Origin: a virus
DNA length: 64,000 nt
Reading direction: 5' to 3' (one strand)
IMG/VR virus record: IMGVR_UViG_3300013126_000014
Coordinates: 53,788 to 117,787 of that record
Part shown: piece by piece, positions 1-64,000 of the stretch
Position numbering within the stretch: the stretch's first letter is position 1
How the letters are laid out: each line of letters opens with the position of its first letter
Translations under genes and position numbers: made by a program
Notes under the pieces: generated by a model
What the model saw: the letters and a program-made list of their open reading frames with translations, nothing else
Database searches by the model: none
Told to the model about the DNA's origin: nothing

Positions 1-1320
1 ACTGTCTTTATTCGTAAGCAACTTGTATAAGAATTCTTGGTGTTCGCGTACACGCACTAACTCGTTCATAGTAGTGTAGTCAATTTCAGCAAGGGCTGTG
101 TCTTTCATTTCTTCAATCTGTTCAGTATAAGGATCTGTTTCGATACGCTTTGCTTCTAGTTGTGTTTGCAAACTAGCTACAGTTGAGCGATGATGAATGG
201 CGTCTTCTTCTTGGTCGTAAAACACCTTAGGTTGTTGGCCTAGCTCACCTAATTCTTTAAGAGCGTCGTTGTTCTGTATTAATTGAGTTTGTGTGCTCAT
301 GTACTGTAACGCGGCTTCTTTTAATGCTTCTTCTTTGGACTGTAAAACTTCTTCGTGTTTAGTGTCGTGCATAGTTTGACCACAGGCGTAACACTTGTGT
401 TCTTTAAGATCGGCAAGTTCTGTCTCTAATTTAGTAATTGCTTTTTCTTCTTTAATCATATCCTGTTCGCAGCGCAAGATATATTTCTTTAACTCGTCAA
501 TGTCTTTGCGCTTTTGGTTATATGTAGTTAATGCTTTGTGCGCAGAAATTTCACTATCAATATCAATATGCGATAATTCGTTTATAGCTGTTTCTAGTCT
601 AGCAACATCTTCGGTATGTTTATTGCGCCACATGGTCTGTCTACGTTCTAAACTAACAATTTGCTCTTTGATACGCTCGTTAGCTTCCTGAATTGCTTTA
701 ATTTTGTATTCTTCAGCGGTAATAGCATCACGACTTGCTTTTTGTTGTTCTTTTAATGCTTCTGCTTTTTCACTTAGTAATGTAATACCAAGTAACTGCT
801 CAATGATAGCACGCTGGTCACCTGATTTTAAACTTAAGAACGGTTCAGTATAGGTGTTAAGTGCCACAATGTGTTTAAACATATCATGCGTCATGCCCAA
901 CAAACGTTCAATTTCGGCTTGTGTTTCGCGACTGTCGCCCTGACTATTGTCGTCTTTTGATTCTTGTTCGATATCGCCAATATAAAACTTCATTACATTT
1001 GACTTGCGACCGCGCTCAATTTTATAGTCAATACCATTAACTTCAAATTCAATAGTAACTAACATATTTTTGCCGTTAGTTTTATTAATCAAATTATCTT
1101 TGCGTATGTTGGTTAATGCATTACCGTACAAGGCATATGATAGTGCATTAATGATAGTAGTTTTGCCAGTACCATTGCGTGCACCGCTATCATCTCCACC
1201 TAGATCGATGTTCTCACCCAAAACTAATGTTAGATCTTTACGATCAAAGTTAACGGCCTGTGTAGCATTACCTACACTCATAAAATTGCGAACTGTAAGA
1301 TGTTTTATTTTAAAACTCAT
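1..1320 (-). CDS. sbcC: SbcC/Rad50-like recombination endonuclease ATPase subunit (T4 gp46-like), truncated by the window edge
   Basis: Not in the ORF track. Hand translation from ATG 1320 gives MSFKIKHLTVRNFMSVGN...LVLGENIDLGGDDSGARNGTGKTTIINALSYALYG (Walker A), then coiled coil and a CYAC zinc hook near 385-396. ATGA overlap with the gp47-like stop. Confidence 0.93.
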   Translation of the reverse strand, partial: MSFKIKHLTVRNFMSVGNATQAVNFDRKDLTLVLGENIDLGGDDSGARNGTGKTTIINALSYALYGNALTNIRKDNLINKTNGKNMLVTIEFEVNGIDYKIERGRKSNVMKFYIGDIEQESKDDNSQGDSRETQAEIERLLGMTHDMFKHIVALNTYTEPFLSLKSGDQRAIIEQLLGITLLSEKAEALKEQQKASRDAITAEEYKIKAIQEANERIKEQIVSLERRQTMWRNKHTEDVARLETAINELSHIDIDSEISAHKALTTYNQKRKDIDELKKYILRCEQDMIKEEKAITKLETELADLKEHKCYACGQTMHDTKHEEVLQSKEEALKEAALQYMSTQTQLIQNNDALKELGELGQQPKVFYDQEEDAIHHRSTVASLQTQLEAKRIETDPYTEQIEEMKDTALAEIDYTTMNELVRVREHQEFLYKLLTNKDS

Positions 1321-2333
1321 AGGTGTCTATAGATATCCAATAATAATTTAGGTTCGTAGTGATCTGAGTTAATATTTGTAAGATTATTAGTAACGATAGT
1401 GTCAATACTTTCAAATTGCACGTTACCTAAAACAATATCTTGACCAATATCTGTGTGTTTAACAGGAATCAATGTTAACTCCCGTAAGTTGTATGTACCA
1501 ACAAAAGTTTCTTTAATAAATGTTGCTTCTTCGTAAGTAATATCAATGTCTATATTAACACGGGTGTGCATGTCTTTTAATAATAACGCTTCTGGAGTGC
1601 GCAGAACATCACTTAGATTGTATACACGATATTTGGGCTGATCGGGCCAACTATAGAATTCTGCTTCTTTGCCCCACTCTAAGACCATCATACCTCGCTC
1701 GTCGTCGCCTGCGTCGGCATAATTGTGCGGGAAACAATTACCAATGTAAGTAATATTTTTAGCTGTCTGACGTTTATGAAAGTGTCCGCTGAACACATGA
1801 TCGATATGGCCAAAGTTTTCACTACGCAATTCACCATGCTCTGGCATCTGTACCATAGCATTCATGTAGAAATGCGGCAGTTCGAAGTGCCCAAACATAT
1901 ACTTGGCATTTAGTTTGCCAATGCGCTTATGATCATCACCCACAAGCCAAGGAGCGATGACAACATCGCTATCAACAAACCAATCATTAACAATTCTGAC
2001 ATTAGGTAAGTGCCTTGCCCATTCCACGCTTTGAATATCTCTTTTGTCGCGATAATAAAGATCGTGATTACCAGGAATGAAATAAACAACATCAAAAGCA
2101 TCATTTAATAACTCCAGTGCTCGTAAGCTGTAGTTGAGTGTGACTATGTTAATTGCCGCACGGTTGTTGTGCCAGTCACCTAAGAAGAAACAGGTCTCGC
2201 AACCTTCTTCTTTTGCTTTCAAAATAAACCAACGAACAAAATTTAAACAGTCGTCGTTGTGTGTTTGACTGTTGGACTTTAACCCAAAATGGATATCGGT
2301 AAGAACCGCTGCTTTTTTAAATAAATTTGCCAT
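1317..2333 (-). CDS. sbcD: SbcD/Mre11-like nuclease subunit (T4 gp47-like)
   Basis: Metallophosphoesterase motifs DIHFG, FLGDW, GNHD, GHFH. Start moved from 2369 to ATG 2333 (MANLFKK), which follows a promoter-like element. Confidence 0.93.
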   Translation of the reverse strand: MANLFKKAAVLTDIHFGLKSNSQTHNDDCLNFVRWFILKAKEEGCETCFFLGDWHNNRAAINIVTLNYSLRALELLNDAFDVVYFIPGNHDLYYRDKRDIQSVEWARHLPNVRIVNDWFVDSDVVIAPWLVGDDHKRIGKLNAKYMFGHFELPHFYMNAMVQMPEHGELRSENFGHIDHVFSGHFHKRQTAKNITYIGNCFPHNYADAGDDERGMMVLEWGKEAEFYSWPDQPKYRVYNLSDVLRTPEALLLKDMHTRVNIDIDITYEEATFIKETFVGTYNLRELTLIPVKHTDIGQDIVLGNVQFESIDTIVTNNLTNINSDHYEPKLLLDIYRHL

Positions 2334-2339
2334 AACAAT

Positions 2340-2369
2340 AGTATAACAGTTCCTATTAATTAATTCCAA
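2340..2369 (-). promoter_or_regulatory. Putative sigma70-type promoter of the gp47/gp46 pair
   Basis: Minus strand TTGGAA-N18-TATACT with an extended -10 TG, ending 6 nt before ATG 2333. Confidence 0.5.
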
Positions 2370-3906
2370 TGATTTTGAGTAATCTTGCTCTGCAGGTTTC
2401 TGTTTTAATCCCGTTTTCCCAAAGCAATCCTCGATAGTGATCGCCGTGTTCGCATATATCTAAAATTTCCTCGTGGGTCATTCCTAGTGCCCTCATATCT
2501 GCGTATCTTGTAAAAAACACATTAACTTTACTAAGATTTGCTTTTTTTACAAAGTCGGCAGCCTCACTAAATGTTAATCCTACGTTAGACACCCATTCTT
2601 TTATGTTAATAAATTTATAACCGTACTTGGCATTATTCGTACTGATAGCACTTGCCCGCTCTAATTTTTTAAGCATAGGAGCGTCGTCTTTAGCAACTTC
2701 GAGGTAGTGCCAAATTACTGCGTGCATAAGGTCTGTGCTTTCTAACCAAGCATCGGTCTCTAGTAGACTTTCTAATGGTTCATGAGGTAATCCAGCAATA
2801 AAAAAACCGTGTATGAGGATTTGATTATCCCATATTTTTTTAAGCATTTCTAACGTTTCAATGATACGTTTTTTACCTACTCCTTTGCCTACACTCTGAC
2901 CTGCCTTGTCATGCAACGTCTCAACTCCAAAACTAGCTGCACGCCATCCGCTATCTAATAGCATCTGCGCCTGATCGGGTCTATTCCAAATTAAATCCAA
3001 TCGTAAATAGCCAGCAAGTTGCGGTTTGAACGGTAGTCGATTCCAGCATTTCTCGTAGAGCTCTTTAACCTTTGTTCGATCGTCGTTGTACAAATCATCC
3101 ATGATAACAAAATTAGTAGTGCCATATTTGTTATACATTTTAGTAATTTCTTCTCGTAGGTAGCTGGGGTTAACATAATTATCAGTAACCCCTTTCATGT
3201 CGTAATTACAAAACGCACATTTAAATGCGCATCCTCGACTGACTTCAATAGGTAGCCATTCGTGTGATTCAATATAGTCAGTGTCAGTGTATTCTATAAA
3301 ACTAAATTTAAAATCAGTTAAATCGTAATCGTCATTTGATGGCAAATCCGTTGTATTAAAATCCCCTCGATCTAATCTTCGAGTGTATTCTAACAGCGCC
3401 AGTTCAGCATTATGTTTGATATATGTTGCTTCGGGTACTAAGTGTTTGGAAGTAAAAAACGGGTTTCTGCTAAGAATACTACCACCAAACACCAACTGGC
3501 ACTGCGGGTTGTATTCTTTAGCGATTGACCAAATATCTCTGAATGTCTCAGTGTCATATATACATCCTAGATATTTCTTTTTATCAATATGGTCAGTATA
3601 AAACCAACTCCAAATTGGATCGTCAATTAGTAACTTATCCTCAGTCCATTGATCATAATATGGTTGATCTTTAATACCTGGAAGCCAGTTTGTACTGAAC
3701 CCTACCCACAACAAATTTTCGCTAGCATACCTGCGCATGACCTGTTCGTAACCTTTGCGAGTCAATGCAGTACAGTTAGGAATTACCTGTACATTGTATC
3801 CGTGGTGCCTTAGGTACGATGCTAGTTTATAAGGCCCGCACGGTCTATTGTACCAATAGATATCATGCGACATTCCTACAAATAGGATAGCCTGCGGCTT
3901 AGTCAT
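2356..3906 (-). CDS. Cobalamin-binding-domain (class B-like) radical SAM enzyme
   Basis: EVSRGCAFKCAFC (CxxxCxxC), N-terminal GPYKLASYLR...VFGG Rossmann-like B12-binding region, FGVET and FIAGLPHE motifs. Likely start MTKPQ at 3906 overlaps the gp55 stop by 8 nt. Confidence 0.85.
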   Translation of the reverse strand: MTKPQAILFVGMSHDIYWYNRPCGPYKLASYLRHHGYNVQVIPNCTALTRKGYEQVMRRYASENLLWVGFSTNWLPGIKDQPYYDQWTEDKLLIDDPIWSWFYTDHIDKKKYLGCIYDTETFRDIWSIAKEYNPQCQLVFGGSILSRNPFFTSKHLVPEATYIKHNAELALLEYTRRLDRGDFNTTDLPSNDDYDLTDFKFSFIEYTDTDYIESHEWLPIEVSRGCAFKCAFCNYDMKGVTDNYVNPSYLREEITKMYNKYGTTNFVIMDDLYNDDRTKVKELYEKCWNRLPFKPQLAGYLRLDLIWNRPDQAQMLLDSGWRAASFGVETLHDKAGQSVGKGVGKKRIIETLEMLKKIWDNQILIHGFFIAGLPHEPLESLLETDAWLESTDLMHAVIWHYLEVAKDDAPMLKKLERASAISTNNAKYGYKFINIKEWVSNVGLTFSEAADFVKKANLSKVNVFFTRYADMRALGMTHEEILDICEHGDHYRGLLWENGIKTETCRARLLKIIGIN

Positions 3907-4783
3907 CAGCACCCCAGCCACCACCGCCCCATTCACCTTGGCGTGTATAACTTGGTGTGTAGTTATTCATTTCTAAAATATCATCACGAATGTTTTGATT
4001 ACGCTTTTCAATATTTAAAACACGGGTAAATGAATTGGTGATTGCCGCTGTGTAATAAGCAAACGGATTTTGTGATTTACTTTCATCAAACTGTAGACCA
4101 ATTTGACTTAGCTGTAGTAATGCTTGACTACGCATTTCGTCGTTGTAAGTGTAACCTCGCCAGTTGCTTCGAGTGGCATATCTCTCACATAACTTGATGA
4201 ACATGTGTGCTAGTTTTGGAGTCATTTGTCCATGGTCTTTACTAAATTGACCCGGATCTAACCCGTCTGTCCAATGACTTTTACCTACGCAGTATGCATT
4301 GCCGTCTTCATTGACTTTAAAGTGTTGGAACGGAGGAAAATTAACTTTAATGTATTTGGCAGGTGCTTTGATACTTACAGACGGGTCATCGTATTCAGTT
4401 TCAAAAATGTCGTCATCTTCTAATTCTTCTTGAAGTTTTGCATTGGCCTTCTTTTGTTTAACTTCGTCGATTGGTATGTGATCCCATGTCATAACACGAA
4501 ATACAACATCTGTTATGGGAATTTTGCTAGCAGGTAGTAAAAACTCATCAAGTTTGCGCTTGTTTCCTGCTAATAGCTCTGCTTCTTGTTGTTCTTTAGC
4601 TAACCGTTCTGCACGCAGTTTGCGTGCTTCATCTAATTTAGATTTCTTTGTAATTTTTTCAATATTATCTACAATGATATCGTAACTAGTGACAGTTAGG
4701 TCACTAAAGGTGCAGTAAGTTAGTTTACTTTTGTGAATCTCTTTAAGAATATCTTTGTTATTTAAATAGTTAACCTTTCGCAT
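3899..4783 (-). CDS. gp55: Late-transcription sigma factor (T4 gp55-like)
   Basis: NYLNNKD N-terminus, NWRGYTYNDEM, FDESKSQNPFAYYT and EKRNQNIRD motifs. Lies upstream of gp47/gp46 as in T4-like phages. Confidence 0.85.
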   Translation of the reverse strand: MRKVNYLNNKDILKEIHKSKLTYCTFSDLTVTSYDIIVDNIEKITKKSKLDEARKLRAERLAKEQQEAELLAGNKRKLDEFLLPASKIPITDVVFRVMTWDHIPIDEVKQKKANAKLQEELEDDDIFETEYDDPSVSIKAPAKYIKVNFPPFQHFKVNEDGNAYCVGKSHWTDGLDPGQFSKDHGQMTPKLAHMFIKLCERYATRSNWRGYTYNDEMRSQALLQLSQIGLQFDESKSQNPFAYYTAAITNSFTRVLNIEKRNQNIRDDILEMNNYTPSYTRQGEWGGGGWGADD

Positions 4784-4823
4784 TCAGTTAGTTTCCTTTT
4801 ATATACTACTATATTACAGTCAA

Positions 4824-4829
4824 TAAATA
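4824..4829 (+). promoter_or_regulatory. TAAATA late-promoter motif heading the baseplate operon
   Basis: TAAATA (core of the T4 late promoter TATAAATA) 26 nt before ATG 4856. The motif recurs before many structural genes. Confidence 0.65.
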
Positions 4830-4855
4830 CAATAAAGCAAGAGGTAAGGTTAAAA

Positions 4856-5812
4856 ATGGCATTATTTGATTCTATCAAAGGTGGAATTTCGGGCGGGGTT
4901 GGACGACTAGCAGGAAATGTAAAAGATCTATTAGATCCTGCAAATGCTCGACGTGCCATTTCTGGTCTGTTTCCGGGGGGTTCTGTTGGACAAGGGAAAC
5001 AGTCTGCTAGAATAGGATTCCAACAGGGTGGCGGCAGTCCAGTTGATCCATCGGATGATTGGCGAGTACGTATAAGCCTAAGTCCTTCAAATAAGATTTT
5101 TTATAACGACACTAATAATGATCTACTTACTCCGTTGAGCGTAACTGACGGGGTAGTTTTTCCTTATACTCCGAGTATTTCTGTGACACATCAGGCAATT
5201 TATAATCCTGCACAGCTTACACATAGTAATTATGCAGCGCAGTTTTACCAAGGTAGCGAAGTGAGTGACATAACCATCAATGGTGATTTTACTGTACAGA
5301 ATGTTGACGAGGGTAGATATTTACTAGCAGCAATATACTTTTTTAGAAGTGCTACTAAAATGTTTTTTGGTTACGATTCTGCAGGGCAACCTAGCGGTAA
5401 TCCGCCACCGATAGTTTATTTAGACGGCTACGGTGAACACTATTTCCCCCATGTTCCTTGTGTGATTACTAATTTTACACATGTGTTACCAAACGAAGTC
5501 GACTATATTGAAATACCGTTTACTACACAGAAAGTTGTAGATGTCGAATCTTCGCTGCCAACAGAAAGCAATCGAAGTGTGCAGTTGTCGGGCGAAGAGC
5601 AGCAATACGTTCCTAGTTTATTAAAATCAAACAATCCTTCTAGAAAACAACAGGGATTTCAGGTCACAACAAAATTAACAAGATTGCCTACGAATAGTTC
5701 GGTCAGCATCACCCTACGACCAGTATATAGCCGTAAGAGTCTGCATGAAAAATTTAATCTGCATGATTTCGCCTCAGGAAAACTAATTAAAGGCAGCGGA
5801 GGGTTCCTATAA
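4856..5812 (+). CDS. Putative baseplate / tail-tube-initiator-like structural protein
   Basis: FPYTPSI and NPPPIVYLDGYG motifs typical of tube-initiator-like proteins of contractile systems. First gene of the baseplate cluster. Confidence 0.55.
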   Translation: MALFDSIKGGISGGVGRLAGNVKDLLDPANARRAISGLFPGGSVGQGKQSARIGFQQGGGSPVDPSDDWRVRISLSPSNKIFYNDTNNDLLTPLSVTDGVVFPYTPSISVTHQAIYNPAQLTHSNYAAQFYQGSEVSDITINGDFTVQNVDEGRYLLAAIYFFRSATKMFFGYDSAGQPSGNPPPIVYLDGYGEHYFPHVPCVITNFTHVLPNEVDYIEIPFTTQKVVDVESSLPTESNRSVQLSGEEQQYVPSLLKSNNPSRKQQGFQVTTKLTRLPTNSSVSITLRPVYSRKSLHEKFNLHDFASGKLIKGSGGFL

Positions 5813-6117
5813 TGGCACAGGTAGAATATAGCAAATTGAGTCCATATTATGGTACTACGGTATACGGCAACTTTTTAGATGTAGCAACTGATAGACAAAT
5901 ACCCAAAGATCCAAGTGATGTGTTGTATACTATAGATAAGCCATATGACAAGCGTCCCGATCTATTAGCAGACGACATATACGGCGACAGTCGATTGTGG
6001 TGGGTATTTGCCGTCAGAAACCCAAACACCTTACAAGATCCTCTGTTTGATTTTACTGCGGGTACAGTTATATACATTCCAAAAAAAGAAGCTATAGTGT
6101 CGGCGTTAGGGCTTTAA
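5812..6117 (+). CDS. Baseplate wedge protein, gp53/LysM-like
   Basis: RPDLLADDIYGDSRLWWVFAVRN...G..IYIP pattern; 101 aa; baseplate context. Confidence 0.8.
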   Translation: MAQVEYSKLSPYYGTTVYGNFLDVATDRQIPKDPSDVLYTIDKPYDKRPDLLADDIYGDSRLWWVFAVRNPNTLQDPLFDFTAGTVIYIPKKEAIVSALGL

Positions 6118-6120
6118 TTA

Positions 6121-9066
6121 ATGGCAATAATATATAAACAACAGACTGTTGCCGGCGGCGAGCTTGGTGGTGATTGGCAGGTACTCGGTGGGTATAATGA
6201 TGCAACTAGAGTCATTACCGTACAAGTAATCACATCATCTGGTAAGGTTTTATACCAAGGAACATCAGTGGGTGCGATCAATGCAGATATCGATGCTGCC
6301 ATTGATTTTTCTCGAAACAATCCCATTGACGGTATTGATCCTTCGGTTGAACTTGCGTTCTTTAAATCCACACAAGCCGCAGTATCAACGATATACAATG
6401 ATCTACAAACACAATACAAAACAGAAACTGCGCCTGCCAACACCGCACAGGCGCCTGTACCTGCACAACCGCAGCAAGATGCAGGTGCTGTAACTAGCGC
6501 CGAACAGCAACGATTGTCAGATGCAAATTCAACATCAGACAGCACGGTAGAAAATGCCGGAACAAACTCAGAAGCTAATAATAGTGAAAAATTAACATTT
6601 AAAGATGTTAGTGTTGAAGGTGCTAGATACAGAGAAAATCCTCTTCATGCGTATCCAAGTTATACCTACAGTTTGAGTCTACATTTATTATCTTCTGAAG
6701 AATTTAATAAAATGGTCGAAACGCAGGAATATAGACCTAGTAATGTGCTGATATCAAGTGCTGGGAGATATAATAACGTAGAGGGAAAAGGATCATTTAA
6801 AAGAAATACATGGTTCAACGAAGATTTTTATTTTGAGGATCTTTCAATTACTACAGTAATCGGGTTAGGCGAAACTAACCGAAGTACTAACGCAGTGGAT
6901 ATAAAATTTACAATAGTTGAACCCTACGGATTAACATTGTTAGATCGAATTGTAGACGCTAGTAATCAACTTGGGATAGAGAACTATCTACAAAATCCCT
7001 ACATGCTACAAATTGATTTTTATGGGTGTGACGACAACGGGAACATTATTAGTCCAATACCTGATATTACTAAAAACATTCCCATGCAAATACGTACCTG
7101 CTCTGCCAGTGTTACTACAAAAGGTAGCGAGTATAGTATTACAGGTACACCATTCTCTCATCAGGCATTCGATCAGCGGGTACAAGAGTGTCCAATTAAT
7201 GTTGAAGTAGCATCACGCACAGTTGAAGGATTTTTTAAAAGTACAACAGACGGCGCTGAAGAACTATCTAGACGTATATCTAAGGATAGAGAAGAAAGGG
7301 AAGAATACAGAAAATACCGCCAGGACGTAGAAGAACGTGCGGCAATGAACAATCAAGTATTGCCATTAACATCAGTCACCGAAAGACTGTCAAGAGATCC
7401 TGTGTATAGCACAAGTAGTTTAGCTGATGCAATTAACGCTTACTATATTAGTTTAGAAAATAACCTCAAATTGGTATCTGATCGAATAAATTTTGTGTTC
7501 CACCCTGATATAGCAAAAGCTACAATAGTTGATGCAATGCCTGCACCAAGTGATCGACCAATGAATGCCACAGACCTTATCAGAGCAATTAGGGGAAATG
7601 CAGGTATCAATGTTGGTGCATTCAATGAGAATGAAGTTAAAACACCAGTTAGCTATGGTTCTAGTATTGAAGCCGTAATAGCCAGAGTTATAAGAAACAG
7701 CTCATACATACGCGACCAACTTGCTATACTTGAAGGTGAAAAAGACGTTGAAAAGTATAATAACTTAAAAGAGAAAAATAAAACAGCAAACTTAGAATGG
7801 TTTAAAATAGTACCAGTGCTAAAATTACGAGGTTACGATCCCTTTACTAATACATTTGGGAGAGAAATTACCTATTATGTGGTCCCCTACACTATAAAAA
7901 ATATCAGATTAGACGATGCACCAAAGGGCAAAGCCACACGAAATGATGCTGTAAAATTTTACAATTACATTTACACTGGCTCTAATATAGATATTTTAGA
8001 TTTGAAAATAGATTTTAATGCAGTGTATTATACCAGCATAACCGCTTTTCGATCAAACTACTTAAGTGCGTCTGGGATATCTGATTATTTTGACACAGGA
8101 AACAGTTGTGAAGTGGCAAAACTGCCGCCACCTGGGACAACTTTGCAACCAACCCAAAGATTTTACAAGCTACCCGATCAACGTGACATAACCTCAGTAC
8201 GTAGTAAAACAGCAGCAGAAATAGCTGCTGCAGACCTAGAAAGATCAATCATGACAGAACCTATAGCAGACATGTTAAAAGTAGATCTTTCCATATTAGG
8301 TGATCCGGAGTTTATTAAACAGGACGATTTGTTTTATCCTCCTACGCTTGACGAAAACGGTAATCCAGTTAGAGAATTTGAAACTCCTATTACTAAAAAC
8401 GGAAGCATAAAAACAGATCAAGGTGAAGTATACGTACTATTGATAATTAAAACCCCAACTGATATTAATGATGAAACAGGTATGATGAGTTTTGGAGAAC
8501 GGGCATATACTAGCGGATTTTCTGGATTATACAGAGTGCATGTTGTTGAGAACGAATTCAATCGCGGAACATTTAAACAAAAACTAACATTAGTGCGACA
8601 ACCCGAACAAGATGGCGAACAAAGTGCGCAAAGCGCATTGGAAAGGGTTAAAGATTGGAAAGAATATCCTACAGGATCGGGAGATATTGCACCACCTGCA
8701 GGCAACAAACAAGAAGATGCTGTTGCAGTAGACGACACTACAAATCAACCAGCTGTTGACCCAGCGCCGGCGCTTGATCCCACCCCTGATGCGGCACAAA
8801 AAGATTTAGCTAATATCAGAAATAGTGCGCCCGAAGTACCTATCAATCAACGTAATGAGCCGCAAGCTGTTCCGCCCGGTCCATTGACTGAAAGGGCGTC
8901 TCTTGAAGCACAACATAAGGCTATTCAACAAGAAATATATAGCATTGTCACTAAAACCGGTGTTAGCTCTCAGCAACGTGCTGCCGATAACGCACGAATA
9001 ACAGTTCTTAACCAACAAGCGGCTGAGGTTGTTAGTAAATTAACAGCAATCGGCGCATGGAAATAA
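6121..9066 (+). CDS. Putative baseplate hub protein (gp27-like) with low-complexity extensions
   Basis: Position between gp53-like and gp5-like genes. C-terminal ILGDP...FSGLYRVHVVENEF.RG.FKQKL pattern of hub proteins. Confidence 0.6.
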   Translation: MAIIYKQQTVAGGELGGDWQVLGGYNDATRVITVQVITSSGKVLYQGTSVGAINADIDAAIDFSRNNPIDGIDPSVELAFFKSTQAAVSTIYNDLQTQYKTETAPANTAQAPVPAQPQQDAGAVTSAEQQRLSDANSTSDSTVENAGTNSEANNSEKLTFKDVSVEGARYRENPLHAYPSYTYSLSLHLLSSEEFNKMVETQEYRPSNVLISSAGRYNNVEGKGSFKRNTWFNEDFYFEDLSITTVIGLGETNRSTNAVDIKFTIVEPYGLTLLDRIVDASNQLGIENYLQNPYMLQIDFYGCDDNGNIISPIPDITKNIPMQIRTCSASVTTKGSEYSITGTPFSHQAFDQRVQECPINVEVASRTVEGFFKSTTDGAEELSRRISKDREEREEYRKYRQDVEERAAMNNQVLPLTSVTERLSRDPVYSTSSLADAINAYYISLENNLKLVSDRINFVFHPDIAKATIVDAMPAPSDRPMNATDLIRAIRGNAGINVGAFNENEVKTPVSYGSSIEAVIARVIRNSSYIRDQLAILEGEKDVEKYNNLKEKNKTANLEWFKIVPVLKLRGYDPFTNTFGREITYYVVPYTIKNIRLDDAPKGKATRNDAVKFYNYIYTGSNIDILDLKIDFNAVYYTSITAFRSNYLSASGISDYFDTGNSCEVAKLPPPGTTLQPTQRFYKLPDQRDITSVRSKTAAEIAAADLERSIMTEPIADMLKVDLSILGDPEFIKQDDLFYPPTLDENGNPVREFETPITKNGSIKTDQGEVYVLLIIKTPTDINDETGMMSFGERAYTSGFSGLYRVHVVENEFNRGTFKQKLTLVRQPEQDGEQSAQSALERVKDWKEYPTGSGDIAPPAGNKQEDAVAVDDTTNQPAVDPAPALDPTPDAAQKDLANIRNSAPEVPINQRNEPQAVPPGPLTERASLEAQHKAIQQEIYSIVTKTGVSSQQRAADNARITVLNQQAAEVVSKLTAIGAWK

Positions 9067-9089
9067 TGCAACTATTGGAATAACAAAAA

Positions 9090-11183
9090 ATGGCAATTGA
9101 TCATAGAATAGGTACAAAAGTTAGTAAATCACTGCGCAGAGAAGACACTCCTGCGATTAGGGTAGATCCGTATCCGTATATAGGGGTAGTAAAGAACAAC
9201 TATGATAGTATACGCAGTGGTCGCCTGCAGGTGTTTATTCCTGATTTTGGCGGCGACGAGAACAATCCAAAAAATTGGCGTACAGTAAATTATGCTAGTC
9301 CGTTTATGGGCTATACCAATGTCCCTAAGGATTCTGGAACTACTAATTCATTTCAAAACGCAGCACATACCTACGGTATGTGGATGGTACCTCCGGATAT
9401 TGGTGTAGAAGTTATTGTTATCTTTGTTGGCGGAGATCCTCTCAGAGGGTTTTGGATCGCTTGCGTAAACAGTAATCTCAGCCATTACATGGTACCCGGG
9501 CTAGCGGCAAGTCAAAATGTTCAAGCAGATACTGCAGATGCTGGGTTTAAAGCAGGCAAAGTTAAAGATGCTAGTTACCCAGTTGTAGAGTTTAACGAAA
9601 ACGATCCCAAAGCTGTACACACTCCGGACTGGACATCAAACCCAAGACCTGTCCATGAGGTCCAAGCTGCTATATTAAGAAAACAAGGTTTAGATAGAGA
9701 CACTGTACGAGGTACTATTACTAGTAGTAGCCAACGCGAGAGCCCAAGTCATGTGTTTGGTATTAGTACTCCAGGTAGACCAATTAACGATCCTGCAGAT
9801 GATCCAAATTTTGAAAATAAAGTTAAATCTGGCGATTTAACCGCAGACGATTATGCAGTTAGAGCTAGAGCGGGCGGGCACACACTAGTTATGGATGATG
9901 GGAGTATTGGTCGACGAGATCAATTGTTTAGATTACGATCTGCTAGAGGTCATCAGATTATGATGCACGACACTAGCAACACCTTCTATATGGCCAACGC
10001 AGATGGGACTGTGTGGATAGAAATGACACAAGATGGCAGATTGGAGGTATATAGCTCTGGCAGTATTAGTTTAAGATCGCAAGGTTCGTTGAATTTACAC
10101 GCCGATAGTAATATCAATATTGATGCAGGCGGCAACTTCAACGTGAGATCCGGTGGCAAGGTTCAGTTTAATAGCCAAAGTTTAAATGTTATCACTGACG
10201 GGGCTATTACAGTTGCCGCCGGCGGCACTGTAGGTATTAACACTACAGGTGCTTTTAATGTGCAGTCGACGGGCATTAGCCTTGACGCCAATAGTGCAAA
10301 ACTAATACTCAATGGTCAAATCTTTGAAAACTCAACCGCTGGTGTTAATGTAAATCGCCCTACCCCAATAAAAGTAAATAATCTGTCAGATACGGTATTA
10401 GACAAAACAACAGGAACATACAAAATAGTACCTGGCGCATTGAATACTATTGTAACTGTAGCGCCAACACACGAGCCGTTTTCCTTGCATGCCACACGAC
10501 CGGAACCAGCACCACCTGCATCTAAAGTAGGAACGCAGCCTCAGGAATTTACAGGATCTAACGATGTTACTAATACCTTAGACGGTAAAGCAGTTAATAA
10601 TGCAGTTCCAGAAAAATATATTCAGATGCAGCTCGATGCGTTACCACCGCAGGGCAGCATAGGACCATTAGACAAAGATGATTTAACGGCATATTTTGCA
10701 CAGATGGGCTACAGCGAAAGCACATTTAGTTACAAGACGCAATTACCAGGTAGTCAATATCTAGGCAAGTATCAAATTGGTATCATTGCACTTAAAGATG
10801 CTAAATTGATTAAAGACAATGTAACCTCAGCTAGTCAACTTGACATAGCTAGCAACTGGATTGGCGGAGAAGGCAAACCTTCGAGTAAAGAAGAATTTTT
10901 AAATACCCCAGATCACCAAGAGCGGGCCATGTGGACTATTACAAACAACAACTATGGATACCTAATAGCCAACGGCGGAATTACTAGTGAAATGTCTAAA
11001 GAAAAAGTTGCAGGCATGCTAAGTGCAGCACATTTAGTAGGCCAAGGGCCGGCTGCTACTTGGAGGAAAAGCGGAGCAGATGCAAATGATGCAAACGGTA
11101 CAACTGCTAGCGATTACTTTAGTCGAGGTAAGTGGGCGTTGACCACATACGGTCCTAAAATAGATAGTCTACGCAACGGATAA
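9090..11183 (+). CDS. Baseplate central spike (gp5/VgrG-like) with C-terminal lysozyme-like domain
   Basis: OB-fold motifs GRLQVFIP and YGMWMVPPDIG, GH-x-DD and beta-helix repeats, then SES...LGKYQ...AGMLSAAHLVG. Confidence 0.8.
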   Translation: MAIDHRIGTKVSKSLRREDTPAIRVDPYPYIGVVKNNYDSIRSGRLQVFIPDFGGDENNPKNWRTVNYASPFMGYTNVPKDSGTTNSFQNAAHTYGMWMVPPDIGVEVIVIFVGGDPLRGFWIACVNSNLSHYMVPGLAASQNVQADTADAGFKAGKVKDASYPVVEFNENDPKAVHTPDWTSNPRPVHEVQAAILRKQGLDRDTVRGTITSSSQRESPSHVFGISTPGRPINDPADDPNFENKVKSGDLTADDYAVRARAGGHTLVMDDGSIGRRDQLFRLRSARGHQIMMHDTSNTFYMANADGTVWIEMTQDGRLEVYSSGSISLRSQGSLNLHADSNINIDAGGNFNVRSGGKVQFNSQSLNVITDGAITVAAGGTVGINTTGAFNVQSTGISLDANSAKLILNGQIFENSTAGVNVNRPTPIKVNNLSDTVLDKTTGTYKIVPGALNTIVTVAPTHEPFSLHATRPEPAPPASKVGTQPQEFTGSNDVTNTLDGKAVNNAVPEKYIQMQLDALPPQGSIGPLDKDDLTAYFAQMGYSESTFSYKTQLPGSQYLGKYQIGIIALKDAKLIKDNVTSASQLDIASNWIGGEGKPSSKEEFLNTPDHQERAMWTITNNNYGYLIANGGITSEMSKEKVAGMLSAAHLVGQGPAATWRKSGADANDANGTTASDYFSRGKWALTTYGPKIDSLRNG

Positions 11184-11188
11184 CAAGG

Positions 11189-11194
11189 TAAATA
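11189..11194 (+). promoter_or_regulatory. TAAATA late-promoter motif
   Basis: 5 nt before ATG 11200 of the gp25-like gene. Confidence 0.55.
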
Positions 11195-11199
11195 TTATT

Positions 11200-11577
11200 A
11201 TGGCAAACTTTTATCGCGGATTTAGTACAGTTGGTCGAAATAAAAAATTTCGCCTAACTGACCTTGAATTAATCAAACAGGATCTTATTAATCATTTTCA
11301 CATTCGTAAAGGCGAAAAGTTAATGAATCCAAAATTTGGTACAGTGATATGGAATCTAATTCATGAGCCGCTGACTGAAGAGCTAAAAAGTGTAATCATT
11401 GAAGATGTTAATAATGTAGTTAATTACGATCCTCGTATCAGTGTTGATAATGTAGTAATTACGGAATATGAGCAGGGCATTCAAATTGAAATAGAGCTTC
11501 GATATCTTCAAACAAATCAAATCAATTCAATGTTACTACAGTTTGACAACCAAGCAAATACTCTAACTGTGCTGTAA
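11200..11577 (+). CDS. gp25: Baseplate wedge subunit, gp25-like
   Basis: LIKQDLINHFHIRKGEKLMNPKFG...YDPRI pattern of the GPW/gp25 family. Confidence 0.88.
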   Translation: MANFYRGFSTVGRNKKFRLTDLELIKQDLINHFHIRKGEKLMNPKFGTVIWNLIHEPLTEELKSVIIEDVNNVVNYDPRISVDNVVITEYEQGIQIEIELRYLQTNQINSMLLQFDNQANTLTVL

Positions 11578-11601
11578 TAATCTACGTACTTTTTCCTAAA
11601 A

Positions 11602-11607
11602 TAAATA
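11602..11607 (+). promoter_or_regulatory. TAAATA late-promoter motif
   Basis: Intergenic, 20 nt before ATG 11628, followed by an AGGA RBS. Confidence 0.6.
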
Positions 11608-11627
11608 CATTATAATAGGAAATCAGT

Positions 11628-14600
11628 ATGGCTATTACCACAAGACAATCAAGTTTATTAGTTGCTGAAGATTGGACTAAGATCTATCAGACGTTCCGTA
11701 ACGCAGACTTTCAGAGTTACGATTATGAAACTTTACGCAAGTCCATGATCGATTACTTACGAACATATTACCCGGAAGATTTTAACGACTTTATCGAATC
11801 AAGCGAATTTATCGCTCTTATTGACTTAGTTGCATTCTTAGGACAATCGTTGGCATTTCGCGGCGATCTTAATGCACGAGAAAATTTCATTGATACAGCA
11901 CAACGTCGCGACAGTATTTTAAAACTTGCACGACTAATTTCCTATAATCCCAAACGTAATATTCCAGCTAGTGGATTCTTAAAGATTCAAAGCATTTCTA
12001 CTACAGAAGATGTCTACGACAGCAACGGATTTAATTTAAACGGAGTAGTCATCGATTGGGCAGACGCTGCCAATGATAACTGGCAGGAACAATTTACTGC
12101 TATAATGAATTCGGCGTTGGTTTCTAATCAAGTTATTAGTAAACCTAGCAATAGTCAACTAATCAACGGAATCACTAACGACGAATATCAGATTAACCTA
12201 GCACCAAATTTGACCGGTACTTTTGCTTTTCAAAGTTTAGTTGAGGGCAGTCAGATGAGCTTTCAGGCAATTAGTGCATCTAGCGCAGGTCAAACCTATG
12301 TATACGAAGTGGCACCAAAACCAAACCGTGCATTTAATCTTTTGTACAAAAATGATAATCTAGGCAACTCAAGCAATAATACTGGTTTCTTTGTCTACTT
12401 TAAACAGGGCGAACTTAAATCTCAAGATTTTATATTTGAAGAAAGTATTCCTAATCGTGTATTTGACATTAGTGTAAACAATATTAACCATTCGGATGTT
12501 TGGTTATATCAACTTGACAGCAACGGCAATCCTAGCACACTGTGGAATCAGGTATCATCAGTTGGCGTGCGTAACGTAATCTATAACAAAGAAACAGATA
12601 AAAATATCTATCAAGTAAACACACGTGCCGGTGACCAAATTAGTCTTGTATTTGGTGATGGGAGTTTTGCTAATAACCCACAAGGCAGTTTTAGAATTTA
12701 CTATCGTGTTAGCAATGGATTGGAATACAAAATAACACCTGACGAAATGCAGAATATTAGTCTATCATTAAACTATGTAAGTAGAGTTGGAAGGATTGAA
12801 ACATTAACTATTACTTCTAGTTTGCAGTACACTGTGGCAAATAGTTCAGGTAGAGAAACAGTAGAAGATATTAGACAAAAAGCACCGCAACAATATTACA
12901 CACAAGATCGTATGGTGACTGGTGAAGATTACAATGTTTTGCCATATACCTTGTTTAGTAATGTGTTAAAGGCCAAGGCAGTAAATCGCACAAGCTCGGG
13001 GGTGAGCCGTTATCTAGACGTAGTAGACAGTACAGGAAAATATTCAAGTACTAATATTTTTGCACAAGACGGCCTGCTATATCGTAATGAAACTGAAAAA
13101 ACTTTTAGTTTTGAGTATGTTAACAAAAACGACATCTATAGAGTTATATTAAATCGAATTAAACCTTTAGTGCAATCACAAGAAGCACTACAGTATTTTT
13201 ATGCCTTTTACCCATTGATCGATATAAACAACGCCTACTGGAATTTAAGTTCTACAGTTGCCAATGGTAGCACTGGATACTTGTACGATCCTGATGAGAA
13301 TACCATTCAAATTGGTAACATTGTGGCTAGTAATTTTAAGTACATCAAGGCAGGCAGTATTGTTAAATTTTCAGCAGGTGTAGGTAATTACTTTGATGCG
13401 CAAAATACTATTAACACAGGAACACCAAGCAAAAGCGGCGACAAGTACTATATCTATGCGGCCATTCAGCAGGTTATAGGTGATGGTACCAATGGCGGAT
13501 TAGGAAATCTAGCCAATGGCAGTGGCCCAATAATTATCAATGAGGTTGTGCCGCAAGGAGCAATCGCAGATCAAATCTATGCAGTATTCAATAATGAATT
13601 TTCAATCTCATTGATCGAAACTATGGTGGGGTATATTCAAGCATTTGAAGATTTTGGTCTACGTTATGATCATAACACCACTCAGTGGGAAGTAATACGT
13701 CCGCAGGATTTAAGTACAGGCAAATTTAGTTTTGATTATGTAGGGGACACCTCTAGTCAACAACTTGACTCAAGTTGGATGATACGTTTTAAGACCGTGG
13801 GGCAAACTTACACTGTGGTATATCGCGGGTTGGAATACATTTTTGAAAGCGTAAAAGAAACTAACTTCTATTTTGATGATGCGGTTAAAGTTTATGACCC
13901 AAACACTGGGTCAACGATTAACGATCAAGTAAAAGTACTAAAAGTCAATAGTCAGCCCGACAGCGCAAGTCCGTTGGCCCTTGATTATGTTTGGTACATC
14001 TACAAAAACATTACTGAAATCGATGGATACGAAAATCCTAATAAGATTTTAGTAACATTCCCAGATAGTGATAATGACGGCATACCCGACAATCCCGAAC
14101 TGTTTGAGTTGATTGTTGCTCCTGAAATTAACGCTGAAGAGAAATATGTGTATTTCCAAAACACTTACGGATATGACAATTATGTTATACAAACTCCAGT
14201 GAACAATACAACTGTTAATAGTCAATACAGTACGTTGCGAGATGCTCAGATCGCAGCTACTCTATATCAAAATGGTCAGCTATTTTATATTGCACCAGAA
14301 AATGCGTTTTATCAATTGAATGTTAGCGGTGCAACGTATACATTAAATGTAACCACAGAGTATACTGCAAAAAAAGGTCGACAAGATATATATTTCCAAT
14401 ACAGACACAACAGTCCTAACTACAGACGTATTGATCCAAGTCCAAACAATATCATTGACCTGTATTTGTTAACTAAGCAATATTCAACTGATTATACCGC
14501 TTGGATTAGAGATACTAGCAGTACTATTACACAGCCAGTAGCACCAACAGGCGAGGAATTAAGTTTAGAGTTTAGTAACCTTGAAAAATATAAATCAGTT

Positions 14601-15011
14601 AGCGATACTCTAATTTATAATCCTGCTAAATTTAAACCAATTTTTGGAGACAAAGCCGAGCCTGCACTGCAAGCCACATTCAAAGTTGTAAAAAACCCTA
14701 GTGTTGTTGTCAGCGATAACGATGTAAAAACTAGTGTAATTAGTGCTATCAATGCATACTTTGAAGTTTCAAATTGGGACTTTGGAGAGACCTTTTATTT
14801 TAGTGAATTGAGCGCATACTTACATCAAGTGTTAGCGCCAAATATTGCTAGTATTATCATTGTACCTGCTAGCGAAGCGGGCGCATTTGGGGGGTTATTG
14901 CAAGTTAATGCAGAATATAATGAAATTATTATTAGCGCAGCAACTGTAGACAACGTACAAATAATTTCAGCAATTACCGCGGCGCAGATCAACCAATCTG
15001 CAACGGCTTAA
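11628..15011 (+). CDS. Baseplate wedge protein (T4 gp6-like, extended)
   Basis: FNDFIESSE, ENFIDTA.RRDSILKLA..ISY.PKR, FGDG and QDRMVTGEDY motifs of gp6/baseplate-J proteins. Confidence 0.85.
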   Translation: MAITTRQSSLLVAEDWTKIYQTFRNADFQSYDYETLRKSMIDYLRTYYPEDFNDFIESSEFIALIDLVAFLGQSLAFRGDLNARENFIDTAQRRDSILKLARLISYNPKRNIPASGFLKIQSISTTEDVYDSNGFNLNGVVIDWADAANDNWQEQFTAIMNSALVSNQVISKPSNSQLINGITNDEYQINLAPNLTGTFAFQSLVEGSQMSFQAISASSAGQTYVYEVAPKPNRAFNLLYKNDNLGNSSNNTGFFVYFKQGELKSQDFIFEESIPNRVFDISVNNINHSDVWLYQLDSNGNPSTLWNQVSSVGVRNVIYNKETDKNIYQVNTRAGDQISLVFGDGSFANNPQGSFRIYYRVSNGLEYKITPDEMQNISLSLNYVSRVGRIETLTITSSLQYTVANSSGRETVEDIRQKAPQQYYTQDRMVTGEDYNVLPYTLFSNVLKAKAVNRTSSGVSRYLDVVDSTGKYSSTNIFAQDGLLYRNETEKTFSFEYVNKNDIYRVILNRIKPLVQSQEALQYFYAFYPLIDINNAYWNLSSTVANGSTGYLYDPDENTIQIGNIVASNFKYIKAGSIVKFSAGVGNYFDAQNTINTGTPSKSGDKYYIYAAIQQVIGDGTNGGLGNLANGSGPIIINEVVPQGAIADQIYAVFNNEFSISLIETMVGYIQAFEDFGLRYDHNTTQWEVIRPQDLSTGKFSFDYVGDTSSQQLDSSWMIRFKTVGQTYTVVYRGLEYIFESVKETNFYFDDAVKVYDPNTGSTINDQVKVLKVNSQPDSASPLALDYVWYIYKNITEIDGYENPNKILVTFPDSDNDGIPDNPELFELIVAPEINAEEKYVYFQNTYGYDNYVIQTPVNNTTVNSQYSTLRDAQIAATLYQNGQLFYIAPENAFYQLNVSGATYTLNVTTEYTAKKGRQDIYFQYRHNSPNYRRIDPSPNNIIDLYLLTKQYSTDYTAWIRDTSSTITQPVAPTGEELSLEFSNLEKYKSVSDTLIYNPAKFKPIFGDKAEPALQATFKVVKNPSVVVSDNDVKTSVISAINAYFEVSNWDFGETFYFSELSAYLHQVLAPNIASIIIVPASEAGAFGGLLQVNAEYNEIIISAATVDNVQIISAITAAQINQSATA

Positions 15012-15014
15012 ATA
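15009..15014 (+). promoter_or_regulatory. TAAATA late-promoter motif
   Basis: Overlaps the upstream stop codon, 29 nt before ATG 15044. Confidence 0.55.
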
Positions 15015-15043
15015 CTATATAACAGTTAGGATCAAGTAATAAC

Positions 15044-18000
15044 ATGGCACTAAGAAAAACCTTAAAGTTTTTACCTGAAATATTTCAAACCGATGCAAAT
15101 GATAAATTCTTGTCGGCTACGTTGGATCAATTGATATCAGAACCAGAGTTAAAAACCGTCAATGGCTATATTGGTAGAAAATTTGCACCCACATATAAGT
15201 CTAAAGATAGTTATGTCACTGAAAACACATCAGATCGACAAAATTATCAACTTGAGCCAAGTGTTGTTGTTCGAGATGAACAATCTAATATAACATTTTT
15301 TAGCAGTTATATTGATCTATTAAACAAGATCAAGTACTATGGCGGTATTACAAATAATCATAGTCGATTATTTAATAATGAATTTTATAGTTTTGATCCT
15401 GGTGTTAGTTATGATAAGTTAATTAACTTTACACAATATTATTGGTTACCCAATGGTCCCGATTCTGTTGCTGTAAACACCTCTGGGGTAGCAACTGAAG
15501 AAACCTTTACAGTTACTCGAAACCCTACGACAGAAACATATACCTTTACAACTTCTACAGGTTTGGTGTCTGATACTCTTACATTAGCACGTGGTGGTAC
15601 ATATTATTTTGTAGTCAACCAACCGGGGGTTCCATTTTGGATACAAATTGAACCCGGAGTGGATGGAAAATTAAACGCTACACCTACTATTAGTAATCGA
15701 GAAGTGCTGGGTGTAACAAACAACGGAACTGATGAAGGGACTATTACTTTTATAGTGCCGCAGAGTGATGCACAAGATCGTTTCCTGACCATGGGAACGG
15801 TATTCAATGTTGACTATGCTACTCCATTTTATTCATTACCCTATAATAATCTGCACAATAAATTGCGTAGCCAATTTCTTAACGCATATCCTCAGTATGC
15901 TGGTATTACCGGTAACCTGGATGGAAAACATTTAGTTTTTGTTGACCAAACTTTGGCTACCAACTTTGGCGAGGAAGCATGGACCGCAGAAGAAGTATTA
16001 GATTTAGATCTTAACCCTATTTTAGGATGGGGCGAAGGTGACGTAGTTCCAGTCAACCAACGAAATGGTGTATGGAAGATAATATTAGTTGATGTTGGTG
16101 TTGATAATGATCCTTTAATTAGATTAGTGCCAGTACAGGATATTGAAGTAGACGAAAAAGTTTATGTTAAGTATGGATTGGGGAATGCTAATCGAGAATT
16201 TTACAAAGAATCGGACGGATTTTTATATAGAGTCCCAGTAATATCAACAGTACAAGATACTTTATACTTCCAAGATGCTGTTAAAACTAACATGTACGGT
16301 GATTTAAAAATCATTGAATATGCAGGTTGGAATATTGATGTAGAACAAGATATTTTAGGTAAAAAAACATATACAAGTCCGAATGGCGTCAAATTTACCA
16401 GTGGCCTTAAAATTGAATTTGGATCTGATGTAACCCCAACTAATTATCAAAATAAACAATACTATGTAGAAGGTGTGGGCGACGCAATTCGGTTGGTAGA
16501 CGTCACATTATTAGTAACACCAGAGCTATATAACGATGAACTAGAGTTAAATTATCCAGATCAGTCATTTCCTGATTATGTTACAATCAATAGAAGTGCC
16601 TTAGATTTAAATGCTTGGTCACGCAATAATCGTTGGTTCCATCGAGATGTTATTACTGCTACCGCTAGGTACAATAATACTATCCCAGTATTTGACCAAA
16701 CTTTGAGAGCACAACGACCAATTGTTCAATTTGAGGGTGATTTTCAGCTATATAATTATGGTCGAATCGGTAAGCGTCACATTGATGTGCTTGACTTAAC
16801 TACCACCGATGCATTTAACCAACTTGAAGGTGAAATTTTTGACGTAGCTTTAGGAACTACATTGTTTGACGGTATGCGAATTTTATTTGCCGCTGATAAT
16901 GATCCATTGGTTCGAAATAAAATTTACGTATTAAATTTAGTAGAATATGAAGAAGGAACCCCAGGCGACCCAGTTTTACGTATTAAACTCAACATAGCTG
17001 AGGATGGTGAAAATTTAGAGTGGGATAGTGTAGTAGTACTACAAGGACAGTATAAAGGTAGCCATTGGTGGTTTGATGGTACCAATTGGAATGAAAGCCA
17101 ACAAAAGACCGGGTTAAATCAAGATCCGTTATTTGAAGTACACACTCAAACTGGTGTAAGTTTGTCCACCTATCCTCGCAGTTCTTTTGCAGGAACTAAG
17201 ATATTTGGATATAAGAGACCAACAACTGGCACTGAAGACAGTATACTAGGATTTGCACTAAGCTATCGAAATTTTGGAACTCAAGGAGACATAGAATTTC
17301 AAAACTATTTTGATACTGATACCTTTAATTATGTGATAGATCAAGAAAGTTATACTCCGCATATTAATACAGGATTCTTAGTAAAGATTATTGATAGAAA
17401 TACTGTAGCGCACCGCAACATGTGGAAAACCGTAGTTGAAGAAAGCAAGCAGTATCAAATTCTTAATTACAGTTACACAAACTCAAATACGTTTATTTTA
17501 GATGTTATTCCTAATCCAAATGAAGCATCTATACCGTACTTAAAAGTCTACGTTAATAATCAACGACTAAATCCATCTAACTGGGTCTTTGACAGCGCAA
17601 ATAACTCTGTTACAGTTAATGTGATCTTATCTACAGACGACCGTATAGACATTTTAGTATACAGTGAACAAGTTAGTACCCGTGGTAACTATGAAGTCCC
17701 ACCTAATTTAGATTTAAATGCACAAAACGTTGATATAGATTCGTTAACATTAGGCCAGCTTCGTAACCATTTAGTTTCATTAAGTCAAAATAGTAAAGAT
17801 CTAATAGGCGAAGTTTTGGCCGCAAGTAATCTTCGAGATCTTGAAGTTAAGTCGCAAGGCGGTAATATCTTACAGCACAGCGCCGGCGTTCCGTATGCAA
17901 GTTTATTTTTATTAGATGATACAGCAAATTTCGTTGACGCGGTTCGATATACCCAACGCGAGTATGCTAAATTTAAAAATAAATTTTTAGAATTAAGTGC

Positions 18001-21000
18001 AAGTCTGACAGGAATTGACCCTACCAATCCTGCTGCAAGCGTGGATTTGATCTTAACAGAAATGAACAAGATTAAAAACTCAACATTCCCATGGTTCTAT
18101 AGCGACATGGTACCGTACGGTCCTTTAAAAACAATAGTAGCAGACGGTTATACTGTGTTTGACCCCACTGTACGATCTTATGAAATAACCAACGTCTTTA
18201 ATAGTCAACAATTGAGCAACAAGGCTGTATTAATATACTTAAATGACGTTCAGTTAGTAATAGGTAATGACTACACCTTTGATACAGATCGCCCGGCTAT
18301 TACGTTCAACGATAATCTTGAATTGGCTATAGATGATGTTATTAAAATTGTTGAGTATTCAAACACCGATGGTAATTATATCCCTGAGACCCCAACTAAG
18401 TTGGGGCTGTATCCTAAATTTGTTCCTGAGATATTTTTAGATGATACCTATAGAGATCCAATAAATGTAATCAGAGGGCACGATGGCAGTGTAACTCCGG
18501 CATTTGACGACTACAGAGATAATTTTATACTTGAGCTAGAGAAACGAATTTACAATAACATTAAATTGCCCGAAACAGAGTTGCCAAGAGAAATCTATAA
18601 TGTTATCCCTGGCAAATTTAGAGACAGCGATTATACAATATCTGAATTTAATAGTATTCTATCAGGTAGCTTCTTAAGCTGGATTGGTAATAATAGATTA
18701 GATTATTCAAGCAACGAAACATTTGAAAGCAATGATCCGTTCACATGGAATTACAGTCGATTTGTTGATAGAATCGATGGCGAGCCTCTGCCAGGTAGCT
18801 GGAGAGCATGTTTCCAATATTTCTACGACACCGACAGTCCCCACTTAAGACCTTGGAAGATGTTGGGCTTTAGTAGTAAACCAGACTGGTGGGAAGGATA
18901 TTACGGCCCTGCACCGTACACCGGTGGGAACACTTTGCTGTGGGATGATCTAGAAGTTGGACGCATTGTAGACGGTGATCGTGCTGGTACAGACGCAAGA
19001 TTTGCTCGTCCGGGTTTGAGTCAGATTATACCTGTAGACGAAAACGGCGGGTTGATTAGCCCCGCAGGGATCTTAACAAAAGCATTTAATAGTAGTAACG
19101 CCGCTACGGCCTGGGCGGTAGGCAATCAAGGACCAGTTGAAACTGCATGGCGCAGAAGCAGCGATTATCCTTATGCAATACAAATTGCAATGGCTTTGGC
19201 AAAACCTGCAAAATATTTTGGGCTGTTTATTAATGCATTTAATTACAGTAAAAATAATGATTTAGACCAATACCTAACCGCAGAAAATCACCACTTAGTT
19301 CAATCTGCAATTAATATCAATGGCGACCGCAGCGGTGGAGTTGTTGTTCGGTCTGCAGGTTATCTAAATTGGATCGCAAACTATCTAACCAATATGGGGG
19401 TTAATCCAGTTGAAAAGATTAGTTCGATGTTGACAAATTTCACAGTAAATCTGGCCTACAAAATGGCTGGGTTCACCGACCAAAGCTATGTTCAAGTATT
19501 GGCCGAACAAAGTAGTCCAAGCAGTACCAATGATAGTGTAGTTGTACCCGCAGAGAACTACAAGGTTCATTTATATAAATCAACCCCAGTGGATCGTATA
19601 AATTACAGTGCGGTGATTGTTGAAAAAACAACAAATGGATTCACTGTTCGCGGGTATAATTTATTAAATCCGTATTTTACAATTATACCAAGCACAGTTA
19701 ACAGTAACGCAACTAAGATCAAAGTACTTGACAGTGAAGGGGTAGTGTATTTTGACTATAAACCAATTAAGTTAACTGTTCCATACGGTTACGAATTTAA
19801 AAATCAACAACAGGTTGTTGACTTCTTAATAAGCTACGAAAGATTTTTAATTGCTCAAGGGTTTGTATTTGCAGAAATAGACGAAGCTCTTGCAGAAGTA
19901 CGAAACTTTAAGTTGAGTGTTAAAGAATTCTTATTTTGGGCTCAACAAGGTTGGACTACCGGTAGTGTACTGGTGTTAAGTCCTGCAGGCGAAAATATAC
20001 GATGCAACACTTCCGGTGCAATAGTTGATGGGATCCAAGATGATCAATATACAACAAAAGTATTAGATCAAAACTTTAAATTAGTTAAGAATAATAACTA
20101 TAACGTAATGCGTAGCCCTACGGAATTTAAGCTATCGCTTACTAACGATCAAGTTGTTGGTTTTGTAGATTTAAATCTAGTACAATACGAACATGTATTG
20201 ATATTTGACAATACTACGGTATTCAATGATATTATATATAAACCAGAGCTTGGTAACAGACAATATCGATTGAAACTAATAGGACAAAAAACTGATAATT
20301 GGGATGGAAGTTTATATGCACCAGGATTCTTATATAACTCAGGAGAAGTAGATGCATGGCAGTCTGGCAAAGATTACTTAAAAGGTGATCTGGTAGAGTT
20401 TAAAGATCAATTCTATGTGGCTTTAAATAATATTTCTGCAGCAGATGATTTTAAATTTTTAGATTGGAAGTTGGCTGATTACGGGCAGGTTCAAAAGGGA
20501 TTACTAAGCAATTTCTCAAGCATAGCAGTGAAATCACAAAGTTATTACGATCCGTATGGATATTTCAATGATGCAGACCAAGTTAAGTATAGTCACGGGT
20601 TAATTGGATTTAAACCTCGACAATATTTAGATGATCTTGGAGTCAACGAAACTAGCCAAATTGAATTTTATAAAGGGTATATTAGACAAAAGGGAACACC
20701 TAATGCATTTGACGCATTAACTCAAGCGCAGTTTAATAATCTTGCCAGTGATATTAATTATTTTGAAGAATGGGCAGTGCGCATAGGTGAGTACGGTGCA
20801 GTTGACACAAATCCGTACATTGAAATCCCATTGGACGAAAAAGCGTTTTCAGTTAACCCAGCAACTGCTGAATTTGTATACGGCACACGTCGCAACGAAG
20901 GTGACGGCGTTACGATCTTTAATAGCAGCCAACTTTATAGATTAACAGACCAGTACAATGGTAATATAGCATTAAATCGCGATAATAACAGCGACTATAG

Positions 21001-24000
21001 CAACGATATTCTAACAGCAGGATATGTTAACATAGATGATGTCGACGCCACAATCTTTGATCTGTCAGAATTTTCAATGTTGAACGATAGATTAGACATA
21101 ATTGGCAATGGATATAGTATATGGGTGGCTAAAGATTACACTCAAGATTGGAATGTATATCGTGTCACTGAAACGGATAATGATGTAATCTTCTTAACTA
21201 ATGCATTAGATGGATACATCACATTTACAACCAATTTACCTCATGGACTTTTGGTCAATAGCATATTTATGGTTAGAAATTTTAACGCTGCGTTCGACGG
21301 TTTCTATCAGGTAAATTCAGTGGACGATCTGACTAGAGTAACAGTGTCATACGCTGGGGATACTTCTGAGTTGTCAGAATTAAATGGTCGCGGGACACTG
21401 TTTGTACTGGATAGTTTGCGATTCCAATTTATGGAAGAGGCACGAAAATATGTTCCTCCACATGGTTGGAAAGAAGGAGAGAAGATCTGGATTGACTTAG
21501 ATGCTCCGACTAGTTTTGTCCAAGGGCAACCATACGAAACAGGCAATAACCTGTGGAAAGTTTATGAAAAACGTATGCCATGGAATCTGAAACAGCAATT
21601 AACCAAAGGCGAAGAAGAATATGCTGCAAATGATGGGTTTGGCACTAGTGTAAAACTAAGCGCAGATGGGTTAATTGCTGTTACTGGTAATCCCCTTTCT
21701 GGTTCTACTGGTACAGTTAGCACGTTTGCTAAAAATTCAACTAATGAATTTATACAGACATTTACTATTGTTCCGGATACTGGGAATGTATCAGAGTTTG
21801 GAACTAGTATTGACCTATCTACTAATCGAATCGCAGTGGGCGCACCGGGCAGCAATAACGACAATGGTTACGTATATGTTTATAAAAAACTACAGGATGT
21901 AGCATCGTACGATCGATCACAAGTGATCGTGGGTAACTTATCTGCATCTGGTGATCGATTTGGCTTTAGTGTAAGTTTAGACGAATTTGGCGAATGGTTA
22001 TATGTTGGTGCTCCAGGAAATGACAAAGTATATATTTACGGATTGAATAAGAGTGTCACTGAGCGAGAACACGTAGAGTCTGTTAATAATTTAAATATCC
22101 TTTCGTTAAGCGCAAACATCACTGCAAATATTGGTGACCATATTACTCAACCTACTACAGGTGCTGATCTAATAGTTACGGCAAATGTGTCTAATGGAAG
22201 TAATGTAGAAGTAAGTGCATTAACTAATATTGTCACTGGGGTAAGTTCTGGCAACATCCAGATTGTAAATGTTAACATACACGGTGACCCTATAGCGATC
22301 ACCAATGTAGCAATTTATCCTACTGCTACATATACTTCGTCGACTCGAAATTCTATTAGTCTTTCATTCACCCCCGATGTTGCAGATGATGCAAATAGTC
22401 TACTAGTAACTAGCAGAGAGCGTACATACATACCAAATGTTGACTATACACTTAGTGGAACAACAGTAACATTTTCAGCTAATATAGAACAAAATGATAT
22501 TAGTATCAAGCAAGCACCATATTACTCATTGGTATCAACAGTACAGGGCGCCGCGGGTAGCGAATTTGGATATGTAGTTGACAGCAGTTATGACGGAGCA
22601 CAACTTGGGGTTGGTGCACCAAACGAAACAGTTAACGTAGGTATAAGAACTGATGGAATTAAAGTTGCTATACCAGTAGGCACGGCAACTGCGAATATTG
22701 TTAGTTATACTGAGTATGTTGGAGCAGGCGCAGTATTTATATACGATCGTGTAATTGAAGCATTTGAAAGCACAGGCAATCAAGATTATACTACAAACGG
22801 TACTATCGGAGCAGTGCATAAGGTTACAATTGATAACATTGAAATTCCATTTAGTGAGTACCAAACATCGTTCACTACCCCATCACTGGCAAATAACGTA
22901 GTTAGATTTATTACTCCACCAGACGTTGGTAAAGTTGTTTATATAGAAACTAACGAAATTAACCTACTAGAGAAATTAATAGGTATCGACAGCCTTGAGG
23001 GCGGCCTAGAAGCTATTCAGAGCGGCGCAAGATTTGGTACTAGCTTGACAATCTGTTCAAACAACTGTGCATTTTACATTGGCGCTCCGTATTACAACAA
23101 CGGCACAACATACAACACTGGCGCAGTTTGGAAATTCCATAGTAGAGGTCGGTTATATGGTACTAACACAGGCTACGCAATTAACCCAACATTTGCTCCA
23201 AACGATACAATCCGATTAGATAACTTTGAAGTTCGAGTTAATCTTGGATTAAGCGGAAACATATCAGTGACCACTGGTGATTTTATTACACAACCTAGTT
23301 CAGGCGCAAACGTTGCTGTCACTGAGGATACCTCTGGAAATTATATTAAAATTTCAGATTACGCCGACGCTAATGTATTTGTTGTTGGTTCTGGAAACAT
23401 CTACGTGAATGGTGCTGATGCTAATGTAACTGTACGATCAACAAGTTTAGATGAATTTGTTGAAGATATTAATTCAGCTGATTTACTAGGCATTACCGCA
23501 ACAAATGAAGGCGGTAAATTAAGAATTGACTCAGACAAAACTGTGGCCAAAAACTTGTTACGTATTCTATCTGGTAGAAACATATCAGCGAACCCACAAG
23601 GCGTATCAAATGTTTACTCGTCGGCTGAACTAGCGGTATTTGCGTTCATGCAGATTATTATCAATCCGTACAACTCAACTAACGAGTATTTTGGTAATAA
23701 AGTTATTTTGGCAAGAAACGCTTATATGTTGGTAATTGGTAGCGAGCGTGGTACCACTAAAAAATATACAACATTTGACGATGCAACTACTACATTGGAT
23801 AGCGATTCTACTGCGTTCTTTGACAGCATCAAAGGCAGCGGTAGTGTATACATTTATGAATTATACGATGATCCTCGAGACGAGGTTGAAAATCCAGGGC
23901 GATATGCTTTTGCACAGCAACTCAACCCAGGTGATCTAAATCCGGGCGATCGATTTGGAGCCGCAGTTGATATCGTAGGAGACACAATTATTGTAAGTAG

Positions 24001-27000
24001 TCCAGGCGACGATACTACATTGACTGATGCAGGAAGTGTATACATATTTGAAAATCCTACTAGAACCAGAGGTTGGAACTTAATAAGATATCAACAACCT
24101 AAAGTTGATACAGATAGTGTGAATCATATTTTCTTATACAATAAAAATGCTAATACCATTTTAACTAACTTAGAATTCATTGATCCAGCTAAAGGAAAAA
24201 TACCAGGGTTAGCAGAACAAGAAATTGACTATAAAACAGCTTACGACCCTGCCAAATACAATCGAGGATCCAATCCTCGAACAGCGGTTAATTCTGATCT
24301 GTACTGGGGCGCTGAACAATTAGGGCAAGTTTGGTGGGATTTAGATCGTGTTCGATATATTGACTACGAACAAGATTCGTTAACATATCGTTCTATTAAT
24401 TGGGGTAGATTGTTCCCAGATAGTACTATAGAAATTCTTGAGTGGGCCGAAAGTGATGTCTTACCTAGTCAATATGTTGATACATACCCAAATCGAGGCG
24501 TACCTAAATACCAAGACGATAGTGCATACGTTGAAGTGAGTTATGTTGATAGTTTAACTAATAACATTACAAGTAAGTATTATTTCTGGGTGGGCGGAAG
24601 AACTGATCTGGACACTGTGACTGCTCCAAATCGTCGATTACCGTTAACAGTAATTTCCTCATTGATAGAAAATCCTAAATCGGCTGGTGTTGCTTATGCT
24701 GCTATTGTGCAGAATAATGCTGTGATTTTATATAACGTAGGCTCATACCTAAGTGCCAGCGATACTATTTTACATCTTGACTACGAAGTTGTTAAAAATA
24801 ACAGTATAATTCACAGTGAATATGAACTGATACAGAAAGGTAATGCTTTAAGTTTTGTTCCGGCTAAAATATTAAACAAATTGATTGATAGTTTAAGCGG
24901 CATTGATGCCGCAGGCGCAGTGGTTCCGGACCCTAAATTAAGTGTAGCAGATAGATTGGGGGTCGGATTCCGCCCACGACAAAGTATGTTTGTTGATCGG
25001 TTAGCTGCTATGAACGATTTAGTTCAGTATGTTAACGGTATTTTAATTAAGAAACCAATTGCAAGACAATACGATTTAACAAAACTGAATTCTGCAGAGC
25101 CTATGCCCAACGCAAAACTTGGTGAATACGACCAACTAGTGGCCACAGAAGAGGCATTGGCTTATATTGATGTTACAAATCTACCTGTAGGCTACAAAAT
25201 ATTAATTGAGACGGATACTACTCAGGACAATTTATGGGTACTATACACCTTAAATCAAGATTTAGTGTGGGAAATTGCCCGAGTACAATCATATAAAACA
25301 AACCTGTATTGGGAATATGTCGACTGGTACGCAGAAGGATATGATAATACTATACAAGTGGACTATGCAGTTACTACTATTATTGATGCACTGAAATTGC
25401 AGGCAGAACCAGGCAGTGAAATTCTTGTTCGTGTTGAACTAGGCGAAACTGGCGGCTGGAATATCCTTGTTGTTAACGACCAAGGCGGATTTGATGTTGT
25501 GGGTATTCAAAACGGTACCATACAACTTAAATCAAATCTTGGGGACTTTGCTAACAATGAATTAGGATTCAGTAATCAAGGGTTTGATGTTAACCGATGG
25601 GATCAAAACCCAAACGTTGAGATTCGTTATATTATTCAAGCTCTTCACGAAGACATTTTTATTAATGAACTAGGCGCAGAAACTAATAAGCTGTTCTTTG
25701 TAATGGTTAACTACCTATTCGGCGAACAAAAATATGTAGATTGGATCTTTAAAACTAGTTTTATTAGCGTAACGCACAGTCTGAGAGAATTAAATCAATT
25801 CCCTAATTACATTAAAGACAATCAAACCTACTACCAAGATTATATCAATGAAGTTAAACCTTACTCGACTAAAATTCGAGAATATTTAGTTGGCTACAAC
25901 AGTTTAGACCTCTTTGAAGGTAGTGTAACTGATTTTGATCTGCCTCCATACTACGATACTGATACTAAAATATTTAGAAGTCCAAGCGGTGAGGAAGTAG
26001 TTAAAGATCAAGCACTATGGCAAACTGATGTATACAGCCAATGGTACCAAAATAGAAATAATACTGTAGTAAGTATATTAGTTGAAGATGGCGGTAGTGG
26101 TTACACAGATGAGCCAATTATAACTATTATTGGCGGCGGTAGTGGTGTAACTTCAGCAACCGCAAGAGCTGTAATTGATTTTGACACTGGAGCAGTAACC
26201 AACATCATTGTTACTAATCCGGGCAGCGGATACTTTGTAACTCCAACAGTGATAGTCAATGGATCAAGTACGGTTCCGGCACGTGCATATGCAGTGTTGC
26301 AAAATAACCAAGTTAGAAACATTAACACTACGTTAAAATTTGATCGTATTTCTTATACTAGCAGTGTAATAGATTGGTCTGCAAATACCTCCTTAACAGC
26401 AAACACTATAGTAAGCTATAATGGGGTAGGATATAGAGTTAATGCAAATATTACAACCGGTAGTAGCTTCAATCCTGACAATTACACAAGAGTAAATGCT
26501 AGCGAGTTTGACAATGCTAATGACCGTATCATGGCATATTATGCACCAAGTGACACAATGCCTGCTCGAGATCTAGGGCAACTACTAAAAGGCATAGATT
26601 ACCCTGGGGTACAGGTAACGGGATTAAATTTTGATCAACAACCTGGATATGATGGTGCTGGCGGCTTTGACAAAATATTATTTGACAATGTTCAATATGA
26701 CGAAGATGGTAACCCTATATTGGGCGACAGCACTGTAGATACATTAATCAGTAGTTTATATACTGATTCTACTCTAGGAACACGAGCAGAGGATATCAAT
26801 TTAGATGGCGGAGAATACGTAGATGCTTATTCAAGTCATGCCCCGGAAGAACTTATCCCAGGGATTGTTTTTGATACCTTAGATATTCAAGTGTATACTA
26901 AAGTTGATTCTAACGTGAATGTGTTAGGTTACAGAATATTCAATAATATGGTAAGAAATGAAAGCTTCTTGCGTATATCCAATGCGTTCTCAACATTGTT

Positions 27001-28012
27001 GGCGCAGGACTTATTGATCACAGATACTGAGATTAAAGTCATTGATGCATCCAAATGTCCAGAACCGAGTCCAGGAACTGCTACACCTGGGGTGGTATTT
27101 GTTGGGGCAGAACGCATTACATATTTTGTGAGAGATTTAACAACTAACACATTGAGCCAACTGCGACGTGGTACACAGGGTACTGGAACTCCGGCGGTGC
27201 ATGCCGAGTTTACTAAAGTGGTTGATGCTAGCCTAAATCAAGTAGTACCAAGTGTTACTAAAGGTAATGTTACATACACAACAACTACCTCAATTAATGC
27301 AACTAAATCTCCAAGTTTCAAACTGAAACTAACTGGCAATATTACGGCAAATGTTGGGGATGTGATTACTCAGGCAACTAGCGGTGCAAATGTTAGGGTA
27401 GTGGGTACTGATTGGGAAGATAGCGATACAATTTGGTATACTAGAAACTCAAACAACCCATTTGAATTTACAGATATTCAATTGCAGTTTAGCGCCAACT
27501 TGACAATATTTGCTGGAGACATCGTAACACAAGAATCTTCTTCTGCAAATTTAACTGTGATCACTACTGTATACGACACTGCTAATGTTATTCTGCGTTA
27601 CAACTCACTCGAAACACTTAATGTTAGTGGAGGCAATCTGTTAGTAAACGGTGTTGACTCTGGTTATACCGCTATTACAATATATGCCGATCCTGTAGCT
27701 ACAAGTAATTTAGCAGTCAACGGCATATATACAACTGACATTTATCCAGTTAGCAGAACTATTCTTGGATCGGTGAATCAAAACGGCAATGTAACTGTGG
27801 GCGCAAACGCTACTTTAGCGACAACAAGTATCTGGTACAATTTAGGTAATGGCACTACAACAAATACCGACGGAGCAGGATTTGATGGAGCAACCACTGA
27901 ACAAGTTGACTTCCTGAGGGAATACCCAGCAACCTATACCATTGGTATAGTCTCTGAAGATGCGGTAAATATATTATCTACTGAAGATGATGAAATAATT
28001 ATTGAGGAATAA
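15044..28012 (+). CDS. Giant (4322 aa) virion/baseplate structural protein with FG-GAP-like beta-propeller repeats
   Basis: Uninterrupted 13 kb ORF after the gp6-like gene. LKFLPEIFQT start, EVKPY near the C-terminus (gp7-like), FG..V....L.VGAP repeats and GGSGY repeats. Confidence 0.8.
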   Translation: MALRKTLKFLPEIFQTDANDKFLSATLDQLISEPELKTVNGYIGRKFAPTYKSKDSYVTENTSDRQNYQLEPSVVVRDEQSNITFFSSYIDLLNKIKYYGGITNNHSRLFNNEFYSFDPGVSYDKLINFTQYYWLPNGPDSVAVNTSGVATEETFTVTRNPTTETYTFTTSTGLVSDTLTLARGGTYYFVVNQPGVPFWIQIEPGVDGKLNATPTISNREVLGVTNNGTDEGTITFIVPQSDAQDRFLTMGTVFNVDYATPFYSLPYNNLHNKLRSQFLNAYPQYAGITGNLDGKHLVFVDQTLATNFGEEAWTAEEVLDLDLNPILGWGEGDVVPVNQRNGVWKIILVDVGVDNDPLIRLVPVQDIEVDEKVYVKYGLGNANREFYKESDGFLYRVPVISTVQDTLYFQDAVKTNMYGDLKIIEYAGWNIDVEQDILGKKTYTSPNGVKFTSGLKIEFGSDVTPTNYQNKQYYVEGVGDAIRLVDVTLLVTPELYNDELELNYPDQSFPDYVTINRSALDLNAWSRNNRWFHRDVITATARYNNTIPVFDQTLRAQRPIVQFEGDFQLYNYGRIGKRHIDVLDLTTTDAFNQLEGEIFDVALGTTLFDGMRILFAADNDPLVRNKIYVLNLVEYEEGTPGDPVLRIKLNIAEDGENLEWDSVVVLQGQYKGSHWWFDGTNWNESQQKTGLNQDPLFEVHTQTGVSLSTYPRSSFAGTKIFGYKRPTTGTEDSILGFALSYRNFGTQGDIEFQNYFDTDTFNYVIDQESYTPHINTGFLVKIIDRNTVAHRNMWKTVVEESKQYQILNYSYTNSNTFILDVIPNPNEASIPYLKVYVNNQRLNPSNWVFDSANNSVTVNVILSTDDRIDILVYSEQVSTRGNYEVPPNLDLNAQNVDIDSLTLGQLRNHLVSLSQNSKDLIGEVLAASNLRDLEVKSQGGNILQHSAGVPYASLFLLDDTANFVDAVRYTQREYAKFKNKFLELSASLTGIDPTNPAASVDLILTEMNKIKNSTFPWFYSDMVPYGPLKTIVADGYTVFDPTVRSYEITNVFNSQQLSNKAVLIYLNDVQLVIGNDYTFDTDRPAITFNDNLELAIDDVIKIVEYSNTDGNYIPETPTKLGLYPKFVPEIFLDDTYRDPINVIRGHDGSVTPAFDDYRDNFILELEKRIYNNIKLPETELPREIYNVIPGKFRDSDYTISEFNSILSGSFLSWIGNNRLDYSSNETFESNDPFTWNYSRFVDRIDGEPLPGSWRACFQYFYDTDSPHLRPWKMLGFSSKPDWWEGYYGPAPYTGGNTLLWDDLEVGRIVDGDRAGTDARFARPGLSQIIPVDENGGLISPAGILTKAFNSSNAATAWAVGNQGPVETAWRRSSDYPYAIQIAMALAKPAKYFGLFINAFNYSKNNDLDQYLTAENHHLVQSAININGDRSGGVVVRSAGYLNWIANYLTNMGVNPVEKISSMLTNFTVNLAYKMAGFTDQSYVQVLAEQSSPSSTNDSVVVPAENYKVHLYKSTPVDRINYSAVIVEKTTNGFTVRGYNLLNPYFTIIPSTVNSNATKIKVLDSEGVVYFDYKPIKLTVPYGYEFKNQQQVVDFLISYERFLIAQGFVFAEIDEALAEVRNFKLSVKEFLFWAQQGWTTGSVLVLSPAGENIRCNTSGAIVDGIQDDQYTTKVLDQNFKLVKNNNYNVMRSPTEFKLSLTNDQVVGFVDLNLVQYEHVLIFDNTTVFNDIIYKPELGNRQYRLKLIGQKTDNWDGSLYAPGFLYNSGEVDAWQSGKDYLKGDLVEFKDQFYVALNNISAADDFKFLDWKLADYGQVQKGLLSNFSSIAVKSQSYYDPYGYFNDADQVKYSHGLIGFKPRQYLDDLGVNETSQIEFYKGYIRQKGTPNAFDALTQAQFNNLASDINYFEEWAVRIGEYGAVDTNPYIEIPLDEKAFSVNPATAEFVYGTRRNEGDGVTIFNSSQLYRLTDQYNGNIALNRDNNSDYSNDILTAGYVNIDDVDATIFDLSEFSMLNDRLDIIGNGYSIWVAKDYTQDWNVYRVTETDNDVIFLTNALDGYITFTTNLPHGLLVNSIFMVRNFNAAFDGFYQVNSVDDLTRVTVSYAGDTSELSELNGRGTLFVLDSLRFQFMEEARKYVPPHGWKEGEKIWIDLDAPTSFVQGQPYETGNNLWKVYEKRMPWNLKQQLTKGEEEYAANDGFGTSVKLSADGLIAVTGNPLSGSTGTVSTFAKNSTNEFIQTFTIVPDTGNVSEFGTSIDLSTNRIAVGAPGSNNDNGYVYVYKKLQDVASYDRSQVIVGNLSASGDRFGFSVSLDEFGEWLYVGAPGNDKVYIYGLNKSVTEREHVESVNNLNILSLSANITANIGDHITQPTTGADLIVTANVSNGSNVEVSALTNIVTGVSSGNIQIVNVNIHGDPIAITNVAIYPTATYTSSTRNSISLSFTPDVADDANSLLVTSRERTYIPNVDYTLSGTTVTFSANIEQNDISIKQAPYYSLVSTVQGAAGSEFGYVVDSSYDGAQLGVGAPNETVNVGIRTDGIKVAIPVGTATANIVSYTEYVGAGAVFIYDRVIEAFESTGNQDYTTNGTIGAVHKVTIDNIEIPFSEYQTSFTTPSLANNVVRFITPPDVGKVVYIETNEINLLEKLIGIDSLEGGLEAIQSGARFGTSLTICSNNCAFYIGAPYYNNGTTYNTGAVWKFHSRGRLYGTNTGYAINPTFAPNDTIRLDNFEVRVNLGLSGNISVTTGDFITQPSSGANVAVTEDTSGNYIKISDYADANVFVVGSGNIYVNGADANVTVRSTSLDEFVEDINSADLLGITATNEGGKLRIDSDKTVAKNLLRILSGRNISANPQGVSNVYSSAELAVFAFMQIIINPYNSTNEYFGNKVILARNAYMLVIGSERGTTKKYTTFDDATTTLDSDSTAFFDSIKGSGSVYIYELYDDPRDEVENPGRYAFAQQLNPGDLNPGDRFGAAVDIVGDTIIVSSPGDDTTLTDAGSVYIFENPTRTRGWNLIRYQQPKVDTDSVNHIFLYNKNANTILTNLEFIDPAKGKIPGLAEQEIDYKTAYDPAKYNRGSNPRTAVNSDLYWGAEQLGQVWWDLDRVRYIDYEQDSLTYRSINWGRLFPDSTIEILEWAESDVLPSQYVDTYPNRGVPKYQDDSAYVEVSYVDSLTNNITSKYYFWVGGRTDLDTVTAPNRRLPLTVISSLIENPKSAGVAYAAIVQNNAVILYNVGSYLSASDTILHLDYEVVKNNSIIHSEYELIQKGNALSFVPAKILNKLIDSLSGIDAAGAVVPDPKLSVADRLGVGFRPRQSMFVDRLAAMNDLVQYVNGILIKKPIARQYDLTKLNSAEPMPNAKLGEYDQLVATEEALAYIDVTNLPVGYKILIETDTTQDNLWVLYTLNQDLVWEIARVQSYKTNLYWEYVDWYAEGYDNTIQVDYAVTTIIDALKLQAEPGSEILVRVELGETGGWNILVVNDQGGFDVVGIQNGTIQLKSNLGDFANNELGFSNQGFDVNRWDQNPNVEIRYIIQALHEDIFINELGAETNKLFFVMVNYLFGEQKYVDWIFKTSFISVTHSLRELNQFPNYIKDNQTYYQDYINEVKPYSTKIREYLVGYNSLDLFEGSVTDFDLPPYYDTDTKIFRSPSGEEVVKDQALWQTDVYSQWYQNRNNTVVSILVEDGGSGYTDEPIITIIGGGSGVTSATARAVIDFDTGAVTNIIVTNPGSGYFVTPTVIVNGSSTVPARAYAVLQNNQVRNINTTLKFDRISYTSSVIDWSANTSLTANTIVSYNGVGYRVNANITTGSSFNPDNYTRVNASEFDNANDRIMAYYAPSDTMPARDLGQLLKGIDYPGVQVTGLNFDQQPGYDGAGGFDKILFDNVQYDEDGNPILGDSTVDTLISSLYTDSTLGTRAEDINLDGGEYVDAYSSHAPEELIPGIVFDTLDIQVYTKVDSNVNVLGYRIFNNMVRNESFLRISNAFSTLLAQDLLITDTEIKVIDASKCPEPSPGTATPGVVFVGAERITYFVRDLTTNTLSQLRRGTQGTGTPAVHAEFTKVVDASLNQVVPSVTKGNVTYTTTTSINATKSPSFKLKLTGNITANVGDVITQATSGANVRVVGTDWEDSDTIWYTRNSNNPFEFTDIQLQFSANLTIFAGDIVTQESSSANLTVITTVYDTANVILRYNSLETLNVSGGNLLVNGVDSGYTAITIYADPVATSNLAVNGIYTTDIYPVSRTILGSVNQNGNVTVGANATLATTSIWYNLGNGTTTNTDGAGFDGATTEQVDFLREYPATYTIGIVSEDAVNILSTEDDEIIIEE
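27966..27971 (+). promoter_or_regulatory. TAAATA late-promoter motif inside the 3' end of the giant gene
   Basis: 43 nt before ATG 28015. Confidence 0.4.
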
Positions 28013-28014
28013 TA

Positions 28015-29091
28015 ATGACAATTAAAATTAGTCAACTGGGGAATGTTACAACGGTATTAGGCAATGTACTAATGCCTCTGGTAGCAAACGTTGCAGGAAC
28101 CCTTACTACTGTCAAAGGCAATGTTGATCAAGTTAAAACATACATTTTAGGTACTATAGAATCTGATTTGGCAAATTTAACAGCAAATGCAGGGTCACAG
28201 GCGGATAGTATTTCATCATTGACAGCTAACGCCGCAGTGCAGGCAGGATTAATTGCTGATCTATCAGCTAATGCTGCAGTGCAAGCAGGGCTACTATCGG
28301 GATTAGAAGCCAACGCAGCATCTCAATCAGGATTCATTGCTAATTTATCTAGCGGGACTGCAACATTTGGTAATTTAGTACCAAGCGCAAATGTAACATA
28401 TAGTTTAGGTAGCCCATCAGCCCAATGGAAAGATTTATATCTAAGTGGCAGTACCATTTACATTGGTGGCGCTGAAATTAGTATTAGTGGTGGTACAATT
28501 CAAACTACCTTACCAATATCTGCAGATATTACAGCAAACACGTTGACAGTAGCCGACACACAGCTTACATTCAGTCAAGGTAGTTACATAGATGAGACCG
28601 AAGTTGCAGGACAACCGGGAGTATATGGCCTAGCACTAAACAGCCCAGATGACGGTATTGTGGGAATGAACGCATTAGATTCCAATGCCACAGTAACTTC
28701 AAGTGTTATTGTGAGTAATGTAAGTGTACAGGTTAATGTACAAAATACTAGCGACACTGCAAACGTACACGTGTGGGCTTATTTAGAAGACGGGTCGTTA
28801 TTGTGGCCCGACCTTACAGTGCAGGCCACTGCATTTACAGCAGAGTATGTAACAGCTATTACTGATACAGAGGCAAATGTATCAGTATTGCAAGGAAATG
28901 TAGCAGCGCATGATGTTCGGCTTGGTAACCTTGAGGTCAATGGTGCAAACATTCTGGTTGACATTTCTACTTTACAAAGTAATGTAGAATTTACTATGTC
29001 AAATCTTACTCATTGGACTAGCAACGTAACTACTATCAATGATGCGTTAAACCAATTAGCTGAAAGAGTTTGGAATTTAGAAAATCCTTAA
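28015..29091 (+). CDS. Fibre-like virion protein with coiled-coil repeats
   Basis: IKISQL start, GNLVPSANVTYSLGSPSAQWKDLYLSGSTI motif common in phage fibres, A/N/T/V-rich composition. Confidence 0.7.
   Translation: MTIKISQLGNVTTVLGNVLMPLVANVAGTLTTVKGNVDQVKTYILGTIESDLANLTANAGSQADSISSLTANAAVQAGLIADLSANAAVQAGLLSGLEANAASQSGFIANLSSGTATFGNLVPSANVTYSLGSPSAQWKDLYLSGSTIYIGGAEISISGGTIQTTLPISADITANTLTVADTQLTFSQGSYIDETEVAGQPGVYGLALNSPDDGIVGMNALDSNATVTSSVIVSNVSVQVNVQNTSDTANVHVWAYLEDGSLLWPDLTVQATAFTAEYVTAITDTEANVSVLQGNVAAHDVRLGNLEVNGANILVDISTLQSNVEFTMSNLTHWTSNVTTINDALNQLAERVWNLENP
28168..28347 (+). repeat. About four degenerate 42-nt (14-aa) tandem repeats
   Basis: LANLTANAGSQADS / ISSLTANAAVQAGL / IADLSANAAVQAGL / LSGLEANAASQSGF. 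Confidence 0.8.
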
Positions 29092-29102
29092 AATAGCAGA
29101 TT

Positions 29103-29255
29103 ATGAACGAAATAAATAAGAATATAGATCAACAAACACAAACTCCAGAAGTACAGGAGAAACAGCCCGATGAGCGTGGCGGTATCTATGTGCAAGGGCA
29201 TGTTAAAATATTTGACCCAGAATCTGATGAAGTTTACGTAAATGGACGAGCATAA
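29103..29255 (+). CDS. 50-aa small protein similar to the N-terminus of the next gene
   Basis: Below the ORF-track cutoff. MNEINKNIDQQTQTPEVQEKQPDERGGIYVQGHVKIFDPESDEVYVNGRA fills the gap exactly, stopping 3 nt before the next ATG. Confidence 0.7.
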   Translation: MNEINKNIDQQTQTPEVQEKQPDERGGIYVQGHVKIFDPESDEVYVNGRA

Positions 29256-29258
29256 CAA

Positions 29259-29867
29259 ATGAATTTAATGAATTTAGACATTATAGGTATGGTAAAAATA
29301 TTTGATCCTGTTAGTGGTGAAATATTTGTTGATAAAAAGAATGCAATCCATTACGAAAATATGAGTGAGGCTATTGCATATAGTTTAGGAAATAAAGGAA
29401 CTAACTTTATTACAGAAATGCATTTTGGCAACGGCGGCACAACTGTTGACCCTACTGGTGTTATTACATACTTGCCTACCAATACTAATGTGCAAAATGC
29501 AGACTTGTATAGTCCGCAGTACTATAAAATAGTCGATGATACAAATGCTGCAAATAGCGATCCTCTCCGTAATAAGGTTGCTATTACCCATACTCCTGGT
29601 CAGATCTATTCAGACATCATTGTTAGTTGTCTATTGGACTATGGCGAACCTAATGGCCAAGCAGTTTTTGATAACAGTCAAGATTTAAATGGACAATTTG
29701 TATTTGATGAGATTGGGTTAAAAGGCTACAGTACAACAGGTGAGGGTCTAGGAAAATTATTAACTCATGTGATTTTTAGCCCTGTGCAAAAATCATTAAA
29801 CAGATTGATACAGATCGATTATACTGTGCGAATTCAAACATTAACTAATTTGAGTGCAATTACATAA
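29259..29867 (+). CDS. Virion structural protein (baseplate / tail-fibre attachment-like)
   Basis: LDYGEP, FVFDEIGL and LLTHVIFSPVQKSLNRLIQIDYTVRI resemble tail-fibre-anchor folds; context. Confidence 0.6.
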   Translation: MNLMNLDIIGMVKIFDPVSGEIFVDKKNAIHYENMSEAIAYSLGNKGTNFITEMHFGNGGTTVDPTGVITYLPTNTNVQNADLYSPQYYKIVDDTNAANSDPLRNKVAITHTPGQIYSDIIVSCLLDYGEPNGQAVFDNSQDLNGQFVFDEIGLKGYSTTGEGLGKLLTHVIFSPVQKSLNRLIQIDYTVRIQTLTNLSAIT

Positions 29868-29878
29868 TAGGATAAAAA

Positions 29879-31252
29879 ATGTCATACGTAATAAACAAAA
29901 CAAACGGCACAGTATTAGCGACAGTATTAGACGGAACTATTAATACTAGTGCTAGTAGCCTAACATTAGTCGGAAGAAACTACAGCAACTACGGCGAAGT
30001 AATTGGTGAAAATTTTGTTAAGCTGTTGGAAAATTTTGCTTACAATATTGCGCCAAGTAATCCGCTAGCAGGGCAGTTGTGGTGGGATAGCGGAAACAGC
30101 CTACTAAAAGTTTATACTGGCACATCATTTAAAATTGTAAGTAGTTGTACAGCACAAACAACAGCACCTACTACCACTGTAGCTGGCGATTTGTGGTGGG
30201 ATACTGCCAACGATCAATTGTATGTTTACAACGGTACAACGCCGTACAGTGCAGATGGATGGATTTTAGTTGGCCCTGGCTATAGTAAGGTTAACGGAAA
30301 GAGTGGTGCTATCTGGGAACAGATTACAGACACTACCAGCTCAACACACAGCGTTGTGGTGATGTATGTAGACGGTACACGCACAGGAATCATTAGCGAA
30401 GATAGTGAATTTACGCCAAATGTTGCAATCTCGGGGTTCTCAACGATTCGACCTGGTTATAACATGAGTTCTATAGGTACATTCCACGGAACTGCTAACA
30501 ATGCTAGTTATCTTGGTACACAGCCTGCTGCTAATTATTTCCGCAACAATATTGACAATAGTGGCACTGGTACATTAAGTGTTGTAAATGATTCTGGCAT
30601 TAAAGTTGGTGCTGGATTGGATTTAGAACTTTCAGTTTCGGGTACTGATGCGCAGATTAAAAATATCACCAGTGGCGGCGATATTGGTGTGTACGCAAAT
30701 GTTAGTGGAACTAGCACTAGAGTTTTGTACATTAATGGCGCCGACGGTACTATTGAAGTAGCAGATGACCCATCAACAGACCTAGGTGTTGCTACTAAAC
30801 AATATGTAGATGATAGTTTTGCTAATAGCCCTGTTCTCGGTGGTGTACCAACGGCCCCAACAATGCCAGTTGATACAGCAAACTTGTCTATTGCTACTAC
30901 AGATTTTGTTATTAACAATTCTGGGTTCCTTAAAAATAAAATATACCAAGGGAATAGCTATATTGAAATCCTTGACAGCGGCACTGGCAGTGCCAATGTT
31001 GTAATTGATGGCATAAGTGTAGCTACTGCTAGCGCATCAGGTATGAATTTACGCAATGGCGCTACAGCAATTACCCAAACACAAGTATACAACGGTTCAG
31101 GAAATACCACAGTGGCAACGACTCAATATGTTAAGACTGCTACAACCTGGTGGGGCGGCAGTGCTAAATTTGTGAGCACAGATGCACCAAATCCTGGAGT
31201 AAATGATGTGGGTTCCAATGATGGAGATTTTTGGTTCCAGCGTGATGCATAA
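29879..31252 (+). CDS. Tail fibre protein
   Basis: LTLVGRNY.NYGE...ENF..LLENF, GQLWWD/GDLWWD, ATKQYVD, PTAPT and GDFWF motifs. Confidence 0.75.
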   Translation: MSYVINKTNGTVLATVLDGTINTSASSLTLVGRNYSNYGEVIGENFVKLLENFAYNIAPSNPLAGQLWWDSGNSLLKVYTGTSFKIVSSCTAQTTAPTTTVAGDLWWDTANDQLYVYNGTTPYSADGWILVGPGYSKVNGKSGAIWEQITDTTSSTHSVVVMYVDGTRTGIISEDSEFTPNVAISGFSTIRPGYNMSSIGTFHGTANNASYLGTQPAANYFRNNIDNSGTGTLSVVNDSGIKVGAGLDLELSVSGTDAQIKNITSGGDIGVYANVSGTSTRVLYINGADGTIEVADDPSTDLGVATKQYVDDSFANSPVLGGVPTAPTMPVDTANLSIATTDFVINNSGFLKNKIYQGNSYIEILDSGTGSANVVIDGISVATASASGMNLRNGATAITQTQVYNGSGNTTVATTQYVKTATTWWGGSAKFVSTDAPNPGVNDVGSNDGDFWFQRDA

Positions 31253-31257
31253 CCAGA

Positions 31258-31263
31258 TAAATA
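31258..31263 (+). promoter_or_regulatory. TAAATA late-promoter motif
   Basis: Intergenic, 20 nt before ATG 31284. Confidence 0.6.
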
Positions 31264-31283
31264 ACTTATAATAGGTAAAAGAG

Positions 31284-32738
31284 ATGGCATATACAATTAC
31301 TACAACTGCTGGTACCACACTAGCAACAATCGCAGACGGTACAGTTAATACTAGTACCACAAGTTTAACCCTAATTGGTAAAAACTATGCAGGTTACGGT
31401 GTTTTCTTAAATGAAAACTATATCAAACTTTTAGAAAATTTTAGCAATACTACTGCACCAACAGCGGCACTACAAGGCCAGTTGTGGTACGATAGAGGGC
31501 AAAATGTATTAAAAGTATATGACGGAAGCCTATGGAAACCAATTTCAAGTTCTGCAGCAAGTAACACCGCTCCGACTTCAGCAGTTACAGGCGATTTGTG
31601 GTGGGATACAGCTAATGCACAACTAAAAGTATGGAGTGGCAGTGCTTGGGTTACTGTAGGACCTGCATATACCAGCACTTCGGGTACTTCAGGCGCAGTT
31701 GTAGAAACTATCTTAGATAGCAGTGCTGCTAGCCACGTAGTTGTTAAATTTTATATCTCAAACACCACTGTAGGTATCTTAAGTAAAGATGCTACCTTTA
31801 CTCCACAAACTAGCATATCTGGGTTTATAACAATTAAACCTGGTTTTAATTTGATCAGTTCTAGTACCATTACAGGTAGCCAATTTACGGGTGATTCTAG
31901 TAACGCACTGTTATTAAATGGTAACCCTGCAACATCTTTCTTGCGCAGCGATACTAATACTAGCACAGCATATAGTATTCAAGCAGCAAGTTTAGCAGTT
32001 GGTAGTGATTTAACTATAGCTAGTGCTAACAGTGCAGTTAGTTTAACAAACGCAACGTTAAACAGTTCATTGGATTTCTACGTTAACAAAGGTGGCGTTA
32101 ATACTAAAGCTATCGGTATTACAGGATCTACAGGCGCAGTTACATTGTCTGGCGCATTGGTTGCAAGCTCAACCGCTAGTGTTACAGGAAACTTAACAGT
32201 TGCAGGTTACAGCAATCTTCAAGGTATAACAGTAATTAGCAATTCGCTATTACCAAGTGCGAACGCTACAATTAATATTGGTAGCACATCTTCAAGATTT
32301 GCAAATGTATATGCAACCAACTTAGTCGGAACGGCAATTACTGCTAACTATGCCGACTTGGCTGAACGTTTTGAAGCAGATGTACCGATGGTACCGGGCA
32401 CTGTAGTTGAAATTGGTGGGGTTAAAGAAATCACAGCCGCTGTTCAGGAATTAAGCGATAATGTGTTTGGGGTTATAAGTACATTACCCGGTTTCTTATT
32501 AAATGGCAGTGCAGGAACAAATGAAACGCACCCGGCAGTTGCAGTAAATGGGCGTGTACCTGTGCGAGTAGTAGGCCGTATTAACAAGGGCGACCGATTA
32601 GTGAGCGCAGGCAATGGACTAGCTCGTGCAGCTTCTAAAGGTGAATACACTCCTTTTAACGTAATTGGGCGTGCTTTACAAACTAAAGTATCAACAGGTG
32701 AAGGCACCGTTGAAGCTATTGTCAAATTGAATAACTAA
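31284..32738 (+). CDS. Tail fibre protein with C-terminal YADLAE chaperone/autocleavage-like domain
   Basis: N-terminus paralogous to 29879..31252. C-terminal YADLAE...GVIST.P...GRVPVRV.G.INKGD.LVS...IGRAL. Confidence 0.75.
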   Translation: MAYTITTTAGTTLATIADGTVNTSTTSLTLIGKNYAGYGVFLNENYIKLLENFSNTTAPTAALQGQLWYDRGQNVLKVYDGSLWKPISSSAASNTAPTSAVTGDLWWDTANAQLKVWSGSAWVTVGPAYTSTSGTSGAVVETILDSSAASHVVVKFYISNTTVGILSKDATFTPQTSISGFITIKPGFNLISSSTITGSQFTGDSSNALLLNGNPATSFLRSDTNTSTAYSIQAASLAVGSDLTIASANSAVSLTNATLNSSLDFYVNKGGVNTKAIGITGSTGAVTLSGALVASSTASVTGNLTVAGYSNLQGITVISNSLLPSANATINIGSTSSRFANVYATNLVGTAITANYADLAERFEADVPMVPGTVVEIGGVKEITAAVQELSDNVFGVISTLPGFLLNGSAGTNETHPAVAVNGRVPVRVVGRINKGDRLVSAGNGLARAASKGEYTPFNVIGRALQTKVSTGEGTVEAIVKLNN

Positions 32739-32749
32739 GGAAATCAAAT

Positions 32750-33712
32750 ATGTCATATGCATCGGGCGGATTAATTGAAGCCACGGACTACAACAACTTA
32801 GCATGGGGAGGCACCCAAGGAACATACACCTCAAGCCCGACTAACATCGCTTATGTAATGGGTGTAGGTAATGGCGTATTTGGCTACGGACAAGATGTTA
32901 GTGCTATTAATACAGTTTCGGCTGCAGGAACAGTTACGGCAACGCAATGGAGTGGGTTCTTAACTACTTTAAATAAAGCATTAGGACACCAAAGTGGCAG
33001 TGGCGCACAGATTTCAGTCGATCCTGCTATTACCGCAGGTAACACGATTACTTACTTTGGTAGTATAGCCACGGCAGTGGGCACAATTAACACCAACAAA
33101 GCATTATTTGATTCACAAGGATCTACAACAACTGGCTCAACTCAATCTTGGAATCCAACTGCGGCAGCCGCATCGGCTCTGTCAGCCTTTCAAGACATTA
33201 ACGTAGCATTTAGTAGTGCAAATGCTGCACGATATTTCTTTAATGCAGGTGGCCAAATTAACTTTGTAGTTTCAGCAACAGACAATGCTGGAACAAGCCG
33301 AAGCCAAGCACTTCGTGATATGATTAACAGCGCAGGGGGCATCACTGCATTCCAAAACACAACCAATGGCGGTCGAAGCGGGTCCGGTGGCACCGCAGTT
33401 ACTAACAATACAAGTTTTGGTTACAGAGATTTAGTGTTTAATACTCCACAAACTATTGTAAATATGGATGTTGCGGGTACATATAGTGCGCACGATGTTC
33501 AATTACAATTATTCGCTAACGATAGCAACACAACCAATGGTAGTATTACTAGCAGTGTTGCATTTAGATTATCTCTATATGCTGCAGCAGATGATGCATT
33601 TGGCGGCGATGTTAATCTAACAGTTAGCGTGCGTGCAGACATTGTATATCCAGAGACAACCTACTTGTCAGACGCATGGGGCACACCAACAGTAACTTTT
33701 GATAATACATAG
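32750..33712 (+). CDS. Virion structural protein (fibre-associated)
   Basis: G/T/S/A-rich, I.ATDYN, GYGQ and ARYFFNAGG motifs. Last gene of the tail block. Confidence 0.6.
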   Translation: MSYASGGLIEATDYNNLAWGGTQGTYTSSPTNIAYVMGVGNGVFGYGQDVSAINTVSAAGTVTATQWSGFLTTLNKALGHQSGSGAQISVDPAITAGNTITYFGSIATAVGTINTNKALFDSQGSTTTGSTQSWNPTAAAASALSAFQDINVAFSSANAARYFFNAGGQINFVVSATDNAGTSRSQALRDMINSAGGITAFQNTTNGGRSGSGGTAVTNNTSFGYRDLVFNTPQTIVNMDVAGTYSAHDVQLQLFANDSNTTNGSITSSVAFRLSLYAAADDAFGGDVNLTVSVRADIVYPETTYLSDAWGTPTVTFDNT

Positions 33713-33741
33713 TTGACAGATTAACTAAAATCTTGTATAAT
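33713..33741 (+). promoter_or_regulatory. Consensus sigma70 promoter heading the glycosyltransferase/radical SAM cluster
   Basis: TTGACA (33713-33718), 17-nt spacer, TATAAT (33736-33741). Confidence 0.8.
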
Positions 33742-33772
33742 ATAGGTAAGTTTTTCTAACTTACCTATTTTT
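33742..33772 (+). terminator. Putative intrinsic terminator of the tail operon
   Basis: Perfect 11-bp inverted repeat ATAGGTAAGTT / AACTTACCTAT with a short loop, followed by a T run. The stem is AT-rich. Confidence 0.6.
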
Positions 33773-33788
33773 ATGGCTATATAATTAT

Positions 33789-34097
33789 ATGATTGATCAA
33801 TTAGTAGAACAGATTAAACAGTCAACGAACTACCAAACTAACAAGCGTATTTTACGCGAAAAAATTCAGACTGACCTCCACGTTGCGTATAATGGTGGCT
33901 TATTTAAAGTTACCCCTGAATTGATATCTTTTTTGTCAGTTTGGGAAGCCGATGACTTATTTTTAGAAGATACTTATCAAAATCCTATTAAAGTTAGTAG
34001 AATAGAATTTTTATCATTGTGTAAGCAACATTACCAAACAGCTATGAATAGTTGGAACATACAATATGAAGAACTTAAACGCATTAGAAAAATCTAA
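33789..34097 (+). CDS. Hypothetical protein
   Basis: 102-aa ORF after the promoter, overlapping the next gene. Confidence 0.7.
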   Translation: MIDQLVEQIKQSTNYQTNKRILREKIQTDLHVAYNGGLFKVTPELISFLSVWEADDLFLEDTYQNPIKVSRIEFLSLCKQHYQTAMNSWNIQYEELKRIRKI

Positions 34098-34881
34098 AGG
34101 TGTTATATTATTTGCGTTTAACACTGAAACTATTGACTATGTTAAAATTGCAGATCGCGCAGCTCAATTAGTGCACCGCACCCTTGGTTTGCCTGTTACT
34201 TTGGTAACAGATCAAAATGTCGTTACTGGACATATTGATCAAATAGTTATAATTAAAAATACTCTACAAAACTTTCGAGTTGGGTATGCTGGCGGCACAC
34301 AATGGCGTAATGGGAATAGATATCGGGCATATGATCTAAGCCCGTACGACGAAACTATACTGATCGATAGTGATTATCTAATGTTAGATCAAACACTATT
34401 AACCATGTTAGACTCTACTTTAGATTATAGACTTATACATGAGAATCAAACACCCGACCATTATATGACTAATAGCATGGGCAATACTAGTTTAGATTAT
34501 GTTTGGGCAACAGCGATTACATTTAAACGTACAGAACGTAGCCGCCTACTGTTTGAATTGGTCGGACGTATACAGCGAAACTATGAATACTATCGTTGTC
34601 TGTATAATATACAACAAAGAAACTTTCGCAACGATTATGCGTTTGCTATTGCACACAATATTTTGAACGGATACACCTTGGCTAAAGATCAAAGCATGCC
34701 AATTACTATGCTAACTATAGAAAATACCGTGCAGGCAATAGAACTAAGAACTAATAATTTAGTAGTACGGCAACCAGGTTATGCACATGTATTACCAAAA
34801 CAAAATCTACATATCATCGACAAGGACTATTTGCTTAGTGAAAACTACGGCAAATTTATAGACATTATATGTCAAAATTAG
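34066..34881 (+). CDS. GT-A fold glycosyltransferase-like protein (GT8-like)
   Basis: YDLSPYDETILIDSDYL (DxD after a hydrophobic strand) and RNDYAFAIA. Confidence 0.65.
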   Translation: MKNLNALEKSKGVILFAFNTETIDYVKIADRAAQLVHRTLGLPVTLVTDQNVVTGHIDQIVIIKNTLQNFRVGYAGGTQWRNGNRYRAYDLSPYDETILIDSDYLMLDQTLLTMLDSTLDYRLIHENQTPDHYMTNSMGNTSLDYVWATAITFKRTERSRLLFELVGRIQRNYEYYRCLYNIQQRNFRNDYAFAIAHNILNGYTLAKDQSMPITMLTIENTVQAIELRTNNLVVRQPGYAHVLPKQNLHIIDKDYLLSENYGKFIDIICQN

Positions 34882-35717
34882 AACAGCAAGGGTTTCTAAC
34901 CATAGCACAGAATAACGATACTACAGATTATCTGCGACTTGCTTACGCACAGGCGTTAAGCATTAAATTAACTATGCCTGGCAGTAAGTATGCTGTTCTA
35001 GTTGATGCCGTAACTATGTCTCAAGTAACTAACAAACATCGCAAGATATTTGATTACGTAATTGAACTACCTATAGACGATGCTGTTGATCAGCAGTGGA
35101 AATTGGCCAATGAATGGCAGGCCTGTGCTCTGACACCATTTAAAGAAACTATTAAACTTGAAAGTGATATACTGTTTACACGTAGCATCGAACATTGGTG
35201 GACTATATTCCGTTTAAGAAATATTGTAATTAGTTTAGGATGCAAAGATTTTCAAGGCAATCCTGCTGCTAGTAGAAATTATCGTAAGGTGTTTGACGAT
35301 AATAATCTACCAGATGTATACACAGGATTAATGTATTTTAGATACAGTAGTGAAGCATATGAATTTTTTGAAATAGTTAAAGCCTGTTTTCGACATTGGG
35401 ATATAGTGTCAGCACAGTTGAAGAACTATAGAGACACACAACCAACCACGGATCTAGTTTATGCTGTAGCTGCAAATCGCATGGGTTTGGAAACTTGTAC
35501 GTTGCCCAGCTGTGATTTTATTAACTTTACGCATATGAAAAACTCAATCAACCTCTGGCCAGAATCTATTCCGTGGTCTGAAATAGTGTTAACAGAAATT
35601 GATAGCCCAATGTTGCGTGTGAATAATACTAATCAATATTACCCATTTCACTATCAGGATAAGGCTTGGATCACAGATGAATTAATAGAGAGATATGAAA
35701 ATGAGCTCAGAATCTGA
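34869..35717 (+). CDS. GT-A fold glycosyltransferase-like protein, paralogue of the upstream gene
   Basis: LTPFKETIKLESDIL (ExD), YTGLMYF, TTDLVYAVA, FTHMK. Confidence 0.6.
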   Translation: MSKLEQQGFLTIAQNNDTTDYLRLAYAQALSIKLTMPGSKYAVLVDAVTMSQVTNKHRKIFDYVIELPIDDAVDQQWKLANEWQACALTPFKETIKLESDILFTRSIEHWWTIFRLRNIVISLGCKDFQGNPAASRNYRKVFDDNNLPDVYTGLMYFRYSSEAYEFFEIVKACFRHWDIVSAQLKNYRDTQPTTDLVYAVAANRMGLETCTLPSCDFINFTHMKNSINLWPESIPWSEIVLTEIDSPMLRVNNTNQYYPFHYQDKAWITDELIERYENELRI

Positions 35718-36054
35718 ATTTTTGGCAGCACTACTGGCATTGCAACCTATAGTCGAAGAACCTATAGAATATAGAATTTATTATAATGAAAATGGGCGGA
35801 TAACTCAATGCAGCTTGCGAGGGCATCCTAAAGACGGTAACTATCTAGTCGTTACCGCTGAAGAGTATAACAACTATTTTCGCTATACTGTAGTAGAAGG
35901 TAGGCTGAAAAGAATTGACGTCGAGCATAACTTTCATGTAAAATTAACAAAGGCAGATTGCGGATATAAAGTAGTTAAAAATCACGCCGGTATCTTAATT
36001 GAACCAAATGAAACCTATAAGTATATAGAATATTATGACAACAGAAATAATTGA
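35695..36054 (+). CDS. Hypothetical protein
   Basis: 119-aa ORF overlapping both neighbours. Confidence 0.65.
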   Translation: MKMSSESEFLAALLALQPIVEEPIEYRIYYNENGRITQCSLRGHPKDGNYLVVTAEEYNNYFRYTVVEGRLKRIDVEHNFHVKLTKADCGYKVVKNHAGILIEPNETYKYIEYYDNRNN

Positions 36055-36931
36055 CGTAGCAGATTTAGATTGTATATATCTGAGTTACGATGAACCTAAA
36101 AAAGAAGAGTTCTGGGTGCAAATACAAAATATTGTACCTTGGGCAAAACGTATAGACGGAGTTAAAGGAAGTGATAGAGCACACAAAGCTGCTGCTTCGG
36201 CAAGCGACACTGAGCGGTTTATTCTTATTGATGGGGACAATATTCCTGATCCTAACTTTTTTAATTTGCAGCTTGGTCTTAATAGCACTAACCGTGACTG
36301 TGTGTTTCGTTGGCGTGCAAAGAACGCGATCAATGGTCTACAGTATGGCAATGGCGGGTTGAGCTGCTGGACCCGTGCATTTGTACAGACTATGCAGACA
36401 CACGAAGCTAGTGATGGATCAGCTGCAAATGATGTAGAGTTTTGTTTCTACCCAAACTATTGGGCCATGCATGACTGCTATTCAACAACCTATCCCGACC
36501 AAAGTCCATTTCAGGCATGGCGGGCAGGTTTCCGCGAAGGTGTTAAGATGTGTTTAGATCGTGGAACAAGACCTAATTTATCAGAGTTTGAACAACGTGT
36601 ACACAGTCGCAACTATGATCATTTATGTATTTGGCAGACCGTGGGTGCAGATGTTGAGAATGGCTTTTGGGCTATATATGGCGCACGTCTTGGGACGTAT
36701 ATGACAATGTTAGAAGATTGGGATTATCGTAAAGTGCAAGACTTTGATGCGCTTGCATCGCTGTGGAATGTGTACAATAATGCACAACCTGAGCACTGTA
36801 CTAATATTGGCAACGAACTGCGAAACAAATTGGGTTTGCCTATAGTAGATATGGACCCAGAAGAAAGTAAATTTTTTAAACACCATTACAAGAGTAATTT
36901 CCGTAATCGAGGAATAATGACACGTGAGTAA
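36035..36931 (+). CDS. GT-A fold glycosyltransferase-like protein
   Basis: IYLSYDEP, GVKGSDRAHKAAA, FILIDGD (DxD), NGLQYGNGG, AWRAGFREGVK. Confidence 0.7.
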   Translation: MTTEIIDVADLDCIYLSYDEPKKEEFWVQIQNIVPWAKRIDGVKGSDRAHKAAASASDTERFILIDGDNIPDPNFFNLQLGLNSTNRDCVFRWRAKNAINGLQYGNGGLSCWTRAFVQTMQTHEASDGSAANDVEFCFYPNYWAMHDCYSTTYPDQSPFQAWRAGFREGVKMCLDRGTRPNLSEFEQRVHSRNYDHLCIWQTVGADVENGFWAIYGARLGTYMTMLEDWDYRKVQDFDALASLWNVYNNAQPEHCTNIGNELRNKLGLPIVDMDPEESKFFKHHYKSNFRNRGIMTRE

Positions 36932-38324
36932 AAGCGTGTTTATGTCGGCAGCAGAACAAATGAAGGACCAGTTAGGACCGGCACTCTGCCTGGCCAAGTG
37001 GCAACAAGTTAGTCTACATTTGGGCACCGGTATGACTAATAGTTGTTACCATCCACCGTTGCATGAAATTGATCCTACTCCTTTACTAGCCAATCCTAGT
37101 GCGTTACATAATACATCTTACAAAAAATCTCAACGTATTATTATGTTAAAGCAAGAACGCCCGGGGGAATGCAGTTATTGCTGGAGTGCAGAAGACAACG
37201 GGCACTTGAGTGATCGACACTATCGCAGCGGTGAGCCATGGGCCGCAGAACACTTTGACACGATTGTAAACAGCCAAGGCAACGAAGATGTTACACCAAG
37301 TTATGTTGAAGTAAACTTTAGTAATGTATGCAACCTTGCGTGTTCGTATTGTAGTCCGCAGTATTCTACAGAATGGGCAAAGGATGTAGAACGTTGGGGC
37401 GCATATCCTACGAGCAATAAACATAATGATCCGGTTTACTTCCAAGGTCGTCGCAAATCCATTCCGAATCGTGAACACAACCCATATTTAGAAGCATTTT
37501 GGCGTTGGTGGCCCGAATTATATCCTAAATTAAAACACTTCCGTATGACCGGCGGTGAACCTCTTATGGATAAAAACACACACCGCGTGTTTGATTACAT
37601 TCTAAACAGTTTACCAAACAAAGAGCTACATTTAGATGTTACTAGTAACTTTAGTGTAGTTCCTGAGCTGTTTAACCCTTACTTAGAAAAAGTCAAACAA
37701 TTATGTGAAGGTGATTATGTTGAACATTTTATGCAGTATGTAAGTTTAGACAGTGGCGACCCGATGCAGGCCAGTTATATTCGCAGAGGTATGGGCAATC
37801 ATCGCGTAAACACATACGTCCATCGTTACTTAACACAGATACCTAACCGTAACAGTTTAACCTACATTATTACAATGAGCAACTTAAACATTTTAGGGTT
37901 AAAACGCTTACTTGAGCATATATTAGAATTACGCCAGCTACACAGTCACACCTATCAACGTGTTTGGTTTGATACACCGTTGTTACGTAGCCCAACATGG
38001 CAAAGTTTACAAATACTCCCACAAAGTTATTGGGAGATATTGGAAGATAGTGTTGTTTTTATGAAACAAAATCAGATGTCCGAAGAAAGTTTTGTAGGAT
38101 TTAAAGACTACGAAATACAGCGCATGGAACGTAACCTAGCATGGATGCGTCAAGGACGAGAGTTGGAACCCACATATATAGAACAACAACGGGCTGACTT
38201 TTACCGTTTCTTTAGTGAATATGATAAACGCAGCGAAACACAGGGAATAACAAGTTTCTTAGAAACTTTTCCTGAGATGAAAGATTTTTGGCAAGAGTGC
38301 AAATGGCATGCAGAAAATTCCTAA
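36924..38324 (+). CDS. Radical SAM enzyme with N-terminal Twitch-like module
   Basis: CLAKW...SCYH...CSYCW, then CNLACSYC and TGGEP. GTG start overlapping the upstream stop. Confidence 0.9.
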   Translation: MSKSVFMSAAEQMKDQLGPALCLAKWQQVSLHLGTGMTNSCYHPPLHEIDPTPLLANPSALHNTSYKKSQRIIMLKQERPGECSYCWSAEDNGHLSDRHYRSGEPWAAEHFDTIVNSQGNEDVTPSYVEVNFSNVCNLACSYCSPQYSTEWAKDVERWGAYPTSNKHNDPVYFQGRRKSIPNREHNPYLEAFWRWWPELYPKLKHFRMTGGEPLMDKNTHRVFDYILNSLPNKELHLDVTSNFSVVPELFNPYLEKVKQLCEGDYVEHFMQYVSLDSGDPMQASYIRRGMGNHRVNTYVHRYLTQIPNRNSLTYIITMSNLNILGLKRLLEHILELRQLHSHTYQRVWFDTPLLRSPTWQSLQILPQSYWEILEDSVVFMKQNQMSEESFVGFKDYEIQRMERNLAWMRQGRELEPTYIEQQRADFYRFFSEYDKRSETQGITSFLETFPEMKDFWQECKWHAENS

Positions 38325-39441
38325 GACATTTTGTCCTGCCAAATGGGAAGAGATACATGTTAACTTTGGGTTTAATTATGTGTTTGCTTGCTGTAAAGCA
38401 ACACCGATCCGATTTGTTAACAACATCAATGAAGTACTTGGCCCACAACGGCAAAATTTACTAAATGATATACAGGATCCTAGTTGTAATTATTGCTGGT
38501 CGATGGAAAATCAAGGTCATGCGAGTCGCCGGCACGATTACCTGTCAAAGAACAACAACGATATTTCTATCTATAGGGAAAATAAATCTAAAACTAAGAT
38601 GGTGGAAATTAGTTTAGGGAACGAGTGTAATTTTCAATGCGGATATTGCAATCCTAAATTTAGTAGCCAATGGGAAAGTGATGTTAATTCAAAAATATAT
38701 CCAGTATTTACTGATAGATTTTTTTATGCGTTAGATGAAAAAAATAAAAATACAATCGTTGATACAGTAAATTGGTTGTCTGAGGTTGAAGATCTAGATA
38801 CGTTATCTATTGTTGGCGGCGAACCTTTATTGAATAAAAACTTTTTTAAGATAATTGAAAAAGTTAAATCAAATAAATTGGGATTTGCGACTAATTTATC
38901 TTGTAGCCAATTAAAAATAGATCAAGTATTAGAATTAGCAAATCATTACAGCGATATCAGCTTAAGTGTAAGCATAGATTCTACAGGCGAGCTAGCAGAA
39001 TTTACTCGTTACGGCATGAACTGGGATACTATGCGGGATAATTTGTTATACCTTGTGACTAACAGCCCTAAGAATGTAAAAATTAATTTATTATCTCTTA
39101 TGACAAGTTCTACCATAAGAGGACTCAAAGAGATGACTCTCTTTGTTGAAAGACTGTATAATATTAATAACAATCTTGTTTGGCAATTATTTGATTGCAG
39201 AGATCCAAAGATACATAGCATGTTAACGTTACCAACTGAGATGAAACCAGAAATACTTAAACAGTTGGATATAATAAACACAATGCCAAACACTGAATTT
39301 GCAGAATTGGTTCAAAATAGTATTATTAATAGCAAATTTAATAGAACTATGTATAAAGAATTACAGGAATTTACTAATGAATTTAGCCAACGTAAAAATA
39401 TAGAGGTACCAGAATGCCTAAAAGACCTCAAGAAACCTTAA
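38308..39441 (+). CDS. Radical SAM enzyme with N-terminal Twitch-like module
   Basis: CPAKW...ACC...CNYCW, then CNFQCGYC and VGGEP. Confidence 0.9.
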   Translation: MQKIPKTFCPAKWEEIHVNFGFNYVFACCKATPIRFVNNINEVLGPQRQNLLNDIQDPSCNYCWSMENQGHASRRHDYLSKNNNDISIYRENKSKTKMVEISLGNECNFQCGYCNPKFSSQWESDVNSKIYPVFTDRFFYALDEKNKNTIVDTVNWLSEVEDLDTLSIVGGEPLLNKNFFKIIEKVKSNKLGFATNLSCSQLKIDQVLELANHYSDISLSVSIDSTGELAEFTRYGMNWDTMRDNLLYLVTNSPKNVKINLLSLMTSSTIRGLKEMTLFVERLYNINNNLVWQLFDCRDPKIHSMLTLPTEMKPEILKQLDIINTMPNTEFAELVQNSIINSKFNRTMYKELQEFTNEFSQRKNIEVPECLKDLKKP

Positions 39442-40778
39442 TAGAGTATAAAGAACGAGTAATTGATAGTAAGAGTGCTAGCTTCTGTGGTGCTAAGTGG
39501 TACAATGCTACTATCTGGTTGGGTAGCGGGCAGACTACTAGCTGTCACCATCCCTTGCCACATGCGATCAACGTACAAGAAATTACTTTTAATCCTAAGG
39601 CTATTCATAACACCAAGGAAAAGAAAGAACAGCGTCGTCAAATGCAAGTAGGTGAGCGACCAGGTGGGTGCGAATACTGCTGGAAACTAGAAGATGCACG
39701 TGCATCAAGTGATAGAATTTATAAAACAATTATCTACGATGATGTAGATTTAGACTTAGCATACAACACGGATCATAATGAAGACATCAATTTACAAACT
39801 TTGGAAATCGCATTCGACAGAACTTGTCAGTTTGCTTGTAGCTACTGTAACCCTGCTTTTAGCACTGCCTGGGTTAGAGATATTAAGCGCAATGGAGCCT
39901 ATGAACATCTCGTATCTGACGGACGCAATCACTTTACTCACCCTCATGATAGTAGTCAACTTTTTTCACCTGATGAGATTAACCCTTATGCTGAGGCGTT
40001 CTTTGCGTGGTGGGAATCAGACTTACACAAAACCTTAAAAGAATTACGCATCACAGGCGGCGAACCTTTAATGAGTCCGTACCTGTGGCGATTGATTGAT
40101 TGGTTTAAAGCAAATAGAGGCAAAAGCACTACAAGATTGGCAATTAACAGTAACCTAGGATTTGAACGTGAAAAACTTGAAAGATTATTGGAAGCATGTG
40201 AAGGCATTGAGCTTGACATTTATACAAGCAACGAATCATGGGGTCGCCATGCGGCTTATATACGCGATGGGTTGGATTGGAGTCAATGGGTTAATAATGT
40301 ACATTATCTCCTTGAGTCTAAACAGTTGCGTGGACTCCACGTTATGTGTACCATCAATGCCCTATGCTTATTCTCACTAACAGACTTGTTATGGGAAATT
40401 GTTGCACTAAAGAAAAAATACGGTAAAGATTCAATTAATTTTACCCTAAACATCTTACGCTTCCCAAGTTTTCAAAGCCCGCTGATCGTACCCATCGAGT
40501 TTAGACTAGAAGCTTGTCGCAAACTAAAACACTTGTTTGATAATACATATCAAATAGGCAATGCAGCATCTACAGATCAATTACATGAGTTTGAACGTGA
40601 ACATATTGTTAGATTAATAACATATCTCAAAGACGTAGATACGCCACATAGTGGAGCACTAAGTAAGGAAATCTTACAGCGCGACTTTAAAAACTTCTAT
40701 CAACAATACGACCAGCGTCGCGGTAAAGACTTTAAATATACTTTTCCAGAACTAAAAGATTGGTACGACACACTTTGA
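39414..40778 (+). CDS. Radical SAM enzyme with N-terminal Twitch-like module
   Basis: CGAKW...SCHH...CEYCW, then CQFACSYC and TGGEP. Confidence 0.9.
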   Translation: MPKRPQETLIEYKERVIDSKSASFCGAKWYNATIWLGSGQTTSCHHPLPHAINVQEITFNPKAIHNTKEKKEQRRQMQVGERPGGCEYCWKLEDARASSDRIYKTIIYDDVDLDLAYNTDHNEDINLQTLEIAFDRTCQFACSYCNPAFSTAWVRDIKRNGAYEHLVSDGRNHFTHPHDSSQLFSPDEINPYAEAFFAWWESDLHKTLKELRITGGEPLMSPYLWRLIDWFKANRGKSTTRLAINSNLGFEREKLERLLEACEGIELDIYTSNESWGRHAAYIRDGLDWSQWVNNVHYLLESKQLRGLHVMCTINALCLFSLTDLLWEIVALKKKYGKDSINFTLNILRFPSFQSPLIVPIEFRLEACRKLKHLFDNTYQIGNAASTDQLHEFEREHIVRLITYLKDVDTPHSGALSKEILQRDFKNFYQQYDQRRGKDFKYTFPELKDWYDTL

Positions 40779-42085
40779 GCAAACAAGACGAGTATTACAA
40801 GAATCACAACTATCACACACGTAAACCAGTTTACATCAGTGAGGATGAACTACGAGCAGACCAGTTAGATCGACTGACTAAAAGTGATACGTTCTGCATG
40901 ATACCTTGGATTCACATGCACGCCTTTCCTGATGGACGTGCTTACCCTTGCTGCCTGAGTGATGACAAATATCCAATTGGTAACTTTAAACAAGATACTA
41001 TGGCTACTGTTTGGAATCAAACGGCATATAAACAGATGCGTGTCAACATGCTAAGTGAAAAGCACTGCAAAGAGTGTACTAAATGTTACGAGCAAGAAGC
41101 CGCAGGATTTATGAGTATGCGCAACAGTACCAATAAAAACTTTGGACATCATATTAACCTGGTTGATCAGACATTGGCAGACGGGTCACAGCCGGAGTTT
41201 AAATTGCGATACTACGACATACGTTTTAGTAACTTGTGTAACTTTACATGCCGCACCTGCGGCGGATGGTTTAGTTCGAGTTGGTACACAGAAGAAGAGG
41301 CACTATATGGAAAACGAAACTATCCTAAAGTGTTATTTGCCGGTCGCACTGAGTTAGACATGTGGGAGCAAATGGAGCCACATATTCCTTATTTAGAGCA
41401 AATTTACTTTGCCGGCGGCGAACCACTAATGATGGATGAACACTATCGTATTCTAAAAGAATTAGTCAAACGTGAAATGTTTGATGTTAAATTAATCTAC
41501 AACACAAACTTTAGCCGCTTACATTTAAAAGATGACAATGTGCTTGACTACTGGAAGTTGTTTAAGAATGTTAGTGTTGGCGCTAGTTTAGATGGTATGG
41601 ATGCAGTAGGTGAATATATACGCAAAGGCACTAAGTGGGATCAGATTGTTCGCAATCGTGAACAAATGCTGTTAGTGACACCCAACACTGACTTTTATGT
41701 TAGTTCAACAGTTAGTTTGTATAATGCTCTTCATGTGCACCACTTTCATCGTTATTGGGCAGATCGAGGATTAGTAAAACCACAAGACTGGAATATTAAT
41801 ATCCTGCAGGGTCCCAACCGTGATCGTATTGATGTATTACCTGCGGTGTACAAAGAATTAGTAAACGAACAAGTTACTGAACATATTAATTGGCTACAGC
41901 CGCAGGATCATTTAAAACGTGCTACTAGTGGCTATGAAGGTATGTTAAATTTTATGAATGCTACTGATAATAGTCATTTATTAAATGAGTTTTTCCGTGT
42001 TAATGACATACACGATAAGTATCGTAATGAATCATTTGAACAAGTATTTCTAGAATTAATAGATTTGAGATCCTATGCTACCTGA
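40760..42085 (+). CDS. Radical SAM enzyme with N-terminal Twitch-like module
   Basis: CMIPW...DG.AYPCC...CTKC, then CNFTCRTC and AGGEP. The true start may be TTG 40775 (TTGA overlap). Confidence 0.9.
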   Translation: MVRHTLSKQDEYYKNHNYHTRKPVYISEDELRADQLDRLTKSDTFCMIPWIHMHAFPDGRAYPCCLSDDKYPIGNFKQDTMATVWNQTAYKQMRVNMLSEKHCKECTKCYEQEAAGFMSMRNSTNKNFGHHINLVDQTLADGSQPEFKLRYYDIRFSNLCNFTCRTCGGWFSSSWYTEEEALYGKRNYPKVLFAGRTELDMWEQMEPHIPYLEQIYFAGGEPLMMDEHYRILKELVKREMFDVKLIYNTNFSRLHLKDDNVLDYWKLFKNVSVGASLDGMDAVGEYIRKGTKWDQIVRNREQMLLVTPNTDFYVSSTVSLYNALHVHHFHRYWADRGLVKPQDWNINILQGPNRDRIDVLPAVYKELVNEQVTEHINWLQPQDHLKRATSGYEGMLNFMNATDNSHLLNEFFRVNDIHDKYRNESFEQVFLELIDLRSYAT

Positions 42086-43289
42086 AAAAATTTGTATGCT
42101 ACCTTGGATTAGTATTGAAACTAGTCCTATAGGCACAGCTCGACCTTGTTGTCTTGCAATTGACGAGATAACCAAACCTGATGGTACTAAGTATAATCTC
42201 AGAGAAAATACCTTAGAAGAAATATATCACAGTGACTATATGCAGAGTCTTCGGCAAGAGTTTCTTACAGGCAACAAACCTAAAACTTGCCAACGTTGCT
42301 GGGACGAAGAATCTGCAGGTCGTACAAGTAAACGTATTAACAGTCGTATTAGATTGAAGGAATACTATGACGGCATCGATTGGAATAATCTTAACCCTGA
42401 TCAGTTGTGGTTTATTGATCTTAAGTTAGGCAATATTTGTAATCTAAAATGTCGTATTTGCGGGTCCTGGAGTAGTAGCAAGTGGGTTAACGAAGAAATA
42501 GATTATTCAGGAGGTAACCGAAAGGAGCATCTGGCTTATAAATTTCTTCAATTGGGTGCATGGCCTAGGGAAAGTCCTGCGTTTTGGGACAACTTACGCA
42601 CTCTGCTACCTGACATTAAATATTTTGAGTTTACCGGCGGTGAACCGTTTCTTATTCAACAACATTTTGATCTATTAGAGTATGCTGTTAATCATGGTTA
42701 CGCTGAGAACATTGAAATTCATTACAATACTAACGGTACCGTCTTTCCTGAGCAATATCATATATGGAGCCACTTTAAACATGTTGAGGTGGCATTCTCA
42801 ATTGACAACACTGGTGAGAGATTTGAATATGAAAGATATGGTGCTAAATGGGATGAAGTACAAGAAAACATTAAAAAATTTGAAGAGTTGCGCCTGGCAG
42901 TGCTTAAAGAGTTTAAATACAAAAAAATAACCAGCCAATTATGCACAACTGTAAATGTGCAGAATGTCTACTATTTGCCTGAAATTTGCGAGTGGGTTTT
43001 GACGCAGACGTTTGACCATGTGTATTTTAACATGCTGCACGAGCCTTGGTATATGAATATTGGAAAGATGACTAGCGCAGCTAAACAGTTGGTTATTAAC
43101 AAATTAAACACCGCTAAAATTGATCCTAAATATCGTATGGAGATCATGCGTATAGTTAAATTTATAGAAAATGGCGAAACAACAGATGGGAAAGAGTTTG
43201 TGGCGCGGATGAAATTGGCCGATGATTATAGAAAACAAAGTTTTTTAAATAGTCACCCCGAAGTTGCGTTAGCTATGGGTTATGAGTAA
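42075..43289 (+). CDS. Radical SAM enzyme with N-terminal Twitch-like module
   Basis: CMLPW...RPCC...CQRCW, then CNLKCRIC and TGGEP. Confidence 0.9.
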   Translation: MLPEKICMLPWISIETSPIGTARPCCLAIDEITKPDGTKYNLRENTLEEIYHSDYMQSLRQEFLTGNKPKTCQRCWDEESAGRTSKRINSRIRLKEYYDGIDWNNLNPDQLWFIDLKLGNICNLKCRICGSWSSSKWVNEEIDYSGGNRKEHLAYKFLQLGAWPRESPAFWDNLRTLLPDIKYFEFTGGEPFLIQQHFDLLEYAVNHGYAENIEIHYNTNGTVFPEQYHIWSHFKHVEVAFSIDNTGERFEYERYGAKWDEVQENIKKFEELRLAVLKEFKYKKITSQLCTTVNVQNVYYLPEICEWVLTQTFDHVYFNMLHEPWYMNIGKMTSAAKQLVINKLNTAKIDPKYRMEIMRIVKFIENGETTDGKEFVARMKLADDYRKQSFLNSHPEVALAMGYE

Positions 43290-44214
43290 ACTAATTTTAA
43301 AAGCCGACAGCTGGTGCACAGCTAATGCATTTTATCTTGAAGAATTGTATAGATCAAAATTTGAGGTGACTACAGATCTTAACAGTGATGGTATCATATA
43401 CGCAGACTGGAAAGATTATAAATGGGCAGTTGAATTAAATCGTCCGGGTATAATTGATCATCTATGGGATCCTATGGAGCAGGATCCGCAGATAAAAGAT
43501 AATGAAAACTTAAAAGTTCTGCGCAGCGACGGGTGGTTTGATTTAGTCAATGAACCACTGTGGTATACCGCATTGGGGTTAGATGAATTCACTGCATCGT
43601 GTGAAAATACTAAAACATTTTTAATGTTGATGAATATTAAAAAACCCCATCGAGACCAAATATGGAATAGTATCAGACCTTATCTAAACAATGCAATATA
43701 CAGTTATCATGGACGAGGTATTCCAGTCACAGGCAGTATTGATATTGATGTTGGTATTGGCAATTGGCAACGTCACGTTAATCCGGATTGGTACAATTTA
43801 ACAAAATTTAGTTTAGTAGTAGAAAGTCAATTACTTAAACACAATGACAATACTCCAGTGGATCCTAGTGAAAAATCTCTTAAACCGTTTGCATTTAAAC
43901 ACCCTATGATAGTTTGGGGCCCCCCTTTGACATTGTCTTGGTTGCGGTCGTGGGGTTTTGAAACATTTGATAATTGTATCGACGAAAGGTATGACCTAGA
44001 GTTTGACAATGCTAAACGACTGTCGATGATAATAGAGGAAGTAAAAAGATTAATTAACACCCCAAAGGATTACTTCAACACCGCGGAAACACGCCGCAGA
44101 TTTGATATAAATTACAATAGGTTTTATAACTTAGATTGGGCACGCCAACAACTAGAAGAAAGAGTTTTTGTAGTCATAAAAGAACACGGAGCAAAGTATG
44201 GTAAATGTTTTTGA
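43282..44214 (+). CDS. Putative GT-B glycosyltransferase-like protein (GT10-like motif)
   Basis: FSLVVES...SEKSLKPFAFKHPMIVWG resembles the F.L..EN...TEK....P...G motif of GT10-type enzymes. Confidence 0.45.
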   Translation: MSKLILKADSWCTANAFYLEELYRSKFEVTTDLNSDGIIYADWKDYKWAVELNRPGIIDHLWDPMEQDPQIKDNENLKVLRSDGWFDLVNEPLWYTALGLDEFTASCENTKTFLMLMNIKKPHRDQIWNSIRPYLNNAIYSYHGRGIPVTGSIDIDVGIGNWQRHVNPDWYNLTKFSLVVESQLLKHNDNTPVDPSEKSLKPFAFKHPMIVWGPPLTLSWLRSWGFETFDNCIDERYDLEFDNAKRLSMIIEEVKRLINTPKDYFNTAETRRRFDINYNRFYNLDWARQQLEERVFVVIKEHGAKYGKCF

Positions 44215-44980
44215 TAATGTAATATCCCCTACTGAAATTTCGCAGTTGCTTGACTATTTTAACATAGTCGATGACAGAATTGATGCACGACCTGATGTAA
44301 CTAGTAAGCATCCGCAGTGGGGTGTTGACCATTGGCCTCAATTGATAGTAGAACGTATATTAGATCAAATTTTAGATAAAACATACTCAGTAGAAGAAGT
44401 GATTTTTAATCAATCTAAAATTAGTTTTGGTGTACATGCAGACAGTGGAAGTCTGAATCAGCGCATCTATAAAGCTATATTAATTCCATTGGAAATTACC
44501 AACGGTAGCGGAACTGTATTTTTTGACAACCATTGGCCGTATGCTAGTGCTAAGTTTACACGTCAAAAATTTGATCCTATGATTTATACTGTATTTGACA
44601 GTAACGACGATCCTGTTAGGATTAATCTATTAGAGTTTTTACTTGATAGAGATATTAATAAATTTCCAAATTATACAGATGAATATATATCTAATTTAAT
44701 CTCTACTAGAAAAAATAGTACAGGGTATTCCAAAACAGATATTAGGATAAATGATTACGACAAAATCATTGGATATAACCCTAATCAAAATTTTGATCAA
44801 GATATTCATAGACAATATATCAATCATGTTGATATCAATGATTTAACGGGTCTAAGTTTAGACAAGATTATTCCGTGGGTGCTTGGTAACGTTATTGTGT
44901 TTGATCGTACACAATTACATTGTGCAACGAGCGGCCATAAGTCTAAGACAGGAATAACAATTTTTACTAATCTAGTCTGA
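44198..44980 (+). CDS. 2OG-Fe(II) oxygenase-like protein
   Basis: HAD (HxD), ILIPL...GTVFF, distal W..GNVIVFDRTQLHC and terminal K. Confidence 0.6.
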   Translation: MVNVFDNVISPTEISQLLDYFNIVDDRIDARPDVTSKHPQWGVDHWPQLIVERILDQILDKTYSVEEVIFNQSKISFGVHADSGSLNQRIYKAILIPLEITNGSGTVFFDNHWPYASAKFTRQKFDPMIYTVFDSNDDPVRINLLEFLLDRDINKFPNYTDEYISNLISTRKNSTGYSKTDIRINDYDKIIGYNPNQNFDQDIHRQYINHVDINDLTGLSLDKIIPWVLGNVIVFDRTQLHCATSGHKSKTGITIFTNLV

Positions 44981-46841
44981 TATCACATTTCCAATATCTA
45001 TTTTTTCGTTGGTAGTGATATGCTTTGTGAATAAATTCTGTGTCGTTAGTGATGCTTTTATCCCAATGGTCAATGGTGATTGAACTAGCATGGTATCCAG
45101 TGGCTAATTTTAAGATTATAGGATCAACAGTTATGTGTAATGGGTAACTAGTTCTCCAATCAACGCACATGTCTAAATTAAATTTAACCAATTCGTGAGA
45201 CATTTTAAAATTAAATTGACCGTCAATGAACTCAATTAGCTCGTTGGCTAATTGTTGCCGATTTCTATGAAAGACAATGCAACTAGCAGATTTATATTCC
45301 CAGTAAACTCCGTTGATGTAGGTCCCCCAAAAGCCGCCAGCTTCAAAAACTTGTTTAATACCTTGTTCAGTTATGTAATGTTGCTCCCAGAGTAGCCCTT
45401 GCTTACGGTTAGTAATATATTCTATTAACAAACGTACTACTTCGGTATGTGAAATATTTTCATGTTTAGTTAACGCTTCGATAATATAATGCCCCCAACC
45501 ATAGTAGTATAGTAGAATAGTCCAAAAACTTAACATGTGGCCTTGTATCATTTCATCAAAGTTAACAGTGTTTGTGGCATAGACTGCATCAACATTTTCT
45601 ACTATATAGTTCTCATCGTCGGTGATTTCTAACCAAAACACATCTAGCGGAACTTGCTTGTATTTTAGCTTATTCTTTTCTATGTAATCGGGCCGAGCCA
45701 TTGGCGCATTCTTTGTAATAACCAATGGGTGGACCATCAAAAAATCTTTTTGACCATAGTTAATCAACTGTTGAATACTGGCCTGTAAAGAATCTAAGGT
45801 CTCATGTGGCATAGGCCATATAAGTTCACTATAGGTAGGAATGTTTTCTTTCTGGTAATTAGTAAGATTATCTTTAATTACATCATTGGATAGATTGAAT
45901 CTTTTTGTTGCTACAAGTGTTTCTTCGTTAAGACTTTGCATAGAGAATGTAATACCCTTAAACAACTTTGTTCCGGCTTGTTTATCTAGCATAGCAATTT
46001 CAAAGATGCGTTCACTATGACTTTTGGCCCATGTAACGTCCCAAAATTTTGGATACCCATAGGTTAACTTAGTGTCAATCACATGTTTGGTTATTTCAAC
46101 ATCACGAGGCAGCATACCCCAATTACTATCACAGACAGCAACGTATTCTATTTTATTTTTGCCCATCCAAGTAATTTCTTCACGTATCCTATCCATGTCA
46201 AATTTGGTAATCTTGTTCCAGTAGTCTTCACCTATGTCACAGAATGTACACTGATACGGGCAGCCACGAAGTGTTTCAAATGTCACCTGCCATTGCACCT
46301 TGTCTGTGCGGCGTCTGATTATTTCGTTGTAGAATCCTGTTAGTATAGGACTTGGTATATCATCTACTTGTCTAAATCGAGTTAGTGGGGCAATTCTATT
46401 AGTTCTGGTAATAACGTGTGGTATATTATTTGGCCTAGGGTATTGTCTAAGAATTTCTCTAAACGCATATTCACCTTCGCCGAGTACTGCTATGTCAAAA
46501 TACGGGTTATTTGTAAAAAAATCTAAATCGTATTTGCTGACCTGCGGACCACCTACAACTATTAAACAATTGGGGTACTTAGTTTTAATAGCTTTGGCTA
46601 GCTCAATATTGTATTCCCAGGTCCATACATAACAACTTAGTGCTACCAACTTAGGGGTGTTAAGGCTGTTAACAACTTGTTTAATTGGTAGTTTTTCGTA
46701 TATAACATCTTTTAGTTCCCAATTTTGAGTAATTTCTAAGTCTTGCTGAGCATATGCCCATAGGTACCCTACCGCTAAAGGCAAAAATTTATTTGGCCCA
46801 TAACTATCAGCGACTTGAACTAGGTAAAGATTGTTTTTCAT
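44967..46841 (-). CDS. Cobalamin-binding class B radical SAM enzyme (methyltransferase-like)
   Basis: LPLAVGYL, LSCYVW, VVGGPQ, GEGE, then ETLRGCPYQCTFCD. Confidence 0.9.
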   Translation of the reverse strand: MKNNLYLVQVADSYGPNKFLPLAVGYLWAYAQQDLEITQNWELKDVIYEKLPIKQVVNSLNTPKLVALSCYVWTWEYNIELAKAIKTKYPNCLIVVGGPQVSKYDLDFFTNNPYFDIAVLGEGEYAFREILRQYPRPNNIPHVITRTNRIAPLTRFRQVDDIPSPILTGFYNEIIRRRTDKVQWQVTFETLRGCPYQCTFCDIGEDYWNKITKFDMDRIREEITWMGKNKIEYVAVCDSNWGMLPRDVEITKHVIDTKLTYGYPKFWDVTWAKSHSERIFEIAMLDKQAGTKLFKGITFSMQSLNEETLVATKRFNLSNDVIKDNLTNYQKENIPTYSELIWPMPHETLDSLQASIQQLINYGQKDFLMVHPLVITKNAPMARPDYIEKNKLKYKQVPLDVFWLEITDDENYIVENVDAVYATNTVNFDEMIQGHMLSFWTILLYYYGWGHYIIEALTKHENISHTEVVRLLIEYITNRKQGLLWEQHYITEQGIKQVFEAGGFWGTYINGVYWEYKSASCIVFHRNRQQLANELIEFIDGQFNFKMSHELVKFNLDMCVDWRTSYPLHITVDPIILKLATGYHASSITIDHWDKSITNDTEFIHKAYHYQRKNRYWKCDIRLD

Positions 46842-47671
46842 TTAAATGTTACAGTTGCTAAATGATCCACGCTAGCAACTTCGGGGCACATTCTGCAGAT
46901 TCTGTGCGGCGATCCAAAGTTGTCAACGAAATTATTGATTTGTTCTATCGTAGAATCAAAGTTAATTGAACTATCACTTAGGTTAGTATACGGTTCCCAG
47001 GCAGTATTACAATTATTTCCTAGCTTGTCTAATAAGTTTGGTAGTAACCCGCTTGTACTACATTTATAAATTACCCCATTGTACAGTAATGGGCACTGGG
47101 TTTGGCAGCAGACACTAAATGCGCGACTAGGATCTGAATTGTGAGGTATAATATCAGGAAAACTGCCTTGGTAACTTTTTGTAAATCGGACAGGGCGATT
47201 TATTTGTAGTTTAAAACTGCCTGACGCCCATCTATTAATACCGTATTCTGTAACAGGAGTCCAAGAATAACGTTTAAATATTTTGTCAATGACATTGGTA
47301 ATTTTGTTGTCTTCTACATGTACAGTTATCTTAAGTACGGAATTACCAATGTCATTTAGTAAATCTACCACATCAAAATGTTTGTCTAATAGCAATCCGT
47401 TTGTGGTAAATCTTAATTGACTGTTGGGCATTAAGTCTCTGCACCCCCGTATCCATTCTCGTACTTCTGGATTGATCAGGGGTTCACCCCCTATTAAACC
47501 AAAATCAGGAATAGTGAGTTTTTCTAACCATTTGGCTAGATCATCTGCACCCTGCTCCCAAGGAACGTACCCGCTAAACTTTAAATCTGAATAATTTGTA
47601 CACCCAAGGCAACTTAGATTACAGACTTGAGTCAGCATTGTCTCTAAAAACGGTAGTGTTGCTGTAGTCAT
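46838..47671 (-). CDS. Radical SAM enzyme with C-terminal Twitch-like Cys cluster
   Basis: CNLSCLGC, IGGEP, TTNG, and C-terminal CCQTQC...YKC...CRMCP. Start moved from 47686 to ATG 47671. Confidence 0.88.
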   Translation of the reverse strand: MTTATLPFLETMLTQVCNLSCLGCTNYSDLKFSGYVPWEQGADDLAKWLEKLTIPDFGLIGGEPLINPEVREWIRGCRDLMPNSQLRFTTNGLLLDKHFDVVDLLNDIGNSVLKITVHVEDNKITNVIDKIFKRYSWTPVTEYGINRWASGSFKLQINRPVRFTKSYQGSFPDIIPHNSDPSRAFSVCCQTQCPLLYNGVIYKCSTSGLLPNLLDKLGNNCNTAWEPYTNLSDSSINFDSTIEQINNFVDNFGSPHRICRMCPEVASVDHLATVTFK

Positions 47672-47676
47672 TGTAA

Positions 47677-47682
47677 TATTTA
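47677..47682 (-). promoter_or_regulatory. TAAATA late-promoter motif for the inverted radical SAM pair
   Basis: Minus-strand TAAATA 5 nt before ATG 47671. Confidence 0.55.
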
Positions 47683-47712
47683 ACAAAAAAGTTAATACCT
47701 TAAATTTTTAAT

Positions 47713-47718
47713 TAAATA
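47713..47718 (+). promoter_or_regulatory. TAAATA late-promoter motif
   Basis: 6 nt before ATG 47725. Confidence 0.55.
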
Positions 47719-47724
47719 TCTAAT

Positions 47725-49032
47725 ATGACGTTCAATTCAAAAAAACCAGACACGCTGTGTTTAGCGCCTTGGGTACACACTTATCTAAGTCCCCAAACTG
47801 AGCGCAGGATGTGCTGCGCTAGTCGAGAGCCTGCGCAGAACTTTAAACAGTATATTGATACTGAATCTGGCACAGGAAAATATATTCCCATTACCTTAGA
47901 TGAACACTGGAACAGCGAACATATGAAGAGTGTTCGACGGCGCATGATGGCTGGCGAGACTTTACCAGAGTGCGAGGTATGCAACGACAAGTTGCTCAAT
48001 ACAGCCGTTTACCGTAGTTATTTTGATAGTATGTTTGGTCATAAGTATGAGTATGTAATGCAGAATACTGGTGCTGATGGCAGTACTAGTGTTTTTCCAA
48101 TAAGTTGGGATTACCGTTTTAGTAATTTATGCAATTTCAAATGCCGCATGTGTGGTGATATGTTGAGCAGTGCTTGGGAGTCAGAACAACGCCAACATAA
48201 TATGATCAATTGGTCTAATCCAAAAAATAATTGGATGAGGCCCGAAGTCAAGAAACAAATTGAAGAATTCCAATCAACACAGATTGAACAAGAGTTCGCA
48301 CGTGCAGTCGAGAACCATCAAGTAGAAGAAGTATATTGGGTTGGCGGAGAACCCTTAATGTACGAACAACACTGGCGTTATATGAAACGTATAGTGGAAT
48401 TGGGCGATGGTAAAAATGTTTACGCAAGATACAATACAAATCTTAGTCGTGTCACTTATGGTGGCATCAACCTTTATTCCGATATTCTTGATAATCTACG
48501 TGACTGGCAAATTTGTGCAAGCCTCGACGGCACAGGACCAATTGGCGAGTATATTAGAACAGGACTTGACTACACTTCGTGGCTTGAGAATTTCAAGCAA
48601 GGAGTTAAAAAATCAACTCACCGACGTCAAATGCGAATTGACTTTACTCTCACACTTCCGGGAATGTTCGAAATCCAAAGAATTGCCCGCCTTGCTGAAG
48701 AGTTGGAAGTAGATGTCTTAGCTAAAGTGGTCTTCAGTTTCTCTCCAGACATAATTATGAGCCCGCTAGCATTGCCTAAACACATACTACATCCTTGGAT
48801 AGATGAGATACTAGAGGACTTGTTCAATCCTGCACTAAGAGATTTATTATTGCAGTTAAAAACACGACCTACGTTTAAAGAACAATGGCCTGATAATTAT
48901 TGCAGACCTCTTGCAGAAGGCAAGCAACGTGTGCTACAATTAGAAAGAATACGACAAGATAAAATTACATTAGAAGATATTGTCAGATTTAGAAAAGATG
49001 TTTATGCTTGGTACAGATCAATCCCAAATTAA
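47725..49032 (+). CDS. Radical SAM enzyme with N-terminal Twitch-like module
   Basis: CLAPW...MCC...CEVC, then CNFKCRMC and VGGEP. Confidence 0.9.
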   Translation: MTFNSKKPDTLCLAPWVHTYLSPQTERRMCCASREPAQNFKQYIDTESGTGKYIPITLDEHWNSEHMKSVRRRMMAGETLPECEVCNDKLLNTAVYRSYFDSMFGHKYEYVMQNTGADGSTSVFPISWDYRFSNLCNFKCRMCGDMLSSAWESEQRQHNMINWSNPKNNWMRPEVKKQIEEFQSTQIEQEFARAVENHQVEEVYWVGGEPLMYEQHWRYMKRIVELGDGKNVYARYNTNLSRVTYGGINLYSDILDNLRDWQICASLDGTGPIGEYIRTGLDYTSWLENFKQGVKKSTHRRQMRIDFTLTLPGMFEIQRIARLAEELEVDVLAKVVFSFSPDIIMSPLALPKHILHPWIDEILEDLFNPALRDLLLQLKTRPTFKEQWPDNYCRPLAEGKQRVLQLERIRQDKITLEDIVRFRKDVYAWYRSIPN

Positions 49033-50176
49033 AGTTACATTACGCAATCCATTGGATCAAAACGATCTAATAGATTATTATATTGTCCCTAACAACACCC
49101 AATTGGCACGAGATTGGGTTTTAGCACTTAAAAAAATACTGCAAAACGGTAATCTATTAGAAAAAAATTACTGCTTTATGGGATTTCCAAAAACAGCTCG
49201 TACATTGGAGTATCTCTGTGACGAGTTAAATCGTAGTATAGAAACTATTAACAACTTTAATTTCACACAGCACGGATTGGAAAATTATATTATTGAAGAA
49301 TGGTTCCATCCTAACGTAGTAAGGTTCCCTCCGACTTACCCAATCGAAGGATCAATGATCGAACCTGGCACGTTAGATGGCAATCGCAGAGCTGAAATAG
49401 GTTTATATGCCAAGCACACAGTTCTTAATCAACTACATAATCATTTTGAAAAGCTTCAAGGAACAGTTGATCATCTGAGTCTATATTATAAAGTTGCAGA
49501 CTATGAAACAAAATACGCAATTCGCCAACTGAATATTATTTGTCATGAGATGGAAAGTTTAATTCTGAGTCAACGTAAGTTGGCTAGTACTCCCGAGTGG
49601 GTCAGACCTAGTCAGATTACTACGTTCCTGCACGCTGATCGTTACGAACTCAAAGATGAGCATAGGCAGGGATTCATTGACAATAGTTATGATCGAAAAT
49701 TTGGTCACGTTTATATGCACTGGACGCAAATTGGTAAAACACTTATGGAGGTATTCCGCGATGAGGGAGCGCCTAGGTTAACAGACACAGTTTGCGAAGC
49801 TATTACACATTTAAAATTTTACAGTGGAGAATTTGATGTAGAATGGGGTAAGAGTGTGACTAGAAAAGATAAGTTTCCTTGGGTAGAAAAACTAGCAACA
49901 GAGTTCACTGCTTGGTTGTTAGATAATAATTTAAATCCCAACGACCCTGCACTAAGTCTTGGGTATTTGCCCTTGGGACATGTCGATTTAAAAACTAGTT
50001 TTGGGACTGAAGACATGCTTGACATATGGGAGATATTAGGAAATCATTTAGATATCTATAGTATCGAAATAGACGGAGTCGGGCAGGTTTATAACTATTG
50101 TTGGACAGATTTGGATTACAAAAATAAACAGATTGATATGATGAGACCGGGATATGATTTTAGTAGCAGGCGGTGA
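48980..50176 (+). CDS. Hypothetical protein (His-rich motifs LNQLHNHFE, ICHEME)
   Basis: 398-aa ORF overlapping its neighbours; start uncertain; no recognised family. Confidence 0.7.
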   Translation: MSDLEKMFMLGTDQSQIKVTLRNPLDQNDLIDYYIVPNNTQLARDWVLALKKILQNGNLLEKNYCFMGFPKTARTLEYLCDELNRSIETINNFNFTQHGLENYIIEEWFHPNVVRFPPTYPIEGSMIEPGTLDGNRRAEIGLYAKHTVLNQLHNHFEKLQGTVDHLSLYYKVADYETKYAIRQLNIICHEMESLILSQRKLASTPEWVRPSQITTFLHADRYELKDEHRQGFIDNSYDRKFGHVYMHWTQIGKTLMEVFRDEGAPRLTDTVCEAITHLKFYSGEFDVEWGKSVTRKDKFPWVEKLATEFTAWLLDNNLNPNDPALSLGYLPLGHVDLKTSFGTEDMLDIWEILGNHLDIYSIEIDGVGQVYNYCWTDLDYKNKQIDMMRPGYDFSSRR

Positions 50177-50975
50177 TAGTTTTGTATACGGTTCGGAATT
50201 AAAAGACCAAACTAATGGCCCTAGTTCTAGTACCTACGCCGCATTATTGGCAAAAAGTATTTCTGCTGAATATATCTGTACAGCTTGGCCGGGCAATGCT
50301 AACAATGCAATTACCAGAATGACTATGTCTGCATGCCAGAAAAACAAAAATAATGATATATTTGTAATTGTAACTTGGACATTTACGCAGCGATTTGAGT
50401 TTAGATTTAATTACAACACAAAACAATCTATTAGTCCGTGGTATAGTATTAATAGTTGGACTATTAAAGATGATTCAACAGTGTTGAATTATTTTTGGAA
50501 AAAAGATCGCAAGATTGAACAGTGTCAGCTTGAACATCTCAAAAACGCAAGATTGACCGGAGTTGCTGATTTCGCTAAAGAATTTTATTTGCATGTTGGT
50601 GATAGTGAATACTATGAACTATATAGTAGTTTAAAAGAGATAGTATTTTTGCAAAACTATCTCAAACTAAACCAAATACCGTATATGTTTTTACCAGCAG
50701 ATGTGTGTTTTTTAAATCATGAAAACTATTTGCGAAGTCGAGATCAATACCTTGCTGATTTATATGAACAAATAGAGTGGGACAAGTGGTTTTTCTTTCC
50801 AAAAGGAACAAGAGCAAACGAAACTAGCGGGCATCGAGGATTTTACCAATGGGCAGCAGAAAGCGGGTATTCCATAGGAACTACGCACCCATTGGAACAG
50901 GCACACTATGATGCGCATTTACTAATGCAGGAGAAATTCAATGAATTGGTTGTTAAAAATTATCAATCGTGTTAA
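50154..50975 (+). CDS. SGNH/GDSL hydrolase-like protein
   Basis: GGDSFVYG, PGNAN, and C-terminal HP..QAH. Confidence 0.7.
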   Translation: MILVAGGDSFVYGSELKDQTNGPSSSTYAALLAKSISAEYICTAWPGNANNAITRMTMSACQKNKNNDIFVIVTWTFTQRFEFRFNYNTKQSISPWYSINSWTIKDDSTVLNYFWKKDRKIEQCQLEHLKNARLTGVADFAKEFYLHVGDSEYYELYSSLKEIVFLQNYLKLNQIPYMFLPADVCFLNHENYLRSRDQYLADLYEQIEWDKWFFFPKGTRANETSGHRGFYQWAAESGYSIGTTHPLEQAHYDAHLLMQEKFNELVVKNYQSC

Positions 50976-51042
50976 ATTAGAAATAAGATATAGAAAAAAA
51001 CTAAAAGAATTACGAAAAAGAGACCCTTTTATATACAAATGA
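50941..51042 (+). CDS. 33-aa basic peptide
   Basis: MNWLLKIINRVKLEIRYRKKLKELRKRDPFIYK. AGGAG RBS upstream, ATGA overlap with the next gene. Not in the ORF track. Confidence 0.65.
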   Translation: MNWLLKIINRVKLEIRYRKKLKELRKRDPFIYK

Positions 51043-51674
51043 AAAGAATATTAGCAGTAGGCGATAGTTTTACATACGGAGCAGAGTTGAAAGAGTTAAC
51101 TTCTGCTTGGCCATCATTGTTGGGTAAAAAATTAGGATATGCAGTGGATAATTACGGGCTACAAGGCGGTGGCAACCAACAGATGGTGCGCACAGTAGTC
51201 CAGCACTCCGATCAACATGAAATAATAATCATTGCATGGAGTCACTACGCTAGGATGGAGTTTGCTGATGGTTGCGGTGTTTTTGATGTGTGGCCTGGTA
51301 GTAGAGGATTAGAGTTTGCGGGAGAAACTGCACACAGAAAGGATCTACTAAAATACATTAATCTGCATCATAATGATCATTATCTGTACAAACAATATCT
51401 TCTCAATATTATTTTATTACAAAATTATCTAAAATCAAAAAATAAAAAATATATCATGTTAGACACGTTTGGAAATTTAGAACTTCGTAAACAGTTTTAT
51501 AACTTTTCTAATCTGGTTGATTCAACTTTTTATTTAGGTTGGCCCAATGAAACAATGATGGAATGGACTTATGGTTGCCCACAAGGACCTGGCGGACATT
51601 TCTTAGAAGAAGGACATGCTGTAGTAGCAGAAAAAATCAATGAACATATTAGGAATCTCGGCTGGATTTCATGA
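51039..51674 (+). CDS. SGNH/GDSL hydrolase-like protein
   Basis: VGDSFTYG, QGGGN, and C-terminal GGHFLEEGH. Paralogue of 50154..50975. Confidence 0.7.
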   Translation: MKRILAVGDSFTYGAELKELTSAWPSLLGKKLGYAVDNYGLQGGGNQQMVRTVVQHSDQHEIIIIAWSHYARMEFADGCGVFDVWPGSRGLEFAGETAHRKDLLKYINLHHNDHYLYKQYLLNIILLQNYLKSKNKKYIMLDTFGNLELRKQFYNFSNLVDSTFYLGWPNETMMEWTYGCPQGPGGHFLEEGHAVVAEKINEHIRNLGWIS

Positions 51675-53139
51675 CGCGGCGGTAACCGCAATCGTAGACG
51701 ACAAAATTGTTTTTGCTGGGCACAGTGAACGCTACAGCAAGCGTAAACATGACAGTAACTTACATCCTGACTTAATTAAAGACGCATTAAACTATCTTGG
51801 TCACGTAGATCAAATTGCCTACTACGAAAGACCATGGGCTAAATGCACACGTCAACTATACGCAGGACAATATTACGATGCTCTCCATCCTTACAATTTA
51901 AAAGATTGGTTGTATAAAAATGTCCAATGGTCGGGCCTACATAGTTTAAAGATTGAAAACTATAATCATCACCTAAGTCATGCGGCTGCCGGTTTCCAAA
52001 CAAGTCCATTTACAGATGCTACAGTAGTGGTAATTGATGCCATAGGTGAGTGGGATACTATTAGTATCTGGTCAGCGTATTATGATGACAGCACTGGTCG
52101 TGCTGAATACAAAAAGCTATGGGGACAAAAATATCCCCATAGCATTGGCCTAATGTATTCGGCCTTTACTCAGAGCGTGGGGTTGAAACCCTTAGATGAA
52201 GAATATATACTAATGGGAATGGCAGGTTGGGGCAAGCCATTAAATTGGTTTCAAGCAGACAATCTTAAGGCCAGTTTAATAGAAGACGATGCTGCATTAA
52301 TTTTTAAACATAATCTACACATTGGCCTACCAGGAAAGATTCAAGGTAATTGGTCAAACGAAGATACCGCACGTGCAGCACAGGAACTCGCAGAAGATTT
52401 AATAGCAACTGTGATGGGCAAAGCTCGAGATCTAGGCCTTAGTGATAATTTGGTCTACTCGGGCGGAGTGGCACTTAACTGTAGTGCTAATAGAATACTA
52501 GGAGAATACTATGATAACATTTGGATTATGCCTAATCCTGGCGATGCTGGCAGTAGCCTTGGCGCGGCTGCAATGGCGTATGGCAGAAGATTGGTTTGGG
52601 ATAATGCTTTCTTGGGTCATGATATTAGTGGCCCTTACCCTGTTAAAGATATCATTTCCGAGTTGGCTACTAATAAAATTGTTGGGGTAGCCAGTGGTCG
52701 AGCAGAGTTTGGCCCTAGAGCATTGGGTAATAGAAGTTTATTAGCGGACCCTAGAGGTTCAGAAATAAAGGATACTGTAAATGAAATCAAACGTAGACAA
52801 AAGTTTAGACCTTTTGCACCTGTCATACTTGAAGAGCTTGCACGTGATTATTTTGATATGCCTGTGGGCTGGGATCGTAGCCCTTACATGCAGACAGTGG
52901 CTCATTGCCGTCGTCCTAGCGAGTTTCCCGCTATTGTACATGTGGATGGCACATCGCGTGTACAAACAGTACCAAAAGATGGTTCGGGAATCAGACAACT
53001 CTTAGAACAATGGTATGTATGGACAGGTTGTCCAATGTTGCTTAACACTAGCTTAAACATCAGAGGGGAACCAATGGTCAATGATCGTAAAGATGCAGAT
53101 AGGTTTGAACAGTTATACGGAGTACGAGTATTATCATGA
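51640..53139 (+). CDS. O-carbamoyltransferase (NodU/CmcH/TobZ family)
   Basis: HDAA, HHLSHAA, DAIGE, GGVALNC, PGDAG, EFGPRALGNRS, FRPFAP, HVDGTSRVQ, LLNTSLN. Confidence 0.95.
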   Translation: MNILGISAGFHDAAVTAIVDDKIVFAGHSERYSKRKHDSNLHPDLIKDALNYLGHVDQIAYYERPWAKCTRQLYAGQYYDALHPYNLKDWLYKNVQWSGLHSLKIENYNHHLSHAAAGFQTSPFTDATVVVIDAIGEWDTISIWSAYYDDSTGRAEYKKLWGQKYPHSIGLMYSAFTQSVGLKPLDEEYILMGMAGWGKPLNWFQADNLKASLIEDDAALIFKHNLHIGLPGKIQGNWSNEDTARAAQELAEDLIATVMGKARDLGLSDNLVYSGGVALNCSANRILGEYYDNIWIMPNPGDAGSSLGAAAMAYGRRLVWDNAFLGHDISGPYPVKDIISELATNKIVGVASGRAEFGPRALGNRSLLADPRGSEIKDTVNEIKRRQKFRPFAPVILEELARDYFDMPVGWDRSPYMQTVAHCRRPSEFPAIVHVDGTSRVQTVPKDGSGIRQLLEQWYVWTGCPMLLNTSLNIRGEPMVNDRKDADRFEQLYGVRVLS

Positions 53140-53558
53140 AAACAAAATATCAACAGGCACACATGCAGGCCGCACATATCTATGCCGGGCTTAGTCACGC
53201 ACGTAGATTAAAAGTTGGCGCACTTATCGTCAAAGACGATAGAATCATATCAATTGGCTACAACGGTATGCCTGGCGGTTGGGATAACAACTGCGAAATA
53301 GAAACAGAAGATGGATTACTTAAAACTAAACCGGAGGTATTACATGCGGAAACGAACGCTATTGCGAAACTTGCTAGGAGCAGTGAGTCTGGTCTCGGCT
53401 CAACTTTATTTGTTACACATAGTCCTTGCCTCGATTGCGCCAAAATCATCTATCAGTCAGGTATTAAGCATGTCTACTACGCAACTGATTACAGGGATGA
53501 TAGTGGGATCACTTTTCTTCGCAATTCCGGCATCCAAGTAGATCAACTAGATGTTTGA
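53136..53558 (+). CDS. cd: dCMP deaminase
   Basis: VGALIVKD.RIISIGYNG, HAETNA and SPCLDC zinc motifs. Confidence 0.92.
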   Translation: MKTKYQQAHMQAAHIYAGLSHARRLKVGALIVKDDRIISIGYNGMPGGWDNNCEIETEDGLLKTKPEVLHAETNAIAKLARSSESGLGSTLFVTHSPCLDCAKIIYQSGIKHVYYATDYRDDSGITFLRNSGIQVDQLDV

Positions 53559-54876
53559 CGTTTTTATCATGGACATGGGAGGTAATGATACCAATGTATA
53601 CGACCTTGTACAGCGTTTCCCGCACGCTCGAGTAGTAAGATACTACGATAATCACTTAAACACGTTAAAACGCTGTATTTCGCGTTGTAGAACCCCATAT
53701 GCCTGGGTTATTTCCAGTGTTTGCGACTATACAGACTTTGATTTTGACTATAGGGCACGACCATGGGAAGCATATCAGCTACACTGCTGGGCTAGTGGCA
53801 CAGAAAAGTTTGGTGATACATTCCTTGTAAATGTTGCTGAGTTTAAACAACAAAAAGACATCGAATTACTAGAGTGGTATAAGGATGTTAACTGGCACAC
53901 ACCCGGAGTACCGCGCCTAACTCCGCCTGTGGTTACATACACTAGCGATAACCTGGTTGATGTAGTGCGTGCTACAAAGTTTGACACTCCCTACATACTA
54001 TTCAAACGTGATGTAGACTCTACACCCAATTTTGAGCCCATTTTATGGCGAGATCGTGCTGTACACACTTTTAACAGAGCAAACAGTGTATCACTAGTGC
54101 CGCGCGAAATTTCAGCGCATTTAGCAACACAAATCTACGATTTTCCGCACATAATCAAGCAAAAATCGCAGATTTTGGCCTCAGATCCGCTTGATATTAT
54201 CTATATCAGCAACGGCGAACCTAACGCAGAACAGTGGTATAATCACTTGTTATCAACAATAAGCAGGGGCAATTACACCAATTGGATACGTAGAGTCAAG
54301 GATGTTAATGGTCGAGTAAACGCATATAAAGCCGCCGCTGAGGCCAGCCAAACTGATTGGTTTTTTGCTGTGTTTGCTAAGTTAGAAGTAGTGGACTCAT
54401 TTGATTGGTCGTGGCAACCAGATTACTTACAAGAGCCTAAGCACTATATTTTCAATAGTCGCAATCCTGTAAATGGTTTAGAGTACGGCCATATGGGTGT
54501 TATTACCTACAATCGAAGATTAGTACTTGACACAGTTGAACATGGCCTAGACTTTACTCTAAGCAAACCACATGCTGTGGTCCCTGTGTTAAGTGCTACT
54601 GCACACTACAATACCACACCTGAACTAACCTGGCGCACAGCCTTCCGCGAAGTTGTAAAACTCAAAGACGATGCGGTGCGGAATGACAGTGTTGAAAGCC
54701 GGCATAGATTAAAAACTTGGCTACACAAAGCTGAGGGTGATCACAGTGAGTGGAGCTTAATAGGTGCGCATGATGCTGTTGAATATTACAACAGTGTTGA
54801 AGGCAATTACGATAAACTAATGCTTAGTTTTGAGTGGGTATGGCTAACAGATTACTGGACTAAGAAATATTCTTAA
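53551..54876 (+). CDS. Glycosyltransferase-like protein (two-domain paralogue of 36035..36931)
   Basis: C-terminal half LDIIYISNGEP...AYKAAA...NGLEYG...WRTAFREVVK aligns with 36035..36931. Confidence 0.65.
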   Translation: MFDVFIMDMGGNDTNVYDLVQRFPHARVVRYYDNHLNTLKRCISRCRTPYAWVISSVCDYTDFDFDYRARPWEAYQLHCWASGTEKFGDTFLVNVAEFKQQKDIELLEWYKDVNWHTPGVPRLTPPVVTYTSDNLVDVVRATKFDTPYILFKRDVDSTPNFEPILWRDRAVHTFNRANSVSLVPREISAHLATQIYDFPHIIKQKSQILASDPLDIIYISNGEPNAEQWYNHLLSTISRGNYTNWIRRVKDVNGRVNAYKAAAEASQTDWFFAVFAKLEVVDSFDWSWQPDYLQEPKHYIFNSRNPVNGLEYGHMGVITYNRRLVLDTVEHGLDFTLSKPHAVVPVLSATAHYNTTPELTWRTAFREVVKLKDDAVRNDSVESRHRLKTWLHKAEGDHSEWSLIGAHDAVEYYNSVEGNYDKLMLSFEWVWLTDYWTKKYS

Positions 54877-55984
54877 TTACACTGTCAACAATATGTTCTA
54901 CTTCAGCATCCATTAGTTCTGGATAGATAGGTAAACTAAGTGCAGTCTTACAAAAATCCTCAGCACCATTTAGCACGCCTAAATTAAAGTCAACACCAAA
55001 TATAAAACTCACAGGCTCTAGGTGTAGGGGTTTGCTGTAGTGTATCTTTGTTTCGACTCCGTCGTCATCTAAACGAATTTTTAATCTACCACGATTGGGA
55101 GCATTGATAACAAACTTGTGCCAAGCATGTTCCACACGATTGTCTACAGTAGGTATATCGACTATACCGCTGAGCTGATCTTGATAGTATTCGGCGATTT
55201 GTCGTCTGCGAACCTGCCACTGATCAAAGTATTTTAATTTGACCAACATTTGAGCACAATCACTTTCACTCATTTTACTGTTAGTTCCAGTCATGTGGTG
55301 ATCATCAAATTTGCCATTGTCTCGTAAGTTTCTGACTACTTCGTAAAAGTTGTAATCATCTGTGAGTACCATGCCGCCACTACCGTAGTTGTTTAGATTT
55401 TTGGTAGGATCAAAACTTAAGACACTTAGGTCACCTAGTTTGCCGCTGGGTACGCCACGCCAATAGGCGCCAAAACTCTGTGCTGCGTCTTCAATGATAT
55501 GTACATCATTTTCTGCCCATAGTGTTTGATAGTGTAAGAGTTGGTCGTAGTCAACAATGTTACCAAATAGATTAACATACATTACAGCATGAAGTTCATC
55601 TGCTGATACTGGAATTTTATTTAGGTCAATGAGCCCTGTGCGAGGATCGACATCACAGAACACAGGATCAAATCCTGCTTCGAGTACTGCGTTAGCTGTG
55701 GCAATGAAACTAACTGAGGGAATAAGAACTTTATGTCGAGTGTCTCGATCGCCCCAATCAACACTGCGTAGACTAAAGATAAGACCTTGAGTACCACTAC
55801 CTACAGCCACAGCATACCTACGTTCGGTCATCTTAGCTAAGGTTTTTTCAAACAGGTCAGTGTAATAGCCGTCGAGAACTCGACCTGACTTGTATACAGT
55901 GTCAGAAGCCGCCAGAATCTCCTCGCGAAGGTTGCGGTATTGTCTATCTATCCCAAAGAACGGGATTCTTGATGTACCACTCAT
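54860..55984 (-). CDS. DegT/DnrJ/EryC1/StrS PLP-dependent sugar aminotransferase
   Basis: SGT, SFIATANA, IIEDAAQSFG, SFDPTKNL..YGSGG, LSLPIYPEL. Confidence 0.95.
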   Translation of the reverse strand: MSGTSRIPFFGIDRQYRNLREEILAASDTVYKSGRVLDGYYTDLFEKTLAKMTERRYAVAVGSGTQGLIFSLRSVDWGDRDTRHKVLIPSVSFIATANAVLEAGFDPVFCDVDPRTGLIDLNKIPVSADELHAVMYVNLFGNIVDYDQLLHYQTLWAENDVHIIEDAAQSFGAYWRGVPSGKLGDLSVLSFDPTKNLNNYGSGGMVLTDDYNFYEVVRNLRDNGKFDDHHMTGTNSKMSESDCAQMLVKLKYFDQWQVRRRQIAEYYQDQLSGIVDIPTVDNRVEHAWHKFVINAPNRGRLKIRLDDDGVETKIHYSKPLHLEPVSFIFGVDFNLGVLNGAEDFCKTALSLPIYPELMDAEVEHIVDSVIKNIS

Positions 55985-56906
55985 AATATTTTCTAAAGCC
56001 TTCTTCTACCCCAACTTTGGGAGCATAGCCTAGGTCTTGTTGTGCTCTACTGATATCTAGTCGACCACGTTTAGGAAAACTTAAATCTCGATCGGCACAG
56101 ATTAAATCGCCTTTACCTGCAATATTAATAGCAAGCTCTGCGGCTTCTTTTAATGTCCACATGCGATCATCGCTACGTGTGATATTGTAAATGCCCTGAG
56201 CATTTTCTTTAGTTGCAGCAAGTGCGATACCCATGGCAGTATCTTCAACGTAGGTAAAATCAAGTACTTCAGTGGCGCCATTTACTTTAAGTGTTTCGCC
56301 GCGCATAGCTTTAGTCATAAACTTGCTAACAACACGATCCTCTACGTCCCATTCACCATACACAGCACTAGGACGAATAATAACATGCTCAAAGCAACCA
56401 CGGCGGCTGTAATCTTCTACAAGTTTCTCACCCATATATTTCATAATACCATACTGCCCAATTGGGTTACACAGGCTGTTTTCTGTGACATCTGTTTCAA
56501 AGTCGCCATAGACCATACTAGAGCTAATATAAACAAACTTGCGAATATTATGTTTTTTACTAAGTTCTAATAGATTAATTAATCCCGTTGCCATAACTTC
56601 GCTGGCTATTGCTGGATCTTGTTCTACTACCTTTTGTCGAGGATAACTAGCCAAATGAATTACACAGTCAAATTCATAATTCATAAACAGGCTGTTTAGT
56701 TTATTAGCATCTCGGATATCAACTTTATATGTTTCGCTGATGTATCTCTTTTGTCGGGCAGACGTCAGATAAGTTATTTCATTAGCAGGAATAAATCCGT
56801 AGTTAGTAAATGCATCCACAACACTACAATCGTGTCCTTGCTGTTCTAAGAAACGTGTCACGTTGTGTCCGATAAAACCTGCCCCACCTGTAATCAAATA
56901 CTTCAT
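55944..56906 (-). CDS. NAD-dependent NDP-sugar epimerase/dehydratase
   Basis: TGGAGFIG, HLAS, SSSMVYG, YGIMK (YxxxK), DFTYVED. Start moved to MKYLITGG at 56906. Confidence 0.93.
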   Translation of the reverse strand: MKYLITGGAGFIGHNVTRFLEQQGHDCSVVDAFTNYGFIPANEITYLTSARQKRYISETYKVDIRDANKLNSLFMNYEFDCVIHLASYPRQKVVEQDPAIASEVMATGLINLLELSKKHNIRKFVYISSSMVYGDFETDVTENSLCNPIGQYGIMKYMGEKLVEDYSRRGCFEHVIIRPSAVYGEWDVEDRVVSKFMTKAMRGETLKVNGATEVLDFTYVEDTAMGIALAATKENAQGIYNITRSDDRMWTLKEAAELAINIAGKGDLICADRDLSFPKRGRLDISRAQQDLGYAPKVGVEEGFRKYYEWYIKNPVLWDR

Positions 56907-56907
56907 G

Positions 56908-57549
56908 TTAGTCCCAAAGTGCGCGATAGTATTTGCCAAACAAGCGCAGGCCGTTGTTGATGCGATCGTGGTGAGCTTTAAGTCCTTTGCGGTCTACTTT
57001 GATCTTACGAATCTGTGTGTTAAGATCATCGTTGGGATTATCTGCAAGTGTGTGGTTATAGAACTTACTATCACCATCATCGTCAATGATTTGTTCATGT
57101 GCCCAGATCATTTCATCCATGACCCAATCCCATCGACGGAAATGGTTGCCATCTGTGTCCCATGAATTCTTTTTAGCCTTTTGTGCTGACTTGGTTGTGC
57201 TACGTAATTTAGGAGGGACATCTTCGTCATCGACTAGTGGAGCACCGTGTTTAACTGCCTTAAGTTGTTTAAGCATAGGTACAGCAACTAGACTTAGGGT
57301 ATAATCTAAACTCCAAGTATCATAATTATCAATGTGGATTTTAATTGTACGAGTACGTTTACTATAAATCCAAGAACAAGCATCTGCTACCCATGTCTTA
57401 GCTAACCAGTCGCCCATCTTATCTGACAGACGATAGTCCCAACGTTGGGCTAATTTATCTTCAGGGTATTTTTCTTGCCAGAAGAATAATGCTTCTACAA
57501 GTTGATATGGACCCCACCAGTGTAAATACTTGCCGATCTTAACTTTCAT
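56908..57549 (-). CDS. Hypothetical phage protein
   Basis: 213-aa ORF with YDTWSLD, WDWVMDEMIWA and GLRLFGKYYRALWD motifs of the kind seen in large-phage hypotheticals. Confidence 0.75.
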   Translation of the reverse strand: MKVKIGKYLHWWGPYQLVEALFFWQEKYPEDKLAQRWDYRLSDKMGDWLAKTWVADACSWIYSKRTRTIKIHIDNYDTWSLDYTLSLVAVPMLKQLKAVKHGAPLVDDEDVPPKLRSTTKSAQKAKKNSWDTDGNHFRRWDWVMDEMIWAHEQIIDDDGDSKFYNHTLADNPNDDLNTQIRKIKVDRKGLKAHHDRINNGLRLFGKYYRALWD

Positions 57550-57712
57550 TGCTTTCTTCCTTTTTAACTAAGACCCAACCATCACCTTCTGGACGCCAAC
57601 AAATAATATCACCTACTTGCCATCCTAGTTCCGCAACAAGTTCATCTGGAAATGGCAAATATTCTTCGCCATTTTCGTCTAATTCAACACGTACTGTGTA
57701 ACGGTTACTCAT
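57539..57712 (-). CDS. 57-aa AbrB/MazE/SpoVT-like protein
   Basis: Hand translation MSNRYTVRVELDENGEEYLPFPDELVAELGWQVGDIICWRPEGDGWVLVKKEESNES shows the LP.P.E....LGW..GD.I pattern. Overlaps both neighbours. Confidence 0.65.
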   Translation of the reverse strand: MSNRYTVRVELDENGEEYLPFPDELVAELGWQVGDIICWRPEGDGWVLVKKEESNES

Positions 57713-58032
57713 TTCCAATCCTCATTATGATGGTTAAAGAATCTTAAACAATAATCTGTATATTCGCTTTCACTCAGGTCAGCATAGAAGCGAACCTGTT
57801 TAAACCAGTCAATGGTGTTATTATCGATGTCAAAGTCTAACTTGACACCGTTTCTTTCTGCCCATTGATACCGATCGGTTTTACTAAATTCTTCTGCAGC
57901 CTTCATATACATATCTTGGAAGTTAATGTTAATAACTTCATTAATATGCAATCTATAACTGTGTAGTCTGACTCTATGAGGTCTCTCAAACCGCCATTGG
58001 GGCTTTGATTGAGTTGAGGCTTGTATATCCAT
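57709..58032 (-). CDS. Hypothetical protein
   Basis: 107-aa ORF in the operon; start uncertain (47-nt overlap with thyA). Confidence 0.6.
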   Translation of the reverse strand: MDIQASTQSKPQWRFERPHRVRLHSYRLHINEVININFQDMYMKAAEEFSKTDRYQWAERNGVKLDFDIDNNTIDWFKQVRFYADLSESEYTDYCLRFFNHHNEDWK

Positions 58033-58819
58033 CTAGTCTAAAGTCTTTCATAGTAAATTGAGTAATATCTTTTACATCAGGATTAATCCACAATGTGGGA
58101 GCAGGTAGTGGTTCACGGCTTAGTTGTTCTCGTACCTGCTCTACGTGATTCAAATAGATATGAGCATCACCGAGTACGTGAACGAACTCGCCTACCCCTA
58201 GGCCACATACCTGTGCAATCATATGGGTCAATAGTGAGTAGCTAGCAACATTAAAAGGAACACCTAAGAACATGTCGCAACTGCGCTGATACATTTGACA
58301 CGATAACTTGTTGTCTGCACTTACATAAAACTGGGCGAAACAATGGCAGGGTGGAAGGGCCATCGAGTCTAACTCTGACGGGTTCCAAGCTGTGATAATG
58401 TGTCGTCTGCCAGAAGGGTCTTGTTTAATACCTTCTACTAGTTTCAGCAGTTGATCAACGCCCCCAAAGTCTCGCCACTGTACACCGTAGACTCGACCTA
58501 GGTCACCTTGGAACTTGGCTTTAGGTAACCAATAGGGTGCTAGTGCATTGTCAGTCCAGATGGTGCGTTTATCTTCTTCACTTGATCCATGTAGGATTTC
58601 TGCTAGTCTACGTTCGTCACTCGAACCTTCAATGAACCAAAGTAGTTCACTTAGGCAGGCCTTAAATGCCAGCTTCTTAGTAGTAACAGCCGGAAAGCCC
58701 TGTGACAGATCATAGCGTTGTTGCATGCCAAATAAGCCAATAGTACCAACTCCTGTGCGATCTTCTCGTACAGTGCCGTGATTTAATACATGATGTAATG
58801 CGTCGAGATAAATTTTCAT
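57986..58819 (-). CDS. thyA: Thymidylate synthase
   Basis: DRTGVGT, ELLWFI.G, YGVQWR, MALPPCH, YQRSCDMFLGVPFN, GDAHIY.NH. Confidence 0.97.
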   Translation of the reverse strand: MKIYLDALHHVLNHGTVREDRTGVGTIGLFGMQQRYDLSQGFPAVTTKKLAFKACLSELLWFIEGSSDERRLAEILHGSSEEDKRTIWTDNALAPYWLPKAKFQGDLGRVYGVQWRDFGGVDQLLKLVEGIKQDPSGRRHIITAWNPSELDSMALPPCHCFAQFYVSADNKLSCQMYQRSCDMFLGVPFNVASYSLLTHMIAQVCGLGVGEFVHVLGDAHIYLNHVEQVREQLSREPLPAPTLWINPDVKDITQFTMKDFRLDGYTSLNSIKAPMAV

Positions 58820-58825
58820 TTTATT

Positions 58826-58854
58826 AGTATAGCAGAATTAGTTGAGATTGTCAA
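58826..58854 (-). promoter_or_regulatory. sigma70 promoter of thyA
   Basis: Minus strand TTGACA-N17-TATACT with an extended -10 TG, 6 nt before the ATG. The -35 lies in the DHFR 3' end. Confidence 0.78.
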
Positions 58855-59347
58855 CTCTGAAGAACAATTCTCTATCCCAAATTTCGTATGTGCAATCTGG
58901 TGTAGGTTTAACTGATCGTATGCGAAACGCCGCCAAATATCGATCCAACTGCAAACGAGTATCACACCAATAGTTGCCCTTCATACGAGATAAAATTACA
59001 CGATCGACAATATCGGCTGTGTTCTCGTACACCTGTTTACCGCCAATGATGTAAATATCTTTGCTAGGAAATTGACGTTGCAATGATAGAACCTGCTCAT
59101 TAATATCACCGGAGATTCTACGCACTTGATAATTTGTAATAGGATTATTAGTAACTACTACATTAACACGATTGGGCAGGGGCTTTGGCATTTTAGGATC
59201 GTCCCACGTGTTACGCCCCATGACTACAATGTGCCCTTCGGTGTGCTGTTTGAACCATTTTAGATCTTCTTTATTGTGAGGCCATGGCAAGGTACCTCTA
59301 TTACCAATACCGCCAGTATTGGTGCTAGCTAATATAGAAATAATCAT
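58838..59347 (-). CDS. folA: Dihydrofolate reductase
   Basis: GIGNRGTLPW...EDLKWFK..T, VVMGRNTW, PLPNR.N.V.T, IIGG..VY. Confidence 0.95.
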   Translation of the reverse strand: MIISILASTNTGGIGNRGTLPWPHNKEDLKWFKQHTEGHIVVMGRNTWDDPKMPKPLPNRVNVVVTNNPITNYQVRRISGDINEQVLSLQRQFPSKDIYIIGGKQVYENTADIVDRVILSRMKGNYWCDTRLQLDRYLAAFRIRSVKPTPDCTYEIWDRELFFRVDNLN

Positions 59348-59694
59348 AGATCTTTTAGTACCTTGTCTGTCTCTGGTTGAATAGTTTTCACTACACTATC
59401 AATGTCGATGAAGAAATCAACGTTTTCAATGTATTGATCCAAATCATGGAATTTAGCATTCAATAATTCTTCAATTGCATCTGGATCGTTGCCGTCTTCT
59501 AATAGTTGTTTAATGTCAATGCTAAGATCAGTGCCGTCGATTAATTTAACAACAATTCGTTGTAGAACATCGACAGGCACTTCCTTTTTATCAACATCAT
59601 TTACAATATCTTGCCAACGCCGTTTATCATTTAAGACAACTTTTTTGGCTCGACTACGCTGTGGCTTTTTTGGTTGTTTTGGTTGTTCTGACAT
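59344..59694 (-). CDS. Hypothetical protein
   Basis: 116-aa ORF, ATGA-coupled to DHFR. Confidence 0.7.
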   Translation of the reverse strand: MSEQPKQPKKPQRSRAKKVVLNDKRRWQDIVNDVDKKEVPVDVLQRIVVKLIDGTDLSIDIKQLLEDGNDPDAIEELLNAKFHDLDQYIENVDFFIDIDSVVKTIQPETDKVLKDL

Positions 59695-60319
59695 TTTTCG
59701 CCTTTGCTGGGGTCATTTCTTTTGCTTCTTCTTTTAAGCGTTTGGCTTCTGCTAGTAAACTTTTAGCTTCAGCTTCCATGCGGGTAGCTTGTTCTAATCG
59801 TTGACGAGCAATATCAGCGTCAGATAATACATCTGTGCTAGTTGTATTTACTTCAGATGCTGTGGTCTTTTTAGCAGCATTTTTAGCTGTAGTTTCAGTA
59901 AGTTCTTTATTACCGCGCATACCTTGACTAGCATCGAGATCAGCTAGCTTTTTAACAGCATCTTCGCCACCTTCCATTTGTCTAAGAATGTCATTTAGTT
60001 CATCTAAACGGCAGCTGCTATTGGCATTGGGGGTTACAATAACCTGTATTGTGGGAACCTTTTTCATGTAACCTGCCTTGTGTATAGCAGTTAGGCAATT
60101 ATTACCGTCGGCCATGGTATGACGGAATAATGCATCACCTAGGTCTTTAGCCTGTTGTCCAATTGGACTTTCGAGAACTTCCATAATTTCATCGTGTAAT
60201 CGACTAGGGATAGTTTCAGAATAAACCACCAAGGCCATATGATCTTCGTCGGGAACTTGACGGAAGATAATTGCTACTTTTTTATTGTTGTGTCTACCAA
60301 CATGTTTCATCATAATCAT
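59654..60319 (-). CDS. Hypothetical protein with C-terminal coiled coil and Lys-rich tail
   Basis: 221-aa ORF in the operon. Confidence 0.75.
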   Translation of the reverse strand: MIMMKHVGRHNNKKVAIIFRQVPDEDHMALVVYSETIPSRLHDEIMEVLESPIGQQAKDLGDALFRHTMADGNNCLTAIHKAGYMKKVPTIQVIVTPNANSSCRLDELNDILRQMEGGEDAVKKLADLDASQGMRGNKELTETTAKNAAKKTTASEVNTTSTDVLSDADIARQRLEQATRMEAEAKSLLAEAKRLKEEAKEMTPAKAKNVRTTKTTKKATA

Positions 60320-60573
60320 TTCTCCTCAGATTGTGCTTGTTCTTGGTCAGCACCGGCAGGAGAAATAGCACCTACGCTTTGTAAAAAAGCAATAAGTTTG
60401 TTGTATAGTGCGCCAACTGATTCCATTTCTTCAGCACGGTAAGCACCGCGTTGACTTGTTACTTGAATAATTTGAGCCACAGAAATCAAATCTTGAAGAT
60501 TCAAATTTGGTGCTGTGGATGGTTCAGACGCTGGTGTGTCAGCTTGAACGGTTTGTGTTTCGTTGTTTGCCAT
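60316..60573 (-). CDS. Hypothetical protein
   Basis: 85-aa ORF with GGAG RBS and upstream TAAATA. Confidence 0.72.
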   Translation of the reverse strand: MANNETQTVQADTPASEPSTAPNLNLQDLISVAQIIQVTSQRGAYRAEEMESVGALYNKLIAFLQSVGAISPAGADQEQAQSEEK

Positions 60574-60601
60574 TTATAAAAATCTCCATTGGGGACAGTT
60601 T

Positions 60602-60607
60602 TATTTA
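60602..60607 (-). promoter_or_regulatory. TAAATA late-promoter motif
   Basis: Intergenic on the minus strand, 28 nt before ATG 60573. Confidence 0.45.
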
Positions 60608-60635
60608 ACTATACTTAACCCGATGGAAAAATTTC

Positions 60636-60923
60636 TTACCAAATTGGTTGAGGATTAATTTGAGGAAGGAATAAACTGAAGTAACTAGCTTCGCTAGGTA
60701 ATTCAAAACCTACAATTAGTTGACGTTGGAATTGAACTCCGCTATTAGTTACGTCATGATAGCCTAGATAAAAACGCCCTGTAAGATTTTCGTAGACCCA
60801 ATTAACAATTTCGTTTTCGTTAACAAAAGGGTCAAACTCTACACGTTCAAAATGTGGTGGGCAGTGGTCTAACTTCCGAAGACCAAATACATTTAAGGGA
60901 TTAACTTCGCCGTGTTTAAGCAT
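60636..60923 (-). CDS. Hypothetical protein
   Basis: 95-aa ORF in a tightly packed minus-strand array. Confidence 0.7.
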   Translation of the reverse strand: MLKHGEVNPLNVFGLRKLDHCPPHFERVEFDPFVNENEIVNWVYENLTGRFYLGYHDVTNSGVQFQRQLIVGFELPSEASYFSLFLPQINPQPIW

Positions 60924-61158
60924 CTCTTAATATACTAAATGTTTTAATTTTTGCGTAATGTTCATCGCGCTGTTGTTTAGTTACGGCAGTGTTAAGTTCG
61001 CAAAATCCACAATCTATTGGGACTCCTTTTTTAATACTGCTAGCTAAACTCCAACACATCATTAGGTCTTCTGTGTGCTGTTCTAGTGTTTGGTACAGAC
61101 AACATTTAGGAATGTTAGCTTCATACAGTTCTGCTGTAAGAACAATCTTTTCACTCAT
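60916..61158 (-). CDS. Hypothetical Cys-containing protein
   Basis: CC...CW...CGFC. Likely start MSEK at 61158. Confidence 0.6.
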   Translation of the reverse strand: MSEKIVLTAELYEANIPKCCLYQTLEQHTEDLMMCWSLASSIKKGVPIDCGFCELNTAVTKQQRDEHYAKIKTFSILRDA

Positions 61159-61291
61159 CACGACCACGGAACACTAGTAACCAACTCCGACGAAGTTCTT
61201 TAGCGCATAAGATTGGATGACGCACCCACATCCAAGTGACTACTAAAGGCACAGCGATGACGGCTAGAGGAATAAGAATCCATTTATTCAT
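61151..61291 (-). CDS. 46-aa single-pass membrane peptide
   Basis: Hand translation MNKWILIPLAVIAVPLVVTWMWVRHPILCAKELRRSWLLVFRGRDE, with 8-nt overlaps at both ends. Confidence 0.55.
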   Translation of the reverse strand: MNKWILIPLAVIAVPLVVTWMWVRHPILCAKELRRSWLLVFRGRDE

Positions 61292-61625
61292 CTTTGACCA
61301 CTTCTAACTTAGGTTTAGTTTTAAGTTTGGTTACATTCTTTGGCTTGTCGCTACCTGCTGGGCGGTAGTGACTAGACACTTCTACAATAGGAAATACCCA
61401 AGCATTCTCTTCTGCGCTATCTCCAAACCAATAGTCTAGGAGTTTGCGACCAAATCCTCGCTTGTTGGGCACTGCCATAACTACTAGCTTACCTGCTAGT
61501 TCGTTATACTGTTCGTTAGTGATATACTTGTTCTTCAACAGATAGCTGAGTGTATCCTGTGTTGCTCCAGATAATTGCTCTGCTAAATCTGTCGGACTAT
61601 AACTAAAACTTTGATAAACTGACAT
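61284..61625 (-). CDS. Hypothetical protein
   Basis: 113-aa ORF coupled to its neighbours. Confidence 0.7.
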   Translation of the reverse strand: MSVYQSFSYSPTDLAEQLSGATQDTLSYLLKNKYITNEQYNELAGKLVVMAVPNKRGFGRKLLDYWFGDSAEENAWVFPIVEVSSHYRPAGSDKPKNVTKLKTKPKLEVVKDE

Positions 61626-62008
61626 TACATACTCTCCTCATTATCTACCCACAGTACTGGTTGCCAACCTAAACTACCTAAGTCAGCACGTATTTCATTA
61701 GTGACTGTGCCTTCACTTACATAACCTAGTGTGCCGTCAGCATCACCGTTACCTAATCCTTCGCCAATACCAGAACAGTACCAACTTAGGTAATCACCTT
61801 TACCTTGTAGTCCTGCTACAATACCACCACTTGACCGCCAGGTACATGACCATAACTCATCTTTAAGTACAGGCCACATTTCTGTTTTTTGCCACCGCAT
61901 ATTACACATAGCTGCATACAAGTTCTGCGCATAGCGATCACTCTTAACCTTGGTCATTATCAAGGCACTATTTCGCATGTCCTCTTCTAGGTCGTGCTCA
62001 ATCCGCAT
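61625..62008 (-). CDS. Hypothetical phage protein
   Basis: 127 aa; YAQNLYAAMCN...WSCTWRSSGGIVA...YLSWYCSG. Confidence 0.72.
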   Translation of the reverse strand: MRIEHDLEEDMRNSALIMTKVKSDRYAQNLYAAMCNMRWQKTEMWPVLKDELWSCTWRSSGGIVAGLQGKGDYLSWYCSGIGEGLGNGDADGTLGYVSEGTVTNEIRADLGSLGWQPVLWVDNEESM

Positions 62009-62126
62009 TTTTTTCAGCTTCTGCTCGAATAATATGCTCTACAAACCGCATAAGGAAAGTCTCATGGACATATTCCATATTATACAACTTAGCAATTTCC
62101 AAAATGTCCGCTCTAGTTAGTTTCAT
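61998..62126 (-). CDS. 42-aa hypothetical protein
   Basis: MKLTRADILEIAKLYNMEYVHETFLMRFVEHIIRAEAEKNAD fills the gap and overlaps both neighbours. Confidence 0.5.
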   Translation of the reverse strand: MKLTRADILEIAKLYNMEYVHETFLMRFVEHIIRAEAEKNAD

Positions 62127-62253
62127 TGCGGTGTTTGCGTTTTCGGGTGTATTTTGTTCTATCACGTTCTACCTTTGCTTTAAATGGTAAGTTGTTGTTG
62201 TACAATGCCTGATGCCTGCGTATGTTCATTTTAATTTTCTTGGTATTTTTCAT
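62113..62253 (-). CDS. 46-aa basic protein, ArfA (ribosome rescue factor)-like
   Basis: ALYNNNLPFKAKVERDRTKYTRKRKH resembles the ArfA core. Start ATG 62253 sits 7 nt after a consensus promoter. Confidence 0.5.
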   Translation of the reverse strand: MKNTKKIKMNIRRHQALYNNNLPFKAKVERDRTKYTRKRKHRNETN

Positions 62254-62260
62254 TGTAGTA

Positions 62261-62289
62261 ATTATACAGTCAAAAGACCAAAATGTCAA
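62261..62289 (-). promoter_or_regulatory. Consensus sigma70 (early-type) promoter
   Basis: Minus strand TTGACA-N17-TATAAT. Confidence 0.82.
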
Positions 62290-62290
62290 G

Positions 62291-62521
62291 TTATACAATC
62301 TTTCCTAACACTGTGTGAATTAATTGATCTAAGAGGTACTCGTAGTCTTGCTTACGTACATGTCTAGCCATGTAAAGCTCTTGAACTAACTCGTTACCAC
62401 TAGGACCAGCCCATTTAGTGCGAGTAGATGCCTTGCGACGTTTAAGTTCGTCAATTAGATCCTCAGTTTCAAAATCATCTAAGTCTACCCATGCTTCTGC
62501 TTCAACGTTAATATATGGCAT
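62291..62521 (-). CDS. Hypothetical protein
   Basis: 76 aa; VDLDDFETEDLIDELKRR. Confidence 0.7.
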   Translation of the reverse strand: MPYINVEAEAWVDLDDFETEDLIDELKRRKASTRTKWAGPSGNELVQELYMARHVRKQDYEYLLDQLIHTVLGKIV

Positions 62522-63033
62522 TATTTGCTCTCCAATTCTTTAAGAAAGTCTTCGGCTAGTTTATGTGAAGTAGGTGTTAAACCATCCCATGCCATGCCCC
62601 CTGCACCTTTGTATCCGGGATCATCACCAGCACTAGTCCAACTTGGTCCCCACATAGGTTTTGGACCGTTTGGATTAGTGCCAATCCAAGGGCCTGTACT
62701 GGGGCTAGTTACTGGCGCCCAAGGATTAGTTGGCGGACTATATGGTTGATATGGCTCTGCTCTAGGAGTAGGCATGCGGTTTCTTAGATCCTGTACTTCA
62801 TCCTCTAAGCGGCCTAAACGACGATTTAAGTTACGCATGTCGTCTAGCATACGTTCAAATGGGCCCATAACTTTTTCTTGCGGGCGTTCTGCTGTACATA
62901 GCACAGTAATAGTCAATAACGCACGCAAGGCGTCCTTAATGCGTTGATCATCTGACTCTAAGGCTGTGTCAAATATCTCAACGATTTGTTCTAAATCAAA
63001 GTCTTTCTGATCTTTTTCACGTCCTGAACTCAT
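62521..63033 (-). CDS. Hypothetical protein with coiled coil and Pro/Trp-rich tail
   Basis: 170-aa ORF coupled to its neighbours. Confidence 0.7.
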   Translation of the reverse strand: MSSGREKDQKDFDLEQIVEIFDTALESDDQRIKDALRALLTITVLCTAERPQEKVMGPFERMLDDMRNLNRRLGRLEDEVQDLRNRMPTPRAEPYQPYSPPTNPWAPVTSPSTGPWIGTNPNGPKPMWGPSWTSAGDDPGYKGAGGMAWDGLTPTSHKLAEDFLKELESK

Positions 63034-63272
63034 AGTTTATCCTCGTGTCTAACATTATAAATGTTAACATCAACGGCATAGCCTAGCAAGCCTACCATAA
63101 GGAATACACCCCTATGATCACCCCTAAAGTTGATGCGCCCGTCAATCATAATCCAACTGTGTGTAGCATACAGGTTAAGTTCCCAAGCCCAGTTTTTAGT
63201 AAACTTGCCCCATAAACCTTTGAGAATTTGCCAACGATCACTGCGCCAATTTAAGAAAAATGTAAAACTCAT
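63030..63272 (-). CDS. Hypothetical protein
   Basis: 80-aa ORF with ATGA overlaps. Confidence 0.6.
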   Translation of the reverse strand: MSFTFFLNWRSDRWQILKGLWGKFTKNWAWELNLYATHSWIMIDGRINFRGDHRGVFLMVGLLGYAVDVNIYNVRHEDKL

Positions 63273-63544
63273 TTACTAATCCTTTTCCGAGTTTCTGCTT
63301 GTTCTTTACTAAAGTTCTCGCGGTACTCTTTGTAGGTCTTTTTAAAGTAAAAGAAAGGCCAAAATACCACACTGCCTACAGCATAGATAATACCCATTAA
63401 AAATGCCGCTATAACAAATCCAATATTAATAACAGGGCTTACTATCATCCAAAAGGCAAACTGCCAAGCTGTTAGTGGCTTACCGTCAGCTCGTTCACAG
63501 TAAAACCACCAACCATAATCAACCAGTGTACTTGTTTTATACAT
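63269..63544 (-). CDS. Hypothetical membrane protein
   Basis: Long hydrophobic stretch followed by a basic tail. Confidence 0.6.
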   Translation of the reverse strand: MYKTSTLVDYGWWFYCERADGKPLTAWQFAFWMIVSPVINIGFVIAAFLMGIIYAVGSVVFWPFFYFKKTYKEYRENFSKEQAETRKRISK

Positions 63545-63546
63545 TA

Positions 63547-63849
63547 TTAATGCCTTGTATTATTGAACGGAAATTTAACAAATCCGTTGTCATCAAAACC
63601 ATATTCCTCGTCTAGTTCATGGGCCTTGTTTGCTAAATCTTCTGCTAGCTCGGCAGAAGTATCGTATCCTAGCTCATCGAGATCAACCAGAGTGGACTTT
63701 TCTAATAATTCTCCGCTCTCGGCAAGTTCTTTAATATGAGCCACTAGCTCGTCCAACTCTTCTTGGGTGCCTTCAAAGTCATCGAAGCAACCTTCTGCAA
63801 ATACAATTTTCATTGGTTTACCTTCACCGTCTTTATCTTGATCGCTCAT
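63547..63849 (-). CDS. Acidic hypothetical protein
   Basis: IVFAEGCFDDFEGTQEELDEL; GGAGG RBS. Confidence 0.7.
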   Translation of the reverse strand: MSDQDKDGEGKPMKIVFAEGCFDDFEGTQEELDELVAHIKELAESGELLEKSTLVDLDELGYDTSAELAEDLANKAHELDEEYGFDDNGFVKFPFNNTRH

Positions 63850-63998
63850 TTTGCCTCCATCTCCTTAAGTACACCTTCTAAGAATTGATTAATTTCTTTA
63901 GCTAAGGGATTACCTGCTTTACGTAGCTCTTGTTCAGCTTGTGCTAAAAACATACATGCTACGCGAAATTCTAAACTAGTACTACGTGGATCTGCCAT
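63846..63998 (-). CDS. 50-aa hypothetical protein
   Basis: MADPRSTSLEFRVACMFLAQAEQELRKAGNPLAKEINQFLEGVLKEMEAK, with ATGA overlap to the next gene. The start is at the window edge. Confidence 0.55.
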   Translation of the reverse strand: MADPRSTSLEFRVACMFLAQAEQELRKAGNPLAKEINQFLEGVLKEMEAK

Positions 63999-64000
63999 TG

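What the first reader, a model, noticed from the sequence alone, without database searches (positions are those of the whole stretch)
33789..56906. Phage-encoded ~23 kb glycan-building and radical-SAM tailoring pathway next to the tail genes
Seen: one tightly overlapping cluster with about five glycosyltransferase-like genes, eight radical SAM enzymes (one B12-type), a 2OG-Fe(II) oxygenase, two SGNH proteins, a NodU/TobZ-type carbamoyltransferase, a DegT aminotransferase and an NDP-sugar epimerase/dehydratase. It begins immediately after the last fibre gene. Established: dehydratase plus DegT makes NDP-amino sugars. Twitch radical SAMs (BtrN, NeoN), class B methyltransferases (GenK, GenD1) and TobZ tailor amino sugars in aminoglycoside pathways. 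Inference: this phage makes a heavily tailored (oxidised/epimerised, methylated, acylated, carbamoylated) amino-glycan. The likely target is virion proteins; DNA or the host surface are alternatives. I know of no characterised phage pathway with this enzyme complement.
Basis: partly seen in the sequence, partly recalled or inferred. Interest (0 to 1): 0.9.

Follow-up and report, generated by a model that had tools for sequence, protein, structure and literature searches.

The report
Jumbo-phage radical-SAM sugar-tailoring operon
A giant lake-water phage carries, just behind its tail-fibre genes, a packed 23-kb block of sugar-transferring enzymes, eight iron-sulfur "radical SAM" enzymes (six from a family with no known reaction) and a carbamoyl-adding module; it most likely builds and edits an unusual sugar chain whose product and target are unknown.

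Summary
The gene content is mostly as described. Eight radical SAM genes are present, one of them B12-type. A NodU/CmcH-type carbamoyltransferase, a DegT aminotransferase, an SDR dehydratase/epimerase and two SGNH-like proteins are also there. Only three glycosyltransferase-like genes hold up (B, C, E), plus one E-like copy (U) without the DxD motif. The "2OG oxygenase" (L) is not confirmed by Pfam or PDB.

Six of the radical SAMs belong to NCBIfam NF033640 (N_Twi_rSAM), which has no characterised member.

A core (A-B-C-E-F-H-I-J-O-P-S) is collinear in 57 of 59 related IMG/VR loci. G, K, L, M, N, V and W are variable add-ons.

The link between this radical SAM family and sugar transfer is supported independently:
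- Vibrio phage K566 interleaves four such genes with GT8 genes.
- Bacterial homologues sit among GT1/GT2 genes, epimerases, ABC transporters and PhyH dioxygenases.
- Three representatives are direct fusions of a glycosyltransferase domain to an N_Twi_rSAM.

The acceptor (virion, host envelope or other) is unresolved, and DNA looks unlikely. This scan has already noted the same kind of operon in at least 129 other genomes. I found no paper describing it.

The parts
33713..33741 (+). sigma-70-type promoter, TTGACA-17-TATAAT, 12 of 12
   Evidence: the only 12/12 site among the 60 promoter-like sites in 28000-47900. It starts one base after the stop of the last fibre-like gene.
33742..33768 (+). 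terminator-like hairpin (11-bp stem, 5-nt loop, T-run) directly after the -10 box
   Evidence: A transcript starting about 7 nt after the -10 box would lack most of the 5' arm. That last point is inference.
33789..34097 (+). A, 102 aa, conserved, function unknown
   Evidence: No Pfam, PHROG or NCBIfam hit. Found in 49 of 60 related loci.
34066..34881 (+). B, 271 aa, GT8-like paralogue of C, invariant D101-x-D103
   Evidence: hhalign to the C family 99.4%, E 3e-21. Invariant columns. No direct PDB or Pfam hit. Found in 49 of 60 loci.
34869..35717 (+). C, 282 aa, GT8-like (glycogenin-like N-terminal half), E98-S-D100, H222..K224
   Evidence: Family profile to glycogenin-1, E 1.1e-4, residues 3-111. 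phrog_1903, function unknown. Found in 50 of 60 loci.
35695..36054 (+). D, 119 aa, unknown
   Evidence: No hits. Found in 34 of 60 loci.
36035..36931 (+). E, 298 aa, GT-A-fold nucleotide-sugar transferase-like, invariant D66-G-D68
   Evidence: AlphaFold model pLDDT 83. Foldseek top hit is the PBCV-1 capsid glycosyltransferase, E 6.7e-4. VIA Z 9.9, rmsd 3.2, 140 aligned residues, over residues 5-154. Found in 57 of 60 loci.
36924..38324 (+). F, N_Twi_rSAM (core)
   Evidence: NF033640 286.5 bits against cut-off 170. Found in 53 of 60 loci.
38308..39441 (+). G, N_Twi_rSAM (accessory)
   Evidence: NF033640 190.7 bits. An orthologue at 40% identity or more is found in 4 of 60 loci.
39414..40778 (+). 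H, N_Twi_rSAM (core); 50% identical orthologue in cultured Ralstonia phage RsoM2USA
   Evidence: NF033640 289.9 bits.. Found in 56 of 60 loci.
40760..42085 (+). I, N_Twi_rSAM (core); the true start is probably the TTG at 40775
   Evidence: NF033640 395.8 bits. Start comparison with relatives. Found in 60 of 60 loci (it was the search query).
42075..43289 (+). J, N_Twi_rSAM (core)
   Evidence: NF033640 343.5 bits. Found in 56 of 60 loci.
43282..44214 (+). K, 310 aa, orphan accessory family, often multi-copy in relatives
   Evidence: No Pfam or PDB hit. None of the 84 homologues carries a Pfam domain. Found in 16 of 60 loci. Up to 5 K-like ORFs occur in L075.
44198..44980 (+). L, 260 aa, candidate 2OG/Fe(II)-type oxygenase (unconfirmed), accessory
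   Evidence: Invariant H80, D82, H241, H247, R237 and K250 in 15 sequences. Atlas nearest named clusters are DUF6445, score 0.94. No Pfam or PDB match. No tblastn hit in the 60 loci.
44967..46841 (-). M, 624 aa, B12-binding radical SAM (class B methyltransferase-like), accessory
   Evidence: Pfam B12-binding plus Radical_SAM. Best NCBIfam family is KedN5, 223.6 bits against cut-off 700. Found in 0 of 60 loci at 40% identity or more.
46838..47686 (-). N, 282 aa, small radical SAM, accessory
   Evidence: Radical_SAM 41.9 bits, Fer4_12 29.2 bits. Found in 2 of 60 loci.
47725..49032 (+). O, N_Twi_rSAM (core)
   Evidence: NF033640 287.6 bits. Found in 53 of 60 loci.
48980..50176 (+). P, 398 aa, cyclophilin-like barrel with a helical insertion carrying invariant His/Glu residues; function unknown (core)
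   Evidence: Model pLDDT 82.7. No Foldseek hit at E 1e-3 or better. VIA-wide Z 8-9.7 to cyclophilins. Invariants. Found in 51 of 60 loci.
50154..50975 (+). Q, 273 aa, SGNH-like (GGDS motif)
   Evidence: DUF6071 20.8 bits, below the cut-off of 27. Paralogue of R, E 2e-9. Found in 30 of 60 loci.
50941..51042 (+). 33-codon basic microprotein ending in DPFIYK, partner of the carbamoyltransferase
   Evidence: ORF listed. Present in 47 of the 48 loci that hold S, and in only 1 of the 14 that do not. Also present in RsoM2USA.
51039..51674 (+). R, 211 aa, SGNH/DUF6071
   Evidence: DUF6071 34.4 bits against 27. Lipase_GDSL_2, E 1.1e-3. Found in 32 of 60 loci.
51640..53139 (+). S, 499 aa, NodU/CmcH-type carbamoyltransferase
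   Evidence: Carbam_trans_N 124.4 bits and Carbam_trans_C 169.2 bits. 47% identical to an RsoM2USA ORF. Found in 46 of 60 loci.
53136..53558 (+). T, dCMP deaminase; probably a nucleotide-metabolism neighbour, not a pathway member
   Evidence: dCMP_cyt_deam_1 78 bits. Found in 3 of 60 loci.
53551..54876 (+). U, 441 aa, C-terminal E-like domain without DxD
   Evidence: hhalign to the E family 99.7%. The E motif region aligns to FAVFAK. Found in 20 of 60 loci. A U-like domain is fused to an N_Twi_rSAM in P0287.
54860..55984 (-). V, DegT/PseC/DesI-type sugar aminotransferase (accessory)
   Evidence: PF01041 277.5 bits. PseC 180 bits against 423.5, DesI 148 bits against 650. Found in 7 of 60 loci.
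55944..56939 (-). W, SDR NDP-sugar dehydratase/epimerase (accessory)
   Evidence: Epimerase 152.7 bits. Best NCBIfam family is dTDP-glucose 4,6-dehydratase, 137.6 bits against 365. Found in 3 of 60 loci.

Best explanation
The block is a soluble, cytoplasmic pathway for building and editing a sugar chain.

Proposed steps (all inferred):
- The GT-A-type enzymes (B, C, E) transfer sugars from host nucleotide-sugars onto an acceptor that is reachable in the cytoplasm.
- The five conserved N_Twi radical SAM paralogues (F, H, I, J, O) each carry out a different radical edit on a sugar residue. Each has a SAM cluster plus a four-cysteine auxiliary cluster in an N-terminal twitch domain. The likely chemistry is oxidation, epimerisation or deoxygenation.
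- A carbamoylation module (carbamoyltransferase S, the 33-residue DPFIYK microprotein and the SGNH proteins Q and R) adds, and perhaps trims, carbamoyl or acyl groups.
- Strain-specific add-ons vary the product: extra radical SAMs G and N, the B12 methyltransferase-like M, the oxygenase candidate L, orphan K, and the amino-sugar pair V and W.

The acceptor is not identified. I rank a phage-made protein (fibre or other virion protein) first, and a host envelope glycan precursor second.

Shown: gene content, family memberships, conservation, and the recurrent association and fusion of this radical SAM family with glycosyltransferases. Inferred: every chemical step and the target.
For: Family membership:
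- All six twitch enzymes pass the NF033640 cut-off (191-396 bits against 170).
- They share invariant CxxxCxxC, GGEP and four N-terminal Cys.

Conservation:
- Each core paralogue has its own orthologue at about 50-89% identity in relatives, while the paralogues are only 20-33% identical to one another.
- The core order is collinear in 57 of 59 loci holding at least 4 core genes. The two exceptions come from an E hit landing on the U-like copy.

Glycosyltransferase evidence for B, C and E.

Independent associations of the radical SAM family with sugar chemistry:
- Vibrio phage K566 has four N_Twi-like genes interleaved with two GT8 ORFs (32.6 and 47.3 bits against 24.3) and a weak GT4-like ORF.
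- Ralstonia phage RsoM2USA has the order DUF6071, H orthologue, DUF6071, microprotein, DUF6071, carbamoyltransferase.
- I scanned 122 neighbour ORFs from 16 bacterial loci. Nine match Glycos_transf_1, 7 Glycos_transf_2, 7 Radical_SAM, 6 PhyH, 4 Epimerase and 4 ABC_tran.
- On a Methylomagnum plasmid, the PGAP-named twitch radical SAM lies among GT2, GT4 (two), GT39, ABC transporter, methyltransferase and phytanoyl-CoA dioxygenase genes.

Fusions among the 150 best representatives:
- P0287: U/E-like domain plus N_Twi (hmmsearch E 1e-43 and 1e-29).
- P0345: 'galactosyltransferase-related' N-terminus plus N_Twi.
- P0278: N_Twi plus a GT2-like C-terminus (TarS, E 2.6e-6; the source names it a glycosyltransferase).

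No export machinery:
- No ORF of the block has a membrane-span-like segment, apart from a 1.68 peak inside the barrel of H.
- Four near-complete relatives have no Bac_transf and no Wzx-type match, 0 of 4 each, while the controls ring in 9 and 13 of 14 genomes.
Against: - No member of NF033640 has a known reaction. The closest solved structures match only the generic radical SAM core (peptide cyclopropyl synthase 8vpo, viperin, MoaA), so a sugar substrate is guilt by association.
- The GT8 assignment of B and C rests on one weak profile hit to half a domain. Their profiles do not hit the K566 GT8 ORFs.
- E's Z of 9.9 is only modestly above the tool's stated background of 7-8, and nucleotidyltransferases score similarly.
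- The 60 related loci are one phage lineage, so their synteny may reflect descent rather than function.
- The bacterial neighbour tally has no matched control. I chose 16 of the 34 loci myself.
- Only 3 of the 24 non-radical-SAM extensions among the 150 representatives were shown to be glycosyltransferase-like. Three others tested gave nothing or only radical SAM hits.
- Nothing shows the acceptor. The block has its own sigma-70-type promoter behind a terminator, which weakens the argument from its position next to the fibre genes.
Confidence: 0.55

Rival explanations
1. Host-surface remodelling. The soluble enzymes act at the cytoplasmic face on host LPS core, capsule, EPS or lipid-linked intermediates. 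The host's own transporters then export the altered glycan, for example to block superinfection or change adsorption.
For: - Bacterial homologues sit in surface-polysaccharide-type clusters with ABC transporters and a GT39.
- From recall, GT8 includes LPS-core transferases.
- The block is driven by a perfect host-type promoter like the ones in front of the thymidylate synthase region, which fits early expression.
- RsoM2USA keeps its mini-module among nucleotide-metabolism (early-type) genes, not beside annotated structural genes.
Against: - The block has no membrane protein.
- Four near-complete relatives have no initiating phosphoglycosyl transferase and no flippase.
- The block stays next to fibre-like genes in 42 of the 49 loci that hold A. 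It does so even in a 31%-identical marine contig, L084.
Confidence: 0.2
2. Protein or peptide side-chain chemistry. The radical SAM enzymes modify amino acids of a fibre protein or of a small peptide (RiPP-like), and the sugar enzymes are secondary.
For: - SPASM and twitch radical SAMs are typical peptide maturases. The best PDB match of the family profile is a RiPP cyclopropyl synthase.
- Small conserved ORFs (A, D and the 33-residue microprotein) lie in the block.
Against: - The match to 8vpo covers only the radical SAM core.
- The microprotein tracks the carbamoyltransferase, not the radical SAMs. It is absent from 13 of the 14 loci without S, and most of those still hold the radical SAMs.
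- No peptide-recognition domain or protease was seen.
- The fusions are to glycosyltransferase domains.
Confidence: 0.08
3. A free small molecule, that is a glycosidic natural product or modified nucleotide-sugar made during infection, not attached to phage or host polymers.
For: - In actinomycete contigs (L094, L097, L099) an N_Twi-like gene lies within about 9 kb of a carbamoyltransferase-like gene.
- From recall and from earlier notes of this scan, a carbamoyltransferase with a small protein and a GDSL protein resembles the saxitoxin SxtI/J/K/L set.
Against: - The block has no exporter and no scaffold-forming enzyme (PKS, NRPS or cyclitol synthase).
- Three or four transferases suggest a chain built on an acceptor.
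Confidence: 0.1
4. DNA hypermodification: the sugars and carbamoyl groups are put on phage DNA bases.
For: - From recall, phages glycosylate 5-hydroxymethylcytosine, and carbamoyltransferases acting on it have been reported. The Pyle et al. 2024 paper on DNA glycans was seen only as a reference.
- dCMP deaminase, thymidylate synthase and DHFR lie in or next to the block.
Against: - The thymidylate synthase passes an equivalog cut-off (356 bits against 327).
- It is the only member of its family on the contig and in three near-complete relatives. A fourth relative has none. So no hydroxymethylase paralogue is seen.
- There is no Tet/JBP match on the contig, but the contig is only about 34% of the genome.
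- The T4 beta-glucosyltransferase search found nothing, but its control was uninformative.
Confidence: 0.05

Closest known systems
NCBIfam NF033640, N_Twi_rSAM (twitch domain-containing radical SAM protein)
   Same: F, G, H, I, J and O all score above the curated cut-off. They have the N-terminal four-Cys module ahead of CxxxCxxC.
   Different: The family is only catalogued. I found no characterised member. Here it is expanded to six copies per block. Near-complete relatives hold 6, 8, 8 and 12 copies above the cut-off.
Virus-encoded glycosylation machinery of giant viruses (chlorovirus capsid glycans, Mimivirus fibril glycans; PMC9614988, PMC8456856, PMC10117803: search listing and abstract starts; PMC9614988 also term-searched)
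   Same: In both, a virus encodes soluble glycosyltransferases and rare-sugar enzymes (an aminotransferase plus a 4,6-dehydratase-like SDR). E's best Foldseek hit is the PBCV-1 capsid glycosyltransferase.
   Different: The review text contains neither 'radical SAM' nor 'carbamoyl' (0 occurrences each). Here the host is a bacterium, and glycosylation of the virion has not been shown.
Mycobacteriophage virion glycosylation (Freeman et al. 2023; seen only as cited in PMC12619734)
   Same: Phage glycosyltransferase genes lie next to structural genes, with a cytoplasmic protein acceptor.
   Different: From recall, those phages use one or two GTs and no radical SAM or carbamoyl module. Here the block is 23 kb and has its own host-type promoter.
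Radical SAM tailoring of amino sugars in aminoglycoside pathways
   Same: The set combines twitch-type radical SAMs, a B12 radical SAM, a NodU/TobZ-family carbamoyltransferase and a DegT aminotransferase.
   Different: The twitch domain is N-terminal and the family is different. BtrN is not among the 20 PDB matches at E 0.1 or better. There is no cyclitol or aminoglycoside scaffold gene. M is below the KedN5 cut-off.
Carbamoyltransferase with a small partner protein and a GDSL protein
   Same: S, the 33-residue DPFIYK microprotein and the SGNH proteins Q and R travel together. The same three occur in RsoM2USA.
   Different: The context here is phage and glycan, not an alkaloid pathway.

Membership tests
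NF033640 N_Twi_rSAM | Whole-protein score above the curated cut-off (170 bits) | tested here: met
   F 286.5, G 190.7, H 289.9, I 395.8, J 343.5 and O 287.6 bits. N (30.5 bits) and M are not members.
NF033640 N_Twi_rSAM | N-terminal Cys-rich twitch module before the CxxxCxxC SAM-cluster motif | tested here: met
   Invariant C46, C65, C106, C109, then C160, C164, C167 and G219-G-E-P in all six. Pfam SPASM matches N-terminal to Radical_SAM in I, J and O.
Glycosyltransferase family 8 (Pfam PF01501) | Pfam model match above the gathering score | tested here: not met
   B and C have no Pfam family even at E up to 10.
Glycosyltransferase family 8 (Pfam PF01501) | Similarity to a solved GT8 enzyme, with a DxD-type motif | tested here: inconclusive
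   The C-family profile matches glycogenin-1 at E 1.1e-4 over residues 3-111 only. C has E98-S-D100 and B has invariant D101-S-D103. The B profile alone finds nothing in the PDB.
GT-A fold nucleotide-sugar transferases | Rossmann-like GT-A fold with a DxD motif | tested here: met
   E: Z 9.9, rmsd 3.2, 140 residues aligned to B4GALNT1 and STIV A197. Invariant D66-G-D68. Pfam Glyco_tranf_2_3 reaches only E 0.028. Nucleotidyltransferases of the same fold score Z 8-9.
2OG-Fe(II) oxygenases | Pfam or solved-structure match | tested here: not met
   L has no Pfam family. There is no PDB match with the single sequence or the 15-sequence profile.
2OG-Fe(II) oxygenases | HxD...H iron triad plus a basic residue for 2OG | tested here: inconclusive
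   H80, D82, H241, H247, R237 and K250 are invariant. The fold was not compared. The Atlas lead points to DUF6445, whose clan I know only from recall.
Class B (B12-dependent) radical SAM methyltransferases | B12-binding domain followed by a radical SAM domain | tested here: met
   M: B12-binding 39.6 bits against 32.1 and Radical_SAM 47.1 bits against 29.5. The KedN5 subfamily score of 223.6 is below its cut-off of 700.
NodU/CmcH/TobZ carbamoyltransferases | Carbam_trans_N and Carbam_trans_C domains | tested here: met
   S: 124.4 bits against 24 and 169.2 bits against 27. The NodU equivalog is not met, 145.9 bits against 1000.
DegT/DnrJ/EryC1 sugar aminotransferases | PF01041 above the cut-off | tested here: met
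   V: 277.5 bits against 19.8. No equivalog cut-off is reached: PseC 180 bits against 423.5, DesI 148.2 bits against 650.
SGNH/GDSL hydrolases | N-terminal GDS(L) block and a family model match | tested here: inconclusive
   R reaches DUF6071 at 34.4 bits against 27 and has VGDS. Q reaches 20.8 bits against 27 and has GGDS. The Lipase_GDSL models are below their cut-offs. That DUF6071 belongs to the SGNH clan is from recall.
Phage DNA hypermodification systems (5-hydroxymethylpyrimidine-based) | A pyrimidine hydroxymethylase (second thymidylate-synthase-family gene) or a Tet/JBP oxygenase | tested here: not met
   There is one PF00303 gene on the contig. Near-complete relatives hold 1, 1, 1 and 0. 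That gene passes the thymidylate synthase equivalog cut-off. No Tet_JBP match on the contig.
Virion glycosylation system | Glycans attached to virion proteins | not testable with these tools
   This needs glycoproteomics of particles. Only the position next to fibre-like genes is known (42 of 49 loci).

The most novel reading that the evidence does not exclude
The N_Twi radical SAM enzymes are a new class of glycan editors. After ordinary hexoses are transferred from host nucleotide-sugars onto a phage fibre or capsid protein, five dedicated radical enzymes convert individual residues in place into rare sugars (epimers, keto or deoxy sugars). These are then carbamoylated with the help of a tyrosine-tailed microprotein. 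The phage would obtain an exotic, strain-variable virion glycan without encoding any rare nucleotide-sugar pathway.
Probability: 0.2. Interest if true: 0.85.

Novelty: new variant of a known kind. Interest (0 to 1): 0.68.

Why it matters
- **Size of the unknown family.** A profile of the six paralogues finds 6,067 cluster representatives at E 1e-30 or better among 1.84 billion. By the Atlas, the close clusters are mostly viral. No reaction is known for any member.
- **Investment by the phage.** These phages devote 15-30 kb and 6-12 paralogues to it, so the product must matter to them.
- **A testable hypothesis.** Neighbourhoods and domain fusions tie the family to glycosyltransferases. That turns a catalogued name into a question enzymology can answer: radical chemistry on sugars.
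- **Cultured entry points.** Two cultured phages (RsoM2USA, K566) carry reduced versions.
- **If the target is the virion.** It would be the first bacterial-virus counterpart of the self-encoded glycan machinery of giant viruses, and it would bear on how phages vary or shield their receptor-binding surfaces.

Tried and rejected
Searches and tests that gave nothing:
- Megablast of the whole block against 50,697 phage records found no match.
- PDB sequence searches were empty or meaningless for the E profile, P profile, B profile, K profile, U profile, L alone and the L profile.
- Pfam at E up to 10 gave nothing useful for A, B, C, D, K, L, U and X. NCBIfam gave nothing for the unknowns. PHROGs gave only phrog_1903, of unknown function, for C.
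- A Pfam scan of the 8 K-family members gave nothing. My recalled idea that K resembles GT10-type fucosyltransferases stays untested.
- P as a glycosyltransferase is rejected. It has no Foldseek match, and its fold is a cyclophilin-like barrel with a helical insert.
- Profiles of B, C, E, U, P, K and L against all ORFs of the K566 and RsoM2USA loci gave no hit at E 0.01 or better.
- A viral-contig scan with a K566 radical SAM found no relatives.
- I tested five of the 24 extension-bearing representatives against plasmids. P0345 gave a glycosyltransferase. P0278 (118) and P0370 (121) gave nothing. P0376 and P0295 matched only in their radical SAM parts.
- Sequencing runs: no RNA holder was listed. 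The four holders are lake-water DNA metagenomes, two of them possibly the source.
- The T4 beta-glucosyltransferase family search found nothing, but nothing rang in the controls either, so it says nothing.
- T4-type late box TATAAATA: one match against 8.7 expected, so it is not the late motif here. By eye, ATAAATA-like boxes precede several structural genes. I did not count them.
- The strict promoter pattern upstream of A in relatives was found in 11 of 48 (76). Looser terminator-plus-promoter arrangements were seen by eye only.
- An apparent stop at codon 3 of I in some relatives turned out to be the overlapping end of H in another frame, not recoding.
- The 'moraphage' paper (PMC12619734, passages only) mentions four glycosyltransferase groups but no radical SAM. 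I did not establish whether it is the same lineage.
- The RsoM2USA paper (PMC8504454, term search) mentions neither radical SAM nor carbamoyl.
- Supplementary files of papers were not opened. Table S1E of PMC5332604 may list the 12 radical SAM genes of a T4-like marine genome.

Rows dropped before counts:
- For the neighbour tally (102-104) I used 16 of the 34 genome loci: L077, L080, L082, L083, L085, L091-L095, L097-L100, L103 and L104. I left out 18 that were short or looked like mis-binned phage contigs: L072-L076, L078, L079, L081, L084, L086-L090, L096, L101, L102 and L105.
- Within the 16 loci I used only ORFs of 120-900 aa lying roughly within 5 kb of the radical SAM gene, and I left out ORFs that matched F-O.
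- I did not check whether the Pfam families in that tally overlap on the same ORFs.

Full report
**Where the window lies.** The window is the last 64 kb of a 117,787-base IMG/VR virus contig that CheckV rates as 34% complete. It encodes a late sigma factor, baseplate hub and wedge proteins, a 4,322-residue ORF and fibre-like proteins. The baseplate wedge is 34-37% identical to those of jumbo myoviruses such as Atu_ph07, Phosso, XbC2 and PBECO4. Near-identical DNA occurs in lake-water metagenomes. The phage is therefore an uncultured freshwater jumbo myovirus of roughly 350 kb.

**Checking the observation.** The ORFs at 33789-56939 are packed as described.
- Pfam confirms eight radical SAM ORFs, one of them with a B12-binding domain. 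It also confirms a two-domain carbamoyltransferase, a DegT aminotransferase and an SDR epimerase/dehydratase.
- The two SGNH candidates have the N-terminal GDS motif. Only R passes a Pfam cut-off, for DUF6071.
The C-family profile matches glycogenin at E 1e-4 over its first 110 residues. B is a clear paralogue of C (hhalign 99.4%).
- E was modelled at pLDDT 83. It has a GT-A fold: Foldseek's top hit is the PBCV-1 capsid glycosyltransferase at E 6.7e-4, and VIA gives Z 9.9, rmsd 3.2 and 140 aligned residues. It has an invariant DGD.
- U contains an E-like domain without the DxD.
- K matches nothing.
- P, modelled at pLDDT 82.7, is a cyclophilin-like barrel with a helical insertion.
- L, the supposed 2OG oxygenase, has no Pfam or PDB match. 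It shows only an invariant HxD...H pattern and an Atlas lead to DUF6445.
- A dCMP deaminase sits inside the block.

**The radical SAM family.** F, G, H, I, J and O all pass the curated cut-off of NCBIfam NF033640, 'twitch domain-containing radical SAM protein' (191-396 bits against 170).
- They share four invariant N-terminal cysteines, then CxxxCxxC and GGEP.
- They are old paralogues, only 20-33% identical to one another.
- None of 14 control genomes has a member above the cut-off.
- The Atlas's nearest clusters are 88-100% viral.
- A profile of the six finds 6,067 representatives at E 1e-30 or better.
- The closest solved structures match only the generic core. The best, 8vpo, is a peptide cyclopropyl synthase.
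- I found no paper on the family. One paper notes a marine T4-like genome with 12 radical SAM genes, in the context of Fe-S supply (PMC5332604, passage).

**Conservation.** A scan of IMG/VR with I returned 60 loci at 42-89% identity. Local tblastn with thresholds gives these counts out of 60 loci:

| Gene | Loci | Gene | Loci |
|---|---|---|---|
| A | 49 | G | 4 |
| B | 49 | K | 16 |
| C | 50 | M | 0 |
| E | 57 | N | 2 |
| F | 53 | T | 3 |
| H | 56 | U | 20 |
| J | 56 | V | 7 |
| O | 53 | W | 3 |
| P | 51 | L | no hit |
| S | 46 | | |

- The left columns are the core and the right columns are the variable genes. Many loci are cut by contig ends or by the 10-kb flank.
- The order is collinear in 57 of 59 loci. 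The two exceptions come from an E hit landing on the U-like copy.
- A fibre-like hit ends within 1.5 kb upstream of A in 42 of 49 loci.
- Relatives insert other genes at the same places. L047 has six extra ORFs between F and H, and L075 has five K-like ORFs.
- The block is therefore a conserved core with a fast-changing set of add-ons.
- Near-complete relatives hold 6, 8, 8 and 12 N_Twi genes above the cut-off, some far from the block.

**Independent evidence that the family works with sugar transferases.**
- Among 50,697 phage records, only Vibrio phages K566 and K567 match I at E 1e-8 or better. In K566, four N_Twi-like genes are interleaved with two ORFs that pass Pfam's GT8 cut-off and one weak GT4-like ORF.
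- Ralstonia phage RsoM2USA has a 50%-identical H orthologue. It is flanked by three DUF6071 ORFs and followed by a 47%-identical carbamoyltransferase. Its paper mentions neither gene.
- A scan of species-representative genomes found 34 loci. In 16 that I judged cellular, 122 neighbour ORFs gave Glycos_transf_1 9, Glycos_transf_2 7, Radical_SAM 7, PhyH 6, Epimerase 4, ABC_tran 4, methyltransferases 3-5 and Acyl_transf_3 2. There was no control set.
- On a Methylomagnum plasmid, the PGAP-named twitch radical SAM lies among GT39, GT2, two GT4, oxidoreductases, an ABC transporter pair, a methyltransferase and a phytanoyl-CoA dioxygenase.
- Among the 150 best representatives, 30 carry two or three N_Twi modules in tandem, and three are fused to glycosyltransferase domains. 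These are P0287 (U/E-like), P0345 (galactosyltransferase-related) and P0278 (GT2-like; TarS at E 2.6e-6; named a glycosyltransferase by its source).

**The carbamoylation module.** Following a lead from earlier notes of this scan, I found a 33-codon ORF at 50941-51042. It overlaps the end of Q and the start of R, is strongly basic and ends in DPFIYK. A tail-motif search finds it in 47 of the 48 loci that hold S (RsoM2USA included) and in only 1 of the 14 that do not. In the deeper relatives it ends 3 bases before S. It therefore goes with the carbamoyltransferase, not with the radical SAMs.

**Transcription.** One base after the stop of the last fibre-like gene lies a 12-of-12 TTGACA-17-TATAAT promoter. 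It is followed at once by an 11-bp hairpin with a T-run.
- The only other perfect site in the second half of the window, and an 11-of-12 site with a TG, stand before the minus-strand nucleotide-metabolism genes.
- Structural genes are instead preceded by ATAAATA-like boxes (seen by eye).
- I infer that fibre transcripts stop at the hairpin and that the block is a separate unit read by the host polymerase, probably early.
- Relatives show similar terminator-plus-promoter arrangements (strict pattern in 11 of 48).

**The target.**
- No ORF in the block has a membrane span. Four near-complete relatives lack a Bac_transf initiating transferase and a Wzx-type flippase. The phage therefore brings no lipid-carrier or export machinery, and the acceptor must be reachable in the cytoplasm.
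- DNA is unlikely. The thymidylate synthase passes an equivalog cut-off, DHFR is adjacent, and no second family member or Tet/JBP gene is seen.
- The choice is between a phage-made protein and a host glycan precursor. Persistent adjacency to fibre genes across deep divergence favours the phage protein. The early-type promoter and the surface-polysaccharide contexts in bacteria favour the host precursor. I rank the phage protein first, without direct evidence.

**Verdict.**
- The interpretation as a glycan-building and tailoring pathway is supported by association and fusion evidence. The chemistry and the target remain inference.
- This scan has already noted the same kind of operon many times: 147 findings in at least 129 genomes. 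I found nothing on it in the searched literature.
- It is best filed as a new variant of virus-encoded glycan machinery, built around an uncharacterised radical SAM family.

Noticed in passing
window 50941-51042 (+): An unannotated 33-codon basic ORF ending in DPFIYK. It overlaps the end of Q and the start of R. It co-occurs with the carbamoyltransferase in 47 of 48 loci and is also present in the cultured phage RsoM2USA.
   Followed up: yes
window 2356-3936 (-) and just upstream of the window (G000:C1:52815-53306, -): Two further radical SAM ORFs outside the block, next to the late sigma factor gene. The first is 526 aa and weakly resembles PhpK/B12-type enzymes (63.8 bits against a cut-off of 600).
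   Followed up: partly
window 15044-28012 (+): A single 4,322-residue ORF between the baseplate wedge gene and the fibre-like genes. I did not analyse it.
   Followed up: no
window 62289-62261 (-) and 58854-58826 (-): A second perfect sigma-70-type promoter, and an 11-of-12 site with an upstream TG directly before the thymidylate synthase gene. They suggest that host-type promoters mark the early genes of this phage.
   Followed up: partly
window 40760-40778: The listed TTG start of I lies inside the last codons of H in another frame. Relatives start at the position equivalent to the TTG at 40775, so I is probably 436 aa.
   Followed up: yes
representative proteins P0247-P0396: Thirty of the 150 best N_Twi_rSAM representatives are tandem fusions of two or three complete modules. 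This suggests that the paralogues act together.
   Followed up: partly
G002:C1:8923-9462 (-): A weak radical SAM match in a near-complete relative contains one in-frame TAG. This may relate to the amber-suppressor tRNA noted for this genome by another finding.
   Followed up: no
L084 and L087 (contigs binned as a Rickettsiales MAG), L072-L076 (binned as Legionellales, Polynucleobacter, Porticoccaceae, Haliscomenobacter): These 'bacterial' MAG contigs carry the phage order (fibre, then B, C, E, then the radical SAM genes). They are probably mis-binned jumbo-phage DNA.
   Followed up: partly
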